Part shown: in pieces, positions 1 through 64,000 of the stretch
How positions within the stretch are numbered: position 1 is the stretch's first letter
How the letters are laid out: the number at the start of each line of letters is the position of its first letter
The notes under the pieces: model-generated
Databases searched by the model: none
What the model was told of the DNA's origin: nothing
What the model saw: the letters and a program-made list of their open reading frames with translations, nothing else
Source of the DNA: a virus
Strand: one strand, 5' to 3'
DNA: 64,000 bases
Virus record (IMG/VR): IMGVR_UViG_3300035565_000044
Span: 36,523 to 100,522 of that record
Made by a program: the position numbers and the translations under genes

Positions 1-105
1 GGTTCTGGTGCTATTTATTATGTTGGCCATATTCGTTCTGGCTATCATGGCGCCAGTATAGGAACCATGAGCGAGCTCCTAGGAAGTATGGGAACCATCA
101 TCAGC

Positions 106-378
106 CTACGCGCCTCCCGTTTCAAACGGGATGCTGGAACCAAATAAGATATCAAGCTCTGCAACGCCATATCTCTTCTCCTGAATTGTCAGCCCATTCC
201 ACCCTCTTACCCACCGCCTTGGGTTTCCGCATCCTAGACAACTGCATATCTGCAAGTTATCTGCGGACCTTTGCACGCGCCACAGCAGGTTAGTGGGTTT
301 AGACGTAGAGTTTTGCTTTATTATCCGTTCAGCTTTTCTGCGCATACGCTGTTTGTGGTGGCGCCTCAGGGCTCTCAT
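106..378 (-). CDS. Small basic Cys-containing phage protein
   Basis: Arg-rich N-terminus; CSCLGCGNPRR motif typical of a small phage family. Confidence 0.55.
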   Translation of the reverse strand: MRALRRHHKQRMRRKAERIIKQNSTSKPTNLLWRVQRSADNLQICSCLGCGNPRRWVRGWNGLTIQEKRYGVAELDILFGSSIPFETGGA

Positions 379-736
379 TGATCCATTCCGTCATAACGTT
401 GGTTGTCATGACGCGCCTCCCAGATCCTATTTTGAAGTAGGCGGGGGTTTCCACATTACGCCTTCCCCATAACTTTGGTACAATAATAATTTCATAACCC
501 ACCCATCCCTCGCGTTGAGCCGTTTGTAGGGCTAGGTGTACATTGGCGATAGAGAGGTGATGACCGTACATCCTCTCAAGCTCCCGTAATATGACCATAG
601 ACCGTTTTGAGCTAGTGTAGCTAAGGACGGATGGGAGGCTGTTGATGATATCATCTTGGTTAGGTCCACTGGAGACGGCCTTTATCATCCCTACTGCATC
701 TTTCCAGCTCATTACATTCTCCTGACTAGAGTCCAT
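329..736 (-). CDS. Hypothetical protein
   Basis: 135-aa ORF packed between neighbours on the same strand. Confidence 0.45.
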   Translation of the reverse strand: MDSSQENVMSWKDAVGMIKAVSSGPNQDDIINSLPSVLSYTSSKRSMVILRELERMYGHHLSIANVHLALQTAQREGWVGYEIIIVPKLWGRRNVETPAYFKIGSGRRVMTTNVMTEWINESPEAPPQTAYAQKS

Positions 737-1740
737 ATCATAAGTTTAGAGTTTATAGGAAGCTTACGATTATTGCTTGTACTCTGGATATATATCTCAT
801 AACCCCCATGGTCTCCAGGGGACAGGGATATGTTACCCTGATGCGGCAAACCAAGTAGGTCACGGGCAGCTATGCCGCTGTAGACGCTCCCTGTGGCTTT
901 GTCCCTTATGCAGATAACCTTATGATCCTGAACAACTTTTTCGTATTTAACCAACTCATACAAAGAAGTTCCCTTACGGAAATCTCCAGTCTTATCCCTG
1001 CAAAAACTCTCTATGTTGTTCGGCACGTCAACAGGAATAATGCGCACTTCACTAGAGATATCCACCAGGGCCGCTTTAACGTCCTCAGCCTTGACGTTCT
1101 TCAGGTTCGAGTAGAAGCTCGTGGTAGAGCGTCCGCCGCTGGCTCTGAGGCTGAAATACTCATTCACAGCCAAATCGTTGGCCGCTGTAGCCGCTTTGAA
1201 ACCGCTCTCAGTCTGCACCCACTCCAGGATATTCCCTTCGTGGACGCCAAGCTTAACCAGAGCTGATTTATAGCCCTTGGGAACTCTAAAGACAAAGCTC
1301 CACCTATCCGTAGCGTGAAGACGCTCCATCTCGGAGGCCAGCCCTCTTTTCCATTTCTCTGACGAGCTGTTCTCTTGCCCATCAGTTGTAACCATAACAA
1401 GAAATGAAACGTCTAGACTATCAGCGTCTGGAACGCTAGACAATAGAGTTATAGCTTCTCCAACAGAGTCAAAAAGTGGAGTGCTGGCTCCATTGGTGAT
1501 ATATGATTTTTCCTCAATAGGTTTAAGAACGTGAACACTAGAGTTGATGTGTTCTCTAACAACCTTGCCCTCACCGGGGCCAATTCCGCACTTTATAGTG
1601 CTGACGATTGTGTCGATATTATTTATGGTTGCGGCGTTCTTTATAGACGCTATGTTAGCGTTATAATCGCGAGCGGCGGGGGCAGCTATCCGACCCATGG
1701 AATAGCTATGATCACGGATAAAGGCGATGTACTGCTTCAT
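712..1740 (-). CDS. von Willebrand factor A (VWA) domain protein
   Basis: MIDAS-like DHSYSM, TPLFDSVG and VTTDGQENSS motifs; AGAAAGGA RBS. Confidence 0.85.
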   Translation of the reverse strand: MKQYIAFIRDHSYSMGRIAAPAARDYNANIASIKNAATINNIDTIVSTIKCGIGPGEGKVVREHINSSVHVLKPIEEKSYITNGASTPLFDSVGEAITLLSSVPDADSLDVSFLVMVTTDGQENSSSEKWKRGLASEMERLHATDRWSFVFRVPKGYKSALVKLGVHEGNILEWVQTESGFKAATAANDLAVNEYFSLRASGGRSTTSFYSNLKNVKAEDVKAALVDISSEVRIIPVDVPNNIESFCRDKTGDFRKGTSLYELVKYEKVVQDHKVICIRDKATGSVYSGIAARDLLGLPHQGNISLSPGDHGGYEIYIQSTSNNRKLPINSKLMIWTLVRRM

Positions 1741-1801
1741 GCTATTTCCTTTCTAGCAAAGACGCCGCCCAGAGCGGGGGCTCACTGGACGGCGTCAACT
1801 T

Positions 1802-2242
1802 CTACAACTTCTTTAGTACGTTAAGGATGCATCTGCCAGTATCAGCTCTTGTATGGGGATATGCGCCAAGGTTGTACTGGTCATCTGCATAAAGCCAATC
1901 GCACAACTTTTCGGTAAAAGCGGTTTTATCGTACACGCCTAGAGTGCTGCGTCCGTACTTGTAGGAGAGACGTCCAATTTCACCGAAATCAGGGTCAACA
2001 AAACACTTGTGCTCAACTGAAACTCTGCTCTTACCTCTAATAAACGCATACGCTAAGAAAGAGCTACGCAACGCAGACTTCACCACGCGTACTCTGTGAT
2101 CGTGAAGGCCGAAGTTAAGTTCACTGCGTTTCTCATGATTTTTGAAACGCCCATGAACTGTGTATTTCTTTTCCTCACATCTAATGATGCGCGCCTCTTC
2201 AGAGAGGCTTTTTATTTTAATCTTAAGATAAACTTTAGACAT
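1802..2242 (-). CDS. Hypothetical phage protein
   Basis: ORF with AGGAG RBS; LKIKIKSLSEEARIIR...LAYAFIRG resembles a common phage family. Confidence 0.6.
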   Translation of the reverse strand: MSKVYLKIKIKSLSEEARIIRCEEKKYTVHGRFKNHEKRSELNFGLHDHRVRVVKSALRSSFLAYAFIRGKSRVSVEHKCFVDPDFGEIGRLSYKYGRSTLGVYDKTAFTEKLCDWLYADDQYNLGAYPHTRADTGRCILNVLKKL

Positions 2243-2259
2243 TCGTTTCTCCTGATGTT

Positions 2260-2275
2260 TGTTTCACGTGGAACA
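2260..2275. promoter_or_regulatory. parS-like site
   Basis: TGTTTCACGTGGAACA, matches the bacterial parS consensus. Confidence 0.8.
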
Positions 2276-2336
2276 TGAAAGCAAATACAGGAGGTGGACG
2301 AGGTGCATATTCACGTCATTGAATGTTTCCTAAAGT

Positions 2337-2412
2337 TGGTAGCGGGAGCCAGATTCGAACTGACGACCTCCTGGTTATGAGCCAGACGGGCTTACCTCTG
2401 CCCTATCCCGCA
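2337..2412 (-). tRNA. tRNA-Met(CAU), probably initiator
   Basis: Cloverleaf with CTCATAA loop, TTCGAAT T-loop, encoded CCA, unpaired 1:72. Confidence 0.9.
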
Positions 2413-2416
2413 TTAT

Positions 2417-2503
2417 TGGTCACGGACTGCGGACTTGAACCGAAGACTTCCACCTAATAGATTGCTCTAGGGCGGTGGCGTTCTACCATTAAACTACCCG
2501 CAA
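2417..2503 (-). ncRNA. tRNA-like RNA with anticodon loop replaced by a 19-nt insert containing a TAGA-GCAA-TCTA hairpin
   Basis: D arm GTTT-AATGGTA-GAAC, stem CCACC/GGTGG, T-loop TTCAAGT, 3' CCA. Confidence 0.7.
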
Positions 2504-2506
2504 CAA

Positions 2507-2578
2507 TGGCGCTCCTACACAGGATCGAACTGTGATTTTCAGGATTGAAAGCCTTATCCCTCACCAGAGGATAGGAGC
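2507..2578 (-). tRNA. tRNA-Glu(UUC), atypical (short D arm, weak anticodon stem)
   Basis: GCTCCTA/TAGGAGC acceptor, CTTTCAA loop, TTCGATC T-loop, CCA. Confidence 0.7.
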
Positions 2579-2585
2579 ATATACT

Positions 2586-2645
2586 ACTCGTTACGTCACG
2601 TCAAGTTACGGGGCAAAGCGTCAAGACACGATACGATGCATCATG
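2586..2645 (-). repeat. Pentamer array A (12 units), candidate guide RNA
   Basis: CATGA TGCAT CGTAT CGTGT CTTGA CGCTT TGCCC CGTAA CTTGA CGTGA CGTAA CGAGT. Confidence 0.8.
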
Positions 2646-2712
2646 GAAACATAATACTAGAGGGAAATGGATGGGGTCCACTCCCCTCTAGTACGGCCAC
2701 GGTTCTCTACAG

Positions 2713-4353
2713 TTAGAGAACGTGATGGGCAATCTTCTCTACTATTTCCTTCAATGCCTTGAGCTCGTCATCTACGTTCGAGCTCTTATCGAGCATGGCT
2801 GTAAACTGACGACCAGCATGCTGATTAGGAGACACAGTCTCCGCATCACCGCCACTGGCGAACTCATGATGATGCTTCATTCCGATAGCTGCATCAGCAA
2901 TGTCTTGACCGATCAGTACAGAACGACCATCCATGATAGCGCTCAGCTTGGCGGACTTGCAAACCTCAGCAATAGTAGCTGGAGTGAAGCTATTCATGAT
3001 GCGAACTGCGTCAGAAATATCTTCACCATTCCCCAGAAGTTCACCAGAGAACGCCCGGATCATACGATCCATGGTCTTGGCGTCAGGCAAGCTAACGTTG
3101 ACGATAACGTCGAGACGCCCAGCGCGCCGAACAGCAGGTGTGATCTTTTCAGCGTGGTTCGTTGTAAATACGCTGATAATCTGGTCATTCTTGCTCAAAA
3201 CGCCGTCAAGCGTATTGAGAAGATCGTTCGTCAAATCTTGACCACGGTCATTCGTAACGCGGTCAATGTCTTCAACAAATACAAGGCAAGGCTGGAAACG
3301 CTTGGCAAACTCCAGGGTTTCACGAAGACCCTTAGGGTTATCAACCAGAATGAAAGTCCAACCGTTCTGCACAGCAAGGGCGGCGGCGGCGCGTCCGGTA
3401 AGAGACTTACCCATGCCGTATTTGCTGCTGAGAAGAACCTTGCGGCTCAAACTAATTCCAGCCTTAACGCACTCAACGCGCTTACGGATTGGAGTGAAGA
3501 GAGACATATTCAACAGACGAGTAACGTCTTCGTTGAAAATCAAATCATCAACACTGATGCCGCTAACGTCAATAAACTTGGGCTCGCTTCCCTCGATAAT
3601 GTTACCATTACCGTTGATGGAAAGGCGCAACGCCTTGGCCTTGTAGATAGACTCGCTGGCGATAAGCTTTTTCGTAAGAGCGATGAGGTCAAGAACGGCC
3701 TTGCGGTCCTTCGTCTTAACTTCAGCGTTCACATAGAATGAAAACTTTCCTGTACGACGATCCCTATCAAATCCAGTAGTGACGTTTCCGTCAATGCCAG
3801 GGAGATCGTAACGTCCAACCGGAACCATCACAGAGTCTTCTGGCTTATGGCTCAACTGCACGGTGCGCCATTCAGGCTTAACCTTGACAGGTCCGAAGAA
3901 ACCCTGGACAGTGTACGACTTAACGTCGCTAAGGTGATAAGTCTGACGCAGAGCCTTCACGAACGCCACAGCGGCGTCATAGGGATATGCGTCAAAATAC
4001 TCTTCAACTTCACACTCTTCGTTCTGCGCCCTAGCATGGTCAGCGAGAATCTTGGATGCGGCTTCCGAGGTCATCTTAATCGGAAGTCCAGGAAGCGTAA
4101 TGCCCTTGCTGTCCATGTCATGGACGATAGCAGGTTCAACCTTGTTCCACAGCATTTCCGCAAATACAGCCTTATCGCTGTCGGGAAGAGCGTCGTAAAA
4201 AGCGCTGGCGTCAGTGTGGACGCCGTTGGCGTGTCCATTAGAAAATGAATTTGCCGCAGAGGCCATAGTATTAATGTTTGCCACTCCAACTTTCCTTTCG
4301 TTACCGTACTTCTTATTCAGTCTTTCAATGATCTGAGCGTCGGTTTCAGCCAT
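2713..4353 (-). CDS. AAA+ ATPase
   Basis: Walker A-like SKYGMGKS, Walker B VFVEDID, SRH TTNHAEKITPAVRRAGRLD. Confidence 0.9.
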   Translation of the reverse strand: MAETDAQIIERLNKKYGNERKVGVANINTMASAANSFSNGHANGVHTDASAFYDALPDSDKAVFAEMLWNKVEPAIVHDMDSKGITLPGLPIKMTSEAASKILADHARAQNEECEVEEYFDAYPYDAAVAFVKALRQTYHLSDVKSYTVQGFFGPVKVKPEWRTVQLSHKPEDSVMVPVGRYDLPGIDGNVTTGFDRDRRTGKFSFYVNAEVKTKDRKAVLDLIALTKKLIASESIYKAKALRLSINGNGNIIEGSEPKFIDVSGISVDDLIFNEDVTRLLNMSLFTPIRKRVECVKAGISLSRKVLLSSKYGMGKSLTGRAAAALAVQNGWTFILVDNPKGLRETLEFAKRFQPCLVFVEDIDRVTNDRGQDLTNDLLNTLDGVLSKNDQIISVFTTNHAEKITPAVRRAGRLDVIVNVSLPDAKTMDRMIRAFSGELLGNGEDISDAVRIMNSFTPATIAEVCKSAKLSAIMDGRSVLIGQDIADAAIGMKHHHEFASGGDAETVSPNQHAGRQFTAMLDKSSNVDDELKALKEIVEKIAHHVL

Positions 4354-4370
4354 GGATCACTTTCTCCTCT

Positions 4371-4399
4371 TGTCTATCCGAACCGGATGCTTTCGTCAA
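4371..4399 (-). promoter_or_regulatory. Sigma70-type promoter with ATCCG-N3-CGGAT operator
   Basis: TTGACG-17-TAGACA; palindrome at 4376-4388. Confidence 0.65.
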
Positions 4400-4428
4400 C
4401 CACTAATTTGCAGAAAATTCGTTAATAA

Positions 4429-4782
4429 TTAGTTAACATGAGCCATTGGCGGCGGAGCTAACCAGAACCCTGTTTCCTCCATAAAATTGTCCCGCTGCTC
4501 AAGCGTCGCATGACAACGGACCAGGACAGCGCACTGTTTATATCTAGCATCAAATGCGTAAACTCTGCTGATGCCCATCCTATGGCGCAAGGCGGCCTCG
4601 AAAAACGTTCCTAGGCTTGCCTTAGACAGATTGAGAGACCTATGCGGCCTCCCGTCTCTGGGGTATTCTCCAGCGTCCCAAGGGAATTGGCCATAGACGT
4701 TTGGATTGTATTTGTTTCCAATCTCTATGGCTCTTTCGATTTCGGCGCTGAATTTCTTATTTAAAGTTTCTTGAATGGACAT
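4429..4782 (-). CDS. Hypothetical protein
   Basis: 117-aa ORF immediately downstream of array B. Confidence 0.5.
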   Translation of the reverse strand: MSIQETLNKKFSAEIERAIEIGNKYNPNVYGQFPWDAGEYPRDGRPHRSLNLSKASLGTFFEAALRHRMGISRVYAFDARYKQCAVLVRCHATLEQRDNFMEETGFWLAPPPMAHVN

Positions 4783-4783
4783 A

Positions 4784-4838
4784 AGACGTTGCGTTATGTT
4801 GTGATGCGAGACGTAACGGCGAGTTACGATACGACGTG
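4784..4838 (-). repeat. Pentamer array B (11 units), candidate guide RNA
   Basis: CACGT CGTAT CGTAA CTCGC CGTTA CGTCT CGCAT CACAA CATAA CGCAA CGTCT; fills the intergenic gap. Confidence 0.8.
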
Positions 4839-4841
4839 GTG

Positions 4842-5144
4842 TTACTCAGGCGGGCGCCATCCTTCTTTGGTAAGCGCCGCCATAGCCAATCTAGCGTACT
4901 CTTCAGCTAAAACTCTACATCCATCAATGACATCTTCACCACGGTAATGGATATCTGGCCTGGACCTTGGGCATAATTCGCATGTTTTCTTATCTCCAAT
5001 CTGTCCATTGTTGCGGCATAAATGCCTACACATGGTCCAGGTTAAGAGATCACTCGGGCGTGGTTGCCTGCACATGTCCCGGATCGTTATCGGGATGAAT
5101 TCCTCTTTCGTCTTCGTCATTGAGATATTCCTCAAGGATAACAA
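4842..5144 (-). CDS. Small Cys-rich hypothetical protein
   Basis: CxxxC and CxxC motifs. Confidence 0.5.
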   Translation of the reverse strand: MLSLRNISMTKTKEEFIPITIRDMCRQPRPSDLLTWTMCRHLCRNNGQIGDKKTCELCPRSRPDIHYRGEDVIDGCRVLAEEYARLAMAALTKEGWRPPE

Positions 5145-5280
5145 TACCTTTACGTAGAGAAGCGGCGGCTACGTCTGTTTTGCAGCCGTTGAATGTAGAA
5201 CCACGCCCACACTGAGATAGCATGGTGGCTAATTTTCTAATTTTGGTTAAATCTTCTTGAGAGAAGTGGCTTTGCGGCAT
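5050..5280 (-). CDS. Hypothetical protein (start moved to MPQSH)
   Basis: The upstream extension of the ORF is array C plus a parS site. Confidence 0.4.
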   Translation of the reverse strand: MPQSHFSQEDLTKIRKLATMLSQCGRGSTFNGCKTDVAAASLRKGIVILEEYLNDEDERGIHPDNDPGHVQATTPE

Positions 5281-5281
5281 T

Positions 5282-5297
5282 TGTTCCACGTGAAAAT
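5282..5297. promoter_or_regulatory. parS-like site abutting the 3' end of array C
   Basis: TGTTCCACGTGAAAAT. Confidence 0.65.
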
Positions 5298-5355
5298 ACG
5301 TTGCGTTATGATGCGGAGAGATACGATGCGCCACGTGACGTCAAGTTGCGCTGCG
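5296..5355 (-). repeat. Pentamer array C (12 units), candidate guide RNA
   Basis: CGCAG CGCAA CTTGA CGTCA CGTGG CGCAT CGTAT CTCTC CGCAT CATAA CGCAA CGTAT. Confidence 0.85.
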
Positions 5356-5357
5356 TC

Positions 5358-5394
5358 ATCCGATTCAGATAGTCCACCTAGCGGGAGGAGTCAA
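5358..5394 (-). promoter_or_regulatory. Promoter and operator directly upstream of array C
   Basis: TTGACT-17-TATCTG; ATCCG-ATT-CAGAT at 5358-5370. Confidence 0.6.
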
Positions 5395-5959
5395 CCCTCA
5401 AAAATTGTCCACACCCCCTTTCAAAAAAAGTCCAACATGTTACGTTTTCGTATTGACTTCCAACCGGGCGCGTTGTAAAATTTTTACTATGCTGCTATTG
5501 GCAGGCCCAGACAGAGATAACTCCCTAAAATCGAAGAATATCGCAACCAGATAGGTGAAAACCTTCCTGGTTTTCCGTGTTTATCACTCATTTGGTTAAA
5601 AATCGATGCCAGGACAGAATGTATGGATTGCTTCCATTTTTTCTGAAGCAAACGGCCATGCGCAGAATCATCTAGACTTCGGCGCCGCGAATCGTTTAAG
5701 GTCCGGAAACGAACAAAGGCCGGTGCTCCCTGAGAAAGAGCAACCGGCCTTCAAAAAGCATAAATCTGAACAGTGCCCCTCGCAAGAGCAATTCAGAAAG
5801 GAACTTTAGAAACCAAGCTTGGGCTATCTAGCTTCAGCTAAAGGCGGCTTTTGCCGTTCCAGGCGCCAACTTTACTTCTGGCGTCAACCAATGTCCGCTC
5901 CGAACGCGTCAGGTCGCCTTGACGTGTAACGGACCTATGCGCTCCAGTCAAGGAAAAAT

Positions 5960-7321
5960 ATGACAAACTTTAAAAATAGCGTTGCCGTCGCCCCTCTCGC
6001 CAACCATGAGCTGGAGAAGGCGCTGCTCAGCTCCATACTTAACACCCCTGATATATTTGATAAAATTGGGGACTCTATCCTCCCTGAATTCTTTAGCTCC
6101 CCCCTCCACCGGGCTCTGTACACGCGCCTGTCTGCGTTCCTTATGCGGGGAGAGCGGGTCAATCCACTCTTGCTGACTAAAGATATGAATGATGAAAGTA
6201 AGAAAGAGGTAAAGGAAATATCTGATTACCACTCAGATGGTTCTCTTGCCGAAAGTAACCTGGAAGCCCTTCGGGAGCTATGGCAAAGGCGCGAGCTCCA
6301 GAGAATGTGCGATGAGGGAGCGGCGCTTGCTTCTACGGACATGGCACCTGAAGCGTTGATCAACAAGCTTGAGGAGAAATTATATAAAATAGCTATTCCC
6401 GTGGAAAGCGAAATGGTTTCTTCTGCTCAAGCTTATAAAGAGCTTATGGATGAAATTAAGGCGCGTGTTGATAAGGCTAATGAGACTTTTCCCCGCACTC
6501 CCATTCTCCCAGGTCTAAGAAGTGGCTTCGAACAGCTAGATGACATGTTAGGTGGCCTCCAAGAAGGACACTGTATACTTCTTGGAGCTCGTCCGTCTAT
6601 GGGAAAAACGGCCTTATTAGGGAACATATCCCATAACGTAGCTGCTGCTGGAGACCCTGTTGGATTTATAACCTATGAAATGACTGTTGAGCAGTTACTC
6701 TTACGGGCGGCGGCGTCTGAGGCAAGTGTTAGCTCAGACGCACTCAACCGTGGAGACCTCAGCGATCCACAACTTATCAAGTTCCAAGAAGATTCTGGTT
6801 GCTTGGCGCATCTCCCCATACACTACGTATACAACCCAGGTAACATTGACAAGCTACTGACAGTCATGAGGAAGCTTGTTAGAGTTAAGAAATGCAAGCT
6901 TATCATCATAGATTACGTTAATCTTATACCTGGAGGTATAGGAAGAGATGCTACAGAGAAGCTTGGAAACATCTCTGCTTCTCTGAAAATGGCGGCTGGA
7001 CGCCTTGGAATTCCAATTATCATAGCTTGTCAGCTCAATAGAAACCTAGAGTCTAGAGACGACCAAAGACCACAGCTCTCTGATCTAAAGCAGTCTGGTA
7101 ATCTAGAACAGGATGCTGACGCTGTTATTTTTCTTCACAGAGAAATATACTTTGTTGAGCGTAGGCGCCCAGATGTTTCTGATCCAAAATTTTCAGCTTG
7201 GCAGGCTGATTGCAACAGATGGCGTGGAAGGGCTGAGATCCTTCTTAGAAAAAACCGCCATGGCCGTATAGGAGAATCCGAAATAAACTTTAACGAGTCC
7301 ACCACCAAATTCTCTAATTGA
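5960..7321 (+). CDS. dnaB: Replicative DNA helicase DnaB-like
   Basis: GARPSMGKT, IIIDYVNL, QLNRNLESR, RPQLSDLKQSGNLEQDAD and KNRHG motifs. Confidence 0.97.
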   Translation: MTNFKNSVAVAPLANHELEKALLSSILNTPDIFDKIGDSILPEFFSSPLHRALYTRLSAFLMRGERVNPLLLTKDMNDESKKEVKEISDYHSDGSLAESNLEALRELWQRRELQRMCDEGAALASTDMAPEALINKLEEKLYKIAIPVESEMVSSAQAYKELMDEIKARVDKANETFPRTPILPGLRSGFEQLDDMLGGLQEGHCILLGARPSMGKTALLGNISHNVAAAGDPVGFITYEMTVEQLLLRAAASEASVSSDALNRGDLSDPQLIKFQEDSGCLAHLPIHYVYNPGNIDKLLTVMRKLVRVKKCKLIIIDYVNLIPGGIGRDATEKLGNISASLKMAAGRLGIPIIIACQLNRNLESRDDQRPQLSDLKQSGNLEQDADAVIFLHREIYFVERRRPDVSDPKFSAWQADCNRWRGRAEILLRKNRHGRIGESEINFNESTTKFSN

Positions 7322-7385
7322 GAAAAATAAGAGAAAAATAAGAAGAACATAAGAATTGATCTTCTTTCTCACACAGTTTAAAATA

Positions 7386-7416
7386 AAAAAAGGAGGCTGT
7401 AAGCAAGCCTCCTTTT
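7386..7416. terminator. Intrinsic terminator-like hairpin
   Basis: AAAAAAGGAGGCT...AGCCTCCTTTT. Confidence 0.6.
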
Positions 7417-7454
7417 AATAAAGAATAGAAACCCTAACCCATAAGGGACTTCCT

Positions 7455-8807
7455 ATGGCCGATTCTACTGCACAAAAAAATAATGTCAATAAGTTTTTGC
7501 CAGAGTACGAATCACAGAGTGTTTTCCGCTCAGACGGGGCTGACTACGCATACACACTGGTATCTAACAGACTGCTCCAAGACTCTGGCATTGATTGGGA
7601 AACCAGGGGAATGATTGCGGACCTGCTGAGCAGGCCAAAGGACTGGGATATTAGCGTTATGGGGCTGGTGGCTATGGCCAATGGCCTAACTAAGAAAGCA
7701 AAAATTTATAGGATGATAAACGCCGCTATGGCGAGTGGGTACATCCGACGCTTTACCAAGCGTGGCGCCGATGGACGTGTGGCTGGATATACGTATGTCG
7801 TATCAGACAACCCTTCTCGCCTTGCACTGCTTTCCGATTTTCAGGAAACTGCTAAGCAGGAAGCTGAAAAACAGCCACAACAAAGTAAAGATCTTAAAAA
7901 AGTAAAAACAGAAAAAAAATACACAGCGCCAACATCGCATTTCCCACATTTTGAAGAGGACATGGAAACAAAAACTCCCCCCATCCCCCAAGGGGGGAGT
8001 GGTCATTCCTGCGTCATGACCGTTCGTGAAAACGCCGAGCCTACAAGCCAACCATCCCAACCAACGTGGGAGGACGAGGAAGGGTTTGTTAACCATATTA
8101 AGATAGACGACTCCGCTACTCATTCCACTTCAATGGTATCCAGCCTTGAGGAAACGCCAGAAGCGGTGAAAGCTGAAACCCTGGTCCTGACGCCCCCAGA
8201 GCCAGAAGCGCCGTCTGTGACGCGTAAGAAGGCCAAGAAAGCGCCTTCTACGAAGCTGGACCACAATACCGACCCTGAGTTTGGAAAATTCTGGGATAAA
8301 TACCCAAATAAGAAAGGAAAGGCTGGCTCTTACGCCCATTGGAAGAGATTTTGTAAGGATAAACCGGAGCTGGCTTCTCTTTTGCCACAGGCCGCTATGG
8401 AATACGAGAGCGATCTTCGTAGGCAGTACAAGAGCGCTTCTGAGGCTAAGCAGCGCACCTGCTGTGGATATAATTGGTTCAACAAAGGTCTCCATGAGTA
8501 CTATGTTGATGTTATAATTGAGAGAAGTAAGCCACAGCCTGTGGAAAATTCAGAAAGCCAATTAGAGCAACGTGCACGCGAAGAACGCGAGAGAGTCGCT
8601 AGGGTAGCTGAAGCATGTTCTGAAACTAAGCGGGCTAGGTTCGTTGAATTCTTGTCAAAGGTGTACTCCAACGTTAAAGACGCATGGAACGAAAAGGTTA
8701 TTGAATATTTCCATGCCCGTAAGTACTGGGATATCGACGCCCTTATCCCAGTTGATGTGAAGAATGAAGCCAGGGCTGCTATCGGAGCTCCACTTCTGGC
8801 TTGTTAG
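7455..8807 (+). CDS. Phage replication initiator / replisome organizer
   Basis: N-terminal HTH (YTLVSNRLLQD...LLSRPKDW), FGKFWDKYPNKKGK motif, between helicase and primase. Confidence 0.75.
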   Translation: MADSTAQKNNVNKFLPEYESQSVFRSDGADYAYTLVSNRLLQDSGIDWETRGMIADLLSRPKDWDISVMGLVAMANGLTKKAKIYRMINAAMASGYIRRFTKRGADGRVAGYTYVVSDNPSRLALLSDFQETAKQEAEKQPQQSKDLKKVKTEKKYTAPTSHFPHFEEDMETKTPPIPQGGSGHSCVMTVRENAEPTSQPSQPTWEDEEGFVNHIKIDDSATHSTSMVSSLEETPEAVKAETLVLTPPEPEAPSVTRKKAKKAPSTKLDHNTDPEFGKFWDKYPNKKGKAGSYAHWKRFCKDKPELASLLPQAAMEYESDLRRQYKSASEAKQRTCCGYNWFNKGLHEYYVDVIIERSKPQPVENSESQLEQRAREERERVARVAEACSETKRARFVEFLSKVYSNVKDAWNEKVIEYFHARKYWDIDALIPVDVKNEARAAIGAPLLAC

Positions 8808-8822
8808 AAAGGAAAGATTACC

Positions 8823-9731
8823 ATGTCCGAAAGGTTTACCGACGCCGCCCGCTCCAGGGGCTTGCTTATACAAACTCCCATTGCTGATGGGACTGTTCAC
8901 CGAGTACGCACTTCTGACAAACCCCACTCCCGAAATGGCGCCTACGTGCTCTTTACCAACGGCCGGGGATGGTTCGAAAACCACGCTGACGGCATGGGGC
9001 GTCAGGAATACGCTCCAGAGTCTAAGGGCGGGCTCACAGCGGCCGAAAGGTATGAGGCTAGGATTAGGGTAGCCGAAGAGAGAAAGCGGTTCCAGGAGGC
9101 TCGCACAGAGGAATACAGAGCGGCTGCGCTGGAGGCCAAGGATCTCTTTGGCAGAGGGCTTATGGTCAAGGCGCATGGCTATCTGAGCGCTAAAGGCGTC
9201 CTCCCTCACGGACTGCGCGTTTTGGACGGCGCATTGCTTGTCCCAGTTCGAGACGCGAATGGGAACTGGCAGAGCTTGCAAAGGATTTTTTTAAATGGTT
9301 CAAAAACCTTTCTAAAGGGCGGGAGACTTGAAGGGGGGATGTTTGTCATTGGCAACATATACCCTGAAGGGGCGGCGCTGGTTGCCGAGGGTTACAGTAC
9401 TGGGGCGACTATCTATGAGGCGACGGGTTGCGCTACGATTGTGGCGTTCAACTGTGGAAACCTTACAAAGGTGGCTAGGTCCCTTAGGAAGAGATATCCT
9501 AAGTTGAAAATAATCATTTGCGCTGACGATGACCGGAACACGCGTGGAAACCCAGGACTGACAAGCGCGAGCGAAGCGGCTAGGGCGGTGGGTGGTTATC
9601 TGGCCAAACCAAATGTTAAAAAAGGTAGCGACTTCAACGATATGTGTGCTGAACTAGGCATGCAAGAGGTTAGGCGCGCGCTTATGGCGGTAGTGAAAGG
9701 TTGCATGGCAGAGCCGGATCGTGGTAAGTAG
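8823..9731 (+). CDS. TOPRIM-domain DNA primase (TraC-like)
   Basis: VAEGYSTG, IIICADDD and GSDFND motifs. Confidence 0.9.
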   Translation: MSERFTDAARSRGLLIQTPIADGTVHRVRTSDKPHSRNGAYVLFTNGRGWFENHADGMGRQEYAPESKGGLTAAERYEARIRVAEERKRFQEARTEEYRAAALEAKDLFGRGLMVKAHGYLSAKGVLPHGLRVLDGALLVPVRDANGNWQSLQRIFLNGSKTFLKGGRLEGGMFVIGNIYPEGAALVAEGYSTGATIYEATGCATIVAFNCGNLTKVARSLRKRYPKLKIIICADDDRNTRGNPGLTSASEAARAVGGYLAKPNVKKGSDFNDMCAELGMQEVRRALMAVVKGCMAEPDRGK

Positions 9732-9740
9732 GAGCATTAA

Positions 9741-9800
9741 CGTTTCGCCTCGTAACGCATCATAACACGCCTCTCCTCTTCGCACCATAACGTAACGTTT
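9741..9800 (+). repeat. Pentamer array D (12 units), candidate guide RNA
   Basis: CGTTT CGCCT CGTAA CGCAT CATAA CACGC CTCTC CTCTT CGCAC CATAA CGTAA CGTTT. Confidence 0.85.
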
Positions 9801-9811
9801 CATGTGAAACA
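9796..9811. promoter_or_regulatory. parS-like site overlapping the last unit of array D
   Basis: CGTTTCATGTGAAACA. Confidence 0.7.
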
Positions 9812-9848
9812 ATGCGCTACCTTGACAAAATCGTTGAGATAGCGCATT

Positions 9849-10235
9849 GTGCTTTTGTATGCAAAATTGAAAGGGATGAATATGTCTGAAGGGAATCAGT
9901 ACAACTCTGGCGCCCGACCACGGGCTAACAGACTTTTACTCGGAAAGTTATACGAAAAGACTAGTCAGAGTGGACAAAAGTATTTTCAAGGCGTTCTTGG
10001 ATTTCTAAAAGTCCTTGTTTTTCATGATGATAACGCGGAAGCGGGCAACGAATGGAATTTTTTCGTTGTAGAACGTGATCCTTCAGAAACTAAGCCTCGT
10101 CAGATTAGTGGTCCACCTCAGCACCAGCCCAACGCTGTAGGCCAAGGCGGCGGATATGGCGCTCAGACGGCCCCCCGCCCCATACGCCAGCCGCGACAGT
10201 TGCCTCCAGAAGGTGGGAGCAATGACCCTTTCTAA
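9849..10235 (+). CDS. Putative ssDNA-binding protein
   Basis: GKLYEKTSQSGQKYFQG beta-rich core, Gly/Gln/Pro tail ending DPF like SSB tips. Confidence 0.55.
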   Translation: MLLYAKLKGMNMSEGNQYNSGARPRANRLLLGKLYEKTSQSGQKYFQGVLGFLKVLVFHDDNAEAGNEWNFFVVERDPSETKPRQISGPPQHQPNAVGQGGGYGAQTAPRPIRQPRQLPPEGGSNDPF

Positions 10236-10776
10236 GCCTCCTAGAGGGTTCCTGACGCCTAGATGGGCGACAGAGGCTTTACTGTCCCATGTCGAACATT
10301 TGGTCAATGGCCTGGAGCCTGCGGCTGGTCAGGGGGGAATATCGAGAGTCTTGAAAGAAAGTGGTAAAAAAGTCGAATCTTTTGATATTTACGAGCACAA
10401 GGACGATGGAATAACGGTTAACCGGCGTAACTTCCTCAGTCAGCATTGGGACGTTAAATATTCAAACTTTCGAATGAAACTGAAAGCTTCGGATGGCGGG
10501 ATTATCTGCCATCCACCCCAGCATCTATTCAAACAGTTTATCAAGAAAGCATTGACGCTAACCGAGCACCACGGGACAGTGGCGTTCTGGCTTAGTCATT
10601 CAATTGACACAGAGCTCTGCTACCAGGAGTTCTTCCATGGAAGCGACGCATTTTATAAAAAGATCGTTCCAATTCAAAGACTAAGACTATCGGATGATAC
10701 TCTGGAGCCAATGGCGTGGTATATCTGGAGACATGGATATGGGGGAGTTCCGACTCTTCATTATGAAATAATTTAG
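10222..10776 (+). CDS. DNA amino-methyltransferase-like protein with altered catalytic motif
   Basis: FLTPRWATEALL, LEPAAGQG SAM-binding motif, HPPQ in place of NPPY. Confidence 0.65.
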   Translation: MTLSKPPRGFLTPRWATEALLSHVEHLVNGLEPAAGQGGISRVLKESGKKVESFDIYEHKDDGITVNRRNFLSQHWDVKYSNFRMKLKASDGGIICHPPQHLFKQFIKKALTLTEHHGTVAFWLSHSIDTELCYQEFFHGSDAFYKKIVPIQRLRLSDDTLEPMAWYIWRHGYGGVPTLHYEII

Positions 10777-10922
10777 GTGAGTAATGGGGCGTATGAGGAA
10801 TAGAGCGGTTGATGGAGTGCGCCGCCATAGGCGTAAATTTTCAATTGACCGTGAGAAGGCTATTGAAAGCACTATAGAGGAAATGATATCCATCATGAAT
10901 AGACTGATTATTTTAGTAAGAA

Positions 10923-11573
10923 GTGATGAGGATGGACTTGACTCTAATGAGGCAAATAGAGGAAACGGCAGTAGAGATATCAATGGAGCCACGGTGGCAA
11001 GACGCTACGGCCGAAAGGATAATGAAAGCCAAGAAGGCTGAACGGCAGGTCCATGAAAATATAGTATATGGTACAAACGGTTTTCCTACTGGTGAGAATC
11101 GTAGAGAAATTTATTCTGCTTTGGACACTCTTTACAGGCGTAACCCACCGATGATCTTAAAAGAAGAGTGGGAAGCTGGTTGCCATTTCTTATTTATATA
11201 TAGAAAATCAGAACAGCATACAAGAACTACAATGAAATGGGTAGCTCAAGTGGATGGAGGCGTTTATGCGCCAGACCCGCTAGAGTTTAAAGAGTTCTCA
11301 ATTAAAGAACTCTATTCAGCTAGCAAGTCAGTCCATCCCCAGGGGCGTACAGCCCTTACATGGCTTATAGAAAACGAATGGCATGATATGAGCCTCGTTG
11401 ACCTTGGAAGCCAATACCCTGGACCACAGGGAAGGGACGCCCAAAGAGAACGAGGCCGAGTCTATCTGCGGCTGGCGCTTAACGATTTAGGGAAGTACTT
11501 CGGATTTATTTCCCCCAATAACGCTTGGGATACCAGGAGGTTTCTGGAGCAATTATTGGGGAAGAGGCGTTAG
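10923..11573 (+). CDS. Putative late-transcription regulator (Q-like/DUF6456-like)
   Basis: C-terminal HTH-like region ending LRLALNDLGKYFG; last gene of replication block. Confidence 0.45.
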   Translation: MMRMDLTLMRQIEETAVEISMEPRWQDATAERIMKAKKAERQVHENIVYGTNGFPTGENRREIYSALDTLYRRNPPMILKEEWEAGCHFLFIYRKSEQHTRTTMKWVAQVDGGVYAPDPLEFKEFSIKELYSASKSVHPQGRTALTWLIENEWHDMSLVDLGSQYPGPQGRDAQRERGRVYLRLALNDLGKYFGFISPNNAWDTRRFLEQLLGKRR

Positions 11574-11935
11574 CGGTTCTTGTTCCTATTATATATGGTT
11601 TCTAGCGCAGTTATAGATTCGCTAGATAAGGCTTCTTTGAAAATCTCAATAAGCTTTTCATTGTTAGGAGTTTCCTTTTCGGTAGGGGCTGAGTCCCTGA
11701 GCGACACAGCCACCTTTGCCACCACGCCCCCAGCATAGTAGCACAGAGCGCAAATAACTTCGTTGTAGTCGCTCCCCCTTCTCTCCTCAGAATCAAGCCA
11801 CCTAAGGGCAGACTCTAGCATGTGTTTACGGGCGCGTCCTACGAGCGCGACCTGTTCGCTATCGCTGAGGCTATCTTGGTGGGCTGACTCCACCGCCGCA
11901 ACGATCATTTCATCAAGCTGCTTTTCAATGTCCAT
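11570..11935 (-). CDS. Hypothetical protein (start MDIEKQ)
   Basis: GAGGAG RBS; promoter TTGCAA-17-TACAAG at 11982-11954. Confidence 0.55.
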   Translation of the reverse strand: MDIEKQLDEMIVAAVESAHQDSLSDSEQVALVGRARKHMLESALRWLDSEERRGSDYNEVICALCYYAGGVVAKVAVSLRDSAPTEKETPNNEKLIEIFKEALSSESITALETIYNRNKNR

Positions 11936-11990
11936 ATTTTTCTCCTCTAACCCCTTGTATCCGTTACGGACGTTCGTTGCAAATGAGAAA

Positions 11991-12006
11991 AGTTTCACGT
12001 GGAGCA
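11991..12006. promoter_or_regulatory. parS-like site
   Basis: AGTTTCACGTGGAGCA, between divergent promoters. Confidence 0.55.
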
Positions 12007-12015
12007 TTTTCCTCG

Positions 12016-12044
12016 TTGACATGGGGTTAATTAGGGCTTAATTA
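12016..12044 (+). promoter_or_regulatory. Promoter for the Y RNA cluster
   Basis: TTGACA with AT-rich -10 (GCTTAATTA) about 17 nt downstream. Confidence 0.6.
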
Positions 12045-12054
12045 TCTCTTCACA

Positions 12055-12120
12055 GCCGGTGGCTAGGAAGTCGATTACAACGTCTTGTGAACGCTAACAT
12101 CGCCTCCGCTTTCCCCCGGC
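12055..12120 (+). ncRNA. Y RNA-like 1 (minimal)
   Basis: Closing stem GCCGG/CCGGC; scaffold TGGCTAG..CGATTACA...ATCG..GCTTTCC shared with RNAs 2 and 3; upstream of Ro60 gene. Confidence 0.7.
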
Positions 12121-12130
12121 GTCTGAATTT

Positions 12131-12268
12131 TTGTGTCGTGGCTAGGGATACGATTACATCTTCTATAGACAAGAAGACTTGCTTGGTTCGATTCCGAGCT
12201 CCCCCACCATCTACGGGGGAGTGTCCAGGGTGGACAGTCGTTATCGTCCCCGCTTTTTCCCGACGCAA
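12131..12268 (+). ncRNA. YrlA-like Y RNA 2 with circularly permuted tRNA module
   Basis: Stem TTGTGTCG/CGACGCAA; T arm CTTGG-TTCGATT-CCGAG; closed acceptor CTCCCCC-ACCATCTAC-GGGGGAG; then D-like hairpin. Confidence 0.85.
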
Positions 12269-12275
12269 CTTAATT

Positions 12276-12415
12276 CAGTGGAGTGGCTAGATTTCCGATT
12301 ACAACGATAGCTCAGTTGGTAGAGCAACAGACTTCATATCTGTAAGTCGTAGGTTCAAACCCTACTCGTTATCCCGTAAGGGGTAATCCATCGTAAATCG
12401 TTTTTCCCTCCACTG
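12276..12415 (+). ncRNA. Y RNA-like 3 carrying a non-permuted tRNA cloverleaf (UCA at the anticodon position)
   Basis: Stem CAGTGGAG/CTCCACTG; D arm GCTC-AGTTGGTA-GAGC; ACAGA-CTTCATA-TCTGT; T arm GTAGG-TTCAAAC-CCTAC; no CCA end. Confidence 0.8.
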
Positions 12416-12425
12416 CTTTAAACAG

Positions 12426-12462
12426 GCGCCGGTTCCTTCGCAAGAGGGGATCGGCGTTTTTT
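12426..12462 (+). terminator. Intrinsic terminator after the Y RNAs
   Basis: CGCCGGTTCCTT/AGGGGATCGGCG stem followed by T6. Confidence 0.8.
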
Positions 12463-12481
12463 GTTTGTAATGCGTAATTTA

Positions 12482-12536
12482 CGTCTCGCTTCATAGCGTG
12501 TCGTGACGTGCCGCAACTCACCGTAACGTAACGTCT
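12482..12536 (+). repeat. Pentamer array E (11 units), candidate guide RNA, in the Ro60 leader
   Basis: CGTCT CGCTT CATAG CGTGT CGTGA CGTGC CGCAA CTCAC CGTAA CGTAA CGTCT. Confidence 0.85.
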
Positions 12537-12553
12537 TGTAGAAAGGAAAGAAA

Positions 12554-13960
12554 ATGGCTCGTACTAATACTAGGACCAGAGCGCCACGCCCTCTGACGCA
12601 TGAAGGCGCTCCAGCCGATAGGATCACAAAAGAGCAAGAGTTGCGCCGCTCTGTGTCTTGCTGCCTGCTTTGGGAGAATGAATTCTATGAAAGCGGTGAA
12701 GACATTGCTAGCCGCATCAGGCGTCTCGCGCTGGAATGTTCTCCTCAATTTGTGTCTAATCTTGCTATTGATGTTCGCAATCGTCTTCACCTTCGTCACG
12801 TTCCTCTTTGGCTGCTTTGCGCTTTGGCTAAAACTGGAACTGGAATTCCGGGGCTTGTGGGGAATACTGTAGCACAAACCATCCAACGCCCAGACGAAAT
12901 TCCTGAGCTTTTGGCGCAGTATTACAAGGCCAATGGCGTTGCTATTAAGGATAAGGGCGGAAAGATCAACAAGATCAAGATGCCTAAGCAATTCAAGAAT
13001 GGTATCGCGCGAGCCTTCACTAAGTTCAACGAGTACTCGCTGGATAAGTGGAACAAAGACGGCGATATCTCCTTGAAATACGCCATGCGCGGCGTCCATC
13101 CAAAGCCAAAGGATGAGGCTCAGGCTCAGTTGTGGGCTAAGCTTTTGGGTAAGGAAGATAAGGAAACTGGCAAGTCTCAGAAGCTTAAGACGGCAGATAC
13201 AGTCATGTCCGCCTTGAGCGCTGGAAAAGAAAAGAAAACAGCAGAAGATAAGAAAACTGTTTTCGAGCGCCAGTTGCGTGAAGGAAAGATTGGATATTTC
13301 GCGTTATTGAAGAACTTGCGCGGGATGGTTGATGCTGGCGTTGACAGGCAGCTCGTTATTGACGCATTGCGCGCTAGGAAGGGAGACAAGGGAATTTTGC
13401 CGTTTCGCTATGTTTCCGCTGCGCGGGCGGCGCCAACGTATGAACCATATGTTGATGAAGCTCTTCAGCACGCGATTAAGAGCAGCAGGGAACTTCCAGG
13501 GCATACTTGGGTGCTTGTTGACGTTAGCGGCTCCATGGACGCCAGTATCTCTGCAAAGAGTGATCTTAGCCGGATAGACGCCGCTGCGGCTCTGGCGTCT
13601 CTGATTCACGGAGACAGAACAGTTATTACGTTCAGCAATGAAATAAAAGTTGTTCCAAGTCGCCACGGTATGGCTGGAATTGAGGCTATTCTCAAGAGCC
13701 AGATTCATAGCGGTACTGAGATGGGAAGGGCCATAAAGTATGTGAATGATCGCGCCAAGCCCCAAGATCGGCTTATCGTGATCACTGACGAACAGAGCGG
13801 GGATGTCGTCCCTGATCCAGTTTGCCAGAACGCATACGTCATAAATGTTGCGTCCTACCGCAATGGCGTCAGTTACGGCCATGGATGGAACCATATTGAC
13901 GGTTGGAGCGAAGCCGTGATAGATTACATTCATGAGCATGAGGCTACGCTTAAATTGTAG
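12554..13960 (+). CDS. rsr: Ro60/Rsr-like TROVE-domain RNA-binding protein with C-terminal VWA
   Basis: THEGAPA, LLWENEFYESG, VHPKP, ALLKNLR, LPFRY, VDVSGSM and VITDEQS motifs; adjacent Y RNAs. Confidence 0.95.
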   Translation: MARTNTRTRAPRPLTHEGAPADRITKEQELRRSVSCCLLWENEFYESGEDIASRIRRLALECSPQFVSNLAIDVRNRLHLRHVPLWLLCALAKTGTGIPGLVGNTVAQTIQRPDEIPELLAQYYKANGVAIKDKGGKINKIKMPKQFKNGIARAFTKFNEYSLDKWNKDGDISLKYAMRGVHPKPKDEAQAQLWAKLLGKEDKETGKSQKLKTADTVMSALSAGKEKKTAEDKKTVFERQLREGKIGYFALLKNLRGMVDAGVDRQLVIDALRARKGDKGILPFRYVSAARAAPTYEPYVDEALQHAIKSSRELPGHTWVLVDVSGSMDASISAKSDLSRIDAAAALASLIHGDRTVITFSNEIKVVPSRHGMAGIEAILKSQIHSGTEMGRAIKYVNDRAKPQDRLIVITDEQSGDVVPDPVCQNAYVINVASYRNGVSYGHGWNHIDGWSEAVIDYIHEHEATLKL

Positions 13961-13974
13961 TTTCATGTGAAACT
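13959..13974. promoter_or_regulatory. parS-like site at the Ro60 stop codon
   Basis: AGTTTCATGTGAAACT. Confidence 0.65.
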
Positions 13975-13998
13975 GCTACGCCCATAGCATGCTGATAG

Positions 13999-14040
13999 GC
14001 CCGCCCCTTGATCGCACCAGGGGGCGGGTTTATTTTATTT
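13999..14040 (+). terminator. Intrinsic terminator
   Basis: GCCCGCCCC/GGGGCGGGT stem plus T-rich tail. Confidence 0.75.
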
Positions 14041-14247
14041 GTTGATGTTTATAGCTGGAGAATTTTGTCCCTTGGTGATAGCCACCTGAGCCTTTCTTCC
14101 GCTAGTTATATTGATATTCGTATAGCCGTCTTCTGTTGTTATGGTTATCTGAGCCTTGTCTATGATAAACCAAAGTATGAAGCTAATCACAGCTATAGCA
14201 ACTAGACCAGCAACGTACAGGTTGATTGTTGATATGATATCTATCAT
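14035..14247 (-). CDS. Small membrane protein
   Basis: N-terminal hydrophobic helix. Confidence 0.45.
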   Translation of the reverse strand: MIDIISTINLYVAGLVAIAVISFILWFIIDKAQITITTEDGYTNINITSGRKAQVAITKGQNSPAININK

Positions 14248-14532
14248 TTATTCTGTCACTCCAGCCTTAAACTCTTCAAGACACTGCCCCTTTTCCTTAA
14301 AATAAAATGGATACGGAGGATGGCAACCATATGGCTGCGGTACGTTATTGCATCCCTTCCGGTTCCATTCATCTATATTGTAATATAGATTAGAATCCGC
14401 TTGGGCCACACAGAGTTTGTATCTCTGATTAGCCGCCTTTCTCTCGTCAGGAGTAAGACAATCGGCATGGGCGACTCCGCAGAGCCGCGCCAGAAGAGCC
14501 ATTATGATTACGGTTCTATTCATTTCGCCCAC
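14248..14532 (-). CDS. Small secreted Cys-containing protein
   Basis: Signal-peptide-like start ending AHA; several Cys. Confidence 0.5.
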   Translation of the reverse strand: MGEMNRTVIIMALLARLCGVAHADCLTPDERKAANQRYKLCVAQADSNLYYNIDEWNRKGCNNVPQPYGCHPPYPFYFKEKGQCLEEFKAGVTE

Positions 14533-15143
14533 TTGATTTGAACTGGTTTTCCCATACGCAGAAGCGTTATTGCTCTGCGCTCTATGCCGTCTTCAGATAC
14601 GAACTTAGCCTCCTCTTTCCACCTTCCATCTTCAAGAGTCCACAGAACATGCGTGCTCGGTACTGGATGCATTTGCGCAAACAGTTTTCCAAGCGTGGCC
14701 ATGGGATCGGTGTCTAAACGAGTGGGGGAGGCGTCTGGAGCCTCTACGGCCTTGGCCTTGCCGAACAGGGTTAATTTCTCCCTTGCTGGCTTCTTGACCG
14801 TCACAACAGGACGTGGCGCTGTTGACTTCTTTATTTGGGCTATGCCGCGAACGTAGGGAACGCCTAGCGCGTCCTTAAGGTCATTCACTGCTCTTACTAG
14901 GTCAGCCTTGCCGTTCGTGTGAGCTCTTGAGTCTGTTGTGTTGAGCGTCACATCGATTTCAACTTTGTGCTCAACATCTTGATAGGTGTAGACGCCGCTG
15001 AATTTGGCGGATGCGCCGCGACGTTCGATTATAACTTTGGTTAAATCAAGCTTGTCCTTAGCGTATGAAATTAATTCTCTCATATGCTTCAGGCTTGAAA
15101 CGTCAGATTTGGCCATGATCATCCCTTTCGGACTGTGTTGCAC
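14520..15143 (-). CDS. Hypothetical protein
   Basis: 207-aa ORF; AAGGG RBS before an internal Met. Confidence 0.55.
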   Translation of the reverse strand: MQHSPKGMIMAKSDVSSLKHMRELISYAKDKLDLTKVIIERRGASAKFSGVYTYQDVEHKVEIDVTLNTTDSRAHTNGKADLVRAVNDLKDALGVPYVRGIAQIKKSTAPRPVVTVKKPAREKLTLFGKAKAVEAPDASPTRLDTDPMATLGKLFAQMHPVPSTHVLWTLEDGRWKEEAKFVSEDGIERRAITLLRMGKPVQIKWAK

Positions 15144-15202
15144 TCTTTCTGTTCGATGTGTAGCCTACGGCATAACGGTTAAGAAACCGTTACCAATTCC
15201 CA

Positions 15203-15231
15203 TTGACCACAACGTTCGTATCGGATATACA
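15203..15231 (+). promoter_or_regulatory. Promoter of the RAMP operon with operator
   Basis: TTGACC-17-TATACA; GTTCG-TAT-CGGAT at 15214-15226. Confidence 0.6.
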
Positions 15232-15233
15232 TT

Positions 15234-15599
15234 ATGTCTAAGTTAAAAGGAAGGGGACTTGTAGAGGAACAGCTCCTCAAATTAGCCCCTAGCGTAAACG
15301 ATAGGTTTCGATCCACGTTTGAAGAATCTGAGCTTGGCGCCCGGCGCTTCGCTCACCTCGTGAGATGGAAGATTGAGCCTAGAGTTCATGTCTCAAAGAA
15401 TGGATGCGTCACGTTTCGTTTTATAGACATAGGCGTGTCAATGACGGCGTTCATTTTTTTAGATAACAGCGCCTTAGATTACAGAGCTAGCATGGAAAGA
15501 GAAGGATTTAAATATACTCCGTATTGCCAGGGGATAGACACAATGGTTAATTCATTGTCTATTATTAAGGCGTTTGGGGTAGATTTATTTACCATATAA
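15234..15599 (+). CDS. Hypothetical protein, first gene of the RAMP operon
   Basis: 121-aa ORF ending 13 nt before the RAMP gene; start uncertain. Confidence 0.45.
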   Translation: MSKLKGRGLVEEQLLKLAPSVNDRFRSTFEESELGARRFAHLVRWKIEPRVHVSKNGCVTFRFIDIGVSMTAFIFLDNSALDYRASMEREGFKYTPYCQGIDTMVNSLSIIKAFGVDLFTI

Positions 15600-15612
15600 G
15601 AAAGGAAAGATA

Positions 15613-16215
15613 GTGAAGATTTGTACAGTCATGCTTGAGGGCATTTCCCATTACTCTCAATCTCGCATGCATTCAGAGCCAGCGTTGGAACAGGAAAGCG
15701 CTGACGAGTACGCCAAGCGCACAGCCCTAGACCATTTGCATTTCGACAGCAAAGGGCATGTGTTTATCCCCCCTATGTCTATCAAGCAAAGCATTGATAA
15801 CGCTGCGAAATATATGCAGCAAAAGGTTCCTGGAAAGGGACAGGCGACATATACAAAGCATTTTAAAAGCGGATTGGCGGTTGTTGAGCCTCTTATGCTT
15901 TTTGACAGTGAAGGAAACCCTGTCATGAAGAGCGCATCCCCCGTTGAAAAACTATGGCTCAACTCCGATGGAGTCAGGGGAGGCGGAAAGCGCGTATGGA
16001 AGTATTGCCCATATATCCCTTCTGGATGGACAGCCGAGCTTCAGGCTCATATTCTTGACGACACCATAGGCGAAGAAGTTTTTTTAAATACTCTCGTGAA
16101 CGCAGGAAGGTTTATTGGGCTTGGAAGGTTCCGCCCCGCTAGTGGGGGATACTATGGACGCTTCACATATAAGCCTGATAGCGTCAATTGGGAAGTTCTT
16201 AGAAACTTCTTGTAA
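15613..16215 (+). CDS. Stand-alone RAMP (Cas7-like RRM-fold) protein
   Basis: N-terminal strand KICTVMLEGISH, FIPPMSIKQSIDNAA (cf. Cas7-group IPGSSLKG), C-terminal Gly-rich loop AGRFIGLGRFRPASGGYYGRF; strong AGAAAGGAAAG RBS. Confidence 0.8.
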   Translation: MKICTVMLEGISHYSQSRMHSEPALEQESADEYAKRTALDHLHFDSKGHVFIPPMSIKQSIDNAAKYMQQKVPGKGQATYTKHFKSGLAVVEPLMLFDSEGNPVMKSASPVEKLWLNSDGVRGGGKRVWKYCPYIPSGWTAELQAHILDDTIGEEVFLNTLVNAGRFIGLGRFRPASGGYYGRFTYKPDSVNWEVLRNFL

Positions 16216-16224
16216 GGGCGGACC

Positions 16225-16755
16225 ATGAAAATAGAAGACGAAGACGGTAAGTATAATTATTACGCCGATATCTATGTTATACGTGATTTGTTTTCCAAGG
16301 TGGAGATTGGGGATACAATAACGTTTTCTCAAATAGAAGAAGTTATGAAGAAACCCGTTGACGGCTCTGTCTACTCCGCTATTCATCAGGCAAAGATTTT
16401 GCTTGAAAGCGAAGATAGAATGGTGTTTGGCAACGTGCGCAGCGTAGGATACAAGCGGCTAACCGATAGCGAAATTATAGAATCTTTCGAGCTCGACCGC
16501 CGCCGCCTCCGCCGAAGGGCTCAAAGGGCTGCGCGCAGATTGACTAATATAAATGACTACGCCAGCCTCAGCAATGTGCAGAAGATAACGCATCAGGCGG
16601 GGCTAGGCGTCCTAGCGGCAATATCTAGAGTGGCTATGCCTAGGACGGTTGAGGACGTTAAGAAGTCCGTAGCTACGCTGGAGGCTCCTACTAAGTCAAC
16701 TCATGCCCCGATTGGGAAGATTTTGGATATCATGAGGGGAAACGTAAAAGATTAG
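16225..16755 (+). CDS. Basic, possible winged-helix partner of the RAMP protein
   Basis: 9 nt after RAMP stop; GDTITFSQIEEV helix, VFGNVRSVGYKRL wing-like hairpin, Arg-rich helix. Confidence 0.55.
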   Translation: MKIEDEDGKYNYYADIYVIRDLFSKVEIGDTITFSQIEEVMKKPVDGSVYSAIHQAKILLESEDRMVFGNVRSVGYKRLTDSEIIESFELDRRRLRRRAQRAARRLTNINDYASLSNVQKITHQAGLGVLAAISRVAMPRTVEDVKKSVATLEAPTKSTHAPIGKILDIMRGNVKD

Positions 16756-16769
16756 TTTCACGTGAAACG
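16754..16769. promoter_or_regulatory. parS-like site
   Basis: AGTTTCACGTGAAACG. Confidence 0.75.
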
Positions 16770-17205
16770 GTGGCATATGAACTTTTTCGATGGATTCGAT
16801 AGCCAGGATCGGGCTAAGATAACGAATATCTCATCTAGCCTAGTTGGCTTGATGGTAAAGATTAATGGTTTGGTTAGGCAACTATCCAACTTTCGGCCAG
16901 AGGGACTTATGTCAGCAATTGAAGACCTGCGCGAAGGCGTAAAGAATGCAGTTGGCAAGATCGAAGCGCTTACAAGCCAGCTTGGTTCCGTGAGTTCGCA
17001 CGTTGAGACTTTGTTTAAGGAAAACTCAGAGCTCAAAATCCAGCTTGCTGACGCCAATACTCAGCTAGCGGCGCTCAAGGGAGCGGCTACAGCCCCCGCT
17101 GAGGCTCATAGTGAGGTTGAGTTGCAAGACTTAGCCAATCAGCTTAAGGCGGCTGTGACGCCTGCTGTAACAGCTCCTGATGTCAATCCAGCGCCACAGG
17201 CTTAA
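16762..17205 (+). CDS. Coiled-coil protein (start uncertain)
   Basis: Heptad pattern; followed by a hairpin terminator. Confidence 0.55.
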   Translation: MKRWHMNFFDGFDSQDRAKITNISSSLVGLMVKINGLVRQLSNFRPEGLMSAIEDLREGVKNAVGKIEALTSQLGSVSSHVETLFKENSELKIQLADANTQLAALKGAATAPAEAHSEVELQDLANQLKAAVTPAVTAPDVNPAPQA

Positions 17206-17208
17206 TGA

Positions 17209-17246
17209 AAAGGGCGCGGTCTCTTGATGGAGCCGCGCCCTTGCTT
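17209..17246. terminator. Bidirectional terminator between convergent blocks
   Basis: AAGGGCGCGG/CCGCGCCCTT hairpin. Confidence 0.7.
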
Positions 17247-17506
17247 TATGATACTTTCTCAAATAGGTGAGCCACCCACCAGCCATCATCTAAAAGAAGA
17301 GTTCCTATATAATCGTATCCGTCTTCTATGGGCTTTCCTGTTTCAATAAAAGAGAATATTCTTTCTTCCTTGGGCTGTTCATCGTCTACGAGAGCCCACA
17401 TGCAGCCAATGCCGTGTTGTATTCCTAGTTTTATCACCTTAGCCCCTTTGGGCATGGATAAGGTGTTATGCTCATTTCCTAATTTATATTTTAGTATGGT
17501 TTTCAT
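17246..17506 (-). CDS. Conserved small phage protein
   Basis: MKTILKYKL...MPKGAKV...MWALVD...YIGT...HLFE pattern. Confidence 0.65.
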   Translation of the reverse strand: MKTILKYKLGNEHNTLSMPKGAKVIKLGIQHGIGCMWALVDDEQPKEERIFSFIETGKPIEDGYDYIGTLLLDDGWWVAHLFEKVS

Positions 17507-19600
17507 CGTCTTTCCTTTCTATCTATGGTCATACATATGATAGCGCTGTCTTGTATAATTTGGCTTTGCCTTGAACGTATTTAGACCGTTCCTATTCCAA
17601 GGCAAAATCCATGCTGGGAGCCAGCGCCAACCTTCCGCCTGACGCCCACGCCATACGCTCCTATCATATAGGTCTGTCATGACGCATTCCCACATAGGAA
17701 AAACTTCATCTTTCCTATTGCAGTAATCGTCAGATAGTTGATCAGCAATATGCGTAGGAAGGCGCACTCTCATTTCTTTTCCTGTCTTTCGTACTGGCAT
17801 ACGCACTTCATTCGTGGACGCGTAGCCTTAGGGTCTTTCCCGGCGCCATCGATGCAAGCTGAATAGGAAATGTATTTGTGAATGAGCTCTGGGGGAATGT
17901 AGCCTTCAGGCGAGCAATAGAGCGCGTAGGCGACAAGAAGTTCCTTCATCATCTTCCCTTTCTGGTTACAAGTTTTTCTAAGGCTTCGTGTAGATAGCGT
18001 ATCACAAACTCTCTAGGCTTCCCTCCCCATAAACACCCCTCCCTAGCCTCTATAGCGGCCTCTAGAGCCTCTTGAAAGGTAGGGCGCGGCTCCCCTAGCC
18101 TGGACCACCTAGGACGCCCAGGACCGCCCGCATAGTGAGCTCTGAGCACCTTCCTAGTCCACACCTGATATGGGCCAGTTTTTCCCTTAGCCCATACCTC
18201 AAATGTATATTTATTCTCATGGGTAGACCAAGAAATTAGCCGTATTCCATCCGGGGCGGATAGGTCAATCTCAACGCCGCTAGGCATTGACGATAATAAT
18301 TTGAGGGCCATTTACTAATATCTCATGTATCCGCGACAGTGAAGCTGTCGCTTCAGCGAACATGAGAAAAATTTTTACATTTTTTTGAAAAAAAGTCAAA
18401 AAAAGTGTTGACTCTACCTGTGAAACACACTATATGTTGTTTCACGAGAGTTCTTTGACAATTTGTTTCTCTGATGACTGGGGCCACTAATCCGTTTGGA
18501 TCAGTGGCCGCAATGCGTTGTGGGGTTAGTGTTCTATGCTACACACGCTAAACATGGCGTAGCCAGTAGCGATAACGTCTAACAGCTCCGCTGTCTTCTG
18601 GTTGTGGCCACGCCTTTTCCAGAAGTCGCTAAGGTTTGGGGAAAACGACATGCGGTGATAAATTTTGTTTTTTATATCAACGCTTTGTCTGATTTTTTCT
18701 TGCTCATTCTCAACTTCGCGTGGAATTTGCGAAAGTTTTTCTTCAAACATCCTGGCATCTTCAGGATTATCTAGAAACCTGTCAAAAGACTCTATGATAT
18801 CTGGTAAATGCATAACGTCTGAGCCATCAATCATAACGATTGACGCCATGGGGATAACCTTTAGAAGGTCGTCAGCGTCGGCTCGCTCCATGGGCATGGC
18901 TTTATCTTTGGTTCTACTCATGCTAAGCGCCACGTCGTCAAACGACACCATGTAGGCGCCTTGCGCCATGATAAAACAGTCTTTCTCGCTCACTTAATTT
19001 CCTTTCAGTTAGAAACTCTCAAACGGCTTTCGATAATCTGCTCTGTGCTCATTCTGCGACGATTGGCAGTTGATAGCACCGCCGCCGCCTTTGTGCGGAA
19101 CTTACGCGCCGTGCGCTTCATTCCCTCCTGGATAATGATGATTTTGCGCCAGACTTCAAGCTGATTGTCGGCTTCCGCCTTAGCCATGCGCCATGCCGTC
19201 TTGCGATGGGCGTAGACGCCAACCACCTTAACGCGTTCATCAACCGTGACAATCGCCTCAAATGTCCCATCTTGGCGCTTGTGGGTTTGCCATTTGAATT
19301 CATGACCAAAGTAATTGAGCGTTCCCATCATGGTATCCCTTCCCTTTCTAATCTAAAATTCCCATCCTCTTACGGCAGATGGGGCATAGTCCGCTAATAA
19401 TCTTTATTCTCTTGTAGACTCCACCACAAGTTATGCAACGTAGGTGATAGTAGTCCAGAGCACGACGTTTCTTCTTCTTCTCAAACGCCACTGTCCCACG
19501 CTTCAGTCTAGCCTTATGGTTGTCTCTGTGTCCTTTCCCCATCAGTTTACCTCTTAAAGGTTAACAAAATGAAAACGCCCAGGAGTTACCCCAGGCGTTT

Positions 19601-19616
19601 CGTTTCACGTGGAACT
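19601..19616. promoter_or_regulatory. parS-like site
   Basis: CGTTTCACGTGGAACT. Confidence 0.7.
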
Positions 19617-21682
19617 ATTCATCAACCTTGAAAGGTTTAGACCAAACGTCTCGCTCAAAGCTTCTGGATAGGGCGTCAACTAGATTGGCGTCTACAGGAC
19701 GGTCATCGCTATGGTTATGTTCCATGCTGGTTAGGGAAACGCCGTCATTAATCATCTCCGCCGCCGCTTCTTCGAAGCTAACCTTGCACTTTTCCCCCTT
19801 ACGTGGCGTGTATGTCTCTAGCTCTGGTTCTTCTCCCAAAAGATATCTGGCTCTTTCAGGAGTTATGATTTCATGGGCTAGATGACACTGACTAAGCGGT
19901 GGAAGGTCAATACTCTCTACAGGCGTGCGCCCATCCTCCCAGTGCAGCCCCTCAGCTCCACATGGCTCTGTTACCTTGCTGTGGTAGATCACCGAGCCAT
20001 CTGTTTTAAGCGCGACACGGACCACAGAAGCGTGAGCATCATTTCCATTAATGGCGTATACAGCGAGATTACACTTGCAGTCTATGCCATATGGTTGCCC
20101 ATGTACACAATTTGGGCAAGTCTTTTTCATTCCGTCCATGGCATTAGCCTTTCTACTTAATAGGAAACATGCGAGCTATTATTTCTTCGTCTGTTTCCTT
20201 CTCTATCGCTTTAGTAGCGCTACGCGTCTTTGCTATTTCTGCAAATGCGCGTATGTCTCCTAGATGCGCAATCCTCTCCACCTCCATCAGCGCGTTACAG
20301 ATGTAAGGCGCCAGCGTTACAAAATCTTGGTATTCTTCCATTCCGTACATGCGAAATTCTGAATTTATTGGACCTTGATAGTATTTGTAACACTGAGAAA
20401 TATATTCAATGGCTACGCGCGCAACGCGCATATGATGCTCGTTGGGGGTAACGCTCTGAATTGGCTCAGCTTCTTTGTGTTTCACAGTCTTTCCTTTCGT
20501 ACAGGGAAGGGCGAGCTAGCCTAAGCTAACCCGCCGTATTGTTTTTACAGTCCTTCTGCGTCTTCGTACACGTCATATGGGTTGCAAAGTTCAGGCTCGG
20601 CAATCACATTCCCATAAACATCATGAGTAATATCAGCTCTACTCATGAACTCAGGAATAATTTCCAGTACACTACGTATGCATACTTCTTTCTGCCTAAG
20701 CTTTTTTACAAAGCTTTCTTCAATATCATGAATAGCGTCTTCGTAGTTTCTATTAGCCCTAGTGTGGGCGTCTTCACGTCTGCGCAAATTTTCACGGTTC
20801 TTTATAAAATCTTCTGTTCCGTGTTCTCTGTTGTAGATATTAAAGTCTAGTTCTGCGGCCTTGGCGTTGTCGTCCCTGTTTCTCTCAGCTTGAGTCATTT
20901 CAAGGTCTTTTATATAGTGCTCTTCTAGGGTAAGAGTTGGATAAGGCGGAACCTTTATGTCATGGATAGTGCGCCAGTTAACGCCAAGGCGCACGTTCGC
21001 CATTTTCTTCTGAAAAAAATTCAGAAATTCAAACGCTTGCTTATGATTTATAACTTCTTCCCAATTCTTACACTCAATAAGCGCTCGATAAGTTCCGCAG
21101 CTTTGGGTAGCTCCTACGTACTGCGCCCATGCCGCCATTTGTTTGACTGTGACTGCCATATTAGTCTTTCCTTTCGTCAGTGACGCCCTTGGCGCCTGTG
21201 TTAGGGTATGATAGAGAAACTTAATTATTAGTTACCTTTCCGCTTATTTTCACCTCGCCTTCCGCTATTTCGCGAAGCGTGCTTACATCTACGTCAAAGC
21301 CAACAACGATACGCAAGTTATTGTTATAATTGCGTAATACGTAGTCCCACGCTTCGATTGCGTTCTCTAAGCCAAACTCTTTAACGCGCGCACGGTCAAC
21401 ATCATCAGTTTCGAATATATGAATTTTCATTTCTTTCCCTTCTCGTATCGTTCGATCTTAGCGCGGTTAGCAGCTCTAAGCGATGCTGCACGTATGGCTT
21501 GGGTTACGCCTGTGCGCCCGTTAGACGCTAGCGCCACTCTCAACGACAAATCTATTGAAATGGCCATGCGTTCGTCAAACACCTTTGCGAATTTGATATC
21601 CATGCTACACCCCTTCTAAAACCGCCTACGTTGGGCCGTGGCGGCTTTAAGAGAGGGGCAGGCTCTACACCTGCCCATGATG

Positions 21683-22693
21683 CTAATTGCCGTGTACAAG
21701 CGCCCTTGTGACGTTGTCAAAGAAACTCAACTCAAGGCCAAGCTCCCTTGCAATCCTTACGCTTTCAGCGCGTTCAATCAAATGACAACCGGCCTTTATG
21801 TCGCCATTGGGATAAACGCAATTGACGGTAAAAGAACCTACGCGTTTATTGATCTCGAACGTACTAACGATTCTCATAGAGCTTAGAAGCTTGTCCGTGG
21901 TTTTAAACAGCTCCACAGCTTCACTAAGAGGGACACGGGCGCCGAGTGATGTTTCTAACGTGTCGCCCTTCACTCTGAGATATGCGCCGCCGCTTGGCGT
22001 CTTGAAGCCTTCCCAAGGCAACCTGACGTGAGCGCCTTTCATCCATTCCGTTAACGCCTCAAGTTGCGACAGCCTAAGCAGGCGCTCTTGTTCGGTCTTG
22101 GCATCCAGTCGTTTCTTCTCACGCTTAGCGCGGGCAGCAACCTTCTTTGGATCGTTCGCCGCAAGGGCTAGGCGCTCAAATCTGGCGTTAATACGCGCCC
22201 AGTCGGCGCCGTAGTCGATTGCAGGTTCTTCAAGGTCGAATATGAGACAATATCCGGAAACGTCTCCACGGGAGCGCAAAAGAAAATTCCGCCCGTATTG
22301 GTTCCATTCGTCAGATTTTATCGCGCGTTCATATCTGTTAACGCCTGCTCTGTATTGACTTACAAGGTAATCAATGTTTTCCTTGTGCCTTATCCTGCTA
22401 TCTCCGAAATCTGGCTCAATCCAAGGGACGACATAGCTGTGAACAAGATGCTTAGTCGCCACTTGTGCAAGGCCGAAATGTTTACTTGTAGAGTTAGACC
22501 GATTGCGCGCTGCAATGTTAAGAAGTACAACTGATATATCATCTTTTTTTATGATATTTGCTATATTCATTGCGTATGAATATAATTTTGTTCCTAAAAA
22601 AGATATTGTGTTTTTAGCGTTGTTCGCTTCATCCTGCGTTTGCGCCGCCCACAAATGCGCAACCATTGCTGAGTTAACTACTTTACGAGTCAT
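21683..22693 (-). CDS. Hypothetical early protein
   Basis: 336-aa ORF with RBS; VAHLWA, LETSLGARVP and IKAGCHLI motifs. Confidence 0.7.
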   Translation of the reverse strand: MTRKVVNSAMVAHLWAAQTQDEANNAKNTISFLGTKLYSYAMNIANIIKKDDISVVLLNIAARNRSNSTSKHFGLAQVATKHLVHSYVVPWIEPDFGDSRIRHKENIDYLVSQYRAGVNRYERAIKSDEWNQYGRNFLLRSRGDVSGYCLIFDLEEPAIDYGADWARINARFERLALAANDPKKVAARAKREKKRLDAKTEQERLLRLSQLEALTEWMKGAHVRLPWEGFKTPSGGAYLRVKGDTLETSLGARVPLSEAVELFKTTDKLLSSMRIVSTFEINKRVGSFTVNCVYPNGDIKAGCHLIERAESVRIARELGLELSFFDNVTRALVHGN

Positions 22694-23644
22694 AGTCTTT
22701 CCTTTCTTGAGTTAACGTCTACACGCTAGCAGCCACAGCGGCGCCATGGCTGCTAACATTTAGGCATTATCTCTTATTCCCATCCTTCCGGATTCTGCGC
22801 CTTTTCCGCTGTCATAACGTCAATAATATTCTGCAACATGCTTATTAGCAGTTTAATCTCGTCAATTTTTATAGGTATTGATTGAGACTCATGCGAAAAT
22901 TCATTTGCTTCTAGATACGCGCATTTCCTATAATTTTCGTATGAAATTGAAATGTAGTCGTCATAATATGTATGAAGTGTATGTTTTACTTCATCCTTTC
23001 CTTTCATCTTTTCCTTACCTTTATCGAATTTCCAGGCGAGAAAAAGTTCTGCTCAAACTTGGGATGCTTCCAAGCTGTTTCGCGCCTCATAAGGTTCTCT
23101 GCGCTTTTCTTCGCTTGCGCCGCAGTCTCTAATACGCCCCATGCGCCGCCTACGGACTGCTTAGCCAAAACTTCGCCGCTAGCGGTTATCTTTATGGCGT
23201 GATACGTCCATTTCCAATATGAACGCAGTAGCGCCTTTTCCTTAGCTGACAGCATTGTCCTTCCTTTGCGCCGCCTTCAACATCAACTCAGCGAAAAATT
23301 CTTCCATATTTTTCCTATATTTTTTCTCTTCTCTCACTTTCCTTAAGCGCTGCGCCTTTGTCGCTGGCGCCTTCTTATATTCTCCCCTAACAGCGTCGTC
23401 TAATTCCTTTAATAAATAGTTAATTAGCTTATGCTGCTCATCATGCCAAGCCTGATACTCCACATTATTTTCAGCAATAACGCTTGCGAGTTGCCCCACT
23501 TCAGGCATGGGTTTATATGGGTTGTCGTAATGGTGGAGACTGGCGCTTGTGAGAATTGATTTGATATCTCTGTATGGTATCCCTGATATGGTAACGTTTC
23601 CGTCCTTATGGAGTTTGACGCGTAGGCTCATACCCTTTCCTTTC

Positions 23645-23660
23645 CGTTTCACATGAAACA
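23645..23660. promoter_or_regulatory. parS-like site
   Basis: CGTTTCACATGAAACA. Confidence 0.7.
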
Positions 23661-24466
23661 AAACCATGCTAACGCCCATGCCACGGCATAGGCGTTAACA
23701 TTGTTCTGTTACCTTTATCTTATTTCCATGGCTGACTCTATTAGAGTCTTAAGCATTAAAATTTCACCACTATCCATTTTCGCGTATATTTCCCCGCCAT
23801 CCTCAATCTGTATGGTTAAGGTAAATTCTTTTGTACCATTAACATGTCTAATTGACATTTTCTCTTTGTCGTCAATGGTGAATTTATGAATTGCTATTTC
23901 CTCAATCTTGTAAGTCATGCGTTTTACCTTCCTATCTGTTGAGCATAGCTCTCATGGCGTCAATAGTTTCTGAAAGTTTACGCAAATCGTCTGCGTAAAG
24001 ACTCATAACAAAGAACTTCTTTTCCCCCTCTATTCCATGGGTTATTGAAAAGCGCACACATGGCGATGTTTCGTTGTCATAGTTAATCTTTACAAATTCA
24101 CCTGTTGACGCTTCAAAGCTGACTTGAGTTGTTATTCTAACCTCACCCATGCGCTTTCCTTTCTTGCTAGGGTTACTAAATTGGGCGAATTTCGCCCAAT
24201 TGGATAATCCCAGCTATTCAGGTAACGCCCTAAGCGCCTTGTACGTAGGCTTACCTTTGCCGCCTATAGCCTTCCATGCGGCGTCTGCGGCGTCTCCATC
24301 CTTGCACCAGTTATTCCCTACGCCTGTTATGGTATCCCTGACGCCACCCATAAAGCGCTCTAGACGCATGGCGTCTTGCGCCCATGGATAACGTTTTAGG
24401 AGTTCTGCACGTAGGGCGACTAAAAATCCTGTTCTGGTCATACGCTTTCCTTTCTAGCTTGGTTAA

Positions 24467-25520
24467 ATGAGCTTATTTCTGTGGGCTGGCGCCTGTTACA
24501 ACTGAAAATAGTTGTGCGGTTTATATTCTGGATTAACTTCGTTTTGCATAAACGCGCACCACGTATCAGCATCGCGCAGAAGTCCTATGCGCTCAATAAC
24601 ACTAGCTGTGTCACAGAGCACGCGAGCTTTATCCGCGCTAGGCGCTTCTGCCATCTCCTCAATGGTCCGCATGTAGAGCGGACAAACAAATTCCTTTAAT
24701 GGCTTAACCATTGCTAGAATTACGATGGCTTTAACAACTTCATCCATCACAGAACCAATTCCCCATCTGCATCAACAATGTTAGTCAAACATGTAAGAAA
24801 CGTATCTGCTATGTACTCTTTTATGTCTCTGTAGTTTTTACCAGTGACTTTTATGTTAATTTCGCCAAAGCATGGCGTTACTATTACTGTGTGGTCCGTC
24901 CATCCACAGTAATAACCGTTGCTATTCATGTGATGAAATGCAGTGATAAAGATAAGCTTGTCATCTGTTGACTTGTCAAAGTTAAACTGCGTTCCCTTGT
25001 CAAAACCACTACCGCTAGGCATATGCGCCTTGCATGCGTGCTCAATGGCGTGTAAGTGGCCATGAAAGTTTTGATATAAATGCTCAGCTTGCTTTTGCGT
25101 TTGCTTGGCGTTGTAGTTATCGCCTTTGGCTTCATATGCCTTGCTTCTGCATTCCGCTTCTGCCTCTAACTTTCCGCAGTTGCGCATGGCGTTAGCCTTC
25201 AGCGCCATGTAATAGTACAGCGGTTTGTTATGGAGTATCATAGGTTACTAATCCTTTCTTGCGCGGCCTTCCATGATACCAATAATAAGCCTGTTGGCCC
25301 AATGGGCCACGCGTGACTTTGAACTTACAATCAGGCTCATTTTTCCGATATATTTTAAGCCATATTTCTGTTGTTCCATCGGTTAGCGTCATGACTAGAC
25401 GCCAACAGTTAGGCTTGGGCGCACGGGGATTGTAGCGCCATAGCCTTTCATAACTGGCGTATTCTATCGCCATGGCTTGCCTTCCTTAGCGTAAGGCGCC
25501 GCCCACAGAAATAAGCTCAT
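24467..25520. repeat. Long-range inverted repeat pair 1 (24467-24494 / 25494-25520)
   Basis: ATGAGCTTATTTCTGTGGGC(T)GGCGCCT vs AGGCGCCGCCCACAGAAATAAGCTCAT; encloses three ORFs. Confidence 0.85.
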
Positions 25521-25526
25521 ATCTAG

Positions 25527-26922
25527 GCATGCAATCTTAGAGCCTCATTGCGCTAGGCTAGTTAGATGTTAGTCTGAGAACTTGGCAAGAAGTGAATAAG
25601 CAGCAAACTCGTATTCGCGGCGTTTTTCCTGAATACGAATAGTTTTTGCAGCTTCTGTTAACGCCTCATGCGCATCAAACACAGTTTCTATTGGATGCTG
25701 ATTAGCATTGAAACCAATCTGCATAATCTTCTGCGTTTCTCCCTTGCCAATGGCTCTAACAAAAAGGCGCTGCAAGAAATGCATTCTCGCCTCGTCTTTG
25801 TCATCATTCTTTTTGGAGTCAGTGATAGCCTTAATTCTTTCATTCTTCATTCCAGTTACCTGTTTAATGAAGGATGAAATTTCTAGAGCGCTATCAAATA
25901 TCTCGTCAGATTGACGGTTAATGCGCAGATTACCATTTTTGGTATGGTTAATCCGATGGGTTTTCTTCCCCATGACGCCACGCAAAGAAAGATTACAGCA
26001 TACGCCTTGCAGCATCATACCTGTGAACCACGTAGACTGTGATTTTACCTCACTTCCACCAAACATTAAGCCTGGAAAGAATATATCAGGTAAACCACGA
26101 CGCGTTTTTCCTATCTCTATAGGGTGGCCGTCTTGACATACAAAACACTGCATATCTTCCGGCCCCATAAAGAGACTGTTCTGCGCGTCCATATCATAGG
26201 GGTTATGCTCCATTGTTCCCCAGTTGATTTTTCCTGGAGTTTTCCACTTGAGCGGATTATTAGCCGTCAAATCACCTAGCAATGGGCGCAGCGCCCGCAA
26301 GAGTTGGGCGTTTGTCGTCCGTGTTTCTGGCGTAAACGCCAGCGAGCGCAATTCCCGTATGTCACCTTCGCCCCCATCCGCCGTGTACGCCGTTATTTTA
26401 GCGTCGGGCGCCAAATCCTTTAAACCTTCACGCAGAATTCTAGCCGCCCGTTTTGCATCGGGCAGCTTACGTAAATAGTTAGCTGGGATAGGCGTTTCCG
26501 CCGCTGCACATAACTGTGTAAACGCTAAATGCGTTGGATCGACGGGGATATATTCCCCCCTATGATTTGGAATAATAATTTCCATGCTATCTGACACGAC
26601 AATGTTGTGAATGTTCACTGTGTTGTCGTGGGAAATGCTTTCCCAATGCTCAGCGGCGTTTAAAAGTTCGTCAAACGATGAAAACGTTTCATCGTCAGGA
26701 CGCGTCGCCCATTGCTTAGACATGCTCCAGTCTACATCACCCATACGGTCAGGATTGACCTTATAAGCTCCAGATACACGGCGCCCGTCATAGACAGGCT
26801 TAGTGTCCGCAACAACGTCAAACTTAGCGTCAATGATGGCTGGATTGTTGTTAGTCATGATTGCATTTCCTCTTGTGATAGATTGTGAGAAAGAAACGCA
26901 ATGAGGCTATAGGATTGCATGC
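25527..26922. repeat. Long-range inverted repeat pair 2 (25527-25552 / 26897-26922)
   Basis: 26 bp with 2 mismatches; encloses the DUF932 gene. Confidence 0.85.
25569..26858 (-). CDS. DUF932-family protein
   Basis: AYKV...WATRPDDE, THLAFTQL, YLRKLP, WKTPG, PIEIG, PDIFF and VCCN motifs as in alphaproteobacterial mobile-element DUF932 proteins. Confidence 0.75.
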   Translation of the reverse strand: MTNNNPAIIDAKFDVVADTKPVYDGRRVSGAYKVNPDRMGDVDWSMSKQWATRPDDETFSSFDELLNAAEHWESISHDNTVNIHNIVVSDSMEIIIPNHRGEYIPVDPTHLAFTQLCAAAETPIPANYLRKLPDAKRAARILREGLKDLAPDAKITAYTADGGEGDIRELRSLAFTPETRTTNAQLLRALRPLLGDLTANNPLKWKTPGKINWGTMEHNPYDMDAQNSLFMGPEDMQCFVCQDGHPIEIGKTRRGLPDIFFPGLMFGGSEVKSQSTWFTGMMLQGVCCNLSLRGVMGKKTHRINHTKNGNLRINRQSDEIFDSALEISSFIKQVTGMKNERIKAITDSKKNDDKDEARMHFLQRLFVRAIGKGETQKIMQIGFNANQHPIETVFDAHEALTEAAKTIRIQEKRREYEFAAYSLLAKFSD

Positions 26923-27710
26923 TAGGCTAGATACGGACTTGCTATTGCTGGCGCCAGTGTGGGTTATTTCTCAAGAATTTTATGCAATGGCTTCATTACA
27001 TGCTTAACCAATTCATTCTTTGCCATCACAAGATTTGTACGGCAAAGCAATGGCAATCCAGGTATTTGTAACACCTGTTCTATCATGTAGGTTGAACGCT
27101 CAACCCACTTGATAACCATGGATATTTGCGCCCGTTCTTCGCCGTCTATCATTGGCTTTTCTTCCTAGCAACTTTACACATGCGCGCGCTATTGTTTTCG
27201 CTGACGCTGCACTCAATAAGAAAACTCATATACTTAGCTTTCCTATGGATAATTAACTCTAAATGGTCGCAGTGAAGGCCAGATTTTTTAGTGCAACCGT
27301 TATTACCGGCGCCTGCTTTCCAGAATAGGGTTAATTCATCGCCAGTCTTAAGCAGTGATACCACGGTTGACCATACGCTATCACAGCGTGATGCATGGTT
27401 CATTTCGAATGCATTCTCTATTTCATAGTCATAATTATACATTCCGTCATAATTATAACCATAAATAACAGTACTGGTATTGCACTCTATTATATGTATT
27501 TGCTCGAATGGATTAGTATCGCTTTGTCTCTTAATTGCTTCGATTGTTGATGTTCCGTTAATATAGCGGAACACTACATCATTGCATTGTTTAAGAGCGA
27601 TTAAATCCGCTTTACTTACTTCCATTTCTGGCGTCCTTTCCTGTGTTTCACGTGAATTCTCACTACGTGAGGGAAAAGGCGCCAGCAATAGCAAGCCCAT
27701 ATCTAGCCTA
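26923..27710. repeat. Long-range inverted repeat pair 3 (26923-26955 / 27678-27710)
   Basis: 33 bp with 2 mismatches; encloses two ORFs. Confidence 0.85.
27644..27659. promoter_or_regulatory. parS-like site
   Basis: TGTTTCACGTGAATTC. Confidence 0.55.
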
Positions 27711-28624
27711 TTAAGCTAGATACAAGCTTATAAGTCACCTATCCCCTTATCGCACAAGAGGATAGGCAATCGTTTACGATATCAATGATCGATATATGGG
27801 GAATTTTCCTGTTGATTTATGCAGAAAAGTGTTGCTTTTCTTAGACTTATACCACATTGCGCGGTATAATTGCGTAACAACACAAGATAACGTCTATACC
27901 TATGGCATAGGCGTTATCGTTTTGTTGTCATGCTAATTTGGTTTTGTCTATGAGATAGAACACTGTGAACTTATCACTTATGGTTCTATTCCTAGCTCTT
28001 CTGTTGAGTAACCAACAGATTAACCTTGCGACGCGAGAATTTCTATATTCTGAGTACAGATATTCTGTGTCGTTTTCGTAGGCTATAATCATGTATCTCA
28101 TATTATCACCTATGCCAGAATGATAATTGCGCTAAAGAACGCAAAGGCGCTTAGCAATACGCCTATAGTGGCGCACAACAGGCAATCAATAATCATATCT
28201 AACCCTATCCCCAAAATACCTAGCGTTTTTATGAGTCGCCTTACGCGTCGCTCTGAATACGTCCTTACGGACCATGCGTTGTCTAACGTATGGCCTAGGA
28301 TATGAGCGCTTTCGCCTAGGTTTAGGCTTAGGATAGTATCGCCAAGGCTTAGGCTTAGGGAGGCATAGGACGGGCGCCGGTCTGGAGCGTTTGATATCGT
28401 CAACAAGCCAAATTATGATATATATCATAATCGCTGGATAGATAATGATAACCGCGTATGGCGCCGTTTCAATTATACCGCCTAGGATGAAAAAGCCTAT
28501 AAAGCCTGTCGTCACATAGGACAGTATTTTTGGAATATCGTTCATGTCATTTCTCCTATATTGGTTAACCGCATAGCCTACTATATGCAGACTATGAAGT
28601 TAACCAACAAAGGAAAATTCCCCA

Positions 28625-29075
28625 TGGACACTAGCGCCTTAGATTGTACGCCATTGGCGTTTGTTATCTTAAACCATACCACACTTTAACGGAATAACCG
28701 CTATGTTTAGTCGCTTTAACCTTCTCTTTAAATTCCTCTATAGCTGACTCTCTACAATTAGCTTTAGAGTTAACAAGCTTAGGCGTTGCATATCTGTCGT
28801 CAAACTTTAACATTTCAGTGAATAATGCAGGTGACCCTAAAGCAGTATTCAAGCTAAGCGTTGTTAAGCGCGGTTGCTTTCTTGGCTCAATAACCATAAT
28901 GGCAGTTGCAGGTTTAGGTATGCATGTATTCCATTCCCTTGTCGGAGCATGGCCGTCAAATATGACTGTCACCATATACTCACCAACAGGCAAGGCGCCT
29001 TTAGTCCATTCTGTTAAGCTCATTGTATCGCCTTTCTATACGCGCATGGCGTACAGTCAAAGGCGCTAGTGTCCA
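28625..29075. repeat. Long-range inverted repeat pair 4 (28625-28654 / 29046-29075)
   Basis: 30 bp with 2 mismatches; encloses ORF 28664-29023. Confidence 0.85.
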
Positions 29076-30006
29076 CAACGTATCAGGCTTATCAATGGGC
29101 GCCGGGGGATTACATTATTATGGTATTTCCACGTAGTCTCTATATGGAAATGATGGGGTTATGATTTCCCCCTCATAATCGCTAAACCTTTCTGCATACA
29201 ACATGGCGCTATCTTTATTTTCATAGCGCGCAACCTTGTATGTTATTTCTCCATTTGGGTTGCTTATATGCCATACGCCTAGCGGCGTATTGGCATTAAA
29301 GCCTAACGGAGGCGTTTTACTTCCATAGAATGAACCATGATTAGATTCTCTATGTTGCGAGTTGCATAGATAATATGACATGTCGGGCGCCTTAACTATG
29401 TTGAATACTTTCCCACAAGTTAACAATGCGATTTTTAGCGTTTAAGGCGTAATCAAGCCTATACGCTTCCGCCATGCTTAGGGACTTAAGGTTGTTTGTG
29501 GTATAAATTCCGTGGTCCAAAAGTTTTATTTTGACTAGAGCGTTTATTTCCAATCCTTCGAAATTTGGTTCTACGCGTTTAAACCACCACAGGCGCCGCT
29601 TTGCGATGACATGTAACAACATTTGAATTGCATGTTCTGGCGTATCGCCAAAACCAACGCCCATACTACTCATGGACGTTGCTTTCCATATGCCATCAAA
29701 CGTTGTTTTTATGTCTATGTCTCTATTTTCTTCAGGATGCGGAAACCATGGCTCAAATGGACTTGTATCAAGATACATACATTCCATATCGAATAGTCTA
29801 GTATCCCCGCAATAGTTGCAATCTTTGCCATCTACCTGTGAAATTTGCACGTTGCCTATTTCAACTTCGATATATGGATAGTTTTCATTTATCCACTTGG
29901 CGAAATCTTCGACACGTGTCATGTCATCAGATAGAACTATCTTCGATATTTTCATATCAAAACCTTTCCTTAGGCTATGGCGCCCATAGAAAAGCCTGAT
30001 ACGTTG
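29076..30006. repeat. Long-range inverted repeat pair 5 (29076-29103 / 29979-30006)
   Basis: 28 bp with 2 mismatches; abuts pair 4 with no gap. Confidence 0.85.
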
Positions 30007-30028
30007 TAAACTCGTTAGCCGTTATAGC

Positions 30029-30543
30029 GATTGATGCTTACATCTAGGCGCTAGGTTGAGCCTATATGCCGTATGTGTCGCGCCTTAGGCGGCGCAGCAT
30101 AACCATAGTGTAGAATGAATTGCGTTCACTAAACGCCGCATGACGCGCATGAAGGTCAAATAAGCGTCCATCATTACGAGCACGTAGCGCGCGCATGACG
30201 CGTAGTCTAATGGTTAGACGCCTTTCTTGCGCCGCCATTATTTCATGCGTGCGCGTGGCATAGGCGCTAGGATTAGATAAACCCATCGTAAACGCCCTTT
30301 TCACGCCAGAATTTATGAAGATTAAGCCAATGCCTTGCCATGTCTTTGGCGCCGCTTAGCCGTGCTTCGTGCGCATACTGGATTAGTCTAAACGCTTGCG
30401 CCCTTACATTCTCTGTAGGGTTTTTACGCAAGTTGTAGCGTGTACAGCGTTTATACCAATCGCTGTAAACCCCATCTTCAGGATTATATGAGTACATTCT
30501 AGTCGCCTGTCTTGAGTTAAGCGCCTAGGTGAAAGCATCAATC
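30029..30543. repeat. Long-range inverted repeat pair 6 (30029-30052 / 30520-30543)
   Basis: 24 bp with 2 mismatches. Confidence 0.8.
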
Positions 30544-30544
30544 A

Positions 30545-31094
30545 CATTTGGGGTTTACATCTATACGCCAATGGCGTGTTAGTTAGTCTAGTATTTGTGG
30601 ATTGGCGGCAATCAGCGCCTTAGCGTAAGCCTTGCGCGCTTTATGCAAGTTAGAAGTTAATATTTGCGCGTCAACACATAGGCGCTGTTTAGATGTAAGG
30701 AATGAACCTTCCGGATTATCACCAAAAGAGTCAATAGCTCTTATTGTGTTGCGCAAATCTACATGCAATCGCACAAGATTTTCTTCTAATTCCCACAATG
30801 GAGTGTTTATCATTTACCGCGACCATTATTAGGCTTAAGCGTTATCCATCCGTCTAGATCAATGCCTTGCGCATATTCATCGAATAGCGCTTGCATCAAT
30901 TCTTGGCGTAGCTTGTGGCGCGTAGCTTGCAAAGCGCAACTGGCGTTATATGCTCCAATTGCAACGTTGCTAAGCTCACTCAGCGCTTTATTGATAGCGC
31001 ATAAGTCAGCTTCTACTAAGTGTATTAGGCGTATATCTCTATCTCTCATAATTTACCCCTTACGCGCGTGGCGTATAGGTGAAAACCCCAAATG
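30545..31094. repeat. Long-range inverted repeat pair 7 (30545-30570 / 31069-31094)
   Basis: 26 bp with 2 mismatches; shares TTACATCTA/TAGGTGAAA core with pair 6. Confidence 0.8.
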
Positions 31095-31124
31095 CTAGCC
31101 GTGATTAATAAGCGATTGATCTAG

Positions 31125-31791
31125 TAATGAGCCTAGAATTGCTGGCGTATGTTAAACTAACGGACGCCACCACGTAGAAAAGACGGAAGAAACGATGATA
31201 TGAACGGAGGCTCATACCAATCTAAATTTCCCGGTTTTTTCCAGGAAAGGCTATGCTTTCCTTCTGCCAAAGCGCGCTTTAGACGCTTTAGGCGCTTTTT
31301 ACAAACGCGTGGCGTATGTTGACGCCATGCGCGTTTAGCGGCTTTCTTTGCTCTGTTCTGGTTTTTATTCCAGAATTCCGCCAATGGTTCGTCACACATT
31401 TGCGCATAGTCATCCACATAGATGCTATATCCATGCAACATTCCATCGAACTTAGGAGCTCTGTATTCAAGTATGTAAGCCATTATAACCACCTATTAAC
31501 TTTGGCGTTATAACCGTGCGCTAATCTTGTGTATAACTCTTCTTTTTTACGCCAAACATTGCGGCGCACGCGCTTTTCTGATACTATACCCTTTGTGCAA
31601 TCTCGGACTACGCGAGTTTCTACATAGTCTAGATTGCCCCAATAGTCGCGATAAACGCGCCACATAACTTTGTTATTAGGGCGTATTCTCGCATAATCCT
31701 TAGCATAGTACGACAGAAGCGGATTATTCATTCTCATGTTTTCTATCATTGCTTAGTCTTTCTTGAGACGCCAGCAATTCAAGACTCATTA
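31125..31791. repeat. Long-range inverted repeat pair 8 (31125-31148 / 31768-31791)
   Basis: 24 bp with 2 mismatches. Confidence 0.8.
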
Positions 31792-33055
31792 CAGCTTAAG
31801 CCACGGATTAGCCGCTTAATACATTTGGTTAACTCGCTGGCGCCCACACAAGACGCGTTCGGCATTGTTAACCAAAGATTAAAAGCATACGGATCATTGA
31901 CAAGAGAATGACGGGATAGAGATTGCCACGGGCAACGCCTCACACGGCGCCGACAGCATAGTGACAATCCGCCCCATAGCACACATTCCCTAGTGTGGCT
32001 TTAGCTGGATCAATCGCCCATTAACCTAAACGGCTAACGAGTCATATTAACGATGTCAAAGAATGCAGGTGTTAACGTGACAAGTTGCGCTAATCTGGCG
32101 CTGCCACTACAGTTAAGAGACAATGGGTTGCGTTAGAGTTATCGCCAGTCTTGGGGCTTTCCATCCCTATTGGCGATTATGGGCTAGGCGCTGCTTACGC
32201 TCTGATACTGGCCTAAGCCTAGCTCGGAGCTTGGTTCTGACACTAGGCGCTTCGCAGCGGCTTTTGCCAATCTCGCCAGCGACGTTTGCCGTCTGACAAA
32301 AACCAGAAACGGCTTTTTCAGCTTCGCTTCAAGGAAAAAACATCCGAATCGGATGAAAAAGAAACAGAGCTGTGGATAACTTGTGGTCAAAAGCGGAACA
32401 TTTTTCAAAGATGAATGTTCGCGTCGCTCAGAGCTCGGAAAAATAGGCGCGCTTTGCGGTGTAAAGTGGAAAAAAGTTGGCGCGCAAGTTATTGATTTGG
32501 TTGATGCGGAAAAGCGGAGTTCATGATGCGTTTAGCATATGTCTGACAGGCAAGCGGCGCATTGGGGATAAGACGGCGCAAGGCGCGTAGTCGATGCACA
32601 GAGCGAGCGGAGCAAGGCCAAAGGCGGCGCACACAAGGCAAAAGCTGCATGCTACGTAGAACGCCGTTCAAGGCATGCTACACAGGCGAAAGCTCATAGA
32701 GCTATGTCACCATAGCTAAAGGCGCAAACGCCAGTGTGGGCGCAAATGTGGAGTGAACCATATGAAGGTGGACGCGAGCGCAGCAAGACAAGCGCAGACT
32801 GCGGCAAAGGCGTAGGCGATTGAAGAACGCGAGCGCATGACGCGCATGTTCATTATACATATGGTATGCATCAGTAAATGCGAATGTTTTCAAGCGTGAT
32901 AAAAGCGTGAATACGAATGTGTGAATATGTAAACGTTTGTGTTTTTGAATGCGCGCAGCGCGGTCTAGGCGCTTTCTAAGAGACACATAGACATACGGAA
33001 CTTAGAAAGCGCTGATACTCTAATATCTAAACATATGAGAATGATGATATGTGAT

Positions 33056-33071
33056 TGTTTCATGTGAAACG
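33056..33071. promoter_or_regulatory. parS-like site
   Basis: TGTTTCATGTGAAACG. Confidence 0.7.
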
Positions 33072-33708
33072 CTAAAGGCGCAGATAGAAGCAAGGTATGC
33101 AGATATGCGAAAATGCATATGTTAATGTGTTAAGATATGCAGATATGCATAGTTTAGTATGTTAAGATGTGTAAGTGTTTGAAAATTAATGAGTTTGCAT
33201 GTTTTTGGGAGGGGAAATTTGGGGGGAACATGCGCACGACACTCTGGATTGTACCGTTCGGTACAGTGAACCAATGTAATAACATAACATCGCAAACCTT
33301 TGATATTACATAATAAAGCTTATGCGAATTGGGCATTTAGGTCAGCATTACTGACCTATTTTCTGGTATGGCCCATGATTCTACCCGGATAGAATTGCTT
33401 ATATCGTACAATCTAGATATGTAGATGTATTAATAACTTACTAATAGTTGCGTGTATTGCTATTACACTTCTATCTAAAGCTGAGCTGTGCACCTATAAG
33501 TTACATTCAGGACCCGTAATGTAACCTGTGGTGGGTGGGGGGTGGTTGCGCAACGCCGGGACCCAGTGCCAGGAGTCCCATCCCCTATACGACAAAAACC
33601 CTTCCGAGGCATCCGATTCGGATAGACATCCCCCTTCAAATCTGCTAGTCTCCACCCTTCCAAGCACTCCTGCTCGTTTCTCCAGAGGCGCTGTTAGAAG
33701 AAAAATTC

Positions 33709-34302
33709 ATGAAAATCAACATGATAGGTAATAGATTTGGCCTTTTAACCGTTATCGCTGTTTCAACCGAACGCATACACGGCAATATAAGCTGGGACTG
33801 TGTTTGTGACTGTGGCGGCGCCAAGACTTGCCCTGGGAATGCGCTAAGAAGCGGGACTATCAAGTCATGTGGCTGCATAAATGGCAGTTTTCACCCTGAC
33901 CACGGGCGTACTTTACGCATATGGCGGGGAATGCGTCAGCGTTGTTACAATCCAAAAAACCAAAACTATCACAGATATGGAGGGATAGGTGTAACTGTAT
34001 GTTTTGAATGGGAAAAATTTCAAAATTTTCTTTCCGACATGGGATATGCGCCGCCAGGGTTCCAGATAGATCGCATCAACAACGACCGTGGGTATGAGCC
34101 TGGGAATTGTAGATGGACGACACGTCTTAAACAAGCCAGGAACAAAAGAACTAATCGCATGCTCAGTTACAAAGGCGAGACAAGATGCATATCCGAGTGG
34201 TGCGAGAAACTAGACTTAAAGTATGCCACGGTCTTAGACAGATCGCATAGATACGACAATCCCCACTGGATACTGCTTGGAAAGCCAAAGGAAGCTCCGT
34301 GA
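33709..34302 (+). CDS. HNH-type homing endonuclease-like protein
   Basis: RFGLLTV, CVCDCG, KSCGC, MRQRCYN, YGGIG and IDRINNDRGYEPGNCRW motifs. Confidence 0.85.
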   Translation: MKINMIGNRFGLLTVIAVSTERIHGNISWDCVCDCGGAKTCPGNALRSGTIKSCGCINGSFHPDHGRTLRIWRGMRQRCYNPKNQNYHRYGGIGVTVCFEWEKFQNFLSDMGYAPPGFQIDRINNDRGYEPGNCRWTTRLKQARNKRTNRMLSYKGETRCISEWCEKLDLKYATVLDRSHRYDNPHWILLGKPKEAP

Positions 34303-34567
34303 CGGCCTAAACAACTTTTTAGCTAGGTAGGTAGCCATGTCAGATTACCCCTGTCCAGAGATCATCTGGCGCGTTTTTAGCATAGGTTCTGGAAAAGAGC
34401 GTCATGAAGGCTCCTACACCACGGCCCTGGGCGTTTGGACTCATCCCCTGGACGCTGAACGGGCATATTTTGTCGAATTCAATGGCAAGCGATTCTCTTA
34501 TGGGGAGTTCCTTTGCATGTTCGTCAGCATGCAGACTATCAAGCGGCGCCACGCTAGAAAACATCCT

Positions 34568-34583
34568 GGTTTCACGTGAAACA
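34568..34583. promoter_or_regulatory. parS-like site
   Basis: GGTTTCACGTGAAACA. Confidence 0.75.
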
Positions 34584-34684
34584 GGGCTAAAAATATTCAG
34601 TCTTGACAGAAAATGCCAAGAAACACCGGGAAAACACTTTTTCCTTGACGAAAATACCCTGTTTGTGTACTAGATGCCAAAACG

Positions 34685-34999
34685 GTGACAACACGCTTAT
34701 CGGATAGTATCTTGACTTGCACAATCAGACTACGAACTATCAAAGAGAAAATGGAGCTTGACCCTGCTGAAAGGGAAAGGCGCCAGAAGGAAGCCGCTCT
34801 ATTCAAACAAGCACTAAAAAAGTACGGAGTGACGGCGAAAAGGTTTGCGGTATGGACGGGAACGCCTCTCAGTACAGTGTACGCCTGGACGCGAAAATCT
34901 AGGTGCATACCGCCTCCAAAGTGGGCATGGCGCATCTTGGAATTAGCTTCAAGGGTTCCTGACGCCAGGGTCTACCTTGATAACAATTGGATGGAGTAA
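34685..34999 (+). CDS. XRE/Cro-like HTH protein
   Basis: LKKYGVTAKRFAVWTGTPLSTVYAW helix-turn-helix. Confidence 0.65.
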   Translation: MTTRLSDSILTCTIRLRTIKEKMELDPAERERRQKEAALFKQALKKYGVTAKRFAVWTGTPLSTVYAWTRKSRCIPPPKWAWRILELASRVPDARVYLDNNWME

Positions 35000-37900
35000 T
35001 GAGAATAATCCTCATACTGATGATCATGCTTCTCACCGGCTGTCGAGACTACGAGAAGACCTACGCCCCTGACGGCTCCAAAGAGTTTCGCGTGAAATGC
35101 GGCGTACCCGATGAAGACGCCTGTGACATACGCGCTGGCCAACTTTGCAAGAAAGGCGGATACCAAATATCTAACCATCGCGACTCCGAGGGAAACGTCA
35201 TCGTCACATGCAATCAGAGGAGACGCCGGTGAACCATTACATCGAGCTCGCCACAGGCGTCCTTCACGGCGTCCTGTTCACCTTAACCACCATCGCCACG
35301 CCCGTCTACCAGGAGCATGGGCTCCACGCCACGAACTACGACTTTGGCCTGCTCGCCATATCATTCAGCGTACTGATATTCGTTAACGCAACCATGGGAT
35401 GGGACTATGAACCCTACTGACAGAAGAGAACTGGAAACGGCCTTGGCGTTGCTATCTTCTATGGTTCAAGGCGCTAAGTTAGCCCTTGACGGCGCGGTGC
35501 GAACCGGGGACCTCAAGGACACACAAGCCTTCGCTGATAAGGCGCATACCGCCGCTGGCCTGTTCCTGGAACTCGTTGACGCTATAGTGGAGGGAAAATG
35601 ATAGCAGAGTCCGATAAGTTATACAACAAGCTTCTTATTTTTATCGCAGAAGAAGCTGGTTCTAGCGCAATTTCCCTTGTGCGCGCCTTCTCCAAGGCGA
35701 CGAACATGGCGCTGAGGATACTTCCTGAAGACAAACAGCCCACGGCTCTTAAACTGGCCAAGTCCGAAGTAGAGTACAAAGTTAAGGACGAGGGCGGCCT
35801 TGCTGAGGTGTTATTGAAAGAAAGTGGACACCTATGAGCCTGAACGAAAACGAAGCCATAGCCCTGGAGCGAATAGCCTTGAGCGCCCGCAACCTGCTTA
35901 ACGCCGTAGCGCAGAACCCCAACCTCCTAGGCGTCGGCCTCAAACGCGAGCTGGCCAATCTGGGGCAGGACATTGGTTTCCTGGATATGATCCGCAAGGT
36001 GGAGCCTGTCCCCACGGCCAAAGATGTCATAGCCAAGGTCATTGACGACAATTGGGCTATTGGCTCTGGTTCTGTAGACAAATTAGCTGGTGATATTCAC
36101 GAAGCGCTTATGGAGGCGGGATACCTATGACGGCTAAATTAATAAAGGACAATCTGGACGGATGGAAGGGCCATGCGGCGCTCTATTCCGTAGAAAACCC
36201 GCCCCGCCCTGAGTGCTCCATGCTCAAGGCGGGGATATGCGACCATTGTCTAACTGAGCCTCCCGCCTATATCATCATAAGCTCCGTGGAGAAGGCCATA
36301 GCCAGCGCCCACGGCGGCCCTGAGGCTAAGGCGTTTCCCGCCAATGAGCATGGGGAGCCAGAGTGCATGGCGACGTTTGCCGAAGTCATAGGAACGCAGA
36401 GCCACCAGGAGCTTCTGCAAAAGATGGGGTTAGCATGGAAACAATAGTCCTTCTCCAGCTTGAGAAGCATGTGCGTAATCTTATGAAGGCGGTTTACGCA
36501 AGCAATGGCGAGACGAATTTCAGACATGCCGCATCTTATCTTATGGTTATAGAGCAGGATTTGAGCGCTCTCACCGCCATTAGAGAAGTGAACGAAGCTA
36601 TGGACGTCACAGACGCCGAAAACCCGTTGATAAGGAAGCATAATGTCGGAGAAGAATGAACTTGGATTTGTCGAGGTTCCGTATCCTGAGGTTCAACTTC
36701 TCATCGAAAACGGGGCCAGACGCCTTTGCCTTATATTGGAGCAGAGAGAGCCGTGGAATGATATCAAAGACCCTGAGGTAAGGGCTTTGGTTAACAGCCT
36801 TGGTTTAGTATTTGAATGTCTTGATAAATGGAGGGCTAAGTGAGCGATACGGAAAAGGGACTTCTCATGGCGCTGGAGTCTGACGCCAAGGCCATGGTCC
36901 GAGAACTTGAGAATGTTCTTATATGCAATCCTCTCATCTATGTTTCTATGCAAGAAAATACAGAAATTATTCATAGAATGGTTATGATTAAGGCCAAATT
37001 ATCTAAGTTGGAGACTGAACGTCAGGTGCAGACGGATAAAGATAGCATTTCTGATATTATCCAGGATAATTTCGATAATTACGGAATTCTAGACTCAGAC
37101 GATGAAGAAGATAATTCAACGCGTCGAGACCTTATAGCTTCTATATTATATGACCTTGAGAAGGTAGGCTTTGCATTTGTCAGGGTCAAAAGGACAGACT
37201 TCGTTGAAGAAGGGCCTGTGCTCCCAGATGGAGGGGTGACGGATTGATAAGCAAGGAAGCCTTGGAGTGGTGGGCGCACTGTAACAAGGTAGGAGCTCAA
37301 CATATGAGCAACTATTTGGCGCAGCAGCAGAATGCGTATGCGTTCAGCAATTACAATCTTCAAATGCAGGAGTTGCAGAATGTTTATATGAATAAACTCC
37401 AAGGTCTTTCTCCAGTTCATTACCACTACCTGACAACTGAGACAAATAGGGAGAAGAACACATCCCATTGGGAAGAGATGACGGAACTGCTGCTGTCGCT
37501 TCCCCAGCCTCCAGCGCCGCCTCCTAAGAAATGTTTCTGGAGAAAATGGTTGTGAAATTCACGCTCAAACGTAAGCCGAAGTATGAAGCCTGGGGCGTCT
37601 CCGTAGATGGAGAAGAACCAATGGTTTACTTCAAGGACAAACCCTTAGCCAAGAAATGGCTTGGCTACTGCACCGGGCGCAGAGGCGCTAATATGCGGAA
37701 ACACCCAATGAGGAGAGAGGTTATATGACTGGATTTACAACCAATGGTTATATTGAAGCTCTTGAGGATCGTATAGGCATGCTTAAAGAGATCATTAAGA
37801 TTAAGGACCATAAGATAGCGGAGATGGAGGTCAACGCCAATCCCGCTACGTCGCGCATGGCTCTGGTGTTTGAGGAGCCAGATGAGAAAATGCTTATTGC

Positions 37901-38336
37901 GGCGGCAAACGCCCTCATGACATTCAAGGACTTGGAGCAAACTCCATACAGCGAGATAGCTAGGAAGGTATGGAAAGCTATGTTAGAGGCGAGTCAGTGA
38001 ATGAGATAGATGATTATTTTTCATTTCTCATTCTTGCATTCCTGGTACTGTCGTTCTTTGTCTACGCGCTAATAAATATGAGGAGATGATGAAAAAGATA
38101 ATCCCTGGAGACGAATTATTAGACGCCATTTGGGAAGCTATATATAAAGAGTTGTGCGCTTGTGGCGTCACCCATCTTACGAGTGATCTTGAGGTTGTAG
38201 ATGGCCTCAGCTTTGACCAGGATCAGGCCCATGCCGTCGCCAGGGCCGCATGGGACGCATCTAAGCAGCATCTTGAGGACGTTATAGCGCCTCTGGCGAA
38301 AAGGATCGTGGCTCTGGAGCGCGATAGGGACGAGTA

Positions 38337-38642
38337 ATGCTGTCAATCATTGTGGCTATCTGCATTGTTATCATCTTAATAGCAATATGGAGCAAGTGAT
38401 GCAGGGGCATTTAACGTTGGCGTTTATAATTGGCATGGTCATAGCAATTCTATTCTTATCGAGGACAAGATGACAATGGAGTCAGCGATTGTTGGCGTCG
38501 GCCTGTGCGTCGCAATTTTAGTTATCACTTGGCTATTAGCGAGGATATGATGGAAATAGATGCAAACACCATAGCCGGTTTTGCTGGAATGGCGTTATTC
38601 GCCATCGGATTGATAGTGTGTATTTATATATGTCTAAAATAG
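38337..38642 (+). CDS. Four tandem single-helix membrane microproteins (38337-38399, 38399-38473, 38470-38550, 38547-38642)
   Basis: Manual translation: 20-31 aa hydrophobic peptides with overlapping stop/start codons. Confidence 0.65.
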
Positions 38643-39115
38643 GAGGAAGAAATGGATGGAAGCAGCTTGCCTCTGCTCTTCTTGAGCGCAGCGGTGATAA
38701 TTCTAGCGCTACTGATGATGAAGAAAAGGTAGTCCAGGCTAGATATAAGACAGAAGCGGCGTTGAGAGACGCCGTTTCTAGGCAGAGAAGGGAGCACACG
38801 GCGTTAATCCATCGCCATATGGAGGAAATGAACCAGATACAGCAGGAATGCGAAAAGGTAGGACACGAATTTATTTATAGCAATAATGCGTTTCTTGGCC
38901 GCTGTAGGTGGTGTGGAGCGCCAGAGAAAGGAAAGAAAGGGTAATGTTAGTCGCGTTGTTAATTATAATATTGGTTTGCGCAGCGGCGCTCTATACAAGC
39001 GGGGGCTGCTGGAAATGACGGAAGCGCAGAAGGCGGCTATCAGGAGACAGATAGAAGAGCTTGAGGTTCAGGTGGAAGTCCTTAAGCTTAACGTCACCAT
39101 ATGGCCGGGAGTGAA

Positions 39116-39131
39116 TGTTTCACGTGAAAGA
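39116..39131. promoter_or_regulatory. parS-like site (intragenic)
   Basis: TGTTTCACGTGAAAGA. Confidence 0.65.
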
Positions 39132-40501
39132 GATAGGGCTGAACGTGAGGGGTTCGAGAGGCAAATAGGGAAGATTAATCATTTGGTTTCATCCATCGAG
39201 CTTAGCATAAAGAATATGCTGCCCGTGGTTGAGAGAGAGCGCCCGCCCCACCCGGATTGCAGTGTGTGTGATGGCAATGGTTGGGTATGGGGAGGGGAGC
39301 GCGGGGAACAGCCTGAAAACTGCGAATGCGAAGACGCTTATGATGAGGAAAGATGCCCATAACATCTAAGGAAGCATTCTTATCGAAGCAAATAATGGAA
39401 GATAAAGGCCATGATTTGTTTCAGAAACAGTGGAAGCGCGGTTCCTCAGCCAGGACTAAGCGTCGCGCCACGGCAAAGCTCACAAGGCAGAAAGAATCTC
39501 TGGCGGAGGCGTTGGAGATCGTACAAGACGATAAGCGTCATGAAGAATTGATGAAGCGTATGGAGTTCATCAATAAAGAGTTGGAAAGGAACGAGTGTGA
39601 CTGAAGACCAAGAAAAGATAGCTATGCACCAGCTCCATCAAGCTTGCTGGGAGACTATCCTGGAAGTGAACGCTGTTCAGAAGGAACTCTGGAGCGCCAT
39701 ATACAATAATCTTTCCCCTGACTTCAATAAGATTATGCTGGCGGCAGGAGAAGCAGAGCGTAGGGTTATTTCTCTGCGCAAAATGGCTGAAGAGATGCGT
39801 GTTCAGGGGCTAGAAATCGATGCCGGATAATTTTAAGGATGTGGCGTATTCTCTTAGGGCGACTGCGGATAGGATATTCCAGCTTGCAGAAAGCATAGAG
39901 CGTAAAAAGCCAGAAAAGAATTTGGTTTCTTTAACATATGATCTAAATATGCTTGACGAAGAAATCAGTTCAGCTCTAAAGTCTGCAAGGTATCTTAGAG
40001 ATTGCGTTATGAGCGCAACGTATCCATATGTTATATCTGCACATGACTTCGGCTATAGTGGTAGACACAGCGTAGGATGCGTAACCTATGTTGCCAACGG
40101 AGGCGGTGGAGGAGGTGGATCATACACCGGGGGCAACGGACAGGCAATTGGTCTAAGCGGAGCAGGCGGCGGTGGCGGCACGTACTCGCCACAGACCACC
40201 GTCACAGTAACGACTATGCCGAAGCATCATACGCTGAGCGCAGAAGAGCTCTCTACTGCGTCCGCCAAAGCTCCAGAGGGTAGCGAAGCTACGCTTCCGC
40301 CAGACGCGCCGGGGACACGCTATCTTCGTCCTGGGTGGAAAGTTGAGGTTATAGACCTCACAGAGGTCGCGAAGGAAGCCGCAGCGCCATTGGCGATGGA
40401 CATGGCGGCTGAAGCCGTGGAGGAAACATCATACGGCTTGACGGATTGGGCGCTTAACGCCTATAAATGATCCGCGATGCAACGATAGCTTATGCTGAGA
40501 G

Positions 40502-40536
40502 AAAGCCCTGGGAAGCACGAGTCCTGGGGCTTTTTT
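40502..40536 (+). terminator. Intrinsic terminator
   Basis: GCCCTGGGA/TCCTGGGGC stem followed by T6. Confidence 0.75.
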
Positions 40537-40548
40537 GCGTTTAAGGGC

Positions 40549-40591
40549 TTGACGCCGTCCCCCCATAGCGCATATAACATCCGTATCGGAT
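40549..40591 (+). promoter_or_regulatory. Promoter and operator directly upstream of array F
   Basis: TTGACG-18-TATAAC; perfect ATCCG-TAT-CGGAT at 40579-40591. Confidence 0.7.
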
Positions 40592-40593
40592 GA

Positions 40594-40658
40594 TGTGTCG
40601 CACCGTAACTTGCCACAGCGCGCCGCTCCATAACGTCACATAACGCAACGCAACGAGT
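40594..40658 (+). repeat. Pentamer array F (13 units), candidate guide RNA
   Basis: TGTGT CGCAC CGTAA CTTGC CACAG CGCGC CGCTC CATAA CGTCA CATAA CGCAA CGCAA CGAGT. Confidence 0.85.
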
Positions 40659-41390
40659 TCCAAATGCAAAATTGCCTAAATTGCAATAATCCTATCCATG
40701 AAGACGATATGGCGCAGATTGAGCTTAGGGATGGACATAAGGTTATAGTCCACTCTCATTGTCCAGAGCAGCGCACGGCGCGGGGGAAGCTGGAGCCAAA
40801 GCCTAATCTTAAGTACAGCAAGCCTGTTTCGTACAAGGACGTATGTTTCCAGGTTAGGATAGACCAAGACGGAAACTATGTGATCTGTGATGATGAGACA
40901 GGGGATGACATGGATGAAAAGTGGGAAGAATCTGACCTTAGCAATCCAGAATCTTGTCAGACATATAGCTTTACCATCAAGATTCCAGTACCAAAAAATA
41001 TCTCTGTAAATCATACAGTTGACGCTGAAGAAACTGTAGAAGTAGAAGTTTCCGCAACGTTCTAAGGGGGATGCTCCACATGGAAGAAGATGAAGAGATT
41101 GCAGAGTTTGACGTAAAGCAATTGAAGGGTATGATAATTACCTATGCAGTTATAAAAGTTGTATTCTTATTCCTATTCATGGGAAGCGTATTTATTTTCC
41201 CATATGAGATCATAGTCGATCATAGTTTTGGTTTGGGAAAGGCGTTTCTCCTGGTGTTCTGGGGAGGCGCGTGTCTATTTTTCGGCTTGGGCGCTGGCGA
41301 ACATCAACATAAACTAAGGAAGCGCATCAAAGAGTTGCAGAGCAATAGCTCTGAGGGCGACGACTCCGGGGCGTCTAACGGCCAGGATAC

Positions 41391-41759
41391 ATGGACAAAA
41401 CAGACTACCATGGCGAAGAAAGTTTCAGAGAAAGACTCGTCAGACTAGGAATAAGCCAGACTGAATTTGCAAAAATGGTTAGCGCGGGGATTAGCACAGT
41501 CCAGCACTGGGCTCAAGGAAAACACAAGGTTCCCGCGCTAATAATGGACATACTGGATATGATAGAAGGCGTAGGGGCGGCAAAAGGCGTTACCGGCGCC
41601 AGAAAATTTTTTGAATGGAAAGTCAATGGCAATGGAAGAAAAACCAGCAAGGGAAATAAAGACATACGAGGAGATGTCGCAAGCCGCAGTGGATATGACA
41701 AAAGTGCTCTATCCATACGTAAACGAAAAATCAGGCCGGGATATAGTTCTGGCGATTAG
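41391..41759 (+). CDS. XRE-family HTH regulator
   Basis: LGISQTEFAKMVSAGISTVQHWAQGKHKVP. Confidence 0.75.
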   Translation: MDKTDYHGEESFRERLVRLGISQTEFAKMVSAGISTVQHWAQGKHKVPALIMDILDMIEGVGAAKGVTGARKFFEWKVNGNGRKTSKGNKDIRGDVASRSGYDKSALSIRKRKIRPGYSSGD

Positions 41760-44440
41760 GGGCATGGCGTACACCCTTGGCCTTCTAATATCCGACCTTC
41801 CGCTCAATGTCAGGGATATCGCCCTGGAGGCGGTGATAAAGGACGCCAGGGAGACGGAGAAGAGTATATCCGCCGCTGGGATGGGTGGTAGGTGTAACTT
41901 TGTAGAGGTTAAGTCTAAAGAAGGAAAGTTGTGGTGACGTATCACGATTTCCTCAACATTCTTAAGAAGGCGAAGGTTAGCCAGCACGATTTCTTTAGAG
42001 TGCATGGACGCTCAGCCGCGTCAGCCAAGGTCATATGGGGCGGGAAAGGCGTCGTCCCCCCATGGGTGGAGAAGCACGCCACAGCCCTGTTAGAAGTTCC
42101 TGGTTACAGAGACTATATCATGGATCAGGACATGGAAAGTTTGAAAGGAAAGCCTAAAAATGGCGGACAAAACCCGTTCTGGCTCCACAGAAAGAAACAT
42201 AACGGTGATCCTGTCGGAGGAAGAATTGATCTGGTTGGTCCAGATGATGGCTCAGGTGAAAGTTAACACCACCTGTCCCCATTGTGAAGACGAAGCTGTA
42301 GACAAGGGATGTCTATTTCTTTCCGCAATATCTCCAGAAGCTAGAGAGCATGCGGTGGAGGTAGCGCGTATGGGGGCCGAGCGCGTTACTATGATGAAGA
42401 GCATGGTCACAAGCGATACTATCAATTAGGCCGTCCAATGCAAATGCATGCCCCACTATGGAATGGGAAGAAGCTTGGTAAGGTTTCGTCAATACACACC
42501 ACAACCTATGTCAGGGAACTGGGTTTCTTCCATGATAGGCTGGTAGAGACCGGAGGAGTTGCGATATACGCCGTATACGTCAGGAAGAATAGGGAGGTAT
42601 GGATACCTCTCTTGAAGAGCTCGATAGACTACTTGAACCAGCTATGTGTCCTGATAAACGACATTGCTCTGGTTTCGGGGCTGGCGCAGTCAGACGTATA
42701 CGAAGCAATTACGCAGCTAAGCGAAGATGCCGAATAGAAAAGCTATTGAAGAGCTTGCGCAAAGGACTGGAGCCCCATTCACCTGGGGCTCCATAGTCGA
42801 AATAGATGGTTTCACCGGAGTAGTCGTTGAAGCCAAAGGAAAATACATTGGCGTTATATTCAAAGAAGACGCTGCGGAAGTAGTTAAGTTCTTTCACCCT
42901 CATGACCCTAAGATAATCTATCGAAGGGTGATCGATCCTGGAAAACTCCGGGAGTGGTGGGTAAAACACCCAAGCGGAACCTGGGACGATATTGAAAACC
43001 TGACTATCGTATGCGCCTCAACGTATATGAAGGCCAGATATAAGGGGTGGAAGAAGTTTGACGATAGTGAATGCGTAACAAGAGAAGACTTATTATTAAG
43101 CAGAGCAAGAAGGAAATACAGCAGTGACGACAGAAGACGATGGAATGACGTCAGAGATAATGTACCACGGGAAAAATAGGGAGGTTTTTGAGAAGGTTAT
43201 CAGAAACAAGTTCGGGGGAGACGATAGCGTTAAGTCTAAGACTGCTATAATTTCTTACCTTGCTATGTTCGATCTTATGGAAGTTATTGAGCCTACTGTC
43301 GTTAGCGGCGAAACGGCCATGAGGGCGTCAGAGGCCATCTCTGAAAACTTTTCTAATGTTATTACGTCTCTGGTGGTCAACTTATTCCCTAGTGAAATCA
43401 GGGATGACGTTCTTAAATACATTTTGATGGATATGGTCACGACCATACCAGGGTTTTTCAAGAAATGCCTTGAGACCCAGAAGGAAGAAGAAGAAAGAAT
43501 TAAGAACGGATTGAAGAACTGAAAGGAAAGAGTATGGCGAGTTATCCTGAACTTAGCGAAGCTATCAGCTCATGGCTCACGCACATGGCGCAGAGGGGAA
43601 AGGCTCCCCTGGAAATAGACAGGCGCATGGACATGATGTGGCGCGTGACCGACTATCTTGATCGCCAGATGCTTAGGTATTATTCGGGTAATACATCGCC
43701 ATACATCTCCGTATACGACATAGCGACTGCTCACTATGGTAATTACGAGATTATGATAGAAGAGCAACGCATGGATGTGGGTGATGTGGAGCTTCTTTAT
43801 AACACAGTCAATGGTTTCTTAGCATTTATAGCCAATGAATATAGAGTGTCGCCAACGCTGTTGAGGATTATAAAGGACAACGTTGGGAAAAATAGGAAGG
43901 GGATTACGGAGAAACATCTTAATTTGGTTAATATTTTGAGGAATATGGAGCGTAAGCAGCGCCGTAATCTCCTGGGAGTCCTCATGGAGCGCCACCGGGA
44001 ACTGAAAGAGACGGACGACTTTATCAGGAGGTATTGGGGTGACTGGTAAGAGGTGGAGCAAGACGAATAAACGCCGGACTGTGCGCCGAATTATGAAGCG
44101 CTGCGCTCTCCATAGCTACGGAAATAAGCGTATATACCGTATGCATTGGGGAGACGGAGGCGGACTGTGCGATTTCCGCTATACCATAAGGAACGATAGC
44201 AGAAATGAGCTTCAGGTTCAGGGACATTGACTACTACGATACCCTTCCCCCATGGCTGCGCAAGATGATAAGGGATTCTGAATTTCCTATATCTTCCATA
44301 GTTGTGGGGGAGAAGCTTAAGAGATTGAATATAGAAGACGAAATTTACAAAGTTCAAGCCGCTGAGTCTATAATATCTGGAGAAGAGAACGCCATGCGCG
44401 AAGCTATCAGGTGGAAAGACGAAATGGAGGCGCGTAGAAA

Positions 44441-44875
44441 GTGATAGGGAGCAGAGAAGCCATTCTTGGAGCCATGTGTTTGCGTCCGAATATGACGATG
44501 ACTATTCATCATATTCAAAGGGCTGTATTTCTCGTAGAGGTTGGCTTCTATGGTGATCCGATTGCAAACACTACTGGATTTGGTTTTCATCCTGGGGCGT
44601 ATGGCCCCGTAAGTCATGAGGTTTTCAATGAAGTTTGTCAACTGGCAAGTGGGAGAAGCATAGCCGCCCTCTCCGGGATTGGATTATCGACGTATATCCC
44701 GCTTGAAAGCGGATATGCTGAAGGTCTTTCGATCCTAAGCTCTTTATCTCCCGTGCGTCGTCATGGGTTTATAGAGACTGTGACCTGGGTAAATAACAGC
44801 ACAATCGAGGAGATGGCGGCCTCGTTTAGGCAATGTTACCCGGAATTTATCACAAATGAACTTCAGGAGAAATAA
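44441..44875 (+). CDS. Possible Panacea/YwgA-like antitoxin-fold protein
   Basis: IQRAVFL...FHPGAYGPVSHEV resembles the QK..F...YGP motif. Confidence 0.4.
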   Translation: MIGSREAILGAMCLRPNMTMTIHHIQRAVFLVEVGFYGDPIANTTGFGFHPGAYGPVSHEVFNEVCQLASGRSIAALSGIGLSTYIPLESGYAEGLSILSSLSPVRRHGFIETVTWVNNSTIEEMAASFRQCYPEFITNELQEK

Positions 44876-45415
44876 GCCAAGGCTTAGAACTGTCAAAACA
44901 GGATGGTCCAGGAACTCTTGGCGCAAGCGTAACGGCCTCGTGGTGAAACAGGGAGTGTTTCCCTACGGACCTGAGGACTGGAACACCTACAAGAGCATGA
45001 TGAGCTCTAACCCTGCGTGGTGGGATAGAATGCACCACACACGGCCCTGGAGGGCTAAATCAGACAGGGTTACGAGAATGGTTATGAAGGGCTACGATCC
45101 GGATGAACTGGCGTGGCCGGTCAACCATAAGCCTCATATCTACTACTGGTGAAGCGTAGCTTCGCTACTGAAGTGAGGGTGGGGCGCAGAGCCCTGCCCA
45201 TTTTTGTGAAAGGGGACAGACGTGCTATATGCAGACAATTGCGCCAGGGGATATTACTGGGTTAGGCATAAAAATAAGACTCTTGGAAAGAAGCCGTGGA
45301 TAATGGAGAAGCGAGATGGCAATACGTGGTGGTTCATGGGGTGGGATTGCCACTGTCAAGACATGGATCAGTACGTTATCCTAGGTGAAGTTGAACCATA
45401 TAAGAGTAAGTAGGG

Positions 45416-46288
45416 GTGTTTCACGTGAAAATCCATTGCATGAGCGATTTGCATCTTGAGCATGGGGACTTAAAGCTTCCTGGTGGGGATATCCTGGTGT
45501 TGGCGGGGGATATCTGGGTGGCTAAGCACATGCTGTTAAGTTCAGATGAGCATTTTATTAAGTTGCGCGGGAGATACGTGCGTTTTGTTGAGGAAGAGCT
45601 AAAGAAATATAAGCAAGTGCTTGTGGTTAAGGGGAACCATGAATGTTATGGTTCAATTATTGAGGAAACGTCTGAGATTATCAAGGATTTTGTGGTAAGA
45701 TTCTCCCATAGAGTGGCGCTTTTGGACGATGAGGCCGCAATAATTGACGGCGTGGCGTTCATTGGCTCAACCATGTGGGCAACCTATGGAGCCAGCGACG
45801 TTTTGGGCGAGATTCGCGTCAGAAACAGCATGAACGACTGCCGTGTCATCATGACGCATACAGAGCCGAAGGACGGCTGGGGACGGCTCCCTCCCCATTC
45901 CCGCGCTATGCTCCCTTCTGACTTTGAAAAGATTCATAAACAGAGTAGGAAGCGGGTTCTTGATCTATTAAAGAAGCATGCGGATAAGCCGTGCGTCCTA
46001 ATTACGCACCATGCGCCCACCTACGCCAGCGGGAAATATGATCCTCATTGGGGTAAAGGGTTAGATGAAGCTTATTATTCTAATTTCCTCGATTATGCTG
46101 TTCGAAAGCACAAAAATATTGTTGCGGCGGTCCACGGTCACACTCATATTAAGGTCAGATTCGAACACCATGGGGTGCTGGTGGTGTCCAATCCTAGGGG
46201 ATACGCAGGCCACGAGCCTATGGCGAACGAATTTGACCCAGAAGCAGGCGATTTTGAGATAACCAAGGAAGGAAAGATAGCAGAATGA
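45416..46288 (+). CDS. Calcineurin-like metallophosphoesterase
   Basis: SDLH, LAGD, GNHE, THHAP, HGHTH and NPRGY motifs. Confidence 0.92.
   Translation: MFHVKIHCMSDLHLEHGDLKLPGGDILVLAGDIWVAKHMLLSSDEHFIKLRGRYVRFVEEELKKYKQVLVVKGNHECYGSIIEETSEIIKDFVVRFSHRVALLDDEAAIIDGVAFIGSTMWATYGASDVLGEIRVRNSMNDCRVIMTHTEPKDGWGRLPPHSRAMLPSDFEKIHKQSRKRVLDLLKKHADKPCVLITHHAPTYASGKYDPHWGKGLDEAYYSNFLDYAVRKHKNIVAAVHGHTHIKVRFEHHGVLVVSNPRGYAGHEPMANEFDPEAGDFEITKEGKIAE
45417..45432. promoter_or_regulatory. parS-like site
   Basis: TGTTTCACGTGAAAAT. Confidence 0.65.
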
Positions 46289-47166
46289 GCACGTATATTG
46301 ATGATAAAGCTTATATAAAGCAATTGCAGGAAGCAAATTATAAGCTTAAGGATGAAATGGCGGAGTTTAGGGTACAATTTGACGCTGTGAGAAGGCTTGT
46401 GGACAGAGCTGTTATATTTTCCATAGGATATGATGAAAGAAATTGCGAAATTACGGTTGAAAAGAGATCAGAAGGAAGGTGGGCCGTGTGCCAGCATGGC
46501 CTTTGCCTTAATAATGAAGATGGATGGGAGTTTGAAAGACTTGCCACCAGCCGTGGTGAAGACTTTCTTGCTAGAACACGGTTCAGCTTCGATGTAGCTA
46601 TGCGTTTGGCGTCGGAGAAGGTTGTTTCACAAGAGCGTATTGTCAGAAAGCCTAAGATGATAGAGGAAGTTATTATAGATGTGTAATGGCGGAGAAGAGG
46701 AAGAGGCGCAGCCGGAACCGGCTCCAACTCCGGAGCCAGCTTGCCCTCTTTGCGAAGATACTGGATCATATGTTCCAGACGCAGAGGTTGGTTCTGGTTA
46801 TATGCCATGTCCTAATGGCTGTGACCCTCTAGACGAGGAAGAGTAATGGTTAAAAAGCCTGTGAGAACCGGCACCAGCAGTGGTACAAGGACTGGTGGTG
46901 CGCCGAAAAATCCTACAGATTACCCACGACCAAGCCCACCGAAGGAAAAGAAGTAATGGATGATATTGTAGAATCATTTCCAGGAGGTAATCCTAGGCCG
47001 GACCCAATTCCCCAGCCGTTGCCTTCTCCGCCTCCGGAGTCTCCGCCCCCGCTGCCGCCTGAACAGCCGCAGCCAGACGATAGGCCAATGCGGTAGTGAT
47101 AGAACGGCGGGTATGGCTATTACCTGAGGATCGGAAGCCGAAGATGACTGAGGAAGTTATATAGGC

Positions 47167-47559
47167 GTGACTGAGAGACGCGTCTGGCTCTTATCTGAGG
47201 ATCGGGTTCCGCTTTCCAGGAAACAGAAGGCGGAACTTTTTATGCGTCAGGACGGAAAATGTCCCCAGTGTGGGCAGAAGTTGCATATTAAGGGCCATGA
47301 AGGCGTCACGATCATCGATGAACACGTCAATCCCCTCTGGCGCGGCGGCGCAAACGACCTTGCAAACCGGGAGCTGTGGTGCTCTAAATGCGCTTCTGAG
47401 AAGACGGCTCAGGAGGCCGCACAGCGGGGAAAGACGCTGCGGCAGAGAGATGGACACATCGGCGCAAAGCCCGCCAGCAAGCGTCCTATGCCCGGTGGAA
47501 AGGCGTCTGGTTGGAAGTGTCGTCTAGGGCCGAATGGGAAGGAATGGGTGAAGAGATGA
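47167..47559 (+). CDS. HNH endonuclease
   Basis: CPQC...EHVNPLWRGGANDLAN...CSKC. Confidence 0.8.
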   Translation: MTERRVWLLSEDRVPLSRKQKAELFMRQDGKCPQCGQKLHIKGHEGVTIIDEHVNPLWRGGANDLANRELWCSKCASEKTAQEAAQRGKTLRQRDGHIGAKPASKRPMPGGKASGWKCRLGPNGKEWVKR

Positions 47560-47689
47560 GAAAAGATGATATCTGGCTCCTAACCCGTCGATACGTCTAT
47601 GGTCCACGAAAGTTTTTAAAAAGCGCCAGGATATTGAACCATAGGCTACAGTTGCCCCGTGGCTCCGGGTGTATAGTTAGTAAGTTTAA

Positions 47690-48109
47690 GTGGGGAAGAG
47701 AAGTTACTTTTATGAATGTGAGGATGGTGCGCTCATGGCAGTAGAACCAGAAGACGTTATGAAACGTAATGCGTTGAAGGATGAATATAATCCATATGGT
47801 TACGTTATCAAGCGCCCAGAAGATGTGGCGCATCCTCCCTTTATGACAGAGGATGGAATGTTGATCGACAGCACCGATGACGCTCGTGTAAACAACAATC
47901 CATCTGAAAGAAGCGTCGCCAATGATCCTATGTGTATGAAGTATCGCGTTCTTACTGAAGCAGAGAAGGCGCAGATGGGGAGCCTGAAGCGGGACTATGC
48001 GGATATGTATGAGGTCCTTAACGCTCTAGGCTCCAGTCGTGAACTGTCGATAGCAAAGACGAAGTTGGAAGAATCGTGTATGTGGGCAGTCAAGCACATT
48101 ACGCGTTAG
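47690..48109 (+). CDS. Acb2/Tad1-like nucleotide-signal sponge candidate (likely start 47735)
   Basis: YRVLTEAEK and SRELSIAKTKLEESCMWAVK resemble Acb2/Tad1 helical hairpin motifs. Confidence 0.6.
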   Translation: MGKRSYFYECEDGALMAVEPEDVMKRNALKDEYNPYGYVIKRPEDVAHPPFMTEDGMLIDSTDDARVNNNPSERSVANDPMCMKYRVLTEAEKAQMGSLKRDYADMYEVLNALGSSRELSIAKTKLEESCMWAVKHITR

Positions 48110-48391
48110 ATGGAAGTGAAGAAAGGAAAGTGTACCAAATGAAGAAAATTATCCTAGTCTCCATGCTCTTAGCCTCAATGTATACGCCTGTGGCGGCGCA
48201 GGAGTGCGAGCAAGGTCCATATTATGGTGATTGCAGCAGGAACAACCAGAACTACCGTCATGGTAGGTCGCGTTCAAGGGTTGAGCCGTATTACCATTTA
48301 AGCAATAGATACAAACTACACCAGCGCGCAGCCTCTAGAAGGCAAGGATACCACGAGCGCGCAGAGAGTTATAGAAGACGGTAAGGGTGGG

Positions 48392-48422
48392 GCGCCAGGA
48401 AGAAATTTCTGGCGCTTTATTA
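48392..48422. terminator. Terminator between convergent units
   Basis: GCGCCAGGAA-GAAA-TTTCTGGCGC followed by TTTATT. Confidence 0.65.
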
Positions 48423-48423
48423 A

Positions 48424-48499
48424 TGGTGCCAGTTGCAGGCTTCGAACCCACGACCCCCGTCTTACAAGGACGATGCTCTACCAACTGAGCTAAACTGGC
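48424..48499 (-). tRNA. tRNA-Thr(UGU)
   Basis: Canonical cloverleaf, CTTGTAA loop, CCA. Confidence 0.95.
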
Positions 48500-48514
48500 A
48501 TTCCACGTGAAATG
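48499..48514. promoter_or_regulatory. parS-like site forming the spacer between two tRNAs
   Basis: CATTCCACGTGAAATG. Confidence 0.5.
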
Positions 48515-48589
48515 GTCGGAGAAACAGGAATCGAACCTACAACCCCTAGCTCCCAAAGCTAGTGCTCTACCAGATTGAGCTATTCTCCG
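48513..48589 (-). tRNA. tRNA-Pro(UGG)
   Basis: Canonical cloverleaf, TTTGGGA loop, CCA. Confidence 0.95.
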
Positions 48590-48625
48590 CCTATGCTTAT
48601 TCTAAGTATACCAACAAAAATTTAG

Positions 48626-48697
48626 AAGTCCAGTGGAGAATCGAACTCCAATCAGGCGGTTATGAGCCGCCAGCTTTAACCGTTAAGCTACAGGACC
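48626..48697 (-). tRNA. tRNA with CAU anticodon (Ile2 or elongator Met), no encoded CCA
   Basis: GGCGG-CTCATAA-CCGCC arm, TTCGATT T-loop. Confidence 0.8.
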
Positions 48698-48704
48698 ATA
48701 AGAC

Positions 48705-48975
48705 TACGCTGAGAAGCAATTACAGCACCGAAACTCTATCAGAGCTAAGGCTATAGTAGGCTGTAACAACCCCTCAGCGTAAGATATGAGTGGTGATCAG
48801 GACTGGGTTTCCCCATTTTCTTGCTCTAGCCGTCCACCCGTATGACAGTCCTACATGGCGCACAGGTGCTGCAATTCCTCTTTCGAGCCTGATAAAGCCA
48901 CTCTAGAAGCGCCAGACTAGGGTGAGATGGCGCCCGTCCGTCAATCACCGGAGTTCGCCCCTTAGTCTGTCGCTG
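48705..48975 (-). ncRNA. Three closed structured RNA domains of unknown class within the tRNA operon
   Basis: Closing stems TACGCTGAG/CTCAGCGTA, GAGTGG..ATCAGG/CCTGAT..CCACTC and AGCG..CAGACTA/TAGTCTG..CGCT; GNRA loops on the minus strand. Confidence 0.5.
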
Positions 48976-48990
48976 CTACAATGGCTTGTA

Positions 48991-49088
48991 GCCCAGAGAA
49001 GGATTCTAACCTTCCTCCCCACCGTCAGGGTCAATTACTCCCTCGTGTGTCGCATGGGGACGCAACATTTCCAGCAGTTGCTCTGGAC
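48991..49088 (-). ncRNA. tRNA-like RNA with greatly extended anticodon arm
   Basis: Acceptor GTCCAGA/TCTGGGC, D-like GCAAC/GTTGC, TCCCCA/TGGGGA closing about 33 nt, T arm GAAGG-TTAGAAT-CCTTC. Confidence 0.6.
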
Positions 49089-49147
49089 ATAAGCTGAATA
49101 CGTCAACGGCGTACTCGAATGCTACCTCTACACATGGCAGAGAAGAC

Positions 49148-49222
49148 TGGCTGGCAAGACTGGATTCGAACCAGTAACCTACGCCTTAACAGGGCGACGC
49201 ACTACCATTGTGCTACTTGCCA
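49148..49222 (-). tRNA. tRNA-Asn(GUU)
   Basis: Canonical cloverleaf, CTGTTAA loop, CCA. Confidence 0.95.
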
Positions 49223-49324
49223 AAAGTAAGTAATACTGCTACAGCTAACATCATAATTAATAGCGCTATTATTATCCCAGCGCAACCCTGAACTTCTCTA
49301 TCTGGCATTGTAATATCTCTTTTT

Positions 49325-49523
49325 TGGTGGAGCCGGGGGGATTCGAACCCCCATGAGCCGGAACCTTGGCCAAGCATCACTGCACTAACAGTCATACAAT
49401 TCCAAGGCATATAGTCTTATAAACTGCGTGCTTACCCAGTGAAATTGGGACTATAATTTAATCCAGCCTGTCTTTCGACACCGCTTCAGTTTAGCGGCGC
49501 ATTCACCGTTGTGCTGCGGCTCC
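49325..49523 (-). ncRNA. 199-nt tRNA/tmRNA-like RNA
   Basis: Acceptor GGAGCCG/CGGCTCC-ACCA, T arm GGGGG-TTCGAAT-CCCCC, large internal multi-stem domain. Confidence 0.75.
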
Positions 49524-49527
49524 GTAT

Positions 49528-49614
49528 TGGTGGGCGCCGGTGGAATCGAACCACCCATGGACGCAATGCCTACGGATTTACAGTCCGTTCCCTTCTCCAG
49601 TTGGGTAGACGCCC
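49528..49614 (-). tRNA. tRNA-Tyr(GUA)
   Basis: CTGTAAA loop, long variable arm, CCA. Confidence 0.93.
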
Positions 49615-49621
49615 TTATTCG

Positions 49622-49903
49622 TTAGTTCCGAATAACCCAGTCTTCAGAAAGCATATCTTCTTGGCTAGCAAGCCATCCCATCACGATTTCGCCATTAGCG
49701 TTTTTCATGATGATGGCTGGTTTTACGACTGCGGTTCCGCCATGCAGAAGGGCGTAACTTTGAGCTTGTTTGCTCCAGAACTTTTCAGCCTCAAGCGCTG
49801 GATTTCCAGGAGAAAGGGCAATCCACACTCCCTTGCCATTCCACCCCTCACGGGCGACGGCGTCTCCATTTTTCATAGCGCGAATAGCGTCACCAAAATC
49901 CAT
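49622..49903 (-). CDS. DUF2829 / Tad2-family anti-defence sponge protein
   Basis: MDFGDAI...VAREGWNGKG...WLASQEDMLSEDW signature. Confidence 0.88.
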   Translation of the reverse strand: MDFGDAIRAMKNGDAVAREGWNGKGVWIALSPGNPALEAEKFWSKQAQSYALLHGGTAVVKPAIIMKNANGEIVMGWLASQEDMLSEDWVIRN

Positions 49904-50007
49904 ATCATTTCCTTTCTTGAATAATTAGGTCCAGGGAAGACGAGGTCTTTTGGGAAAGGCGCCTTCCCTGGAGTTTCGCCCGATATGCATCGGGTTGATG
50001 CGTATTT

Positions 50008-50036
50008 GGTGTAGCCGATACGGATGCCTGTGTCAA
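50008..50036 (-). promoter_or_regulatory. Promoter of the Tad2/tRNA operon with operator
   Basis: TTGACA-17-TACACC; AGCCG-ATA-CGGAT at 50013-50025. Confidence 0.6.
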
Positions 50037-50084
50037 TCATATAATTTGGTTGAAACGAGCGGAGCCGGACCCTAGGTAGGGCGC

Positions 50085-50390
50085 ATGGCTGCAATCTTCA
50101 ACCACCGCCATCGTCAGCGCATGGCGGCGAAGCAGGTTCCCAATCTCAGGAATCTCTTCATAGCGCAGAACGGCCTTTGCTTTTACTGTAAATGCCAAAT
50201 GCAAATGTTCATTAGTGATGAAACGGAGGCTACACGTGATCATAGGACGCCAATATCCCGTGGCGGAGCCATGAGGGGAAGAAACGTGGTCGCAGCCTGC
50301 AATGGCTGTAACCATTTGAAGGGGGAAATGACGGAAGCGGAGTTCAGACTGGTGATGGAAATAATTAGAAATTTGTTGAAGCTTGGTTAA
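50085..50390 (+). CDS. HNH endonuclease
   Basis: CFYC...TRDHRTPISRGG...NVVAACNGCNHLKG. Confidence 0.88.
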   Translation: MAAIFNHRHRQRMAAKQVPNLRNLFIAQNGLCFYCKCQMQMFISDETEATRDHRTPISRGGAMRGRNVVAACNGCNHLKGEMTEAEFRLVMEIIRNLLKLG

Positions 50391-50479
50391 TGAAAGGATA
50401 AGGTAGGGGTGCGCGGCTAGGGTAGCTACCGAACAGTGGTGTTTTTCCTGCCCTTTCCCACCACCGCCGCGCCCCTCTT

Positions 50480-51310
50480 ATGGAAAGGCTGTCTGAAAGG
50501 CAGACTATGACTAATAAGATTACTCTTTGCAAAGATGAGAGCGGCGAACCAATGGCGGATAGCCGCCATGTTGCAGAACGGCTTGGACGCCAGCATAAGC
50601 ACATTCTCGAAGCGATAAAGCTCTTGGATTTGTCTTTAGATTTCAAAGGCCGGAATTTCCGACCTTTGAGAATCAAAGACTTAGCAGGAGAAAGGTTGTC
50701 ACATATTTTGATGACCGAACGTGGATTTATGGGGCTGTGCAGATCACTCAAGGGTGGCGTCGCCTCAGAAATTTACGAGGCGTTTGTAAACGAGTTTTAC
50801 CGTATGCGCTGTGAGTTGGAAATGTTGCGGGGGAATGCTCCTGTTCCTCAACTGTCTCAGCTTGAAATCGCCAAAATGGCGGTTGCAGGCTGGGAGAAGG
50901 CAGAGCAAGAGAGAGACGCTGCTCGCGCCCAACTTGCCGCCTCAGAACAGAACGTCGGCCGTCTATCGAACGAAGTCCAGGAGCTAAAGCCATCAGCAGC
51001 GGCGCTGGCGCTCATCACATCAAGTCCAAAGTCTATTCTTCCCCGCGCAGCAGCCAAGGCGCTTGGCGTAGGGCCGAATTATCTGTTCCAATGGTTTCGT
51101 GAAAATAAATGGATTTACGATTCGTCCAGTGGCGTCCTGCCAAACCAGGATAAGATAAACTATGGGCTCATGGAGTTAAAGTACTACGACCGTGGGCTTG
51201 AAGAATACCTTTCTGTGGACGCTCCAGGGCGCCGTCCACAGGTTATGGTCACAGGACGTGGAATGCAGAAGCTAGCGAAGATATTCGTTAATAATGTTGT
51301 AGCTATCTGA
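50480..51310 (+). CDS. Rha-family / antirepressor (KilAC-ANT C-terminus) protein
   Basis: DSRHVAERLGRQHKHIL N-terminus; AAKALGVGPNYLFQWF...VMVTGRGMQKL C-terminus. Confidence 0.85.
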   Translation: MERLSERQTMTNKITLCKDESGEPMADSRHVAERLGRQHKHILEAIKLLDLSLDFKGRNFRPLRIKDLAGERLSHILMTERGFMGLCRSLKGGVASEIYEAFVNEFYRMRCELEMLRGNAPVPQLSQLEIAKMAVAGWEKAEQERDAARAQLAASEQNVGRLSNEVQELKPSAAALALITSSPKSILPRAAAKALGVGPNYLFQWFRENKWIYDSSSGVLPNQDKINYGLMELKYYDRGLEEYLSVDAPGRRPQVMVTGRGMQKLAKIFVNNVVAI

Positions 51311-51860
51311 CATAACGCTCTATCCCACACTTCAAAACGCCGTGGGTCTCCAGCAGGGCCACGGCGTCATCTAGCGTATCAGCGCAATAAACCAGCCATC
51401 CTCTCTCAAACAGTCCTTCCAATATCTCACGCCTCTCTGGCGTAGGCGCTACACCAGCGCGTTTCAATTCTAAAAGAAATGGTTCTGCAATAACGCCTTC
51501 GCCTAAATAATCTGGATCACCTCTAAGCAAAAGGTCAGGAAATCCAGGCATGAGCCCCATTTTCTTTAGATTCCAAGTTTCACCAGCCCCTCTACTCCCT
51601 TCATTGGGAATATGAACGAAAGTGCTTTTAGGAGTGCCACGTAGGCGCCACTGGGTAAACAGCGCTCGTTGCATCTGGTCTTCTTTCATAGCTCTGTCAA
51701 TTGGATTTATCACACGCTTTGGACGCCATTTCTTTGGCGCCACGATCTTCTTAGCAACCGGAGACATAAATGAGTAGACCTTCCCGTTCGAAACGCGCTG
51801 TATCTGAAGCCAGCGTCGGAACTTGCATGAGTTGCGGAATAAGTGTAAGACGCAGCTCAC
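51303..51860 (-). CDS. VRR-NUC / PD-(D/E)xK nuclease (likely start near 51767)
   Basis: HIPNEG, GLMPGFPDL and LELK motifs. Confidence 0.8.
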   Translation of the reverse strand: MSCVLHLFRNSCKFRRWLQIQRVSNGKVYSFMSPVAKKIVAPKKWRPKRVINPIDRAMKEDQMQRALFTQWRLRGTPKSTFVHIPNEGSRGAGETWNLKKMGLMPGFPDLLLRGDPDYLGEGVIAEPFLLELKRAGVAPTPERREILEGLFERGWLVYCADTLDDAVALLETHGVLKCGIERYVR

Positions 51861-51932
51861 CTTTTGTGGTATTTGCTACAGAGAATATAATGCATGATCA
51901 TTGCTATGTAAATAGCAGAAAGAAAACACCTA

Positions 51933-52289
51933 ATGAGCAACGATCCGGGGCAGTACCGCCCCCTAACTCCACAAGAAATATTGTCATTCTTTCAGGAGAT
52001 GAAAGAAAGGATAGTGTTGATAGAAGAACTAATATCGAATATATTGCGAAACAACGACCTCAAGGTGGAGGCGGAGCCCAAGAAGCGGAGCCAGAAAAAG
52101 GAGCGCGCAGTGGCAAAAAGACCGTCAAAAGAACCACATGATGATGTGGAAGAAGACAAGGCGATGATTAATAAAGCAGTCGCCAAGCATACAGCTAAAG
52201 AGCATCCGGGTCATGCTCCTACAACAATCAAGAAGGGCGGACGCCCAGTGCCCAAACCATCTGCCAAGAAGGCAGGGCGCGGACGATAA
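51933..52289 (+). CDS. Basic hypothetical protein
   Basis: Lys-rich tail; HDDVEEDKAMINKAV...KKGG. Confidence 0.55.
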   Translation: MSNDPGQYRPLTPQEILSFFQEMKERIVLIEELISNILRNNDLKVEAEPKKRSQKKERAVAKRPSKEPHDDVEEDKAMINKAVAKHTAKEHPGHAPTTIKKGGRPVPKPSAKKAGRGR

Positions 52290-52305
52290 TAAATTAGTGC
52301 ATGGG

Positions 52306-52334
52306 TTGACATTAGCATATTATAATGTTATCAT
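52306..52334 (+). promoter_or_regulatory. Strong sigma70 promoter (putative late promoter) inside a 50-bp palindrome
   Basis: TTGACA-17-TATCAT; inverted repeat 52293-52342. Confidence 0.7.
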
Positions 52335-52443
52335 GCACTAATCATAACAATGCTGTTATGTGTCCTATTAACAAGCACGTAAGCAACATTGGATGCGCTA
52401 ATATAGGTCGCGACCAGACCTACTGCGTATGCAGACGCTAGAT

Positions 52444-52470
52444 AACCGTCATTTCTATGGCGGTTTTTTT
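52444..52470 (+). terminator. Intrinsic terminator ahead of the head operon
   Basis: AACCGTCAT-TTCT-ATGGCGG followed by T7. Confidence 0.75.
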
Positions 52471-52497
52471 ATGCGTGCAAAAAACGGGAGCATTAAT

Positions 52498-52830
52498 ATG
52501 CCTCATCGTCATTTAGAGCGGGCTCATCATCACCTGTCGATGGCCGCGAAGAAAATTGGTCATGAAGCTGGTGGCGGCGTTCACGAGAAGACCACAGCTC
52601 ACCGTCACGGTGGCCATGCTAAGCATCATGAGGCGGGCGGGGGAACTCGTAAGCACCATGAAGCAGGCGGCGGCGCTCGCAAGTGCGGCGGTACTGCTAA
52701 GCACCACGAGGCGGGTGGCGGCGTTCGTCATCGTTCGCATCATGAAGCGGGCGGCGGCGCTCGTAAGTGTGGCGGCTCTGCCAAGCACCATGAAGCTGGC
52801 GGCGGCGTCCGCAAGCGTGGCAAGTGCTGA
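52498..52830 (+). CDS. His/Gly-rich repeat protein (HEAGGG x6)
   Basis: Repeats conserved at protein level with synonymous variation; GGGAG RBS. Confidence 0.75.
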   Translation: MPHRHLERAHHHLSMAAKKIGHEAGGGVHEKTTAHRHGGHAKHHEAGGGTRKHHEAGGGARKCGGTAKHHEAGGGVRHRSHHEAGGGARKCGGSAKHHEAGGGVRKRGKC

Positions 52831-52957
52831 TATAAACACAGATTAATGGCATTGGCGGCCAATCCGAAAAGCAGGAAGACTGCTAAGGGGGCGCTGCCGC
52901 CTTTGTCTGTGAGTAAGAGTAAAAGAAAACTGAGATAGTCAAACCTAAAAAGAAAAA

Positions 52958-53593
52958 ATGAGCGAAATCGACAAGGTCGCAGATCGCAGCGTTGGTGAAC
53001 GGATAGCTAAAGAATTAGAAGGCATAGATCGTAAGCTATATAGGGGAGATGACCTGTACTGTCAGGAGATGATGGACAAGGTTTGCGAGCTTATATCAGT
53101 TGGTTATAGCATGAATGAGATAGCTAATATCACTGGAATAGCTACGAATACGATCTATAGATGGTGTTGGAAGAACAAAGCGTTCTCAGACTCCATGATT
53201 CTAGCTAGACGTAACCAAGCTCATGTACTTATGGACAGGGCGCATCAGGCGGCTGCGGATGGCGTTATCCACGAGAGAGAGAAAGACGCTAACTTCACCG
53301 TCAACGCCTATATTAAAATAGCTGAGAAGTTAAATCCTAGAAAATATGGTGTTAAGCTTGTCGAGTATAGTGGCGAGCAAGATATAAGGATAACCGATGA
53401 GCAAAGAACCCTCAGGATTCTTGAACTCCTCGCAAAGAACAATCCAGCCCTCATCGAACAAGCAGTCGAAGTTGACGCCCTCCCAGATTACTCAGATGTT
53501 GAAGAGTATGAGTCCGGAGAAGAGGAAGGCGCTCCTGACGAAGATTACTCCTACAGTAGACGATATTCGGGGCCTGGAGAAGACGGACGCTGA
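52958..53593 (+). CDS. terS: Terminase small subunit
   Basis: HTH (GYSMNEIA...TIYRW) and KLNPRKYG motif; upstream of TerL. Confidence 0.8.
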   Translation: MSEIDKVADRSVGERIAKELEGIDRKLYRGDDLYCQEMMDKVCELISVGYSMNEIANITGIATNTIYRWCWKNKAFSDSMILARRNQAHVLMDRAHQAAADGVIHEREKDANFTVNAYIKIAEKLNPRKYGVKLVEYSGEQDIRITDEQRTLRILELLAKNNPALIEQAVEVDALPDYSDVEEYESGEEEGAPDEDYSYSRRYSGPGEDGR

Positions 53594-54296
53594 AGAGTTA
53601 TATCAGCAGGCCGAGGCGCAAGCCAATTTTTCTAAGCATAATAAGCTTCTTACCCTTTACCCAGAATATGGGCCGCTTAGGAGGGGATTGTATAAGAAGC
53701 ATATGCAGTTCTTCCGTGCAGGTAAAGAGTATAATGAAAGAGCAGTTATTGCCGCTAACCGTTCTGGTAAATCATTTGGTATAGGCGGATACGAGACTAC
53801 GCTCCATCTAACTGGATTATATCCTGAATGGTGGGAAGGGCGCCGCTTCCATGGGCCAACAGAAGCATGGGCGGCAGGCGACACCAGCGAAACGACACGC
53901 GATATTATTCAGCATATTATGTTAGGAAATCCAGGGGAATTTGGAACTGGATTAATACCAAAAGATTGTATTCTAGGAAATCCTACGCATAGAGCTGGCG
54001 TTGCGGCTGCGGTAGACACAGTAAGAGTTCGCCATACATCAGGTGGAACTAGCTGGCTTGGTTTTAAATCATATGACCAGGGCCGAGCAAAGTTTCAAGG
54101 TACTGCGAAAGACATAGTATGGCTTGATGAAGAGCCGCCATTAGATGTGTATACTGAGTGTTTAACGCGTTTGATGACAAGAAACGGTATAATACTTTGT
54201 ACATTTACGCCACTAAGCGGATTGTCTGACGTGGTGCTGATGTATATGCCAAGCATGGCTCCAGAGCCGGATACAATTGAGATGGAGGCGTTTTGA
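53397..54296 (+). CDS. terL: Terminase large subunit, N-terminal ATPase part (P22-like)
   Basis: AANRSGKS Walker A, WLDEEPP Walker B, TFTP motif. Confidence 0.92.
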   Translation: MSKEPSGFLNSSQRTIQPSSNKQSKLTPSQITQMLKSMSPEKRKALLTKITPTVDDIRGLEKTDAEELYQQAEAQANFSKHNKLLTLYPEYGPLRRGLYKKHMQFFRAGKEYNERAVIAANRSGKSFGIGGYETTLHLTGLYPEWWEGRRFHGPTEAWAAGDTSETTRDIIQHIMLGNPGEFGTGLIPKDCILGNPTHRAGVAAAVDTVRVRHTSGGTSWLGFKSYDQGRAKFQGTAKDIVWLDEEPPLDVYTECLTRLMTRNGIILCTFTPLSGLSDVVLMYMPSMAPEPDTIEMEAF

Positions 54297-55054
54297 CAAG
54301 CGGGCGCTTCACACTTCAAATTGGTTGGGCTGACTGTCCGCATTTATCCAAGGCGGATTGTGAGCGCATGCTCAGAGCGTTCCCCGTCCACGAAAGGGAC
54401 GCGCGCTCTCTTGGTGTTCCGATGCTTGGCGCCGGAAAGGTATACCCAGTGAGTGAAGACGAATTCGTTATTGATCCATTTAAAATGCCAACATATTGGC
54501 CCCGTGCTTATGCTCTTGACGTTGGTTGGAAACGTACAGCGGCGGTATGGGGAGCAATAGACAGAGATGATGATATTCTGTATATATACAGCGAATATTA
54601 TCAGGGACATCAACCTCCCGCTGTCCATGCTTATGCTATCAAGGCGCGTGGTGAAAACCTAATTGGTTGCGTAGACCCTGCGGCGGCTGGCGTCAGTCAG
54701 GTTGATGGTAAATCTCTTATTAACGAGTACCGCAAAGCTGGATTGAGACTGTTTCCTGCTAATAATAAGGTTACAGGTCAAGAGGGCGGAATACATAATA
54801 TTTTTACGAGATTAACTGAAGGTAGATTGAAAATCTTCAGAACGTGTGTTAATCTTATTAAAGAAATGCGCATATATCGACGTAATGACCGTGGCGCAAT
54901 CGTAAAAGAGAACGACCATTTGTGCGACGCGCTTAGATATTTGTCGATGAGTAACATGGTTCATGCCCAGAAGCTTCGTGGAGACGAAGATGAAGAGGAT
55001 GACGCCGACAATGTCATTTCAATGGCTGGTAGAAGCAAAATAACTGGATACTGA
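54293..55054 (+). CDS. terL: Terminase large subunit, C-terminal nuclease part
   Basis: W..CPHL, GVPMLGAG, ALDVGW and DHLCDALRY motifs; GGAGG before TTG. Confidence 0.9.
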   Translation: MTSGRFTLQIGWADCPHLSKADCERMLRAFPVHERDARSLGVPMLGAGKVYPVSEDEFVIDPFKMPTYWPRAYALDVGWKRTAAVWGAIDRDDDILYIYSEYYQGHQPPAVHAYAIKARGENLIGCVDPAAAGVSQVDGKSLINEYRKAGLRLFPANNKVTGQEGGIHNIFTRLTEGRLKIFRTCVNLIKEMRIYRRNDRGAIVKENDHLCDALRYLSMSNMVHAQKLRGDEDEEDDADNVISMAGRSKITGY

Positions 55055-55055
55055 G

Positions 55056-55307
55056 ATGGCCAAGACCCCAGAGCACCACCGTTGGATACATTCCATGGCG
55101 AAGGATTTTATCGCTGCTGGCGGAGGCTCCACTCACAACTGGATTGCTGGCGCTACAAAGAACAAAGGCGCTCTGCACCGCGCTCTTGGCGTCCCACAAG
55201 GCCAGAAGATACCAGCATCTAAACTTGCTAAGGCTGCGCACAGCAAAAATCCAACTATGCGCAAGCGGGCGGCGCTGGCGAAGACACTTGCAGGTTTTCA
55301 TAAATAA
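55056..55307 (+). CDS. Small basic conserved phage protein
   Basis: NWIAGA..KGALHRALGVP..KIP..KLAKAA pattern. Confidence 0.65.
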   Translation: MAKTPEHHRWIHSMAKDFIAAGGGSTHNWIAGATKNKGALHRALGVPQGQKIPASKLAKAAHSKNPTMRKRAALAKTLAGFHK

Positions 55308-56611
55308 TGCCTGAGGACGAAGGTTACTTAGACCAATTCGGAAGATACGTCAGAAATTCAGCGGAAGCGCTTGGTCGCATACCCAGAGATTTAAGAACGT
55401 ACTGGAATGATCTGCCTTCGTCCTCCGGGGACTACGCTAGCGCCATAACAGGCGGCCCTGTCTACGCCGCAGATCAAGCTACGCGATTGGCGACACGTGG
55501 TCAATATGGCTATGCAGATGTGGCCAAATCCCTAGGCGGGACAGGCGAAGCGGCGCAGCAGAGCATAGACCGATTTAAAGGGGCGTATGGCCCTGTAACG
55601 CAGGCTGCTGGAGACGTGGGAACGTTTCTAGGCGAGGGTAGTAGGGGCGGCGTAAAAGTCAGCCCTAGCGAAGCCTGGACGGCCACAGAGCCAGCCCGTA
55701 GCAGATACGCAGAAGCGGCTACGATGGCTGGCGCTAGACGGAATATCATGATCGGTCCTGTAGGGGTTGAGAATCTATTCCATGCTGGCCGTCCAGCCGC
55801 CAAGCAGGCGTTTCAGATGGCGGACGACATGGCCGCTAAGGGACATACCAGGGACGAAATATGGGAAGCTACGGCTAATCATTTCCGTCGCCACGACCCT
55901 GAGTTTGCAGGCGTCCATTATGGACCTGATGGATTGCCACGGGCAGAATTAAGTGACGCTGGCGTTCCGTGGGCGGGTGGAACGCCAGAGAATATGCCAG
56001 TTCATGGCGTAGATTTAACAGAACCAGAAAAAGCATGGCCACATGCTACTCTGTATCAAGCTTACCCAGAAATGGGAAATCGCGGTCTAATCGTTAGTAA
56101 TCCTCCGCCGTCCGCGACGAATACAATATATGGATCATATGATCCTAGAAGTAAATCTCTTGCTATTAACTTAAATAAGATATACCCTCCTGAAAGCGTT
56201 ATAGTCCACGAGTCTCAGCATGGCGTTCAAGGAACGGAGGGGATGCTAACTGGAAGTCACTGGCGTAATTTTCCAGTTAACTCGGTTAACGTTCAAAAAA
56301 CATTAAAAGACCCATCGCTTGACCCAAAACTTGCTAATGACATGATAGATGTCGCCCAAAGACACATGGGTTTCAAGGGAGACACGATGGATGAACTTAA
56401 TAAATTTGCAGAAGAAAAAGGAATGATTCCATCTGTATTTGCTATGAATTTAAGTGCAAAAATTCCTAGAGACAAATACAATAGGACATATGGAGAGACA
56501 GAGGCGCGCAACGCGCAGACTCGCTACCATATGAATGCAGAAGAGCGCAGACAGACGCCACCCTGGAAAACGTTTGATTATCCAGAGAATAAACTCATTA
56601 CGGAATACTGA
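55307..56611 (+). CDS. LPD23-like protein with zincin HExxH motif
   Basis: HESQHGVQGTEG and YNRTYGETEARNAQTR...PWKTFD motifs. Confidence 0.65.
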   Translation: MPEDEGYLDQFGRYVRNSAEALGRIPRDLRTYWNDLPSSSGDYASAITGGPVYAADQATRLATRGQYGYADVAKSLGGTGEAAQQSIDRFKGAYGPVTQAAGDVGTFLGEGSRGGVKVSPSEAWTATEPARSRYAEAATMAGARRNIMIGPVGVENLFHAGRPAAKQAFQMADDMAAKGHTRDEIWEATANHFRRHDPEFAGVHYGPDGLPRAELSDAGVPWAGGTPENMPVHGVDLTEPEKAWPHATLYQAYPEMGNRGLIVSNPPPSATNTIYGSYDPRSKSLAINLNKIYPPESVIVHESQHGVQGTEGMLTGSHWRNFPVNSVNVQKTLKDPSLDPKLANDMIDVAQRHMGFKGDTMDELNKFAEEKGMIPSVFAMNLSAKIPRDKYNRTYGETEARNAQTRYHMNAEERRQTPPWKTFDYPENKLITEY

Positions 56612-56620
56612 GGAACCAAA

Positions 56621-56803
56621 ATGGCAGACGCCTCTGTTGGGATACGCAAAGACCCGAACTACGGACCAAATCCGGAGCAGATTTTCAATCATCAGAAAAG
56701 CGAACTTATCCGCTATAAAAAGTCTATGTCTATGCATATGCTTGGTGAAAAGCTTGAAAAGCCTAAGCATCCACGTGGCAATTCCGCTCCAAAGACAGAC
56801 TAA
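56621..56803 (+). CDS. Small hypothetical protein
   Basis: GAGG RBS; fills the gap before the portal gene. Confidence 0.5.
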   Translation: MADASVGIRKDPNYGPNPEQIFNHQKSELIRYKKSMSMHMLGEKLEKPKHPRGNSAPKTD

Positions 56804-56817
56804 TTTCACGTGAAACA
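56802..56817. promoter_or_regulatory. parS-like site
   Basis: AATTTCACGTGAAACA, upstream of portal. Confidence 0.65.
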
Positions 56818-56832
56818 TGAGGGCGCCGCGTA

Positions 56833-58881
56833 ATGGCTGACAGCTTTCTTCCGGAACCACAGCCAGACGCACAACAGCCTATGCCGCCACAAGCGATGAA
56901 CGGCTCTGCGTTGCCTTCTATGGACGAAGGTAACGTGACGCCAGAGTACGGCGCTCCACGGGGCATGAATATCCCTGGACTTAACATGGCGCCAGGGCCA
57001 ATGCGTCCTCGTGAGCCGGAAGAGTTGCAGCAGCTTCGTAAATGGGCGGCGTCTCCCAATGTTGCAGAAGACATTGATGAGTTAGAACTAAATAGAATTG
57101 GTGGAAGAGTAGGCGAAGGCTACGAGATAGATAAGCGTTCTCGTGGCGACTGGGAAGATAGGGCGTACAAGGCGCTTGAAATAGCGAAACAGAAGCGCGA
57201 AGAGAAAAGTTATCCTTTCCCTGGAGCAGCCAATGTTAATTATCCCCTTCTTACTACAGCCAGCCTCCAATTCGCAGCTAGGGCTTATCCAGCTATCATA
57301 TCTGGCCGTGAAATTGTTAGGGCTAAACTGACAGGAGGAAATCTACAAGGCGAGTTAGCCGCCCGTGGCTCCAGAGTCGGCATGCACATGTCCCACCAGC
57401 TTCTAGAAGAGATGGAAGACTGGGAAGGCGAGACGGATATGATGCTCCACCAGATGCCGGTTGTCGGTGGCGCAGCGCGTAAGGTGTACTGGCGGTTTGA
57501 AGCAGACCGTCCAAGATCAACCTGGATTTCACTAATCAACCTAGTTGTAAACCAAAAAGTAAAATCTCTGGAGTCTGCGCCGCGTATCAGCCATTCTTTC
57601 CAGCTTTATCCTCAAGAGGTTGAGGAACGTAAGCGCTCTGGAATGTTCCTGGACGTGGACTTACACCCAGAGAGCGCAGAAGGAAATGATGACCAAGCTC
57701 CATTGGATTTTATCGAACAGCATTGTTATTATGACCTTGATGGCGACGATTTTGCAGAGCCTTGGATCATTACTATCCATGAGCAAAGTGAAAAAGTAGT
57801 ACGTATTACAGCAGGTTTCGACGTTAATGAAATACGTCACGATGGAACTAAAATAACAAGAATTCCACGTGAAGATTATTTTGTAATTTATCCATTCATT
57901 CCGGACCCAGAAGGTGGGTTCTACCCAATAGGGTTTGGGTTCCTTCTGGAAAGCATCACGTCTATCGTTGATACAACGATGAACCAAATGATTGACGCCG
58001 GTCACTTGCAGAACGCAGGCGGCGGCTTCATTGGTTCTGGCCTAACATTCAAGAAAACAGAACTGCGCTTTGAACCTGGAGTTTACCATACGGTAGACGC
58101 CCTTGGCCAGGACATACGCGCCGCCATCGTCAACATGGAGCATCCAGGGCCATCTATGGCTCTGTTTCAGCTATTAACCATGATGATAGATGCAGCAAAG
58201 CAGATAACATCTATCCAAGACATTCTAACTGGCGACATGACGCAAGACAACGTGGCGCCAACGACGATACTTGCCCTTATTGAGCAGGGACATAAGGTGT
58301 TTACTGCTATTTATAAGCGCATATTTAAGTCTCTATCTAAAGAATTTAAGATTATTTACAGGCTTAATAGGAAGTATCTGTCGGATAAGGCGTACAGCGA
58401 AATTATTGGGCAGCAGGCGGACGTAGGTTCTGATTATGCTGACGATAACATGATCGTATGCCCTATAGCTGATCCTACTTTGGTTACAGAGATGCAGCGC
58501 ATAGCGCGGGCGCAGATGCTTACACAGCTCCAGATGCAGCCCCCATACGATAAGCTTCTCGATCCAAACAAGACGTTGGTGCGTTTGCTGTCAGCAGCAG
58601 GTATCGACAACTACATGGAAGTCATACAGCAGAACCAGGGGCAGAATCCTGAGGACCAGATGAAGATGGCCATGATGCAGAAGCAGATAGAGAAACTGCA
58701 ATCTGAAATCGACTTCAATACCTCTAGGGCGTCGGCAAAACTCTCTGAAGCTCATACGCAGGGCATTAAGGCTCATGCGATGGCTGATGCTGCACAGTTT
58801 AAAGCTGCTGAGTCTGCAATGAAGAATGAAGACTCCAGCGCCGCAGACATGCATCTTACTAAGATAAAAGGCTTTGCATGA
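56833..58881 (+). CDS. Portal protein
   Basis: 682 aa; PFPGAANVNYPLL, DLDGD, FYPIGFG and NQMIDAGHL motifs; position after terminase. Confidence 0.9.
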   Translation: MADSFLPEPQPDAQQPMPPQAMNGSALPSMDEGNVTPEYGAPRGMNIPGLNMAPGPMRPREPEELQQLRKWAASPNVAEDIDELELNRIGGRVGEGYEIDKRSRGDWEDRAYKALEIAKQKREEKSYPFPGAANVNYPLLTTASLQFAARAYPAIISGREIVRAKLTGGNLQGELAARGSRVGMHMSHQLLEEMEDWEGETDMMLHQMPVVGGAARKVYWRFEADRPRSTWISLINLVVNQKVKSLESAPRISHSFQLYPQEVEERKRSGMFLDVDLHPESAEGNDDQAPLDFIEQHCYYDLDGDDFAEPWIITIHEQSEKVVRITAGFDVNEIRHDGTKITRIPREDYFVIYPFIPDPEGGFYPIGFGFLLESITSIVDTTMNQMIDAGHLQNAGGGFIGSGLTFKKTELRFEPGVYHTVDALGQDIRAAIVNMEHPGPSMALFQLLTMMIDAAKQITSIQDILTGDMTQDNVAPTTILALIEQGHKVFTAIYKRIFKSLSKEFKIIYRLNRKYLSDKAYSEIIGQQADVGSDYADDNMIVCPIADPTLVTEMQRIARAQMLTQLQMQPPYDKLLDPNKTLVRLLSAAGIDNYMEVIQQNQGQNPEDQMKMAMMQKQIEKLQSEIDFNTSRASAKLSEAHTQGIKAHAMADAAQFKAAESAMKNEDSSAADMHLTKIKGFA

Positions 58882-59114
58882 TAACGGAAGACGAGTTTGA
58901 AGTTTGGAAAGTTCATCCAGTAACAGTAGCAATGGTAGAAAAAGCAAAGGCCCTTGCAAAGCAGAGTGAAAGACAGTGGGTTTCTCTTTTGGACGCCACT
59001 GGCGGAGTTGACCAGCAGAAGCTTATCATAACGTACCTTGATTTAAGAGCGCGCAGACAAGCTCTTGAGTCATTTATAGAGTTAAAACTAGAGGAAATTC
59101 AAGCAGATGCATAA
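58878..59114 (+). CDS. Small head-module protein
   Basis: F..WK.HPVT motif; coupled to portal. Confidence 0.6.
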   Translation: MITEDEFEVWKVHPVTVAMVEKAKALAKQSERQWVSLLDATGGVDQQKLIITYLDLRARRQALESFIELKLEEIQADA

Positions 59115-59535
59115 CGAAAATGACCTTGACGCAGGAACCGAGCCGAAGCGGCGCGGATGGCCAAAGGGCAAGCCACGGAAAGTAAATGGCGTGATCCATA
59201 CCAAGAAAGAAGACGACAGCCACCCATCTGGCGTTATTCCTTTTGAGTTTAAAGTTCTGGTTAAACAGGACATTATGGCTGAAAAGACCAAGGGTGGAAT
59301 TATCATACCAGAGCCAGCTCGTGATGACCAGCAGCGCGCGGTGATGAAGGGAGAAATCGTCTCCATGTCGCCAGCGGCGTTCAGCTATCACAACTGGGAT
59401 GAGAATACGCGAATTCCAAAGATTGGAGACCGTGTCGTCTACGCTCGGTACGCAGGAAGCGTCATCATCGGTAAAGATGAAGTTGAGTATCGCCTAATCA
59501 ATGACAAAGACATTGGCGCGATTATTGACTTCTAA
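59107..59535 (+). CDS. groES: GroES-like co-chaperonin
   Basis: KVLVK, EKTKGGIIIP mobile loop, KIGDRVVYARYAG and YRLINDKDI. Confidence 0.9.
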   Translation: MHNENDLDAGTEPKRRGWPKGKPRKVNGVIHTKKEDDSHPSGVIPFEFKVLVKQDIMAEKTKGGIIIPEPARDDQQRAVMKGEIVSMSPAAFSYHNWDENTRIPKIGDRVVYARYAGSVIIGKDEVEYRLINDKDIGAIIDF

Positions 59536-59546
59536 GGAAAACATAA

Positions 59547-60737
59547 ATGGTTAATAATTCAATGGCTGGCTTTATCGAGAGAAATCAAGGTAATATGCAG
59601 CAGAACGAGCAAGACTCACAGACTTCCTATGATCCTGACCTCGTAAGGCGAGCTAAGGAATTAGGATGGCGCGATAAGAACGAATACAAGGGTCCGGAAG
59701 ATCGTTGGGTTGAGCCAAACGAGTTTGTGCGCCGGGGAGAAGAAGTTCTTCCTATCGTTAAATCTCAGCTTGAGCGCGAACGTGAACGCGTTGCCGAGCT
59801 AGAGCGGCGCCAAGCTGAAACCCAGCGCCAGATTGACGAACGTCTCAAGCGTCAGAGCGAAGAGTGGGAGCAGCGTATAGCGCGCCAGGAGCGGGAGAAT
59901 AACGCCCGAGCCGAAGCCAGCGCTAAGGTGGCTCAGCTAGCCCTCCAGCGCCAGAGAGACCGCTTTATGGCGGAGCTGGACGCAGCCAAGCGCGCAGTCG
60001 TCCCTGAAGAGCAGCGGACTCAGTATGACGATTTGGTTCGTCGTGAACAAGAATTCTATCGGTCGGTGGCGCAGGAAGAGGAGCAGATACGAGCTCCTAT
60101 CCGGGAAATTGAGTCAGAACCAGAACGCCGGGAGACGCCACCCCCACAGCAAAACGGACAGCGCCAGCTTTCGCAAGACGAAATGGACACTGTTACGAAC
60201 TGGCGCAAGAGCAATCCTTGGTTTGATAATAGGATTGATGCAAATCGCATTGCCAATATGATTCACGTTAATCTTTTGGAAGAGCGTCCAAATATTAGCT
60301 TGAGGGAGAATCTTGATCTCGTCTCTGAAGAGATGAAGCGTAGGTTCCCTGAAAAGATTGGTTACAACCCTCAACAACAGCGCCAGGAATTCCAGAGCTC
60401 ACAACAGCAGGAGTTCCATGACAATGGTCGCGATAATAATAGACAGAATAACGAACAGCAGTGGGATAATGGGAACCAGCGCCGTGACGACAGGCAGCAG
60501 GATAACTACCAGTCCCAGCAAAATGATCGTACTCAGCGGCAGTATAGCTCTGTTGAAGGGGGGCAGTCTTTCAATAGCGCCGGGAGCCCTAGAAACAAGA
60601 AAGGATGGAGCCAGATCCATCCAAACGATAGACAAATGTTTGAGAACATGGTGTTCCCGACTGGAGTCTATGGAAACGATCTCGCCAAGGCGAGAGAACA
60701 ATGGGCTTCTGACTACCACACTATGTACGAGGAATGA
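59547..60737 (+). CDS. Capsid scaffolding protein
   Basis: Charged coiled coil; AKELGW and W...NPWF motifs; position. Confidence 0.7.
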   Translation: MVNNSMAGFIERNQGNMQQNEQDSQTSYDPDLVRRAKELGWRDKNEYKGPEDRWVEPNEFVRRGEEVLPIVKSQLERERERVAELERRQAETQRQIDERLKRQSEEWEQRIARQERENNARAEASAKVAQLALQRQRDRFMAELDAAKRAVVPEEQRTQYDDLVRREQEFYRSVAQEEEQIRAPIREIESEPERRETPPPQQNGQRQLSQDEMDTVTNWRKSNPWFDNRIDANRIANMIHVNLLEERPNISLRENLDLVSEEMKRRFPEKIGYNPQQQRQEFQSSQQQEFHDNGRDNNRQNNEQQWDNGNQRRDDRQQDNYQSQQNDRTQRQYSSVEGGQSFNSAGSPRNKKGWSQIHPNDRQMFENMVFPTGVYGNDLAKAREQWASDYHTMYEE

Positions 60738-60741
60738 TTAA

Positions 60742-61248
60742 ATGGCTTACGAGAAAAAGAACCCAATACCAACACCACCAGTAAATCAGGCAAGAGTAGA
60801 AAATACGCAGAAGGCTCGTAGACGGCGTGAAGAGTCGTTTGACGGTCTTGATTACAGACTTCACGTCCCTGAGGAATTAAAAGACCCTAGGTACGTGTAT
60901 CGCTGGATAAACGATGAGCCGGGTAGGATTTTCCAGCTTACAGAACAAGATGACTACGACTTTGTATATGATGAGCGTATCCGTTCAGAGGGAAAGGACG
61001 CCCATAAGAATACAGATGGTGGAACTAGAATCTCTCGTATTGTTGGACGCAGCAAAACTGGAGAACCATTAAGAGCGTATCTTTGCCGTAAGCTGAAAGA
61101 TTACTACGAAGAAGACCAGCGCAAGCGCCATGATCATTGGCAAAAAGTTACTGCGCAAGTTGAAATGGGCCGTGTCCCTGGGGCTGGCGGCTTATTCAAC
61201 AGTGACCCGGAACACGCCTACATTCCACGCGATGCGCGTAGGCGTTAA
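60742..61248 (+). CDS. Conserved head-module protein
   Basis: YVYRWINDEPGRI motif; between scaffold and capsid genes. Confidence 0.65.
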   Translation: MAYEKKNPIPTPPVNQARVENTQKARRRREESFDGLDYRLHVPEELKDPRYVYRWINDEPGRIFQLTEQDDYDFVYDERIRSEGKDAHKNTDGGTRISRIVGRSKTGEPLRAYLCRKLKDYYEEDQRKRHDHWQKVTAQVEMGRVPGAGGLFNSDPEHAYIPRDARRR

Positions 61249-61267
61249 AAAATATAGGATTTAACAA

Positions 61268-61912
61268 ATGGCTAACGTTAATGGACCGTTCGGCTTGCGG
61301 CCACTGCGGTACAGGAGCGGCTTGCCCTACAACGATGCGGCGACTCTCTACTATGTCCCATCGTCTAACGCAAGCAATCTCTTCATTGGAGACCCTGTTG
61401 TCAAGATTACTGGTGGTAATGCCGCTGCATATTACGGCAATCCTGTTGGTTCTCTTGCTCAAGTACAGATCGCTACCGCAGGCGTCGGTAATGCCATCAC
61501 AGGCGTTATCGTAGGGTTTTTCCCAGAGCAGGCTACTTCTCCAGTCTATCTACCTACTGGTACAGCGCGCGGCGTCTACATCGCTGATGACCCGAACCTT
61601 GTGTTCGCCATCCAGGACGACGGTGTTGTCGCTACAGACTATACCTGGACCTCAGCTAACGCGAACCTGCTTCTTACCACTGCGGGCAGCACGATCACCG
61701 GCCTTTCCGGCGCTCAGCTCTCGACAGCGACGAAGTATGTTGCGGCCACTGGCTCTTCTGCCACTGCGCAGCTCAAGATTCACCGTCTCCGTCCGGTTGT
61801 CAACAATAACACTGGTGCTAACGCAGTGTGGGAAGTCACCATTAACCAGCACACCGAAGGTTACGGCGCTGGGACTGGCACGACTATCACAACTGGCGCG
61901 CCAGGGTTCTAA
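61268..61912 (+). CDS. Head decoration / capsid cement protein
   Basis: MANVNGPFGLRP start; Ala/Thr/Gly-rich; immediately upstream of MCP. Confidence 0.65.
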   Translation: MANVNGPFGLRPLRYRSGLPYNDAATLYYVPSSNASNLFIGDPVVKITGGNAAAYYGNPVGSLAQVQIATAGVGNAITGVIVGFFPEQATSPVYLPTGTARGVYIADDPNLVFAIQDDGVVATDYTWTSANANLLLTTAGSTITGLSGAQLSTATKYVAATGSSATAQLKIHRLRPVVNNNTGANAVWEVTINQHTEGYGAGTGTTITTGAPGF

Positions 61913-61932
61913 GTAATCGGAGGGTATAGACC

Positions 61933-62841
61933 ATGGCTATTATTAACACTGGCGCACATCCAAAATCACTTTGGCCGGGTGTCCATAGGTTCTTCGGACA
62001 AATCTACGACGAGTATCCGAAGGAATATACTGAAATCTTCACAATTGAGAAGTCCCATCAGGCGTATGAGGAAGACGTAGCCAGCTCTGGCTTCGCGTTT
62101 GCTCAGAAGAAGCCTGAAGGTGGTTCTTTCACCTACGATTCCCACAATCAGGAATACGTCGTGCGCTATACGCATGACACCTGGGGCCTGGGTTACATCG
62201 TTACCATGGAAGAACTTCAGGATAACCTGTACCAGTCCCGTTCGTTTAAGCGCGCCCGTATGCTGGCGTTCTCTATGAACCAGACTAAGGAGTTTAACGG
62301 CTCCAATATCCTGAATAACGGCTTCTCTGCTAACTACCCTGGTGGCGACGGTCAGCCTCTCTTCTCGACAACTCACCCATCCGCCTCTGGCTCGCAGGCT
62401 AACCAGCTTTCGACCACAGCGGACCTCAGTGAAGCTGCTCTTGAAGATACCTGCATTGCAATCAGCCAGATCAAGACTTCTCGTGGTCTTATCTTCCACG
62501 CTTTGCCAGAACTGTTGATCGTTCATCCGAACGACATGTTCAATGCTGAGCGTATTCTGCACTCCCCACTCCAGAACGATACCGCTAACAACGCTATCAA
62601 TGCTCTGAAGTCCAAGGGAACTCTGCGGAAGGGCTATATCGTCAATCACTTCCTGACATCGCCCACGGCGTGGTTTGTGAAGACGAATGTCCCGGATGGT
62701 CTTACCATGTACGAACGTCATGAGATGACTTTCGAGCAGGATAACGACTTTACCACAAGCAACGCTCTGGCGAAAGCTTGGGAACGGTACAAGTTCGGCT
62801 TCAGTGACTGGCGCGGCGCTTGGGGCAACCCCGGCTTTTGA
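61933..62841 (+). CDS. Major capsid protein
   Basis: LWPGV..FFG..Y, SMNQTKE, GGDGQPLFS, NHFLT..AWF and ERYKFGFSDWRG motifs. Confidence 0.9.
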   Translation: MAIINTGAHPKSLWPGVHRFFGQIYDEYPKEYTEIFTIEKSHQAYEEDVASSGFAFAQKKPEGGSFTYDSHNQEYVVRYTHDTWGLGYIVTMEELQDNLYQSRSFKRARMLAFSMNQTKEFNGSNILNNGFSANYPGGDGQPLFSTTHPSASGSQANQLSTTADLSEAALEDTCIAISQIKTSRGLIFHALPELLIVHPNDMFNAERILHSPLQNDTANNAINALKSKGTLRKGYIVNHFLTSPTAWFVKTNVPDGLTMYERHEMTFEQDNDFTTSNALAKAWERYKFGFSDWRGAWGNPGF

Positions 62842-62956
62842 TTTTTGATAGTAATATCAATATCTTAGCTGGATATTTTAAGTCACTCCCTTATCTCGCC
62901 CAGAGACTTGGGACCGATAAAGGAACCCCCGAAAGGGGTGAATAAGGAGCATAAAT

Positions 62957-64000
62957 ATGGTTAATACACAGCCAGGATTTACGCAATTCCCTGGTGGATT
63001 CGCCAATGGCGTCTCCATCCGGGGCGTTCCTGTAGTCAATACTAATCCCGCACGCGTGTTCTGGGTTTCTAGCCTCATCGGCTCCGATGTTTATCGTGGA
63101 ACACAGCAGCGCCCATTCCGCACACTCGCCAAGGCCATCACAGCCACTACTTCTGCAAAGAACGACGTGATCTATGTGATGCCCGGTCATACCGAGACTG
63201 TGAGCACTGCGGCTGGCATTTTGATGAACACCACCAACGTCAAGGTTATCGGCCTTGGCGACGGCGATGATCGTCCTCAGTTCACATTCTCCACCATCAC
63301 CACAGCGTCTCTGCGCATCACTGCGGCGGGTTGCAGCATTTCCAATATCATTGGCATTGCTGGCATTAACGCCTTGACCGGACCAATCGATATCCGCGCT
63401 GCTGGCGCTTATGTTGACGTGGAATGGCGCGACGCCTCTGCGGCGGTTGCGGCTGTGTCTCCAGTCGTGACAACGGCGGCTGCGAACTATCTCCACCTTA
63501 ACCTGATTGTCAAGGGCTTCGCCGCTGGCGGAAGCAACACGGCTGGCGTAACGCTGGTTGGTGGAACTGGCGCGCGCATCAATCTTGACTATTATGGTTA
63601 TACAGGCGCAGCGGCTACCTCTGCGGTTATCGTCACATCAGGAACCACTGTTACCGATCTCGTGGTCTTTGGCGATGTGAATAATAACGGCGGCGCATTG
63701 TTCTATGATGGCGCTGGCAGCTCCACATGGGCTGTGCGCGTCATGGACGGCTATGCGGACGCTATGGTCACTGGTGGTGATCGTAACGCTCCATCTGCTA
63801 GCGGCGGCGCTGACTGGCGTTATTTCACTGTTACAGCAGACTTCACCTCTGCCACTTGGAATACGCAGGCTGCACATCGTATCGCTACAGTTAGCGGCCT
63901 TGTGGAAGTTCGTATTATCCCAGTGACAACTGCTACTGTTACTGCTGTTGGCGCTGCGACATTTGTTCTTGGTGATTCTGTAACGTCTAATAGTATTATA
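62957..64000 (+). CDS. Virion structural protein with probable beta-helix, truncated by window end
   Basis: Manual translation open to 64000 (MVNTQPGFTQFPGGFANG...GTQQRPFRTLAKAI...DVIYVMPGH); AAGGAG RBS; absent from ORF track. Confidence 0.75.
   Translation, partial: MVNTQPGFTQFPGGFANGVSIRGVPVVNTNPARVFWVSSLIGSDVYRGTQQRPFRTLAKAITATTSAKNDVIYVMPGHTETVSTAAGILMNTTNVKVIGLGDGDDRPQFTFSTITTASLRITAAGCSISNIIGIAGINALTGPIDIRAAGAYVDVEWRDASAAVAAVSPVVTTAAANYLHLNLIVKGFAAGGSNTAGVTLVGGTGARINLDYYGYTGAAATSAVIVTSGTTVTDLVVFGDVNNNGGALFYDGAGSSTWAVRVMDGYADAMVTGGDRNAPSASGGADWRYFTVTADFTSATWNTQAAHRIATVSGLVEVRIIPVTTATVTAVGAATFVLGDSVTSNSII

Follow-up and report, generated by a model that had tools for sequence, protein, structure and literature searches.

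Chromosomal-type parS sites along the genome of an uncultured phage, possible loading sites for the ParB of its host

The phage genome described here comes from an uncultured source and is complete, with 100,522 bp, 48% GC and terminal repeats of 123 bp; on these repeats and its gene content it looks like a virulent podophage. The window, by which we mean the whole 64-kb stretch of DNA that was analysed, corresponds to positions 36523–100522 of this 100,522-bp virus record, and includes a primase gene, a Y-RNA/Ro60 unit, tRNA genes, a metallophosphatase gene and the portal gene. Scanning it for the 16-mer TGTTTCACGTGAAACA with no more than three mismatches returns 15 matches where 0.25 are expected; in 100 shuffles of the window the mean was 0.25 and the maximum 2, with none of the 100 getting to 15, so that the enrichment over shuffled sequence, a comparison called for by an earlier sequence-only reading of this DNA, is clear. 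Of the 15 start positions which that reading had listed, 14 are reproduced exactly, and the two it had called weaker (35084 and 57861) are recovered in a second, core-type scan. The remaining one, 48499, has four mismatches to the 16-mer and is lost at this threshold, but differs from the 12-bp core at just one position. An extra match at 63088 does not contain the CACGTG core and is probably a chance occurrence.

In the whole genome there are 21 parS-type sites by either of two criteria (the 16-mer with up to three mismatches, or a 14-mer with up to two), 20 of them common to both lists. The sites in the window, weaker ones included, are as follows in window coordinates.

2260..2275, TGTTTCACGTGGAACA: same sequence as the main phi29 parS; tRNA-Met (2337-2412, minus strand) lies on one side, the SD and start of gene 1802-2242 (minus strand) on the other
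5282..5297, TGTTCCACGTGAAAAT: within the divergent non-coding region 5145-5959
9796..9811, CGTTTCATGTGAAACA: 3' of the primase gene; TTGACA 10 nt on; letter for letter the same in relative L166
11991..12006, AGTTTCACGTGGAGCA: the TTGACA-18-AATTAT promoter of the Y-RNA/Ro60 unit lies 9 nt downstream; kept in L166
13959..13974, AGTTTCATGTGAAACT: overlaps the Ro60 stop codon; terminator 13994-14034 begins 20 nt later
16754..16769, AGTTTCACGTGAAACG: perfect 14-mer; at the junction of genes 16225-16755 and 16762-17205
19601..19616, CGTTTCACGTGGAACT: flanked by the stop of gene 19615-20139 (minus strand) and by terminator 19601-19572
23645..23660, CGTTTCACATGAAACA: directly after terminator 23701-23666 (minus strand); SD and ATG 13 nt further
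27644..27659, TGTTTCACGTGAATTC: 18 nt upstream of a minus-strand SD and ATG
33056..33071, TGTTTCATGTGAAACG: strand-switch intergenic region
34568..34583, GGTTTCACGTGAAACA: perfect 14-mer; end of a small ORF
35084..35099, AGTTTCGCGTGAAATG: weaker site; gene 35111-35386 starts 11 nt on
39116..39131, TGTTTCACGTGAAAGA: within ORF 38886-39362, which scores as coding
45417..45432, TGTTTCACGTGAAAAT: ATG of the metallophosphatase gene 7 nt downstream
48499..48514, CATTCCACGTGAAATG: weak, doubtful; between tRNA-Thr and tRNA-Pro
56802..56817, AATTTCACGTGAAACA: portal gene starts 15 nt on; relative L007 has TGTTCCACGTGAAACG there
57861..57876, AATTCCACGTGAAGAT: weak, doubtful; inside the portal gene

Those outside the window, in genome coordinates, are:

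2962: parS-type site adjoining a strong terminator hairpin
9573: parS-type site
16686: parS-type site
26540: parS-type site
31249: parS-type site, upstream of the ERF operon that holds a ParB/Srx-fold ORF
34372: parS-type site adjoining a strong terminator hairpin

The 21 sites share a GTTTCACGTGAAAC core and occur at a density of about one per 4.8 kb, and the same search finds about two parS-type matches in unrelated phage loci totalling about 540 kb. The palindrome is also the only repeated one, its 12-mer having 8 copies and any other being present at most once. Half-sites that are not part of a full site show no enrichment (23, with 25 ± 4 expected); it is thus the full palindromes only that are in excess, which points to a dimeric binder that recognises the full site.

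Across the 21 sites the half-site profile is G (83%), T (93%), T (100%), T or C (81% and 19%), C (98%), A (98%) and C (90%). The chromosomal parS consensus is tGTTNCACGTGAAACa, in which variation is tolerated at half-site position 4 (PMC7022226), and judged on sequence the phage profile equals it, including this variable position, in agreement with the initial identification of the motif as the chromosomal consensus. Moreover, the phage sites carry the G1 and A6 that set parS apart from NBS, the site of Noc (PMC7383237). The exact 16-mer TGTTTCACGTGAAACA is present at none of the 21 sites, however, while GTTYCACGTGRAAC is fitted by seven of them, and the outer T and A are retained in only about half.

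The sites were said to lie mostly at gene boundaries, and this holds for at least 16–17 of the 21 in a genome of which only about 11% is non-coding. Spacing is more regular than chance, with a median of 4.0 kb and a coefficient of variation of 0.59, lower than under uniform placement (0.94, P=0.008) or under a null model confined to intergenic gaps (1.06, P=0.001). Segments of 2 kb on either side of the sites encompass 70% of the genome, where random placement gives 58% (P=0.001).

Location at gene boundaries is what would be expected if the palindromes were punctuation of transcription units at the RNA or transcription level, such as processing or stability hairpins, terminator accessories or roadblocks, with no relation to ParB. 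Four sites adjoin strong terminator hairpins (19601 and 23645 in the window, 2962 and 34372 in the genome), that at 13959 is 20 nt ahead of a terminator, and two weak sites abut tRNA genes. We nonetheless regard this explanation as very improbable, since the hairpins are short and weak (5–6 bp), the distance to the start or terminator ranges from 1 to 100 nt, and the sites flank terminators on either side and in early and late regions alike. An RNA element would furthermore not need to agree with a 14-bp DNA consensus down to its degenerate position, and the proven phi29 parS at 17244 sits in an identical arrangement of stop codon, parS and terminator.

The main rival to loading of host ParB is that the sites make up a binding or operator network which spans the genome and serves a dimeric DNA-binding protein encoded by the phage, their identity with parS being mimicry or coincidence. 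A TTGACA hexamer is located 9–19 nt past three of the 21 sites, followed by a good –10 element at 11991, a weak one at 9796 and none at 34568, as read from sequence; two sites thus immediately precede sigma-70-like promoters, a position suited to operators, and the imperfection of the sites in general and their unconserved outer bases would also suit a private binder. Most sites have no adjacent promoter, however; others are found 1–100 nt ahead of starts or beside terminators, and some separate a stop codon from a terminator. A model for such a network is KorB of RK2 (IncP-1), a ParB-family CTP clamp that loads at dispersed OB operators, slides, and acts at a distance (PMC11790492). As with OB, the phage has a 13–16-bp palindrome dispersed over a whole mobile genome, with some copies adjacent to promoters and others far from them; but RK2 encodes KorB and its OB (TTTAGCGGCTAAA) differs from host parS, whereas the phage has no canonical ParB-family gene and its site is of the host-type consensus.

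No parA or parB gene had been seen in the window, and for canonical genes this extends to the complete genome, in which six-frame profile searches gave no match to ParB_N, HTH_ParB, TIGR00180 or AAA_31 (ParA); Pfam scans of 176 ORFs likewise returned no partition or integrase families. Candidates for a binder encoded by the phage are a weak HTH_3 regulator (window 41391-41756), an unrecognised protein, or the product of an ORF outside the window (genome 28631-29668, minus strand) that has a predicted ParB/sulfiredoxin-fold N-terminal domain. The AF2 model of the latter has a pLDDT of 90.6, and its N-terminal domain matches ParB, KorB, Noc, PadC and sulfiredoxin with Z of 5–5.9 and an rmsd of about 3 Å over about 85 residues. 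It contains an IDGRHRL motif, and the site at genome 31249 is upstream of its ERF operon, both of which would accord with a role in site recognition. Against this, it lacks the three ParB-family matches, has DGRHR where canonical ParB has its GERRxRA box, and its helical remainder showed no ParB-type HTH by Pfam or fold search. Nor do such sites accompany its homologues: 80 other phage loci encoding them (1.1 Mb) contain just four parS-type matches at two mismatches and no repeated palindromes. We note also that a protein sharing the exact host specificity would leave host ParB able to bind too. Operators of a phage protein are on balance possible but unlikely.

Gene content suggests that the host is probably Gram-negative and non-sporulating, and the Ro60 gene, whose nearest bacterial relatives are in Asticcacaulis, other Caulobacterales and Hyphomicrobiales, points weakly to Caulobacterales and hence to Alphaproteobacteria that do not sporulate, this being a single gene with 50–53% identity. 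We found no close relatives in 401 Caulobacterales genomes, and no spacer match. Five Asticcacaulis genomes each have 3–4 sites, mostly exact 16-mers, within 3.5 kb and at 1.5–2 kb from parB, and other matches in the same genomes are at control level. The outer T and A are kept in every Asticcacaulis centromere site examined. The phage sites equal the consensus and the centromere sites of these candidate-host genomes, and are thus not an operator private to the element. They have the 14–16-bp sequence of chromosomal ParABS centromeres and, like these, can vary at half-site position 4 (PMC7022226), but differ in arrangement: a chromosome has a small number, grouped close to oriC and next to parAB, whereas the 21 of the phage are scattered through 100 kb with no parAB present.

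The explanation we favor, with modest confidence, is that these chromosomal-type parS, tiled along the entire phage chromosome, serve to load the host's own ParB on phage DNA, as in phi29, in a host that is probably non-sporulating. The virulent Bacillus phages phi29 and Nf use host-type parS by way of host Spo0J/ParB for entrapment in the spore, with five sites in phi29, as reported in PMC2731898 citing Meijer et al. 2005. An identical scan of phi29 (NC_011048) returns exactly the five published parS, one per 3.9 kb. Both phages are virulent, or look so, and both have several consensus parS (5 in 19.3 kb and 21 in 100.5 kb); phi29 has no ParB of its own, and in our phage no canonical one was found. 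Window sites 13959 and 19601 share with the phi29 parS at 17244 a place between stop codon and terminator. The two phages differ in that ours has four times as many sites, less perfect, evenly spread over the whole genome and mostly intergenic, while those of phi29 are in its right half and mostly within genes. As the host is probably Gram-negative and forms no spores, spore entrapment would probably not apply here, and the sites probably serve another purpose.

Drawing on established ParB biology, we would expect that, once the DNA has entered, ParB dimers of the host nucleate at every site, close as CTP clamps and slide outward. In Caulobacter, ParB spreads over about 2 kb around one site (PMC5815017), and with the spacing seen here most of the phage genome would be ParB-bound. 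The selected effect, by analogy with phi29, would most likely be that the host partition machinery positions or partitions phage DNA. A probable side effect would be that ParB is drawn from the host centromere, disturbing segregation and division; such titration is plausible in Caulobacter-type hosts because a plasmid-borne strong parS is lethal in Caulobacter (PMC5815017). A bolder version, which we put forward as speculative and rather unlikely, is that a virulent phage infecting an alphaproteobacterium which does not sporulate and may be dimorphic takes over partition with DNA alone and no phage protein: its 21 evenly spaced parS would load ParB-CTP clamps over almost all of its chromosome and form a second ParB condensate, positioned by ParA to a pole or daughter cell, while ParB and MipZ-type division control are stripped from the host centromere, arresting segregation and division.

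The evidence on the sites would serve equally for a plasmid-like carrier or lysogenic state, in which phage DNA lacking a partition system of its own hitch-hikes on host ParABS in dividing cells. By the account in PMC2731898, phi29 segregates its genome into the prespore via host Spo0J, and our phage has a Rha/ANT antirepressor-type gene (window 50480-51310) in addition to the weak HTH_3 regulator. We consider this improbable in view of the resemblance of the terminal repeats and gene content to those of a virulent podophage, the lethality of strong-parS plasmids in Caulobacter, and the failure of Pfam scans of the 176 ORFs to reveal an integrase, repressor module, plasmid Rep/Par or protelomerase.

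Use of another replicon's partition system is described for SGI1, which according to PMC10954446 gains stability, and excludes its helper, by exploiting the ParABS of that IncC plasmid instead of encoding one, as our phage would; but its target is a plasmid system, where that of the phage would be chromosomal. As far as we could find, host-type parS on a virulent phage without ParB are established experimentally for phi29 and its relatives only. N15, a temperate linear plasmid-prophage, has four dispersed sopC-type centromere repeats, and resembles our phage in that centromere sites are scattered through the genome instead of clustered, but it encodes its own SopAB. Our phage would show the phi29 device with a fourfold site number, evenly over 100 kb. 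If host ParB does load, phages more generally would use cis-acting centromere mimics, which could position or coat phage DNA, or disable host segregation and division, with no expressed protein; parS density without parB would then be a simple sequence signature for finding such phages.

Three of the phage sites are kept among close relatives. Relative L166 (94.6% nucleotide identity) retains both of its sites, the counterparts of 9796 and 11991. In L004 and L006 (portal 77–79% identity) there is no site at the position upstream of the portal gene; in L007 (portal 75% identity) the site ahead of the portal gene is retained, and its flanks have diverged.

A search of the window for TGTTTCACGTGAAACA with no more than three mismatches identifies 15 matches, whereas 0.25 are expected from 100 dinucleotide-preserving shuffles, none of which contains more than two. 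The sequence-only reading had listed 15 starts of parS-type palindromes; 14 of these are recovered exactly by the 16-mer search, and the one at 48499, together with the weaker sites at 35084 and 57861, is recovered once the 12-bp core is searched. The virus record is complete (100,522 bp, 48% GC, with 123-bp direct terminal repeats), and six more sites lie in the other 36.5 kb, at genome positions 2962, 9573, 16686, 26540, 31249 and 34372, giving a whole-genome total of 21 sites by 16-mer (up to three mismatches) or 14-mer (up to two). The sole repeated palindrome of the genome is TTTCACGTGAAA, with eight exact copies; other 12-bp palindromes occur at most once each. About two such sites are present in ~540 kb of unrelated phage loci. 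Half-sites of the form GTTYCAC outside the full sites are not enriched (23 seen versus 25 ± 4 expected), and half-site enrichment of the P. aeruginosa type is thus rejected.

The 21 sites include no exact 16-mer but three exact 14-mers, and seven of the sites fit GTTYCACGTGRAAC. Folding the half-sites together gives the following profile.

Base composition of the phage half-site (42 half-sites folded together)
Outer base: T 50%
Position 1: G 83%
Position 2: T 93%
Position 3: T 100%
Position 4: T 81%, C 19%
Position 5: C 98%
Position 6: A 98%
Position 7: C 90%, T 10%

Judged by its bases, this profile is that of the chromosomal parS consensus tGTTNCACGTGAAACa, including the position known to vary (PMC7022226). 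We note that half-site bases G1, which is contacted by ParB R173, and A6 are those that tell parS apart from the Noc site NBS (PMC7383237).

At least 16–17 of the 21 sites are intergenic or lie on a stop or start codon, and the non-coding share of the genome is ~11%; those at genome 16686 and window 39116 are intragenic, and the intergenic placement of those at genome 9573 and 31249 is uncertain. The distance from a site to the next start codon ranges from 1 to 100 nt, and a set position with respect to start codons or promoters is therefore rejected. TTGACA follows three sites by 9–19 nt (window 11991, 9796 and 34568), with a good −10 only at 11991, a weak one at 9796 and none at 34568. Because the geometry is so varied, a classical operator or translational element fits the sites poorly. 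Strong terminator hairpins abut four of the sites (window 19601 and 23645; genome 2962 and 34372), and that at window 13959 sits between the stop codon of the Ro60 gene and the Ro60 terminator; that the sites serve as an RNA or terminator-linked element is nonetheless very improbable in our estimation. Five tRNA genes (Thr, Pro, Met, Asn and Tyr) are clustered on the minus strand at window 48424–49614, where the 13 nt separating tRNA-Thr from tRNA-Pro are taken up by a weak parS-like sequence, and a separate tRNA-Met is at window 2337–2412.

The gaps between sites (mean 4.8 kb, median 4.0 kb) have a coefficient of variation of 0.59, compared with 0.94 under uniform random placement (P = 0.008) and 1.06 under random placement in intergenic gaps (P = 0.001), and the regions within 2 kb on either side of a site make up 70% of the genome, versus 58% with random sites (P = 0.001). 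The reach of Caulobacter ParB from a single parS is ~2 kb at most (PMC5815017), and the phage sites are thus spaced on a scale at which the ParB zones of adjacent sites could meet.

The proposal of the sequence-only reading was that the phage recruits or titrates host ParB, and we likewise favor, with a little better than even confidence, loading of host ParB at the phage palindromes as the most economical explanation, because the site sequence is within the natural tolerance of the universal consensus, selection acts on the full dimeric site only, neither a canonical ParB nor a canonical ParA is encoded by the phage, and one virulent phage is known to do so. ParB-CTP clamps would then load every ~4 kb and cover much of the phage genome, host ParA could position or partition the phage DNA, and the host centromere would face competition from the extra sites. 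A plasmid bearing two strong parS sites kills Caulobacter, in which ectopic parS also disturbs MipZ and division (PMC5815017). The sites might alternatively serve partition in a carrier state, which we regard as improbable; Pfam scans of 176 ORFs revealed neither an integrase nor a partition protein.

Phage phi29 is the closest known system. As a positive control, a 14-mer scan of its genome (NC_011048) with up to two mismatches returned exactly five sites, one per 3.9 kb, of which four are TGTTTCACGTGGAACA; the site at window 2260 is identical to this sequence, and the phi29 site between the gene 16 stop and terminator TD1 is placed as are those at window 13959 and 19601. New relative to phi29 are the larger number of sites, their even tiling of the whole genome, their position between genes, and the probable lack of sporulation in the host. 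In the literature searched, we found no account of host parS on a Gram-negative lytic phage.

The absence of visible parA and parB genes, noted earlier for the window, extends, for canonical genes, to the complete genome, where a six-frame search gave no match to ParB_N, HTH_ParB, TIGR00180 or ParA (AAA_31). The families found among the 176 ORFs are DnaB, a Toprim primase, a replication initiator, ERF, a dCMP deaminase, an SU10-type portal, podophage tail proteins, an Sf6-type TerS, a TerL split over two ORFs, and Ro60, GroES, Acb2/Tad1, Rha/ANT and HNH nucleases; the only recognisable DNA-binding candidates are a weak HTH_3 protein (window 41391–41756) and a weak HTH_23 ORF. A phage-encoded binder, acting as KorB does on OB (PMC11790492), would have a further candidate in an ORF at genome 28631–29668 (minus strand, 335 aa, beside ERF and outside the window; 8634–9668 of L002), where the motif IDGRHRL was picked up. 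The protein has no match among Pfam or NCBIfam models and belongs to a very large family (13,277 representatives, consensus 'NR...DGQHRL.A'). Its AF2 model (pLDDT 90.6) has a ParB/sulfiredoxin fold in the N-terminal ~100 residues, matching ParB, KorB, Noc, PadC and Srx (Z 5–5.9, rmsd ~3 Å over ~85 residues), while the helical remainder has no match to a ParB-type HTH. Yet 80 phage loci encoding homologues (1.1 Mb) contain only four parS-type matches at two mismatches and no repeated palindromes, so the family itself is not tied to such sites; a phage-encoded binder is therefore less likely, and we consider it doubtful while granting it a real chance. The family is common in phage replication modules, with DnaB alongside in 12 of the 80 loci.

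A frameshifted ParB-methyltransferase at window 9849–10776 was also considered and rejected, there being no ParB or methylase Pfam match. The 206-aa ORF at window 10156–10773 matches only PHROG 799, 'DNA methyltransferase', and only its middle part (217–378 of 458), and may represent either a remnant or a diverged domain; the ORF overlapping it upstream (9849–10235) has no matches. The large terminase consists of two overlapping ORFs (window 53397–54296 and 54293–55054) that hold the ATPase N-domain and nuclease C-domain apart; since two 'large terminase' CDSs are likewise annotated in a relative, Manatee Spring phage MW202785.1, the division may be genuine and not an artefact of assembly. Within window 36270–64000, one ORF matches the Acb2/Tad1 hairpin domain of anti-CBASS/anti-Thoeris sponges (E 7e-17), and another matches GroES (Cpn10) and is, by synteny with relatives, probably the one directly after the portal gene.

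Relatives were sought in IMG/VR and JGI with the portal, DnaB, 546-aa ATPase, Ro60, phosphatase and P0121, and only short fragments were found (L003/L005, L004, L006, L007, L008 and L166); megablast of the phage against phages gave no match. The IMG/VR fragment L166 is 94.6% identical over window 8604–12826 and keeps both sites letter for letter, which at such similarity is weak evidence of conservation. In L007, whose portal is 75% identical, TGTTCCACGTGAAACG occupies the corresponding position, after the stop of the preceding gene and before the portal SD, with diverged flanks. This pre-portal site is absent from L004 and L006 (portals 77–79% identical), and L003 has no sites in 11 kb. The sites are thus a feature of part of the lineage. 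No more than one site per phage was found in the distant portal relatives (two Manatee Spring phages and Alcaligenes phage QDWS535), and an exact 14-mer scan of IMG/VR, returning mostly single matches or tight clusters, was uninformative. The 50-kb Alcaligenes phage vB_Af_QDWS535 (OK172329.1) carries a single perfect copy of GTTCCACGTGGAAC, which is the usual parS variant of Pseudomonas and Burkholderiales; it lies at 47935–47948, in a region whose sole CDS is a hypothetical one of 54 aa, and may represent a further case of host-type parS in a phage genome.

The closest bacterial relatives of the phage Ro60 (50–53% identity) are in Asticcacaulis, other Caulobacterales, Brevundimonas, Hyphomicrobiaceae, Hoeflea and Mesorhizobium, and the tail proteins have GTA-type and podophage domains; together these are a weak hint of an alphaproteobacterial host. 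In window 12055–13960 the Ro60 gene (TROVE plus vWA) is preceded by structured RNA genes, among them a tRNA-like gene at 12301–12375 called tRNA-SeC (tca) by ARAGORN. A 57.7-kb contig of Asticcacaulis sp. AC466 carries a 51% identical Ro60; wider kinship with Ro60-bearing viral loci was rejected by tblastx, with only Ro60 in common and the small extra matches being noise. Searching for the host, we found nothing with the tail fibre in GTDB genomes, only 30–35% portal relatives in two of 401 Caulobacterales genomes, and, in a 20-kb DNA search of 301 Caulobacteraceae genomes, two short matches, neither a CRISPR spacer; a protein atlas search was uninformative. A search of sequencing runs matched one freshwater metagenome with a 0.05 share of sampled words; this does not amount to evidence of habitat. 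In each of five Asticcacaulis genomes the motif occurs in one cluster of 3–4 sites within 3.5 kb, mostly exact TGTTTCACGTGAAACA and, in the two genomes checked, 1.5–2 kb from the chromosomal parB; other matches (up to two mismatches) are at the level of a reversed-pattern control. The 100-kb phage thus has 5–7 times as many parS-type sites as a 4–5 Mb genome of the Asticcacaulis clade.

What the first reader, a model, noticed from the sequence alone, without database searches (positions are those of the whole stretch)
2586..40658. Six dispersed 55-65 nt pentamer arrays with constant triplet and variable dinucleotide: a possible non-contiguous guide code
Arrays at 2586-2645(-), 4784-4838(-), 5296-5355(-), 9741-9800(+), 12482-12536(+) and 40594-40658(+) total 71 units by hand count. 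Position 1 is C in 68, position 2 is never C, position 3 is a pyrimidine in 69, and positions 4-5 vary freely. All are intergenic, 11-13 units long, oriented with local transcription, and end CGY-AA-CGW-NT. The dinucleotide strings differ: A GA,AT,AT,GT,GA,TT,CC,AA,GA,GA,AA,GT; B GT,AT,AA,GC,TA,CT,AT,AA,AA,AA,CT; C AG,AA,GA,CA,GG,AT,AT,TC,AT,AA,AA,AT; D TT,CT,AA,AT,AA,GC,TC,TT,AC,AA,AA,TT; E CT,TT,AG,GT,GA,GC,AA,AC,AA,AA,CT; F GT,AC,AA,GC,AG,GC,TC,AA,CA,AA,AA,AA,GT. A fixed scaffold with variable content, polarity and constant length fits programmable guides better than slippage microsatellites.
Basis: partly seen in the sequence, partly recalled or inferred. Interest (0 to 1): 0.93.

Follow-up and report, generated by a model that had tools for sequence, protein, structure and literature searches.

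The report
Phage VIPR guide RNAs, CGY type
The six five-letter-repeat arrays are real and are most likely guide RNAs of a VIPR system, a CRISPR-like phage weapon first described in 2026.

Summary
Observation confirmed exactly: 71 units, position 1 is C in 68, position 2 is never C, and position 3 is a pyrimidine in 69. The whole 100.5-kb phage holds ten such arrays; shuffled sequence gives none.

The window encodes a Vipr protein at 15613-16215. A profile of its family matches the solved SUSP1 Vipr at E 2.8e-18, and its model has a Cas7-like RAMP fold. A winged-helix partner gene follows at 16225-16755.

The same gene pair sits among CGY-NN arrays in dozens of IMG/VR contigs. In those relatives the published rule (NN pairs, one base skipped) finds strong targets well above controls. 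The skipped base falls at the codon wobble position. Targets include a serine recombinase, an SNF2 helicase, a small terminase and rival vipr/vap genes.

So these are VIPR vrRNA-type guides (bioRxiv 10.64898/2026.04.26.720920). Three features differ from the canonical system:
- Position 1 of the triplet is C, and the two residues that read that base in SUSP1 are also changed.
- There is no structured 3' tail.
- All ten guides lie away from vipr, mostly just before start codons.

No target of this phage's own guides was found, and expression is untested.

The scan has already found VIPR systems on many other genomes. It also noted these same arrays in an overlapping window of this genome.

The parts
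2586..2645 (-). Array A, 12 units (two degenerate). A promoter-like site lies just upstream (2680-2651). It is followed by a tRNA-like sequence and tRNA-Met rather than an ORF.
4784..4838 (-). Array B, 11 units. It lies between the stop codon of ORF 4842-5144 and the ATG of ORF 4429-4782, 1 nt before the ATG.
5296..5355 (-). Array C, 12 units. It follows a TTGACT-17-TATCTG promoter-like site and ends 15 nt before the ATG at 5280. A parS-like palindrome lies in between.
9741..9800 (+). Array D, 12 units. It starts 10 nt after the stop codon of the Toprim primase-like gene (8823-9731).
12482..12536 (+). Array E, 11 units. It lies between an intrinsic terminator (12424-12459) and the Shine-Dalgarno site and ATG of the Ro60/TROVE gene (12554-13960).
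40594..40658 (+). Array F, 13 units (the first is degenerate). It follows a terminator and a TTGACG-17-TATAAC promoter-like site, and ends 5 nt before the ATG of ORF 40664-41065.
15613..16215 (+). vipr: a 200-aa RAMP (Cas7-like) protein, the predicted binder of the CGY triplets.
   Evidence: Family profile against PDB 36pp 'SUSP1 Vipr protein', E 2.8e-18 over the whole length. AF2 pLDDT 95. Foldseek best hits are Cas7/Csm3, E 3e-8. phrog_4652.
16225..16755 (+). vap-like partner gene: 176 aa, an N-terminal winged-helix-like domain followed by long basic helices.
   Evidence: It directly follows vipr here and in 24 related loci. AF2 pLDDT 91 with a winged-helix-like order of helices and strands (H, E, H, H, E, E). 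There are only weak matches to winged-helix DNA-binding domains.

Best explanation
The arrays are guide-RNA (vrRNA) modules of a VIPR system.

Shown:
- The phage encodes a Vipr-family RAMP protein and a winged-helix partner.
- The same gene pair is embedded among CGY-NN arrays in many uncultured phages.
- In those relatives, the NN dinucleotides of 9-13 consecutive units match DNA of other viral contigs with one base skipped per unit.

Inferred by homology to SUSP1 VIPR:
- One Vipr protomer binds each five-base unit and sequesters the C-G-Y triplet.
- The filament presents the NN pairs to double-stranded DNA.
- Binding represses transcription of a competing mobile element.

Inferred from relatives: the conserved last two or three units (CGYAA CGYAA CGWNT) do not pair with the target and act as a 3' handle.

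Inferred from sequence: position 1 is C instead of G because the two residues that read G1 in SUSP1 (H17, D177) are replaced by near-invariant Ser17 and Arg172 in this clade.

In this phage the ten guides are not next to vipr. They are transcribed as 5' leaders or intercistronic spacers of early and middle genes, and would have to be cut out or protected by Vipr.
For: (1) Six arrays in the window and ten in the genome, none in shuffles.
These hold 368 clean arrays with C 96%, G 79%, Y 99% and near-uniform positions 4-5.
(3) Unsupervised clustering of the ORFs around those arrays gave two families: vipr in 47 loci and vap in 42. They are adjacent in 24 loci, including this window.
(4) The vipr profile matches the solved SUSP1 Vipr at E 2.8e-18. 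The model has a Cas7/Csm3 fold.
(5) Test of the 1-nt skip rule on 1.1 Mb of these contigs: 30, 17 and 8 segments at score thresholds 15, 16 and 17. Controls (skip 0, 2, 3 or 4; reversed or shuffled unit order; letters swapped within each NN) gave 4-12, 1-4 and 0-2.
(6) The best hit matches 25 of 26 positions. The skipped base is at codon position 3 in all seven of the top eight hits that lie in an ORF. Both strands are hit. Arrays from three contigs converge on one serine recombinase gene, and several hit rival vipr/vap genes. The preprints report these same target features.
(7) Control: in the cultured Pseudomonas phage LESphi2, whose Vipr homologue keeps the His and Asp that read G1 in SUSP1, the same detector finds GGC-NN arrays, not CGY.
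(8) NN composition of this phage's guide portions fits codon positions 1-2: +10.3 bits against a null of -11.1 +/- 5.9.
(9) The arrays are not more structured than shuffles, z -0.4 to +1.9.
Against: - No target was found for this phage's own arrays. The best scores in its own genome equal the null.
- There is no exact 9-unit match in IMG/VR for arrays C and G2.
- The 8-unit hits for E and F extend no better than chance.
- Seven metagenome hits for array A lie in unrelated proteins, about what amino-acid composition predicts.
- There is no RNA evidence.
- The arrays are not adjacent to vipr.
- There is no conserved structured 3' tail like the SUSP1 pseudoknot.
- Array G1 is internally duplicated and of low complexity.
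Confidence: 0.85

Rival explanations
1. The arrays are purely cis-acting leader elements. Vipr, or another oligomerising RNA-binding protein, coats the 5' leader and controls translation or stability of the downstream gene. There is no trans target.
For: Eight of the ten arrays precede an ORF, six of them ending 1-17 nt before its start codon. In relatives the distance from array end to start codon peaks at 10-19 nt (96 of 310). No trans target was found for this phage.
Against: Relatives' arrays have clear trans targets under the skip rule. Array A precedes tRNA genes, and array G4 is a promoter-array-terminator unit with no start codon after it. Free variation at NN is not needed for a cis operator.
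Confidence: 0.07
2. The arrays are DNA-level binding sites (iteron-like) for the winged-helix partner protein or another DNA-binding protein, acting as roadblocks or origin elements.
For: The partner protein has a winged-helix-like domain. Some arrays lie just downstream of promoters.
Against: All arrays are strictly co-oriented with transcription on both strands. A 5-bp repeat is too short for one winged-helix domain per unit. The RAMP protein is homologous to a solved RNA-binding filament protein.
Confidence: 0.04
3. The arrays are operators for a TRAP-like ring protein (11-13 triplets spaced by 2 nt) that attenuates transcription or blocks translation.
For: 11-13 units of triplet plus 2-nt spacer mimic the TRAP site. 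One array is followed by a terminator.
Against: No TRAP-like gene turned up among the proteins scanned near the arrays. Relatives have arrays of up to 74 units, which does not fit a closed ring. The co-occurring protein is a RAMP.
Confidence: 0.02
4. The arrays are decaying slippage microsatellites with no function.
For: Array G1 contains 10-nt tandem duplications.
Against: Decay would blur all five positions equally. Instead positions 1-3 are 79-99% conserved and positions 4-5 are near uniform across 368 arrays. The 3' end is conserved and the arrays are linked to one gene pair.
Confidence: 0.01

Closest known systems
VIPR type II of Escherichia phage SUSP1 (Vipr, vap1, GGY/NN vrRNAs; bioRxiv 10.64898/2026.04.26.720920, .720927, 2026.10.15.759431; PDB 36pp)
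   Same: Homologous Vipr protein, followed by a DNA-binding-type partner gene. Arrays of 9-16 five-base units with a conserved triplet and free NN. The conserved part is at the 3' end. In relatives: 1-nt skip rule, wobble-phased targets on both strands, and targets that include recombinases and rival vipr genes.
   Different: The triplet is C-G-Y, not G-G-Y. The residues that read G1 (H17, D177) are Ser and Arg here. No pseudoknot tail was detected. No array flanks vipr: all ten are dispersed over 46 kb as leaders of other genes.
VIPR of the Pseudomonas fulva prophage clade (checked here on the cultured phage LESphi2)
   Same: A vipr homologue (28% identity) with pentamer arrays directly upstream.
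   Different: Its arrays are GGC-NN, each with a shared tail, and they cluster beside vipr next to cI/cro. Its Vipr keeps the His and Asp.
Published alternative vrRNA repeats (NNNGG, YNNNG, NNNNG) and 'solo' vrRNAs
   Same: CGY-NN written in the paper's register is YNNCG, which fits the YNNNG class. Guides away from vipr have precedent as solo vrRNAs.
   Different: Here position 1 is not free but is C in 96% of units. The figures and tables that would show whether this clade is already typed are not readable with these tools.
Class 1 CRISPR Cas7 backbone (Csm3, type VII Cas7)
   Same: RAMP fold, glycine-rich loop, one protomer per fixed number of guide bases.
   Different: No CRISPR repeats and no other cas genes. 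The period is 5 with only 2 pairing bases, not 6 with 5.
TRAP bound to the trp leader (11 triplets with 2-3 nt spacers)
   Same: The same arithmetic of triplet plus 2-nt spacer, 11-13 times, in mRNA leaders.
   Different: Unrelated protein, and a filament rather than a ring. Here the spacers, not the triplets, carry the information.

Membership tests
VIPR system | Vipr protein: a minimal RAMP with an RRM core, a glycine-rich loop and a thumb | tested here: met
   The profile matches SUSP1 Vipr (36pp) at E 2.8e-18 over residues 1-181. The AF2 model has pLDDT 95. The top Foldseek hits are Cas7/Csm3 at probability 1.00. The loop GLGRFRP..GG..GRF is conserved.
VIPR system | Two-gene locus: vipr followed by an accessory vap gene with a DNA-interacting domain | tested here: met
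   The 176-aa gene starts 10 nt after vipr. The same pair is adjacent in 24 loci. The model has a winged-helix-like order of helices and strands. Homology to a named vap type was not testable, and fold matches are weak (E 0.04 or higher).
VIPR system | vrRNA: 9-16 tandem five-base units with a conserved GGY triplet (or related consensus) and hypervariable NN | tested here: met
   The arrays have 11-13 units (17 in G1). The triplet is C[GAT]Y here and CGC in relatives, and NN is near uniform. The consensus is 'related', not GGY.
VIPR system | Arrays flank the vipr gene | tested here: not met
   There is no intergenic space around vipr-vap in this phage. The nearest array is 3.1 kb away. The feature is met in relatives such as L009 and L016. 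The preprint calls this typical rather than defining, and solo vrRNAs are published.
VIPR system | Invariable structured 3' tail (a pseudoknot in the SUSP1 clade) | tested here: inconclusive
   Only the terminal units CGYAA CGYAA CGWNT are shared. Folds are no better than shuffles. Three arrays are followed by a short palindrome, and one by a terminator hairpin.
VIPR system | Targets follow the 1-nt skip rule | tested here: met
   Met for the CGY clade: there is an excess over seven kinds of control, and the best hit matches 25 of 26 positions. Not met for this phage's own ten arrays, for which no target was found.
VIPR system | vrRNAs expressed as discrete small RNAs that co-purify with Vipr | not testable with these tools
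   No sequencing run was listed for this DNA.
CRISPR-Cas | A repeat-spacer array plus cas operon (Cas1/Cas2 or effector genes) | tested here: not met
   There is no direct-repeat and spacer architecture. The only RAMP stands alone with one partner gene.
TRAP-type attenuation | A TRAP (MtrB) ring protein and (G/U)AG triplets | tested here: not met
   The triplet is CGY. None of the 20 proteins scanned near the arrays gave a TRAP/MtrB Pfam match. Relatives' arrays of up to 74 units exclude a closed 11-mer ring.

The most novel reading that the evidence does not exclude
In this clade the guides are built into the leaders of the phage's own early and middle genes. Assembly of the Vipr filament on a nascent leader would then do two jobs. 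It would mature a trans-acting guide, and it would gate translation or stability of the gene that starts 1-20 nt downstream. VIPR would thus be wired into the phage's own expression programme. In addition, the Ser17/Arg172 pair would define a C-reading Vipr that is orthogonal to GGY systems.
Probability: 0.15. Interest if true: 0.7.

Novelty: new member of a known kind. Interest (0 to 1): 0.42.

Why it matters
The finding shows that a gapped guide code can be read from raw sequence alone. It places this uncultured 100-kb phage, probably of an alphaproteobacterium, among VIPR carriers.

The useful additions are three:
- A large clade whose scaffold triplet starts with C, together with a matching change in the two residues that read that base in the solved structure. 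This gives a testable rule for making mutually orthogonal VIPR systems.
- Independent computational support for the 1-nt skip rule, wobble phasing and recombinase or vipr targeting in a clade far from E. coli and Pseudomonas.
- An architecture in which every guide is a leader or spacer of another gene. This raises the question of how guides are cut out, and whether they also regulate those genes.

Tried and rejected
- TRAP-like ring operator, a Shine-Dalgarno substitute, Rho sites and primase sites were considered from the anatomy. They were dropped once relatives showed 8-74 units with ordinary Shine-Dalgarno sites after them.
- Megablast of 14 kb against cultured phages: no match.
- DnaB tblastn gave only distant hits, and DnaB-based related loci in IMG/VR gave none.
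- The genome contigs motif scan was mostly single, scattered hits and microsatellites. A few alphaproteobacterial contigs had two arrays.
- Self-targeting: the best scores equal the shuffled nulls at skip 0-2.
- Exact xNN scans of IMG/VR gave 0 hits for arrays C and G2. They gave 13 and 19 eight-unit hits for E and F, whose extensions are at chance.
- A metagenome scan for array A (10 units) gave 7 hits in non-homologous proteins, one of them a likely histidine-kinase C-terminus. The estimate from amino-acid composition is about 6, so they were rejected as targets.
- This phage's guides against 87 vipr/vap genes of relatives score at the null.
- Sequencing runs: none was listed, and no RNA holder was listed.
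- A first k-mer test of the skip rule was swamped by low-complexity windows and by codon periodicity. It was redone with complexity filters and order-shuffled controls.
- parS-like palindromes as a vrRNA tail: only 3 of 21 sites abut arrays, so they are a separate feature.
Full report
**1. The observation**

- 71 units in all
- position 1 is C in 68
- position 2 is never C
- position 3 is a pyrimidine in 69
- all six arrays end CGY-AA, CGW-NT

A mechanical scan of both strands at 9 of 11 units or better returns exactly these six places. The window is bases 36523-100522 of a 100,522-bp IMG/VR phage genome with direct terminal repeats. The whole genome has ten arrays, four of them just upstream of the window. 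First-order Markov shuffles give none at that threshold.

**2. Anatomy of the arrays**

All ten arrays are intergenic and point the same way as the next gene, on both strands. Their contexts are:
- B and D start right after the stop codon of the preceding gene.
- C, F and the out-of-window array G4 follow sigma-70-like promoters.
- E, F and G3 follow terminators.
- Six arrays end 1-17 nt before a start codon.
- A precedes a tRNA-like sequence and tRNA-Met.
- G4 is followed by a strong terminator hairpin, so it looks like a free-standing small RNA of about 110 nt.

The array regions themselves fold no better than shuffles, with z between -0.4 and +1.9. The downstream genes include an ERF recombinase, a Ro60/TROVE protein and small unknowns; the first gene after G4's terminator encodes a GcrA-like protein. 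My first working idea was a TRAP-like RNA operator.

**3. Relatives**

No cultured phage is close. Many contigs had 2-6 matches. Re-scanning those loci gave 368 clean arrays of 8-74 units. Their composition is:
- position 1: C in 96%
- position 2: G in 79%
- position 3: C or T in 99%
- positions 4-5: close to uniform
- 3' end: conserved as CGCAA CGCAA CG(A/T)

The distance from array end to the next start codon peaks at 10-19 nt, usually with an ordinary Shine-Dalgarno site. So the length is not constant across the clade, and the arrays do not replace ribosome-binding sites.

**4. The linked genes**

I clustered all ORFs of those loci without prior assumptions. This gave two families that travel with the arrays: one of about 195 aa in 47 loci and one of about 172 aa in 42 loci. 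They are adjacent in that order in 24 loci. This window carries the pair at 15613-16215 and 16225-16755.

Pfam is blank for both proteins. PHROGs gives phrog_4652 of unknown function for the first protein, and only a borderline match (E 0.001) to phrog_5926, also of unknown function, for the second.

For the first family:
- A profile of it matches one solved structure, 36pp 'SUSP1 Vipr protein', at E 2.8e-18 over its whole length.
- The AlphaFold model (pLDDT 95) is most like Cas7/Csm3 RAMPs.
- The profile finds 2,948 cluster representatives at E of 1e-10 or better.

The second protein models as a winged-helix-like domain followed by long helices. It has only weak matches to winged-helix DNA-binding domains.

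**5. What is known**

Three 2026 preprints describe VIPR systems: a Vipr RAMP, an accessory vap gene and vrRNAs of 9-16 units. In these, a conserved GGY alternates with hypervariable NN, followed by a 3' tail. One protomer binds each unit and hides the triplet. The NN pairs read double-stranded DNA with one base skipped. Targets lie in coding sequences with the skipped base at the wobble position, on either strand. Natural targets are satellites, prophages and other VIPR systems, and the outcome is transcriptional silencing. The methods also mention alternative repeats (NNNGG, YNNNG, NNNNG) and solo vrRNAs away from vipr.

**6. Testing the rule in this clade**

I took the NN strings of all clean arrays and searched the 1.1 Mb of array-masked viral loci with 0-4 skipped bases. 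A complexity filter was applied.

| Search | Segments at score 15+ | at 16+ | at 17+ |
|---|---|---|---|
| Real guides, 1-nt skip | 30 | 17 | 8 |
| Controls (other skips, reversed order, three order shuffles, letters swapped within each NN) | 4-12 | 1-4 | 0-2 |

The details of the hits:
- The best pair matches 25 of 26 positions over 13 units: the array at L077 from base 2224 against L037:3666-3703.
- In all seven of the top eight hits that lie in an ORF, the skipped base is codon position 3, and both strands are used.
- The trailing AA-AA units do not pair.
- Arrays from three contigs converge on one serine recombinase gene, at L091:4082-4116.
- Two arrays of one contig hit an SNF2 helicase gene, and one hits a small terminase gene.
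- Several hit vipr or vap genes of other contigs.

This reproduces the published biology in a clade that uses CGY.

**7. Why C instead of G**

In SUSP1 the first G is read by H17 and D177. The profile alignment puts near-invariant Ser17 and Arg172 of this clade at those positions. SUSP1 has its own His and Asp there. The GGC-type Vipr of Pseudomonas phage LESphi2 keeps both residues as well, and has GGC-NN arrays beside the gene. The link between residue and base is an inference from three data points, not a demonstration.

**8. This phage's own guides**

No self-target exists above the null. The target searches gave:
- Exact 9-unit scans of IMG/VR for arrays C and G2: nothing.
- Eight-unit hits for E and F: they extend at chance level.
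- A 10-unit metagenome scan for A: seven hits in unrelated proteins, about the number that amino-acid composition predicts. I reject them.

The NN composition of the guide portions does resemble codon positions 1-2: +10.3 bits against a null of -11.1 +/- 5.9. This is weak support for coding targets. No sequencing run was listed, so expression and targets remain open.

**9. Verdict**

The thing is a VIPR system, which is a known kind, so I file it as a new member. Its notable traits are these:
- A strictly C-first triplet. In the paper's register this is YNNCG, probably within their YNNNG class.
- No detectable structured tail.
- All guides dispersed as leaders or spacers of other genes, none beside vipr.

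The scan has met VIPR systems in many other genomes. It also noted these same arrays and the RAMP gene in an overlapping window of this genome.

Noticed in passing
window 2500-2585 (-): Directly after array A lies a tRNA-like sequence with paired acceptor ends and an encoded CCA. ARAGORN did not call it. tRNA-Met (2337-2412) follows.
   Followed up: no
window 12301-13960 (+): A Ro60/TROVE plus vWA protein (12554-13960) is preceded by a cloverleaf with a UCA anticodon, which ARAGORN calls tRNA-SeC (12301-12375), and by a terminator. Array E sits between them. Earlier notes read Y RNAs here.
   Followed up: partly
whole genome, e.g. window 2260, 5282, 9796, 16754, 19601: There are 21 parS-like palindromes (TGTTTCACGTGAAACA with up to 3 mismatches) spread over the genome. 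Only three abut arrays (C, D, G2), so they are a separate feature of unknown role.
   Followed up: partly
L006:11867-11951 (-): Array G1, upstream of the ERF recombinase gene, has 17 units and internal 10-nt tandem duplications (CGTGGCGTAA three times, CGTTACATAT three times). It looks like recent slippage inside a guide.
   Followed up: no
L006:13130-15041: The phage carries an outer-membrane beta-barrel gene and a GcrA-like cell-cycle regulator gene. These point to an alphaproteobacterial host.
   Followed up: partly
L016:3603-4760; L009:5453-7789: Relatives hold non-coding blocks of more than 1 kb made of many consecutive CGC-NN arrays separated by T-rich spacers of about 25 nt. Single arrays reach 52-74 units, of which only 9-13-unit stretches match a given target.
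   Followed up: partly
L091:4082-4116: Guides from three different contigs (L037, L016, L077) converge on the same 35-nt site of a serine recombinase gene. This parallels the published targeting of a satellite's excision recombinase.
   Followed up: partly
L273:2457-2770 (Pseudomonas phage LESphi2, OQ594955.1): This cultured P. aeruginosa phage has three GGC-NN arrays upstream of an unannotated vipr homologue, next to its cI/cro region.
   Followed up: partly
window 9811-9889 (+): Between array D and the next gene lies a 25-codon ORF whose stop codon overlaps the ATG of the following gene (ATGTCTGA). It may be a coupled leader peptide.
   Followed up: no

What the first reader, a model, noticed from the sequence alone, without database searches (positions are those of the whole stretch)
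12055..13960. Phage Ro60 with three tandem Y RNAs: one shared scaffold, three different cargo modules
Seen: between a TTGACA promoter and a terminator lie three RNAs with unrelated but complementary closing stems and a shared core TGGCTAG-N4/5-CGATTACA...ATCG-N5/6-G[CT]TTT(T)CC. Cargo 1 is a tiny hairpin, cargo 2 a permuted tRNA elbow with ACCA trapped in a closed acceptor loop (YrlA-type), cargo 3 a full cloverleaf. Known: Rsr binds the Y RNA stem, and Y RNA tethers it to partners such as PNPase. Inference: a modular adaptor set directing phage Ro60 to different tRNA-recognising host proteins, or acting as decoys for tRNA-targeting defences.
Basis: partly seen in the sequence, partly recalled or inferred. 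Interest (0 to 1): 0.82.

Follow-up and report, generated by a model that had tools for sequence, protein, structure and literature searches.

The report
Phage Ro60 gene with three Y RNAs
A 100-kb phage encodes the RNA-binding ring protein Ro60 behind three small partner RNAs that share one docking handle but carry an open loop, a rotated tRNA look-alike and a complete tRNA shape; this last type recurs in other phages, where it is annotated as plain tRNA.

Summary
Between a promoter-like site (12016-12045) and a terminator (12424-12459) lie three RNAs. All carry UGGCUAG-N5-CGAUUACA ... AUCG-N5/6-GYUUU(U)CC between unrelated but complementary closing stems, upstream of a TROVE+vWA (Ro60) gene at 12554-13960.

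- **The handle is a diverged YrlA handle.** Models built only from other phage Ro60 loci recover all three units with exact borders. RNA2 scores 49.6 bits (E 2e-12) as YrlA-type. The handle helices covary strongly in relatives.
- **RNA3 holds an unrotated cloverleaf.** It scores 61.9 bits on Rfam tRNA, and its acceptor end joins the handle. It has U37, a C2·A71 mismatch, C73 and no CCA. The phage uses TGA as an ordinary stop, so RNA3 is more likely a mimic than an opal suppressor.
- **The RNA3 type recurs.** I found it beside Ro60 genes in two further lineages, including gut phage csAssE-Sib, where such units are annotated tRNA-Tyr and tRNA-Lys. I found no paper describing it.
- **Two details fail.** The "trapped ACCA" is absent in a 96% relative, and the "tiny hairpin" of RNA1 has no support.

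The adaptor or decoy function is untested. This scan has noted similar arrays on other DNA. Verdict: new variant of a known kind.

The parts
12016..12045 (+). sigma-70-like promoter (TTGACA, 18 nt, AATTAT) placing the transcript start near the first base of RNA1
   Evidence: Consensus scan, 10 of 12 matches. Both hexamers are kept in relative L023. It is a consensus match only.
12055..12122 (+). Y RNA 1, short type: closing stem GCCGG/CCGGC, handle, and an open loop of about 23 nt (YrlB-like)
   Evidence: Motif match and parse. The scaffold model R2, built from 24 relatives, hits 12055-12122 at 8.0 bits, E 0.067 in 701 nt. That is weak, but the borders are exact. The fold is no better than shuffles.
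12132..12267 (+). Y RNA 2, YrlA type: handle, V hairpin (12159-12177), T arm (12182-12198), closed 7-bp acceptor-like stem-loop (12199-12221), D-like hairpin (12223-12237)
   Evidence: Model R1, built from 21 YrlA-type units of other phages, scores 49.6 bits, E 2.1e-12, full length. R2 scores 21.6 bits. Fold z = -3.95. There is a partial match to the permuted-tmRNA T arm and acceptor.
12278..12414 (+). Y RNA 3: handle whose YUAY motif runs straight into a complete, unrotated tRNA-like cloverleaf, mounted by its acceptor end
   Evidence: R2 hits 12278-12414 at 9.5 bits, E 0.024. Fold z = -4.25. With the cloverleaf enforced, the handle folds as in RNA1 and RNA2, 5 kcal/mol above the minimum. The linker helix is GAUUU/AAAUC here and UGG/CCA in L023, a compensatory change.
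12301..12373 (+). tRNA-like module of RNA3: acceptor ACAACGA/UCGUUAU (C2·A71 mismatch), canonical D and T arms, anticodon loop CUUCAUA (UCA, U37), C73, no CCA
   Evidence: Rfam RF00005 61.9 bits. ARAGORN gives anticodon tca. Parse. The four differences from L023 all lie at unpaired positions (three in loops, one at position 26).
12373..12383 (+). small GNRA hairpin (CCC-GUAA-GGG) in the spacer between the tRNA 3' end and the 3' strand of the handle; an extended form competes with the acceptor 3' strand
   Evidence: Minimum-free-energy and constrained folds. It is identical in L023, so there is no covariation evidence.
12424..12466 (+). intrinsic terminator between the Y RNA array and the Ro60 ORF
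   Evidence: 16-pair stem plus T run. It is identical in L023. A similar hairpin plus T run lies between the last unit and the Ro60 gene in phage csAssE-Sib.
12554..13960 (+). Ro60/Rsr homologue (468 aa): TROVE domain plus vWA domain with a DxSxS MIDAS motif
   Evidence: Pfam TROVE 28.3 bits (cut-off 23) and VWA_2 28.8 bits (cut-off 27). PHROG 850 'RNA-binding protein', 2.7e-40. Thermus phage phiLo Ro60, PDB 9KOP/9L5Y, E 9e-23 over residues 14-461. 'DVSGS' seen in the translation.
13994..14034 (+). terminator after the Ro60 gene
   Evidence: 17-pair stem plus T run.

Best explanation
This is a phage rsr/Y-RNA module.

**Proposed mechanism**
1. One promoter drives a transcript of about 400 nt that holds three Y RNAs and ends at an intrinsic terminator. 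The Ro60 gene follows, expressed by read-through or from its own start.
2. Each RNA is closed by its own terminal stem and carries the same asymmetric internal loop (5' UGGCUAG, 3' GYUUU(U)CC) followed by a short helix and UUAC. This is a diverged form of the YrlA handle (GNCGAAN0-1G and YUAY), the proposed docking site for Ro60.
3. The distal ends differ. RNA1 is an open loop. RNA2 is a rotated tRNA mimic joined to the handle on its anticodon side. RNA3 is a complete tRNA shape joined to the handle by its acceptor end. Ro60 would therefore sit at opposite ends of the tRNA 'L' in RNA2 and RNA3.
4. The resulting particles most likely tether Ro60 to host RNA-handling proteins (PNPase-type exonucleases, enzymes that recognise tRNA) and so reshape RNA turnover in the infected cell.
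5. RNA3 most likely acts as a tethered tRNA mimic, not a decoding tRNA.

**Shown here:** motifs, folds, family membership, covariation in relatives, gene linkage, and recurrence of the RNA3 type.

**Inferred:** Ro60 binding, processing of the transcript, the partner proteins and the benefit to the phage.
For: - **Three handles.** Three exact copies of the motif against 0 in shuffles, each with the same order of parts.
- **Ro60 identity.**
- **The arrangement is general.** 22 other phage Ro60 loci at 38-51% identity carry 1-4 tandem units with the handle GGYGNAG...GGUUACUUC...CGCYUGUUCC; the scaffold model finds 50 units in 21 loci. Isolated phages carry 5-8 units each: CcrColossus, two Brevundimonas phages and Xanthomonas MET23-P3.
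- **Covariation.** In 24 relatives, 92.2% of handle cells are paired against 61.2% in shuffles and 41-50% when the partner is slid. The covariation score is 0.778 against 0.207, with 0 of 500 shuffles as high.
- **Independent models find the window's units.** R1 scores RNA2 at 49.6 bits. R2's three best hits are the three units.
- **Published motifs match.** GNCGAAN0-1G and YUAY, and two Y RNAs cut from one precursor in M. smegmatis. Thermus phage phiLo Ro60 binds two upstream Y-like RNAs and host PNPase.
- **RNA3 as a mimic.** It has U37, C2·A71, C73 and no CCA. TGA ends 29% of the phage's ORFs, and reading TGA as sense gains no coding coverage.
- **The same layout occurs elsewhere.** L266 and csAssE-Sib carry UUU and GUA loops, one with G33. 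L268, L269, L272, L274 and L277 carry loops that drift between UGG, UAG and an 8-nt loop while the stems covary; three of these (L269, L274, L277) also show a second tRNA-Pro(UGG) gene elsewhere in the fetched stretch.
Against: - There are no expression, processing or binding data.
- Rfam's YrlA model (RF02553) gives no hit in the window even at E 10, although it hits a canonical relative at 52 bits.
- The handle lacks the literal CGAA.
- RNA1 and RNA3 match the scaffold model only weakly (8.0 and 9.5 bits).
- RNA1 has no fold signal of its own.
- Only one close relative (L023) could be compared, so there is little covariation evidence inside this lineage.
- The RNA3 cloverleaf is as good as real tRNAs by score, and its anticodon loop is identical in L023, so a decoding role is not excluded.
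Confidence: 0.75

Rival explanations
1. RNA3 is first of all a working tRNA gene (an opal suppressor). Its leader and trailer happen to pair like a Y RNA handle, and RNase P plus 3' trimming release a tRNA that reads UGA.
For: - Rfam tRNA scores it 61.9 bits, within the range of the phage's six other tRNAs (50-71 bits).
- All tertiary-contact nucleotides are present by inspection.
- The acceptor stem is 7 positions long, and M. smegmatis YrlA with a 7-bp stem is cut by RNase P and receives CCA.
- The anticodon loop is identical in L023.
- Plain amber-suppressor tRNAs lie near the Ro60 gene in L008 and L009.
Against: - Position 37 is U, where working tRNAs have a purine. There is a C2·A71 mismatch, C73 and no CCA.
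- The first two acceptor bases belong to the conserved handle motif.
- The handle motifs and closing stem are kept, with a compensatory linker change, in L023.
- TGA is an ordinary stop in 45 of 157 ORFs, with no gain from reading it as sense.
- In the parallel L268 group the loop drifts between UGG, UAG and 8 nt.
Confidence: 0.1
2. The tRNA-shaped units are baits or decoys. Ro60 holds an exposed anticodon arm (RNA3) or acceptor/elbow (RNA2) to soak up, or report, host tRNA-cutting defence nucleases, or to feed cut tRNAs to repair enzymes.
For: - The acceptor-mounted layout leaves the anticodon arm free.
- In csAssE-Sib and L266 the mounted mimics carry Lys(UUU) and Tyr(GUA) loops. From my own knowledge, not checked here, these are the tRNAs cut by PrrC/PARIS and by a retron-linked nuclease.
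- A Ro60-like protein of phage Bas63 counters the Ppl defence.
- In Salmonella, rsr and the Y RNAs sit in the RtcB tRNA-repair operon (abstract of PMC7790460).
Against: - In this window the loop is UCA with U37, which matches no ordinary host elongator tRNA.
- The loop drifts in the L268 group.
- There is no RtcB or other repair gene beside the locus. The neighbours are replication genes.
- No experiment bears on this reading.
Confidence: 0.12
3. The three structures are a cis-acting leader of the Ro60 mRNA. Ro60 binds them to control termination at 12424-12459, giving autoregulation, and they do not act as free RNAs.
For: They lie on the same strand directly upstream of the gene, with a terminator in between.
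Against: - In L020 and L025 the units lie downstream of the Ro60 gene.
- Arrays of 5-8 units with different cargo are far more than an attenuator needs.
- Known Y RNAs are stable free RNAs.
Confidence: 0.03

Closest known systems
YrlA / YrlB Y RNAs with Rsr (Salmonella, M. smegmatis, mycobacteriophages, CcrColossus; Chen et al. 2014, PMC4201824; Rfam RF02553)
   Same: They are encoded next to Ro60 on the same strand, with several Y RNAs from one transcript. They have a terminal stem plus a conserved 5' motif and YUAY. RNA2 has the order V hairpin, T arm, closed acceptor-like stem, D arm. RNA1 resembles the short YrlB type.
   Different: The handle is diverged (UGGCUAG instead of GNCGAAN0-1G, CGAUUACA instead of GGUUACUUC), and RF02553 does not detect it. 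RNA2 has a degenerate D arm. RNA3 has no counterpart in the published YrlA/YrlB descriptions I could read.
Deinococcus radiodurans Yrn1
   Same: According to Chen et al. 2014, its tRNA-like part is in the unrotated orientation, with an 'anticodon arm' between D-like and T elements. In that respect it is like RNA3.
   Different: Yrn1 has only partial D features, a 6-nt loop and no variable region. RNA3 is a complete cloverleaf scoring 62 bits on the tRNA model and shares its handle with a YrlA-type RNA in the same operon. No sequence comparison with Yrn1 was made here.
Thermus phage phiLo Ro60 with Yrl1 and Yrl2 (PMC12135203; PDB 9KOP, 9L5Y)
   Same: A phage Ro60 with Y-like RNAs just upstream. 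The protein matches this one at E 9e-23. It forms complexes with host PNPase.
   Different: There are two RNAs with a CGAA bulge. No tRNA-shaped cargo is reported in the passages I read.
Ordinary phage tRNA genes, including suppressor tRNAs
   Same: The RNA3 core scores like a tRNA and is called as one by ARAGORN. The equivalent units in csAssE-Sib are annotated tRNA-Tyr and tRNA-Lys.
   Different: The core is enclosed in a Ro60-type handle, has U37, has no CCA, and has a mismatch in the acceptor stem. The phage does not recode TGA.
Two-piece (permuted) tmRNA
   Same: The T arm, 3' acceptor strand and ACCA of RNA2 align to the permuted tmRNA model at 21.7 bits.
   Different: The score is far below the gathering score of 47. 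There is no tag reading frame and no G·U alanine identity pair, and the ACCA is not kept in L023.

Membership tests
Ro60 / Rsr (TROVE + vWA) | TROVE domain above Pfam's cut-off | tested here: met
   PF05731 scores 28.3 bits against a cut-off of 23. PHROG 850 gives 2.7e-40. phiLo Ro60 structures match at E 9e-23 over residues 14-461.
Ro60 / Rsr (TROVE + vWA) | C-terminal vWA domain with a MIDAS motif (DxSxS) | tested here: met
   VWA_2 scores 28.8 bits against a cut-off of 27. 'DVSGS' is present in the translation.
Ro60 / Rsr (TROVE + vWA) | Ring fold that binds Y RNA | not tested
   No structure was predicted. Binding needs an experiment.
YrlA (Rfam RF02553; Chen et al. 2014) | Match to the curated Rfam model | tested here: not met
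   No RF02553 hit in 11950-12560 even at E 10. The same model hits canonical units of Xanthomonas phage MET23-P3 at 52.3 and 37.5 bits, itself below the gathering score of 69.
YrlA (Rfam RF02553; Chen et al. 2014) | Match to a model of YrlA-type units from other phage Ro60 loci | tested here: met
   R1, built from 21 units with none from the window, scores RNA2 at 49.6 bits, E 2.1e-12, positions 1-138 of 138. The L023 copy scores 54 bits.
YrlA (Rfam RF02553; Chen et al. 2014) | Within 4 kb of the Ro60 gene and on the same strand | tested here: met
   The units lie 140-500 nt upstream of the ATG at 12554, on the + strand.
YrlA (Rfam RF02553; Chen et al. 2014) | GNCGAAN0-1G motif near the 5' end | tested here: not met
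   All three units have UGGCUAG at that place. Relatives have GGCGAAG, GGCGUAG or GGUGUAG. The window's version is one base shorter and lacks CGAA.
YrlA (Rfam RF02553; Chen et al. 2014) | Conserved YUAY at the start of the V region | tested here: met
   UUAC is present in all three units (inside CGAUUACA). The motif is described.
YrlA (Rfam RF02553; Chen et al. 2014) | T arm, then closed acceptor-like stem-loop, then D arm | tested here: met
   RNA2 only: seen in the fold and the model alignment. The D arm is degenerate (UGUCC-AGGGU-GGACA).
YrlA (Rfam RF02553; Chen et al. 2014) | Bound by Rsr/Ro60 in cells | not testable with these tools
   Needs immunoprecipitation.
tRNA (RNA3 core) | Cloverleaf above the Rfam gathering score, with conserved tertiary nucleotides | tested here: met
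   RF00005 scores 61.9 bits against a gathering score of 29. U8, A14, G18G19, U54U55C56, A58 and G15:C48 were read from the sequence.
tRNA (RNA3 core) | Purine at position 37 and a fully paired acceptor stem | tested here: not met
   The loop is CUUCAUA, so position 37 is U. C2·A71 is a mismatch.
tRNA (RNA3 core) | The genome needs the anticodon (UCA reads UGA) | tested here: not met
   TGA ends 45 of 157 long ORFs. Coding coverage is 86.4% under table 11 and 87.5% with TGA as sense, no larger a gain than with TAG as sense.
tRNA (RNA3 core) | Matured to a free CCA 3' end and aminoacylated | not testable with these tools
   No CCA is encoded (C73 is followed by CCGUA). The 3' side continues into the handle.
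Acceptor-mounted tRNA Y RNA (class proposed here) | A complete unrotated cloverleaf follows the YUAY(UUC) motif directly, inside a Ro60-type handle, beside a Ro60 gene, in more than one lineage | tested here: met
   Eight aligned units in three lineages (A4), plus two more units in the GenBank relative csAssE-Sib. R2 scores the L266 unit at 32 bits and csAssE-Sib units at 29.8 and 13.3 bits. A TROVE ORF lies directly downstream in L266, and Ro60-like ORFs lie nearby in L268, L269, L272, L274 and L277.

The most novel reading that the evidence does not exclude
Phage Ro60 arrays hold a previously undescribed class of Y RNA in which a whole tRNA shape is mounted on the Ro60 handle by its acceptor end. 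This leaves the anticodon arm free as bait for host proteins that read or cut anticodon loops, such as defence nucleases, modification enzymes or repair enzymes. The YrlA-type partner in the same operon presents the opposite end of the tRNA shape. Together they would be a two-orientation tRNA display system that phages use against tRNA-directed immunity.
Probability: 0.15. Interest if true: 0.75.

Novelty: new variant of a known kind. Interest (0 to 1): 0.55.

Why it matters
Ro60 and Y RNAs are conserved from bacteria to humans, yet what the variable part of a Y RNA recruits is known in only a few cases.

- **Natural series for finding partners.** Phage loci like this one keep one handle and vary the display: open loop, rotated tRNA mimic, whole tRNA held by its acceptor end. 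This gives a direct way to find the partners.
- **Annotation.** Some genes annotated as tRNA next to phage Ro60 genes are Y RNA modules. Examples are tRNA-Tyr and tRNA-Lys in csAssE-Sib, tRNA-Gln in CcrColossus and tRNA-Ser in Brevundimonas phage Kikimora. This inflates phage tRNA counts and creates false 'suppressor tRNA' calls, such as the UCA one here.
- **Origin of YrlA mimics.** The acceptor-mounted form also suggests how YrlA-type mimics could have arisen from captured tRNAs.

Tried and rejected
- **Loose pattern scans.** Scanning the viral and metagenome collections with GGCTAG-N4-6-CGATTACA returned 115 and 120 stretches. None had a second copy or the 3' motif, so they are chance hits.
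- **TGA recoding.** Rejected.
- **tRNA-Sec.** ARAGORN's 'SeC' label rests on the anticodon alone. The variable region is 5 nt and the acceptor stem 7 bp, so this is not a selenocysteine tRNA.
- **CtrA box.** TTAA-N7-TTAA in the promoter spacer (12027-12041) gives 4 sites in the window against 1.8 expected, with 16 of 100 shuffles reaching 4. L023 has CTAA at the first half. It is not above chance.
- **Model false positives.** R1's other window hits (48463-48559 and others) are T-arm/D-arm pairs of neighbouring true tRNAs, the artefact Chen et al. warned about.
- **My own unit finder.** The heuristic was too noisy and was replaced by covariance models.
- **Reviews.** Two Wolin-lab reviews (PMC10870794, PMC6047535) are not held, so I cannot exclude that they mention larger arrays or tRNA-holding units.
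Full report
**What the window is**

The window is bases 36523-100522 of a complete 100,522-bp virus record with direct terminal repeats. The locus sits after a replication module: DnaB-like helicase, replication initiator, primase and a methyltransferase-like ORF.

**Checking the observation**

- TGGCTAG-N4-6-CGATTACA occurs three times on the + strand, at 12060, 12139 and 12284. None was found in 100 shuffles of the window.
- A parse gives the same order of parts in all three units: closing strand, TGGCTAG, N5, CGAT, TACA, cargo of 19, 84 or 86 nt, ATCG, N5-6, G[CT]TTT..CC, complementary closing strand.
- The three closing stems are unrelated in sequence but each is complementary.
- A promoter-like site lies at 12016-12045 and a strong terminator at 12424-12459.
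- RNA2 and RNA3 fold far better than their shuffles (z = -3.95 and -4.25). RNA1 does not (z = -0.52).

**The protein**

ORF 12554-13960 (468 aa) is a Ro60 homologue.
- It has TROVE and vWA domains above Pfam's cut-offs.
- It matches PHROG 850 'RNA-binding protein'.
- It matches the solved Ro60 of Thermus phage phiLo at E 9e-23 over nearly its whole length.
- It keeps a DVSGS MIDAS motif.
- Its nearest proteins in isolated phages are those of Caulobacter, Brevundimonas and Xanthomonas phages, at about 48% in a search seeded with the 86%-identical relative P0002.

**Relatives of the RNAs**

A protein-seeded scan of viral contigs gave 23 Ro60 loci. One, L023, is 96% identical and carries the same three RNAs. 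The other 22, at 38-51% identity, have no TGGCTAG/CGATTACA motif. Instead they carry tandem units with a clearly related handle: closing stem, GGYGNAG, a helix of about 9 bp ending in GGUU, ACUUC, cargo, the return strand of the helix, CGCYUGUUCC, and the closing stem.

Chen et al. 2014 describe two conserved YrlA motifs, GNCGAAN0-1G near the 5' end (proposed Rsr contact) and YUAY at the start of the V region. The relatives' GGCGAAG/GGCGUAG and UUAC fit these. The window's UGGCUAG and UUAC are the same elements in a diverged form.

**Independent tests of membership**

I aligned 21 YrlA-type units and 24 short units from the relatives, with none from the window (A2, A3).
- RNAalifold finds the closing stem, the inner helix, the T arm, the closed acceptor-like stem and the D arm. 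Compensatory changes occur in 24 of 27 and 16 of 17 pairs.
- On A3, 92.2% of cells are paired against 61.2% in shuffles and 41-50% with slid partners. The covariation score is 0.778 against 0.207, and 0 of 500 shuffles reach it.
- Model R1 (YrlA type) hits window 12132-12267 at 49.6 bits, E 2.1e-12, full length.
- Model R2 (handle only), run without filters on 11900-12600, gives as its three best hits exactly the three units: 12133-12267 (21.6 bits), 12278-12414 (9.5 bits) and 12055-12122 (8.0 bits).

The last two scores are weak, as expected for a diverged handle, but the borders are exact. Rfam's own YrlA model (RF02553) does not see the window at E 10. It sees a canonical phage relative only below its threshold, at 52 bits against 69. 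The window is therefore a divergent member, not a textbook one.

**Details that fail**
- The ACCA in the 9-nt loop of RNA2's closed stem is UCA in an 8-nt loop in L023, so it is not a conserved feature. The stem itself is 7 bp, the length that makes M. smegmatis YrlA an RNase P substrate, so processing remains possible.
- RNA1's proposed inner hairpin loses a pair in L023. The short units of relatives have open, A-rich loops.

**RNA3**

Its core (12301-12373) scores 61.9 bits on Rfam tRNA, like the phage's real tRNAs. ARAGORN reads anticodon UCA. The order is the normal one: acceptor, D, anticodon, T, acceptor.

The first two acceptor bases are the AC of the handle's UUAC. A spacer of about 17 nt, containing a CCC-GUAA-GGG hairpin, joins the 3' end to the handle. 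With the cloverleaf enforced, the handle folds as in RNA1 and RNA2, 5 kcal/mol above the minimum.

Several points argue against a working suppressor:
- Position 37 is U, C2·A71 is a mismatch, the discriminator is C73, and no CCA is encoded.
- TGA ends 45 of 157 long ORFs, and reading it as sense gains no coverage.
- The handle of RNA3 is kept in L023 with a compensatory swap of the linker helix, GAUUU/AAAUC against UGG/CCA. The four tRNA differences all lie at unpaired positions.

Among about 70 Y units in 20 other Ro60 loci, no unit outside this lineage holds a strong tRNA hit.

**Is the RNA3 type unique?**

It is not. A pattern joining GGTTACTTC to a D arm 6-10 nt later found six relevant viral contigs.
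- In L266 the unit 4082-4212 (R2 32 bits) holds a Lys-like cloverleaf (loop CUUUUAA, Rfam 59.7 bits). It is the last of three tandem units, 84 nt upstream of a 544-aa TROVE protein.
- Its 88% relative is the published gut phage csAssE-Sib. There, three units precede the 'Ro sixty-related protein'. One is YrlA-type, and two enclose the annotated tRNA-Tyr (with G33) and tRNA-Lys.
- L268, L269, L272, L274 and L277 come from tRNA-rich phages that each encode a distant Ro60-like ORF. Each carries a unit with a 7-bp acceptor stem directly after GGUUACUUC. The anticodon stems and acceptor stems covary while the loop drifts: UGG, UAG, an 8-nt loop. Three of these stretches (L269, L274, L277) also show a second, separate tRNA-Pro(UGG) gene.

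This drift is what one expects of a mimic, not of a decoding tRNA. The closest published precedent I could read is Deinococcus Yrn1, whose partial tRNA-like part has the same orientation. [quoted passage not shown] Searches of the held literature found no description. A 2024 preprint only guesses that some tRNA genes beside the Ro60-like gene of phage Bas63 may be Y RNAs.

**How it most likely works**

The shared handle docks each RNA on Ro60, and the distal modules differ. In RNA2 the handle replaces the anticodon side, so the elbow and sealed acceptor end point away from Ro60. In RNA3 the handle holds the acceptor end, so the anticodon arm points away. The RNAs are made from one promoter, in excess of the Ro60 mRNA because of the terminator. 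By analogy with Rsr-Y RNA-PNPase and the phiLo complex, they tether Ro60 to host RNA enzymes. These steps are inferred; none was tested.

**What the scan saw before**

Earlier notes of this scan describe the same stretch and many similar arrays on other DNA. They include a tRNA-Pro(UGG) cloverleaf in a Y handle and an ochre-like one judged to be drift. I reached the same reading from my own searches before reading those notes. One of them gave me the RF02553 lead, which I tested.

**Verdict**

This is a real phage Ro60/Y-RNA operon.
- RNA1 and RNA2 are new, diverged members of known types.
- RNA3 belongs to a recurrent, apparently unpublished acceptor-mounted tRNA variant.
- The function is open.

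Noticed in passing
L262 (Caulobacter phage CcrColossus, NC_019406.1) 261-1456; L263 611-1445; L264 654-1462; L265 823-1420: Isolated phages carry 5-8 tandem Y RNA units upstream of their Ro60 gene, with several cargo types (short, YrlA-type, T-arm-only). The annotated tRNA-Gln of CcrColossus and tRNA-Ser of Brevundimonas phage Kikimora overlap YrlA-type units and look like misannotations.
   Followed up: partly
L278 (phage csAssE-Sib, OR575929.1) 697-1115: Three Y units precede the 'Ro sixty-related protein'. The annotated tRNA-Tyr (866-938, with G33) and tRNA-Lys (1011-1084) each lie inside a Ro60-type handle.
   Followed up: partly
L008 1897-1972 and L009 4325-4400: Ordinary CCA-ended tRNAs with a CUA (amber-reading) anticodon lie within about 1 kb of the Ro60 gene in two other phage loci, outside any handle. 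Together with the UCA loop here, that makes stop-reading anticodons near 3 of 24 Ro60 loci. This may be chance.
   Followed up: no
window 12027-12041: A perfect TTAA-N7-TTAA (CtrA-box consensus) lies in the spacer of the Y RNA promoter. The window holds 4 such sites against 1.8 expected (16 of 100 shuffles reach 4), and L023 has a mismatch here, so it is not above chance.
   Followed up: yes
window 12470-12550: The leader between the terminator and the Ro60 start codon is rich in short ACGT/CGT-containing repeats (GTAACGTAACGT, GTCGTGACGTG). Another first-reader note calls this an 'array'. I did not examine it.
   Followed up: no
window 2510-2578 (- strand): Rfam tRNA hit of 34.4 bits that ARAGORN does not call, next to tRNA-Met at 2337-2412. 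It may be a degenerate tRNA.
   Followed up: no
L020 4396-4811 and L025 4394-4882: In these two phage loci the Y RNA array lies downstream of the Ro60 gene instead of upstream.
   Followed up: partly
L007 2677-2748, L022 2755-2831, L021 2371-2446, L006 67-132, L265 1285-1355: ARAGORN repeatedly calls a false tRNA that starts at the first base of a YrlA-type unit, reading the handle as acceptor plus D arm and the V hairpin as the anticodon arm. Rfam scores these at 30 bits or less.
   Followed up: partly

What the first reader, a model, noticed from the sequence alone, without database searches (positions are those of the whole stretch)
12303..12370. Non-permuted tRNA with UCA at the anticodon position embedded inside Y RNA 3
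Near-perfect D, anticodon and T arms with a 5-bp acceptor (AACGA/TCGTT), no CCA, and loop CTTCATA (UCA at 34-36, pyrimidine at 37). Canonical YrlA replaces the anticodon arm with the Ro stem; this RNA instead attaches through the acceptor end and displays an opal-complementary loop. It could be bait for an anticodon nuclease, an unchargeable UGA-site mimic, or a releasable suppressor precursor.
Basis: partly seen in the sequence, partly recalled or inferred. Interest (0 to 1): 0.7.

Follow-up and report, generated by a model that had tools for sequence, protein, structure and literature searches.

The report
Whole tRNA mimic inside phage Y RNA
A 100-kb phage encodes, just upstream of its Ro60 (Rsr) gene, a small Y RNA whose cargo is a complete tRNA cloverleaf in normal order. 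It is most likely a tethered tRNA look-alike and not a working stop-codon-reading tRNA, a layout the Y RNA papers I could read do not describe.

Summary
Observation confirmed. Window 12301-12373 (+) is a full class-I tRNA cloverleaf (Rfam tRNA 61.9 bits, as good as the phage's real tRNAs) with loop CUUCAUA (UCA at 34-36, U37). It has no encoded CCA and a weak A/U acceptor stem with a C.A mismatch.

It lies inside the third of three tandem Y RNAs (promoter, Y1, Y2, Y3, terminator) directly upstream of rsr (TROVE+vWA) in a complete 100.5-kb phage. Y2 is a canonical permuted YrlA. Y3 carries the same Ro-type handle but holds a non-permuted tRNA joined through its acceptor end.

Two relatives (Rsr 96% and 86% identical) keep the design. 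The tRNA is the best-conserved part of the locus apart from the terminator (94.5% against 80% for rsr and 57% for the spacer), and it shows a compensatory 31:39 swap.

UCA is unchanged, but divergence is too small to prove selection on it. Position 37 flips U/G, the phage uses standard TGA stops, and the equivalent loops of about 85 other YrlAs carry almost any triplet.

Best reading: a tethered whole-tRNA mimic of the Rsr particle. A suppressor or a nuclease bait is less likely.

It is a new variant of a known kind. Earlier unchecked notes of this scan report similar nested cloverleaves on other DNA.

The parts
12016..12045 (+). sigma-70-like promoter of the Y RNA cluster (TTGACA, 18-nt spacer, AATTAT)
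   Evidence: 10 of 12 consensus matches. It is the only promoter-like site in 11900-12600.
12055..12120 (+). Y RNA 1: Ro-type handle with a small hairpin as cargo (YrlB-like)
   Evidence: shared motif at 12060; closing stem GCCGG/CCGGC read; conserved in L023 and L026
12131..12268 (+). Y RNA 2: canonical circularly permuted YrlA-type module. Order: hairpin, T arm, closed acceptor stem-loop, D arm.
   Evidence: the weak tmRNA_permuted hit on the T arm and acceptor reflects the permuted order
12276..12415 (+). Y RNA 3, whole unit: 8-bp closing stem, GG/CC pairs, CUA/GUUUUU internal loop, helix 2 (12290-12294 with 12395-12399), CGAU/AUCG helix (12296-12299 with 12390-12393), tRNA cargo, small hairpin
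   Evidence: In the proposed structure 96% of cells are paired, against 35-50% in slid controls. Three double compensatory changes fall in helix 2.
12301..12373 (+). non-permuted tRNA cloverleaf. Acceptor 12301-12307 with 12366-12372, D arm 12310-12325, anticodon arm 12327-12343, variable loop 12344-12348, T arm 12349-12365.
   Evidence: Rfam tRNA 61.9 bits
12332..12338 (+). 7-nt anticodon-like loop CUUCAUA (UCA at 12334-12336; U at position 37 = 12337)
   Evidence: The loop is CUUCAUA in L023 and CUUCAGA in L026.
12373..12382 (+). CCC-GUAA-GGG tetraloop hairpin directly after the acceptor 3' strand, occupying the place of a CCA end
   Evidence: invariant in the three relatives
12424..12467 (+). 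intrinsic terminator that closes the Y RNA cluster
   Evidence: 98-100% identical in L023 and L026
12554..13960 (+). rsr, the phage Ro60 orthologue (468 aa, TROVE + vWA)
   Evidence: PF05731, PF13519, PF25045; thousands of Ro60 homologues

Best explanation
Y RNA 3 is a partner RNA of the phage Rsr (Ro60) protein, and its effector module is a complete tRNA look-alike in normal order.

The three Y RNAs are probably made as one transcript, from the promoter at 12016 to the terminator at 12424-12467, and cut apart at the A/U-rich spacers (inferred).

In Y3 the paired 5' and 3' ends form the same Ro-type handle as in Y1 and Y2 (shown by sequence and covariation). Rsr probably binds that handle (inferred from the family). 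The tRNA body folds into an L shape that projects from the particle (inferred from a full set of tertiary-contact nucleotides).

Because the acceptor end is tied into a three-way junction, has no CCA and is followed by a tetraloop hairpin, the module exposes its elbow and anticodon arm and hides the aminoacyl end. In that respect it complements Y2, which exposes the elbow and a closed acceptor stem.

I therefore read it as a tethered, non-decoding tRNA mimic. It would recruit a tRNA-binding host or phage factor to Rsr, or gate or stabilise the particle, in the way YrlA and Yrn1 tether PNPase. The UCA triplet is most likely incidental, not an opal-decoding device.
For: - **Handle shared with Y1 and Y2.** The motif occurs 3 times against 0 expected.
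- **Structure.** 43 proposed pairs are 96% paired, with 4 double compensatory changes. Slid controls give 35-50%.
- **Operon.** Promoter and terminator bracket the three units, and rsr lies directly downstream.
- **Selection on the tRNA.** Against L026 the tRNA is 94.5% identical. rsr DNA is 80%, Y1 78%, the spacer 57% and the upstream gene 68%. Changes fall at loop positions, position 26 and one compensatory 31:39 pair.
- **Against decoding.**
  - U37 in two of three relatives, whereas all six other phage tRNAs have a purine there.
  - No CCA, whereas 5 of 6 phage tRNAs and the five tRNA genes read in candidate host-lineage genomes encode it.
  - An A/U acceptor stem with a conserved C.A mismatch.
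  - TGA ends 29% of ORFs, and neither recoding nor TGA-specific read-through is seen.
- **Family context.**
  - In about 185 rsr loci, Y units carrying tRNA arms are the rule.
  - Their anticodon-like loops keep C32, U33 and a purine at 37 but carry almost any triplet.
  - Phage Ro60 with Y-like RNAs binds host PNPase (PMC12135203).
  - Yrn1 already has the D, anticodon-like, T order (PMC4201824).
Against: - No RNA or protein-binding data exist for this phage, and no RNA run was listed.
- The thermodynamic MFE fold of Y3 is about 5 kcal/mol better than the cloverleaf-containing fold. That is common for real tRNAs, but it leaves the fold unproven.
- Covariation rests on three sequences from one small clade.
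- The acceptor stem has 7 positions (6 pairs) with U at -1. Chen et al. name a 7-bp acceptor stem as the feature that makes M. smegmatis YrlA an RNase P substrate (PMC4201824), so cleavage or release is not excluded.
- UCA is invariant while its neighbours (31, 37, 39) changed. This is compatible with selection on the triplet.
- The partner of the tRNA module is unknown.
Confidence: 0.6

Rival explanations
1. Y3 is a tRNA precursor. RNase P cuts before A12301 and a 3' nuclease cuts after position 73. The host CCA-adding enzyme completes the tRNA, which is charged and reads UGA, making it a phage opal suppressor. The handle may regulate its release.
For: - The tRNA body is canonical (61.9 bits).
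- The acceptor has 7 positions with U at -1 and C74-C75 encoded.
- M. smegmatis YrlA is cut by RNase P and receives CCA in vivo (PMC4201824).
- L026 has G37, and UCA is unchanged in the relatives.
- Other rsr phages carry bona fide CUA suppressor tRNAs with CCA near rsr: L008/L053 and L009.
Against: - U37 in the window and in L023.
- A conserved C.A mismatch at 2:71 and an A/U-rich acceptor stem.
- No CCA, although 5 of 6 phage tRNAs and the five tRNA genes read in candidate host-lineage genomes encode it.
- The leader and trailer are paired right next to the acceptor stem.
- The genome uses the standard code. TGA ends 49 of 168 ORFs. Coding density is 0.879 and rises only to 0.884 if TGA is read as sense. 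ORFs ending in TGA are followed by no more open frame than those ending in TAA or TAG.
- I saw no synthetase identity set. The discriminator is C73, and there is no G3:U70.
Confidence: 0.12
2. Y3 is a tethered bait. The displayed anticodon arm captures a host enzyme that binds anticodon loops, such as an anticodon nuclease of a defence system or a loop-modifying enzyme. It holds that enzyme on the Rsr (and PNPase) particle, protecting the phage's or the host's tRNAs.
For: - Unlike Y2, Y3 exposes a complete 5-bp/7-nt anticodon arm while burying the acceptor end.
- The closest tRNAs found in five candidate host-lineage genomes are tRNA-Lys, at 80-81%. From general knowledge, tRNA-Lys is a frequent target of anticodon nucleases.
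- The phage carries its own tRNA set.
- A phage Ro60/Y RNA complex recruits host PNPase (PMC12135203).
Against: - The loop matches no sense tRNA of phage or host, so it is a poor decoy for an anticodon-specific nuclease.
- Loop position 37 is not conserved.
- I identified no defence or repair genes (RtcB, Pnkp and the like) among the neighbours that were scanned.
- Similarity to tRNA-Lys is barely above that to tRNA-Phe.
Confidence: 0.15
3. It is an ordinary, possibly decaying, phage tRNA gene that merely lies between Y2 and rsr. The flanking complementarity is accidental.
For: - ARAGORN and Rfam call it a tRNA.
- Real tRNA genes often sit beside rsr and Y RNAs, for example in L067, L072 and L203.
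- In D. radiodurans, Yrn2, tRNA-Asp and Yrn1 are co-transcribed (PMC4201824).
Against: - The flanks carry the exact handle motif of Y1 and Y2 (0 expected by chance).
- There is an 8-bp closing stem, and helix 2 was replaced by a different but still complementary pair of strands in L023 and L026.
- A decaying gene would not be the best-conserved element of the locus apart from the terminator.
Confidence: 0.03

Closest known systems
YrlA (Rfam RF02553), the tRNA-like Y RNA of Salmonella, Mycobacterium, many bacteria and some phages (Chen et al. 2014, PMC4201824; Wang et al. 2018, 10.1101/312249)
   Same: It is encoded next to rsr. Its 5' and 3' ends pair into a Ro-type handle whose 5'-strand motif (UGGCUAG here, UGGCGUAG in relatives) is conserved. 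The effector module has tRNA D and T arms with all the elbow contacts. Several Y RNAs sit at one locus.
   Different: YrlA is circularly permuted (T arm before D arm), has a closed acceptor stem-loop, and joins the handle through the anticodon-stem position. Y3 is in tRNA order, keeps a full anticodon arm, and joins the handle through its acceptor end. RF02553 gives no hit in window 11900-12600 even at E<=10. It does hit the permuted units of cultured rsr phages at 30-52 bits.
Deinococcus radiodurans Yrn1 (Chen et al. 2014, PMC4201824)
   Same: It has the same orientation: D-like element, then an anticodon-like arm, then the T arm, with the RNA ends in the Ro-binding stem. It tethers Rsr to PNPase.
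   Different: Yrn1 is only a rough mimic, with no full D arm, a 6-nt 'anticodon' loop and no dihydrouridine detected. Y3 is a complete cloverleaf that scores like a real tRNA. Sequence homology to Yrn1 was not tested because no reference sequence was at hand.
M. smegmatis YrlA processing (RNase P cut, CCA addition; PMC4201824)
   Same: Y3 also has an acceptor stem of 7 positions. [quoted passage not shown]
   Different: In M. smegmatis the cut opens a closed acceptor loop. In Y3 it would separate the 5' handle strand from the tRNA. This was not tested here.
Opal suppressor tRNAs and tRNA-Sec
   Same: They share the UCA triplet at positions 34-36. ARAGORN therefore labels Y3 'tRNA-SeC'.
   Different: Y3 has none of the tRNA-Sec architecture: a normal 7/5 acceptor/T helix, a 4-bp D stem and a 5-nt variable loop. 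It also has U37, no CCA and paired flanks, and the genome has no need for UGA decoding.

Membership tests
Bacterial/phage Y RNA (Ro60/Rsr partner RNA) | Encoded next to an rsr (TROVE) gene | tested here: met
   Y3 ends 139 nt upstream of rsr (12554-13960), which matches TROVE + vWA.
Bacterial/phage Y RNA (Ro60/Rsr partner RNA) | 5' and 3' ends pair into a long stem that carries the conserved Ro-binding 5'-strand motif | tested here: met
   8-bp closing stem, GG/CC pairs and an internal loop. The motif is shared with Y1 and Y2 and resembles the handles of YrlAs in about 185 rsr loci. Compensatory changes occur in helix 2.
Bacterial/phage Y RNA (Ro60/Rsr partner RNA) | Physically bound and stabilised by Rsr | not testable with these tools
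   Needs Rsr immunoprecipitation or an EMSA.
YrlA subfamily (RF02553) | Circularly permuted tRNA-like domain: T arm 5' of D arm, closed acceptor stem-loop | tested here: not met
   In Y3 the D arm (12310-12325) precedes the T arm (12349-12365), and the acceptor stem is open towards the handle. Y2 does meet this feature.
YrlA subfamily (RF02553) | Match to the Rfam covariance model | tested here: not met
   No RF02553 match in 11900-12600 at E<=10.
tRNA (RF00005) | Cloverleaf with the conserved tertiary-contact nucleotides | tested here: met
   61.9 bits against a gathering score of 29. U8, A14, G15:C48, G18G19, G46, U54-U55-C56 and A58 are present.
tRNA (RF00005) | Purine at position 37 (near-universal in decoding tRNAs; established knowledge) | tested here: not met
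   U37 in the window and L023, G37 in L026. All six other phage tRNAs have A or G.
tRNA (RF00005) | Free 7-bp acceptor end with CCA, either encoded or added, and aminoacylation | tested here: inconclusive
   6 of 7 pairs form. CCCG stands in place of NCCA, and both ends continue into the paired handle. CCA addition and charging cannot be tested here.
tRNA-Sec | Extended acceptor stem (8 or 9 bp), long D stem, long variable arm | tested here: not met
   Standard class-I geometry. The label comes from the anticodon alone.
Suppressor tRNA of a recoded phage | The genome reads the matching stop codon as sense, or shows read-through genes | tested here: not met
   Coding density is 0.879 under the standard code and 0.884 with TGA as sense. 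TGA ends 49 of 168 ORFs. There is no excess of open frame after TGA.
Yrn1-type orientation | D-like element, anticodon-like arm and T arm in tRNA order, with the RNA ends in the Ro stem | tested here: met
   The topology of Y3 matches the description in PMC4201824. Homology by sequence was not tested.

The most novel reading that the evidence does not exclude
Y3 is a conditional pre-tRNA. While Rsr holds the handle, the tRNA is locked. When the handle is freed or nicked by RNase P and a 3' nuclease, a CCA-completed tRNA with anticodon UCA is released. It gives a timed burst of UGA read-through, or blocks release-factor action, during infection.
Probability: 0.05. Interest if true: 0.85.

Novelty: new variant of a known kind. 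Interest (0 to 1): 0.5.

Why it matters
Bacterial Y RNAs are known to mimic parts of tRNA, but the described ones (YrlA, Yrn1) are either permuted or imperfect, and the partner of the tRNA-like module is still unknown.

Here one phage operon places a permuted YrlA beside a Y RNA that carries an entire tRNA in normal order, including a proper anticodon arm. Three consequences follow.

- It provides a natural pair of baits, Y2 and Y3, for finding what the tRNA module binds.
- It bears on the proposal that Y RNAs arose from tRNA transcripts.
- It warns annotators that 'tRNA-SeC', 'suppressor' and other tRNA calls next to rsr can be Y RNA cargo. GenBank records of CcrColossus and a Brevundimonas phage already label Y units as tRNA-Gln and tRNA-Ser.

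Tried and rejected
- **Stop-codon recoding or TGA read-through.** Rejected.
- **tRNA-Sec.** Rejected on architecture.
- **Recent copy of a phage tRNA.** The best match, the phage tRNA-Thr, is only 63% identical overall and 41/58 in the body.
- **Host ancestry.** tRNA-Lys is 80-81% identical and tRNA-Phe 75-82%, so ancestry is unresolved.
- **Pattern scans of viral contigs for handle-plus-D-arm.** They returned 14 loci. Apart from the known relative, all were ordinary tRNAs preceded by a chance GTGGCTA, with no rsr in the stretches fetched.
- **Exact-pattern scan for Y3.** It found only L023/L106.
- **Expression.** No RNA holder was listed.
- **Contigs of four aquatic or freshwater DNA runs.**
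  - Three distinct contigs cover Y2-Y3 at about 90-94% identity: X1 record 3, X3 record 7 and X4 record 9. X5 repeats X4 exactly and may be the same data set.
  - They show the L023-type helix 2, and no change is listed in 12327-12343.
  - The difference table looked incomplete, so I use this only as weak support.
- **Loop pairing.** I looked by eye for pairing between the loop and the Y1-Y2 spacer, or a shifted CAU reading. Neither is conserved in L026, so both were dropped.
- **MFE folding.** It does not return the cloverleaf.
- **Reviews not held.** PMC10870794 and PMC6047535.

Full report
**1. What is there**

The window is the right-hand 64 kb of a complete 100,522-bp virus record with direct terminal repeats. 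Around the finding, phage replication genes (DnaB-like helicase, initiator, primase) lie upstream. Portal and terminase genes lie further on.

- At 12554-13960 (+) is a 468-aa protein with TROVE and vWA domains, a Ro60/Rsr orthologue. It has thousands of homologues.
- Among the 80 genome-collection matches returned, its closest cellular relatives are Caulobacterales (above all Asticcacaulis), Hyphomicrobiaceae and Rhizobiaceae, at 50-53% identity.
- Cultured Caulobacter, Brevundimonas, Xanthomonas and Rhizobium phages also carry the gene.

**2. The tRNA**

ARAGORN and the Rfam tRNA model (61.9 bits, E 5e-11) both find a 73-nt class-I cloverleaf at 12301-12373.

- All three arms are perfectly paired, and every nucleotide that builds the tRNA elbow is present.
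- The loop is CUUCAUA: U33, UCA at 34-36 and, unusually, U at position 37.
- The acceptor stem is A/U-rich, with A1-U72 and a C2.A71 mismatch.
- CCCG follows, not NCCA.

**3. It sits inside a Y RNA**

A sigma-70-like promoter (12016-12045) and an intrinsic terminator (12424-12467) bracket three units. Each unit starts with TGGCTAK-N5-CGATTACA. That motif occurs 3 times against 0 expected. Each unit ends with a C/U-rich strand and is closed by its own terminal stem.

- Y1 (12055-12120) carries only a small hairpin.
- Y2 (12131-12268) is a canonical circularly permuted YrlA: hairpin, T arm, closed acceptor stem-loop, D arm.
- Y3 (12276-12415) carries the tRNA.

In Y3 the stems stack in this order:

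- an 8-bp closing stem;
- GG/CC pairs;
- an internal loop;
- helix 2;
- a CGAU/AUCG helix, which Y2 and Y1 also have;
- a three-way junction made of the tRNA acceptor stem and a CCC-GUAA-GGG hairpin.

An alternative GAUUAC/GUAAUC register is possible, and the data cannot separate the two. The 156-nt region folds far better than shuffles (z = -5.3). The plain MFE fold is about 5 kcal/mol below the cloverleaf-containing fold, as often happens with true tRNAs.

**4. Relatives**

Only a small clade has this layout.

- L023 is an IMG/VR fragment with Rsr 96% identical.
- L026 is a metagenome contig with Rsr 86% identical.
- The next Rsr is 55% identical.

Both relatives keep Y1, Y2, Y3 and the terminator. 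On the proposed Y3 structure, 96% of cells pair, against 35-50% when partners are slid. Four pairs change on both sides: three in helix 2 and the 31:39 pair of the anticodon stem.

Against L026, identity by region is as follows:

| Region | Identity to L026 |
|---|---|
| terminator | 98.2% |
| tRNA | 94.5% |
| Y3 (whole unit) | 88.1% |
| Y2 | 86% |
| rsr DNA (first 270 nt) | 80% |
| Y1 | 78% |
| upstream gene | 68% |
| spacer to rsr | 57% |

The tRNA is therefore under strong purifying selection.

Within the tRNA, the changes are at D-loop position 17, position 26, the 31:39 pair, position 37 (U to G) and T-loop positions 59-60. UCA itself is unchanged. With so few substitutions that is not statistically informative.

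Contigs from aquatic and freshwater metagenomes also hold Y2-Y3 at about 90-94% identity (three distinct contigs; a fourth run repeats one of them), with no listed change in the anticodon arm. That table seemed incomplete, so I give it little weight.

**5. Is it a working tRNA?**

- The phage's six other tRNAs all have a purine at 37. Five encode CCA and have G/C-rich acceptor stems.
- The five tRNA genes read in candidate host-lineage genomes all encode CCA.
- The genome uses the standard code.
  - Coding density is 0.879, and only 0.884 if TGA is read as sense.
  - TGA ends 49 of 168 ORFs.
  - The open frame after TGA stops is no longer than after TAA or TAG.
- Nothing in the genome calls for an opal suppressor.
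- Against this, the 7-position acceptor stem with U at -1 matches the feature that Chen et al. link to RNase P cleavage of M. smegmatis YrlA (PMC4201824). A cut, or even release, cannot be excluded.

**6. Wider survey**

I surveyed about 185 rsr loci from viral, metagenome, genome and GenBank phage collections. Some are redundant. Units carrying a Ro-type handle plus tRNA arms were classed as follows:

| Class | Units |
|---|---|
| permuted (T arm before D arm) | 85 |
| T arm only | 56 |
| D arm only | 10 |
| flagged as D arm before T arm | 7 |

Of the seven flagged units:

- three are this clade;
- two (L079 and L082) are a different design, a tRNA with free acceptor ends whose anticodon region carries the Ro-type handle as a closed arm;
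- two are false calls.

crAss001 has a 144-nt unit of the L079 kind downstream of its TROVE gene. Rhizobium phage RHph_TM30 has a handle-enclosed unit in D-to-T order, but with a degenerate middle arm (33.9 bits).

A complete cloverleaf nested through its acceptor end was found only in this clade.

In the permuted YrlAs, the hairpin 5' of the T arm is anticodon-arm-like. It has a 5-bp stem and a 7-nt loop, with C32 in 59%, U33 in 73% and a purine at 37 in 87%. Its triplet varies widely: CAU, GUU, UGU, GUC, GUG and others, including UCA twice and CUA and UUA once each. This argues that triplets shown by Y RNA cargo are not decoding devices.

**7. Mechanism**

- Shown: the operon layout, the shared handle, the cloverleaf, its conservation, and the absence of decoding hallmarks.
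- Inferred from the family (PMC4201824, 10.1101/312249, PMC12135203): Rsr binds the handle, and the tRNA module acts as tether, gate or stabiliser.

My best reading (0.6) is a tethered whole-tRNA mimic that presents its elbow and anticodon arm while the aminoacyl end is buried. The rivals are a releasable suppressor precursor (0.12), a bait for an enzyme that binds anticodon loops (0.15) and an ordinary tRNA gene (0.03).

**8. Novelty**

The papers I could read describe permuted YrlA and the imperfect Yrn1. None describes a Y RNA that encloses a complete tRNA in normal order. I therefore class it as a new variant of a known kind.

Earlier unchecked notes of this scan report nested or rearranged whole-tRNA cargo beside Ro60-like genes in other phages. 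I verified only the related L079/crAss001 and RHph_TM30 designs myself.

**9. Limits**

- There are three sequences from one clade and no RNA data.
- Two reviews were not held.

Noticed in passing
L133, L136, L192, L134, L137, L139, L007, L021 and others (hairpin just 5' of the T arm): In permuted YrlAs of this Rsr clade, the hairpin before the T arm looks like a true anticodon arm: 5-bp stem, 7-nt loop, C32/U33, purine at 37. Loops with U33-G34-U35 (Asn-, Asp-, Tyr- and His-like, the motif recognised by tRNA-guanine transglycosylase) seem over-represented. Congeneric Hoeflea loci differ only at position 36.
   Followed up: partly
L079:973-1107 and L082 (same design); L204:3124-3267 (crAss001): A tRNA-shaped RNA with free acceptor ends whose anticodon region carries the Ro-type handle as a closed arm. 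It is the reverse permutation of YrlA and lies beside rsr. ARAGORN reads it as a tRNA with a 44-nt intron.
   Followed up: partly
L200:618-1420 (CcrColossus), L201:560-1420 (Brevundimonas phage Gurke), L202:830-1410 (Xanthomonas phage MET23-P3): Cultured rsr phages carry arrays of five or more tandem Y RNAs with different tRNA-like cargo upstream of rsr. GenBank annotates single units as tRNA-Gln and tRNA-Ser.
   Followed up: partly
L203:886-1030 (Rhizobium phage RHph_TM30): A handle-enclosed unit with D arm before T arm (tRNA model positions 6-65, 33.9 bits) but a degenerate middle arm. This is a rougher, Yrn1-like non-permuted cargo.
   Followed up: partly
window 12207-12210 (Y2 acceptor loop): The ACCA in the closed acceptor loop of Y2 is not conserved. 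L023 has UCA and L026 has ACA at that place. This argues against a processed CCA end.
   Followed up: yes
window 53397-54296 and 54293-55054: The large terminase appears split. The N-terminal ATPase domain (Terminase_6N) ends at a TGA that overlaps a TTG start of the next ORF, which lies in another frame. This could be a frameshift, two subunits or an assembly error.
   Followed up: no
window 12027-12041 (Y RNA promoter spacer): A TTAA-N7-TTAA (CtrA-box-like) site lies inside the promoter. It has one mismatch in L023 and two in L026, so it is only weakly conserved.
   Followed up: partly
L008:1897-1972 (= L053:397-472) and L009:4325-4400: Other rsr phages carry well-formed CUA (amber-reading) tRNAs with encoded CCA near rsr. 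They look like genuine suppressor tRNAs and not Y cargo.
   Followed up: partly
window 2510-2578 (-): A weak extra tRNA-model hit (34.4 bits) lies beside tRNA-Met (2340-2412). ARAGORN does not call it. It may be a degenerate tRNA or a tRNA-like element.
   Followed up: no
window 12468-12553: The leader between the terminator and rsr is rich in short ACGTRAC-like repeats. It is poorly conserved in L026 (57% identity), where it is longer but similarly repetitive.
   Followed up: no
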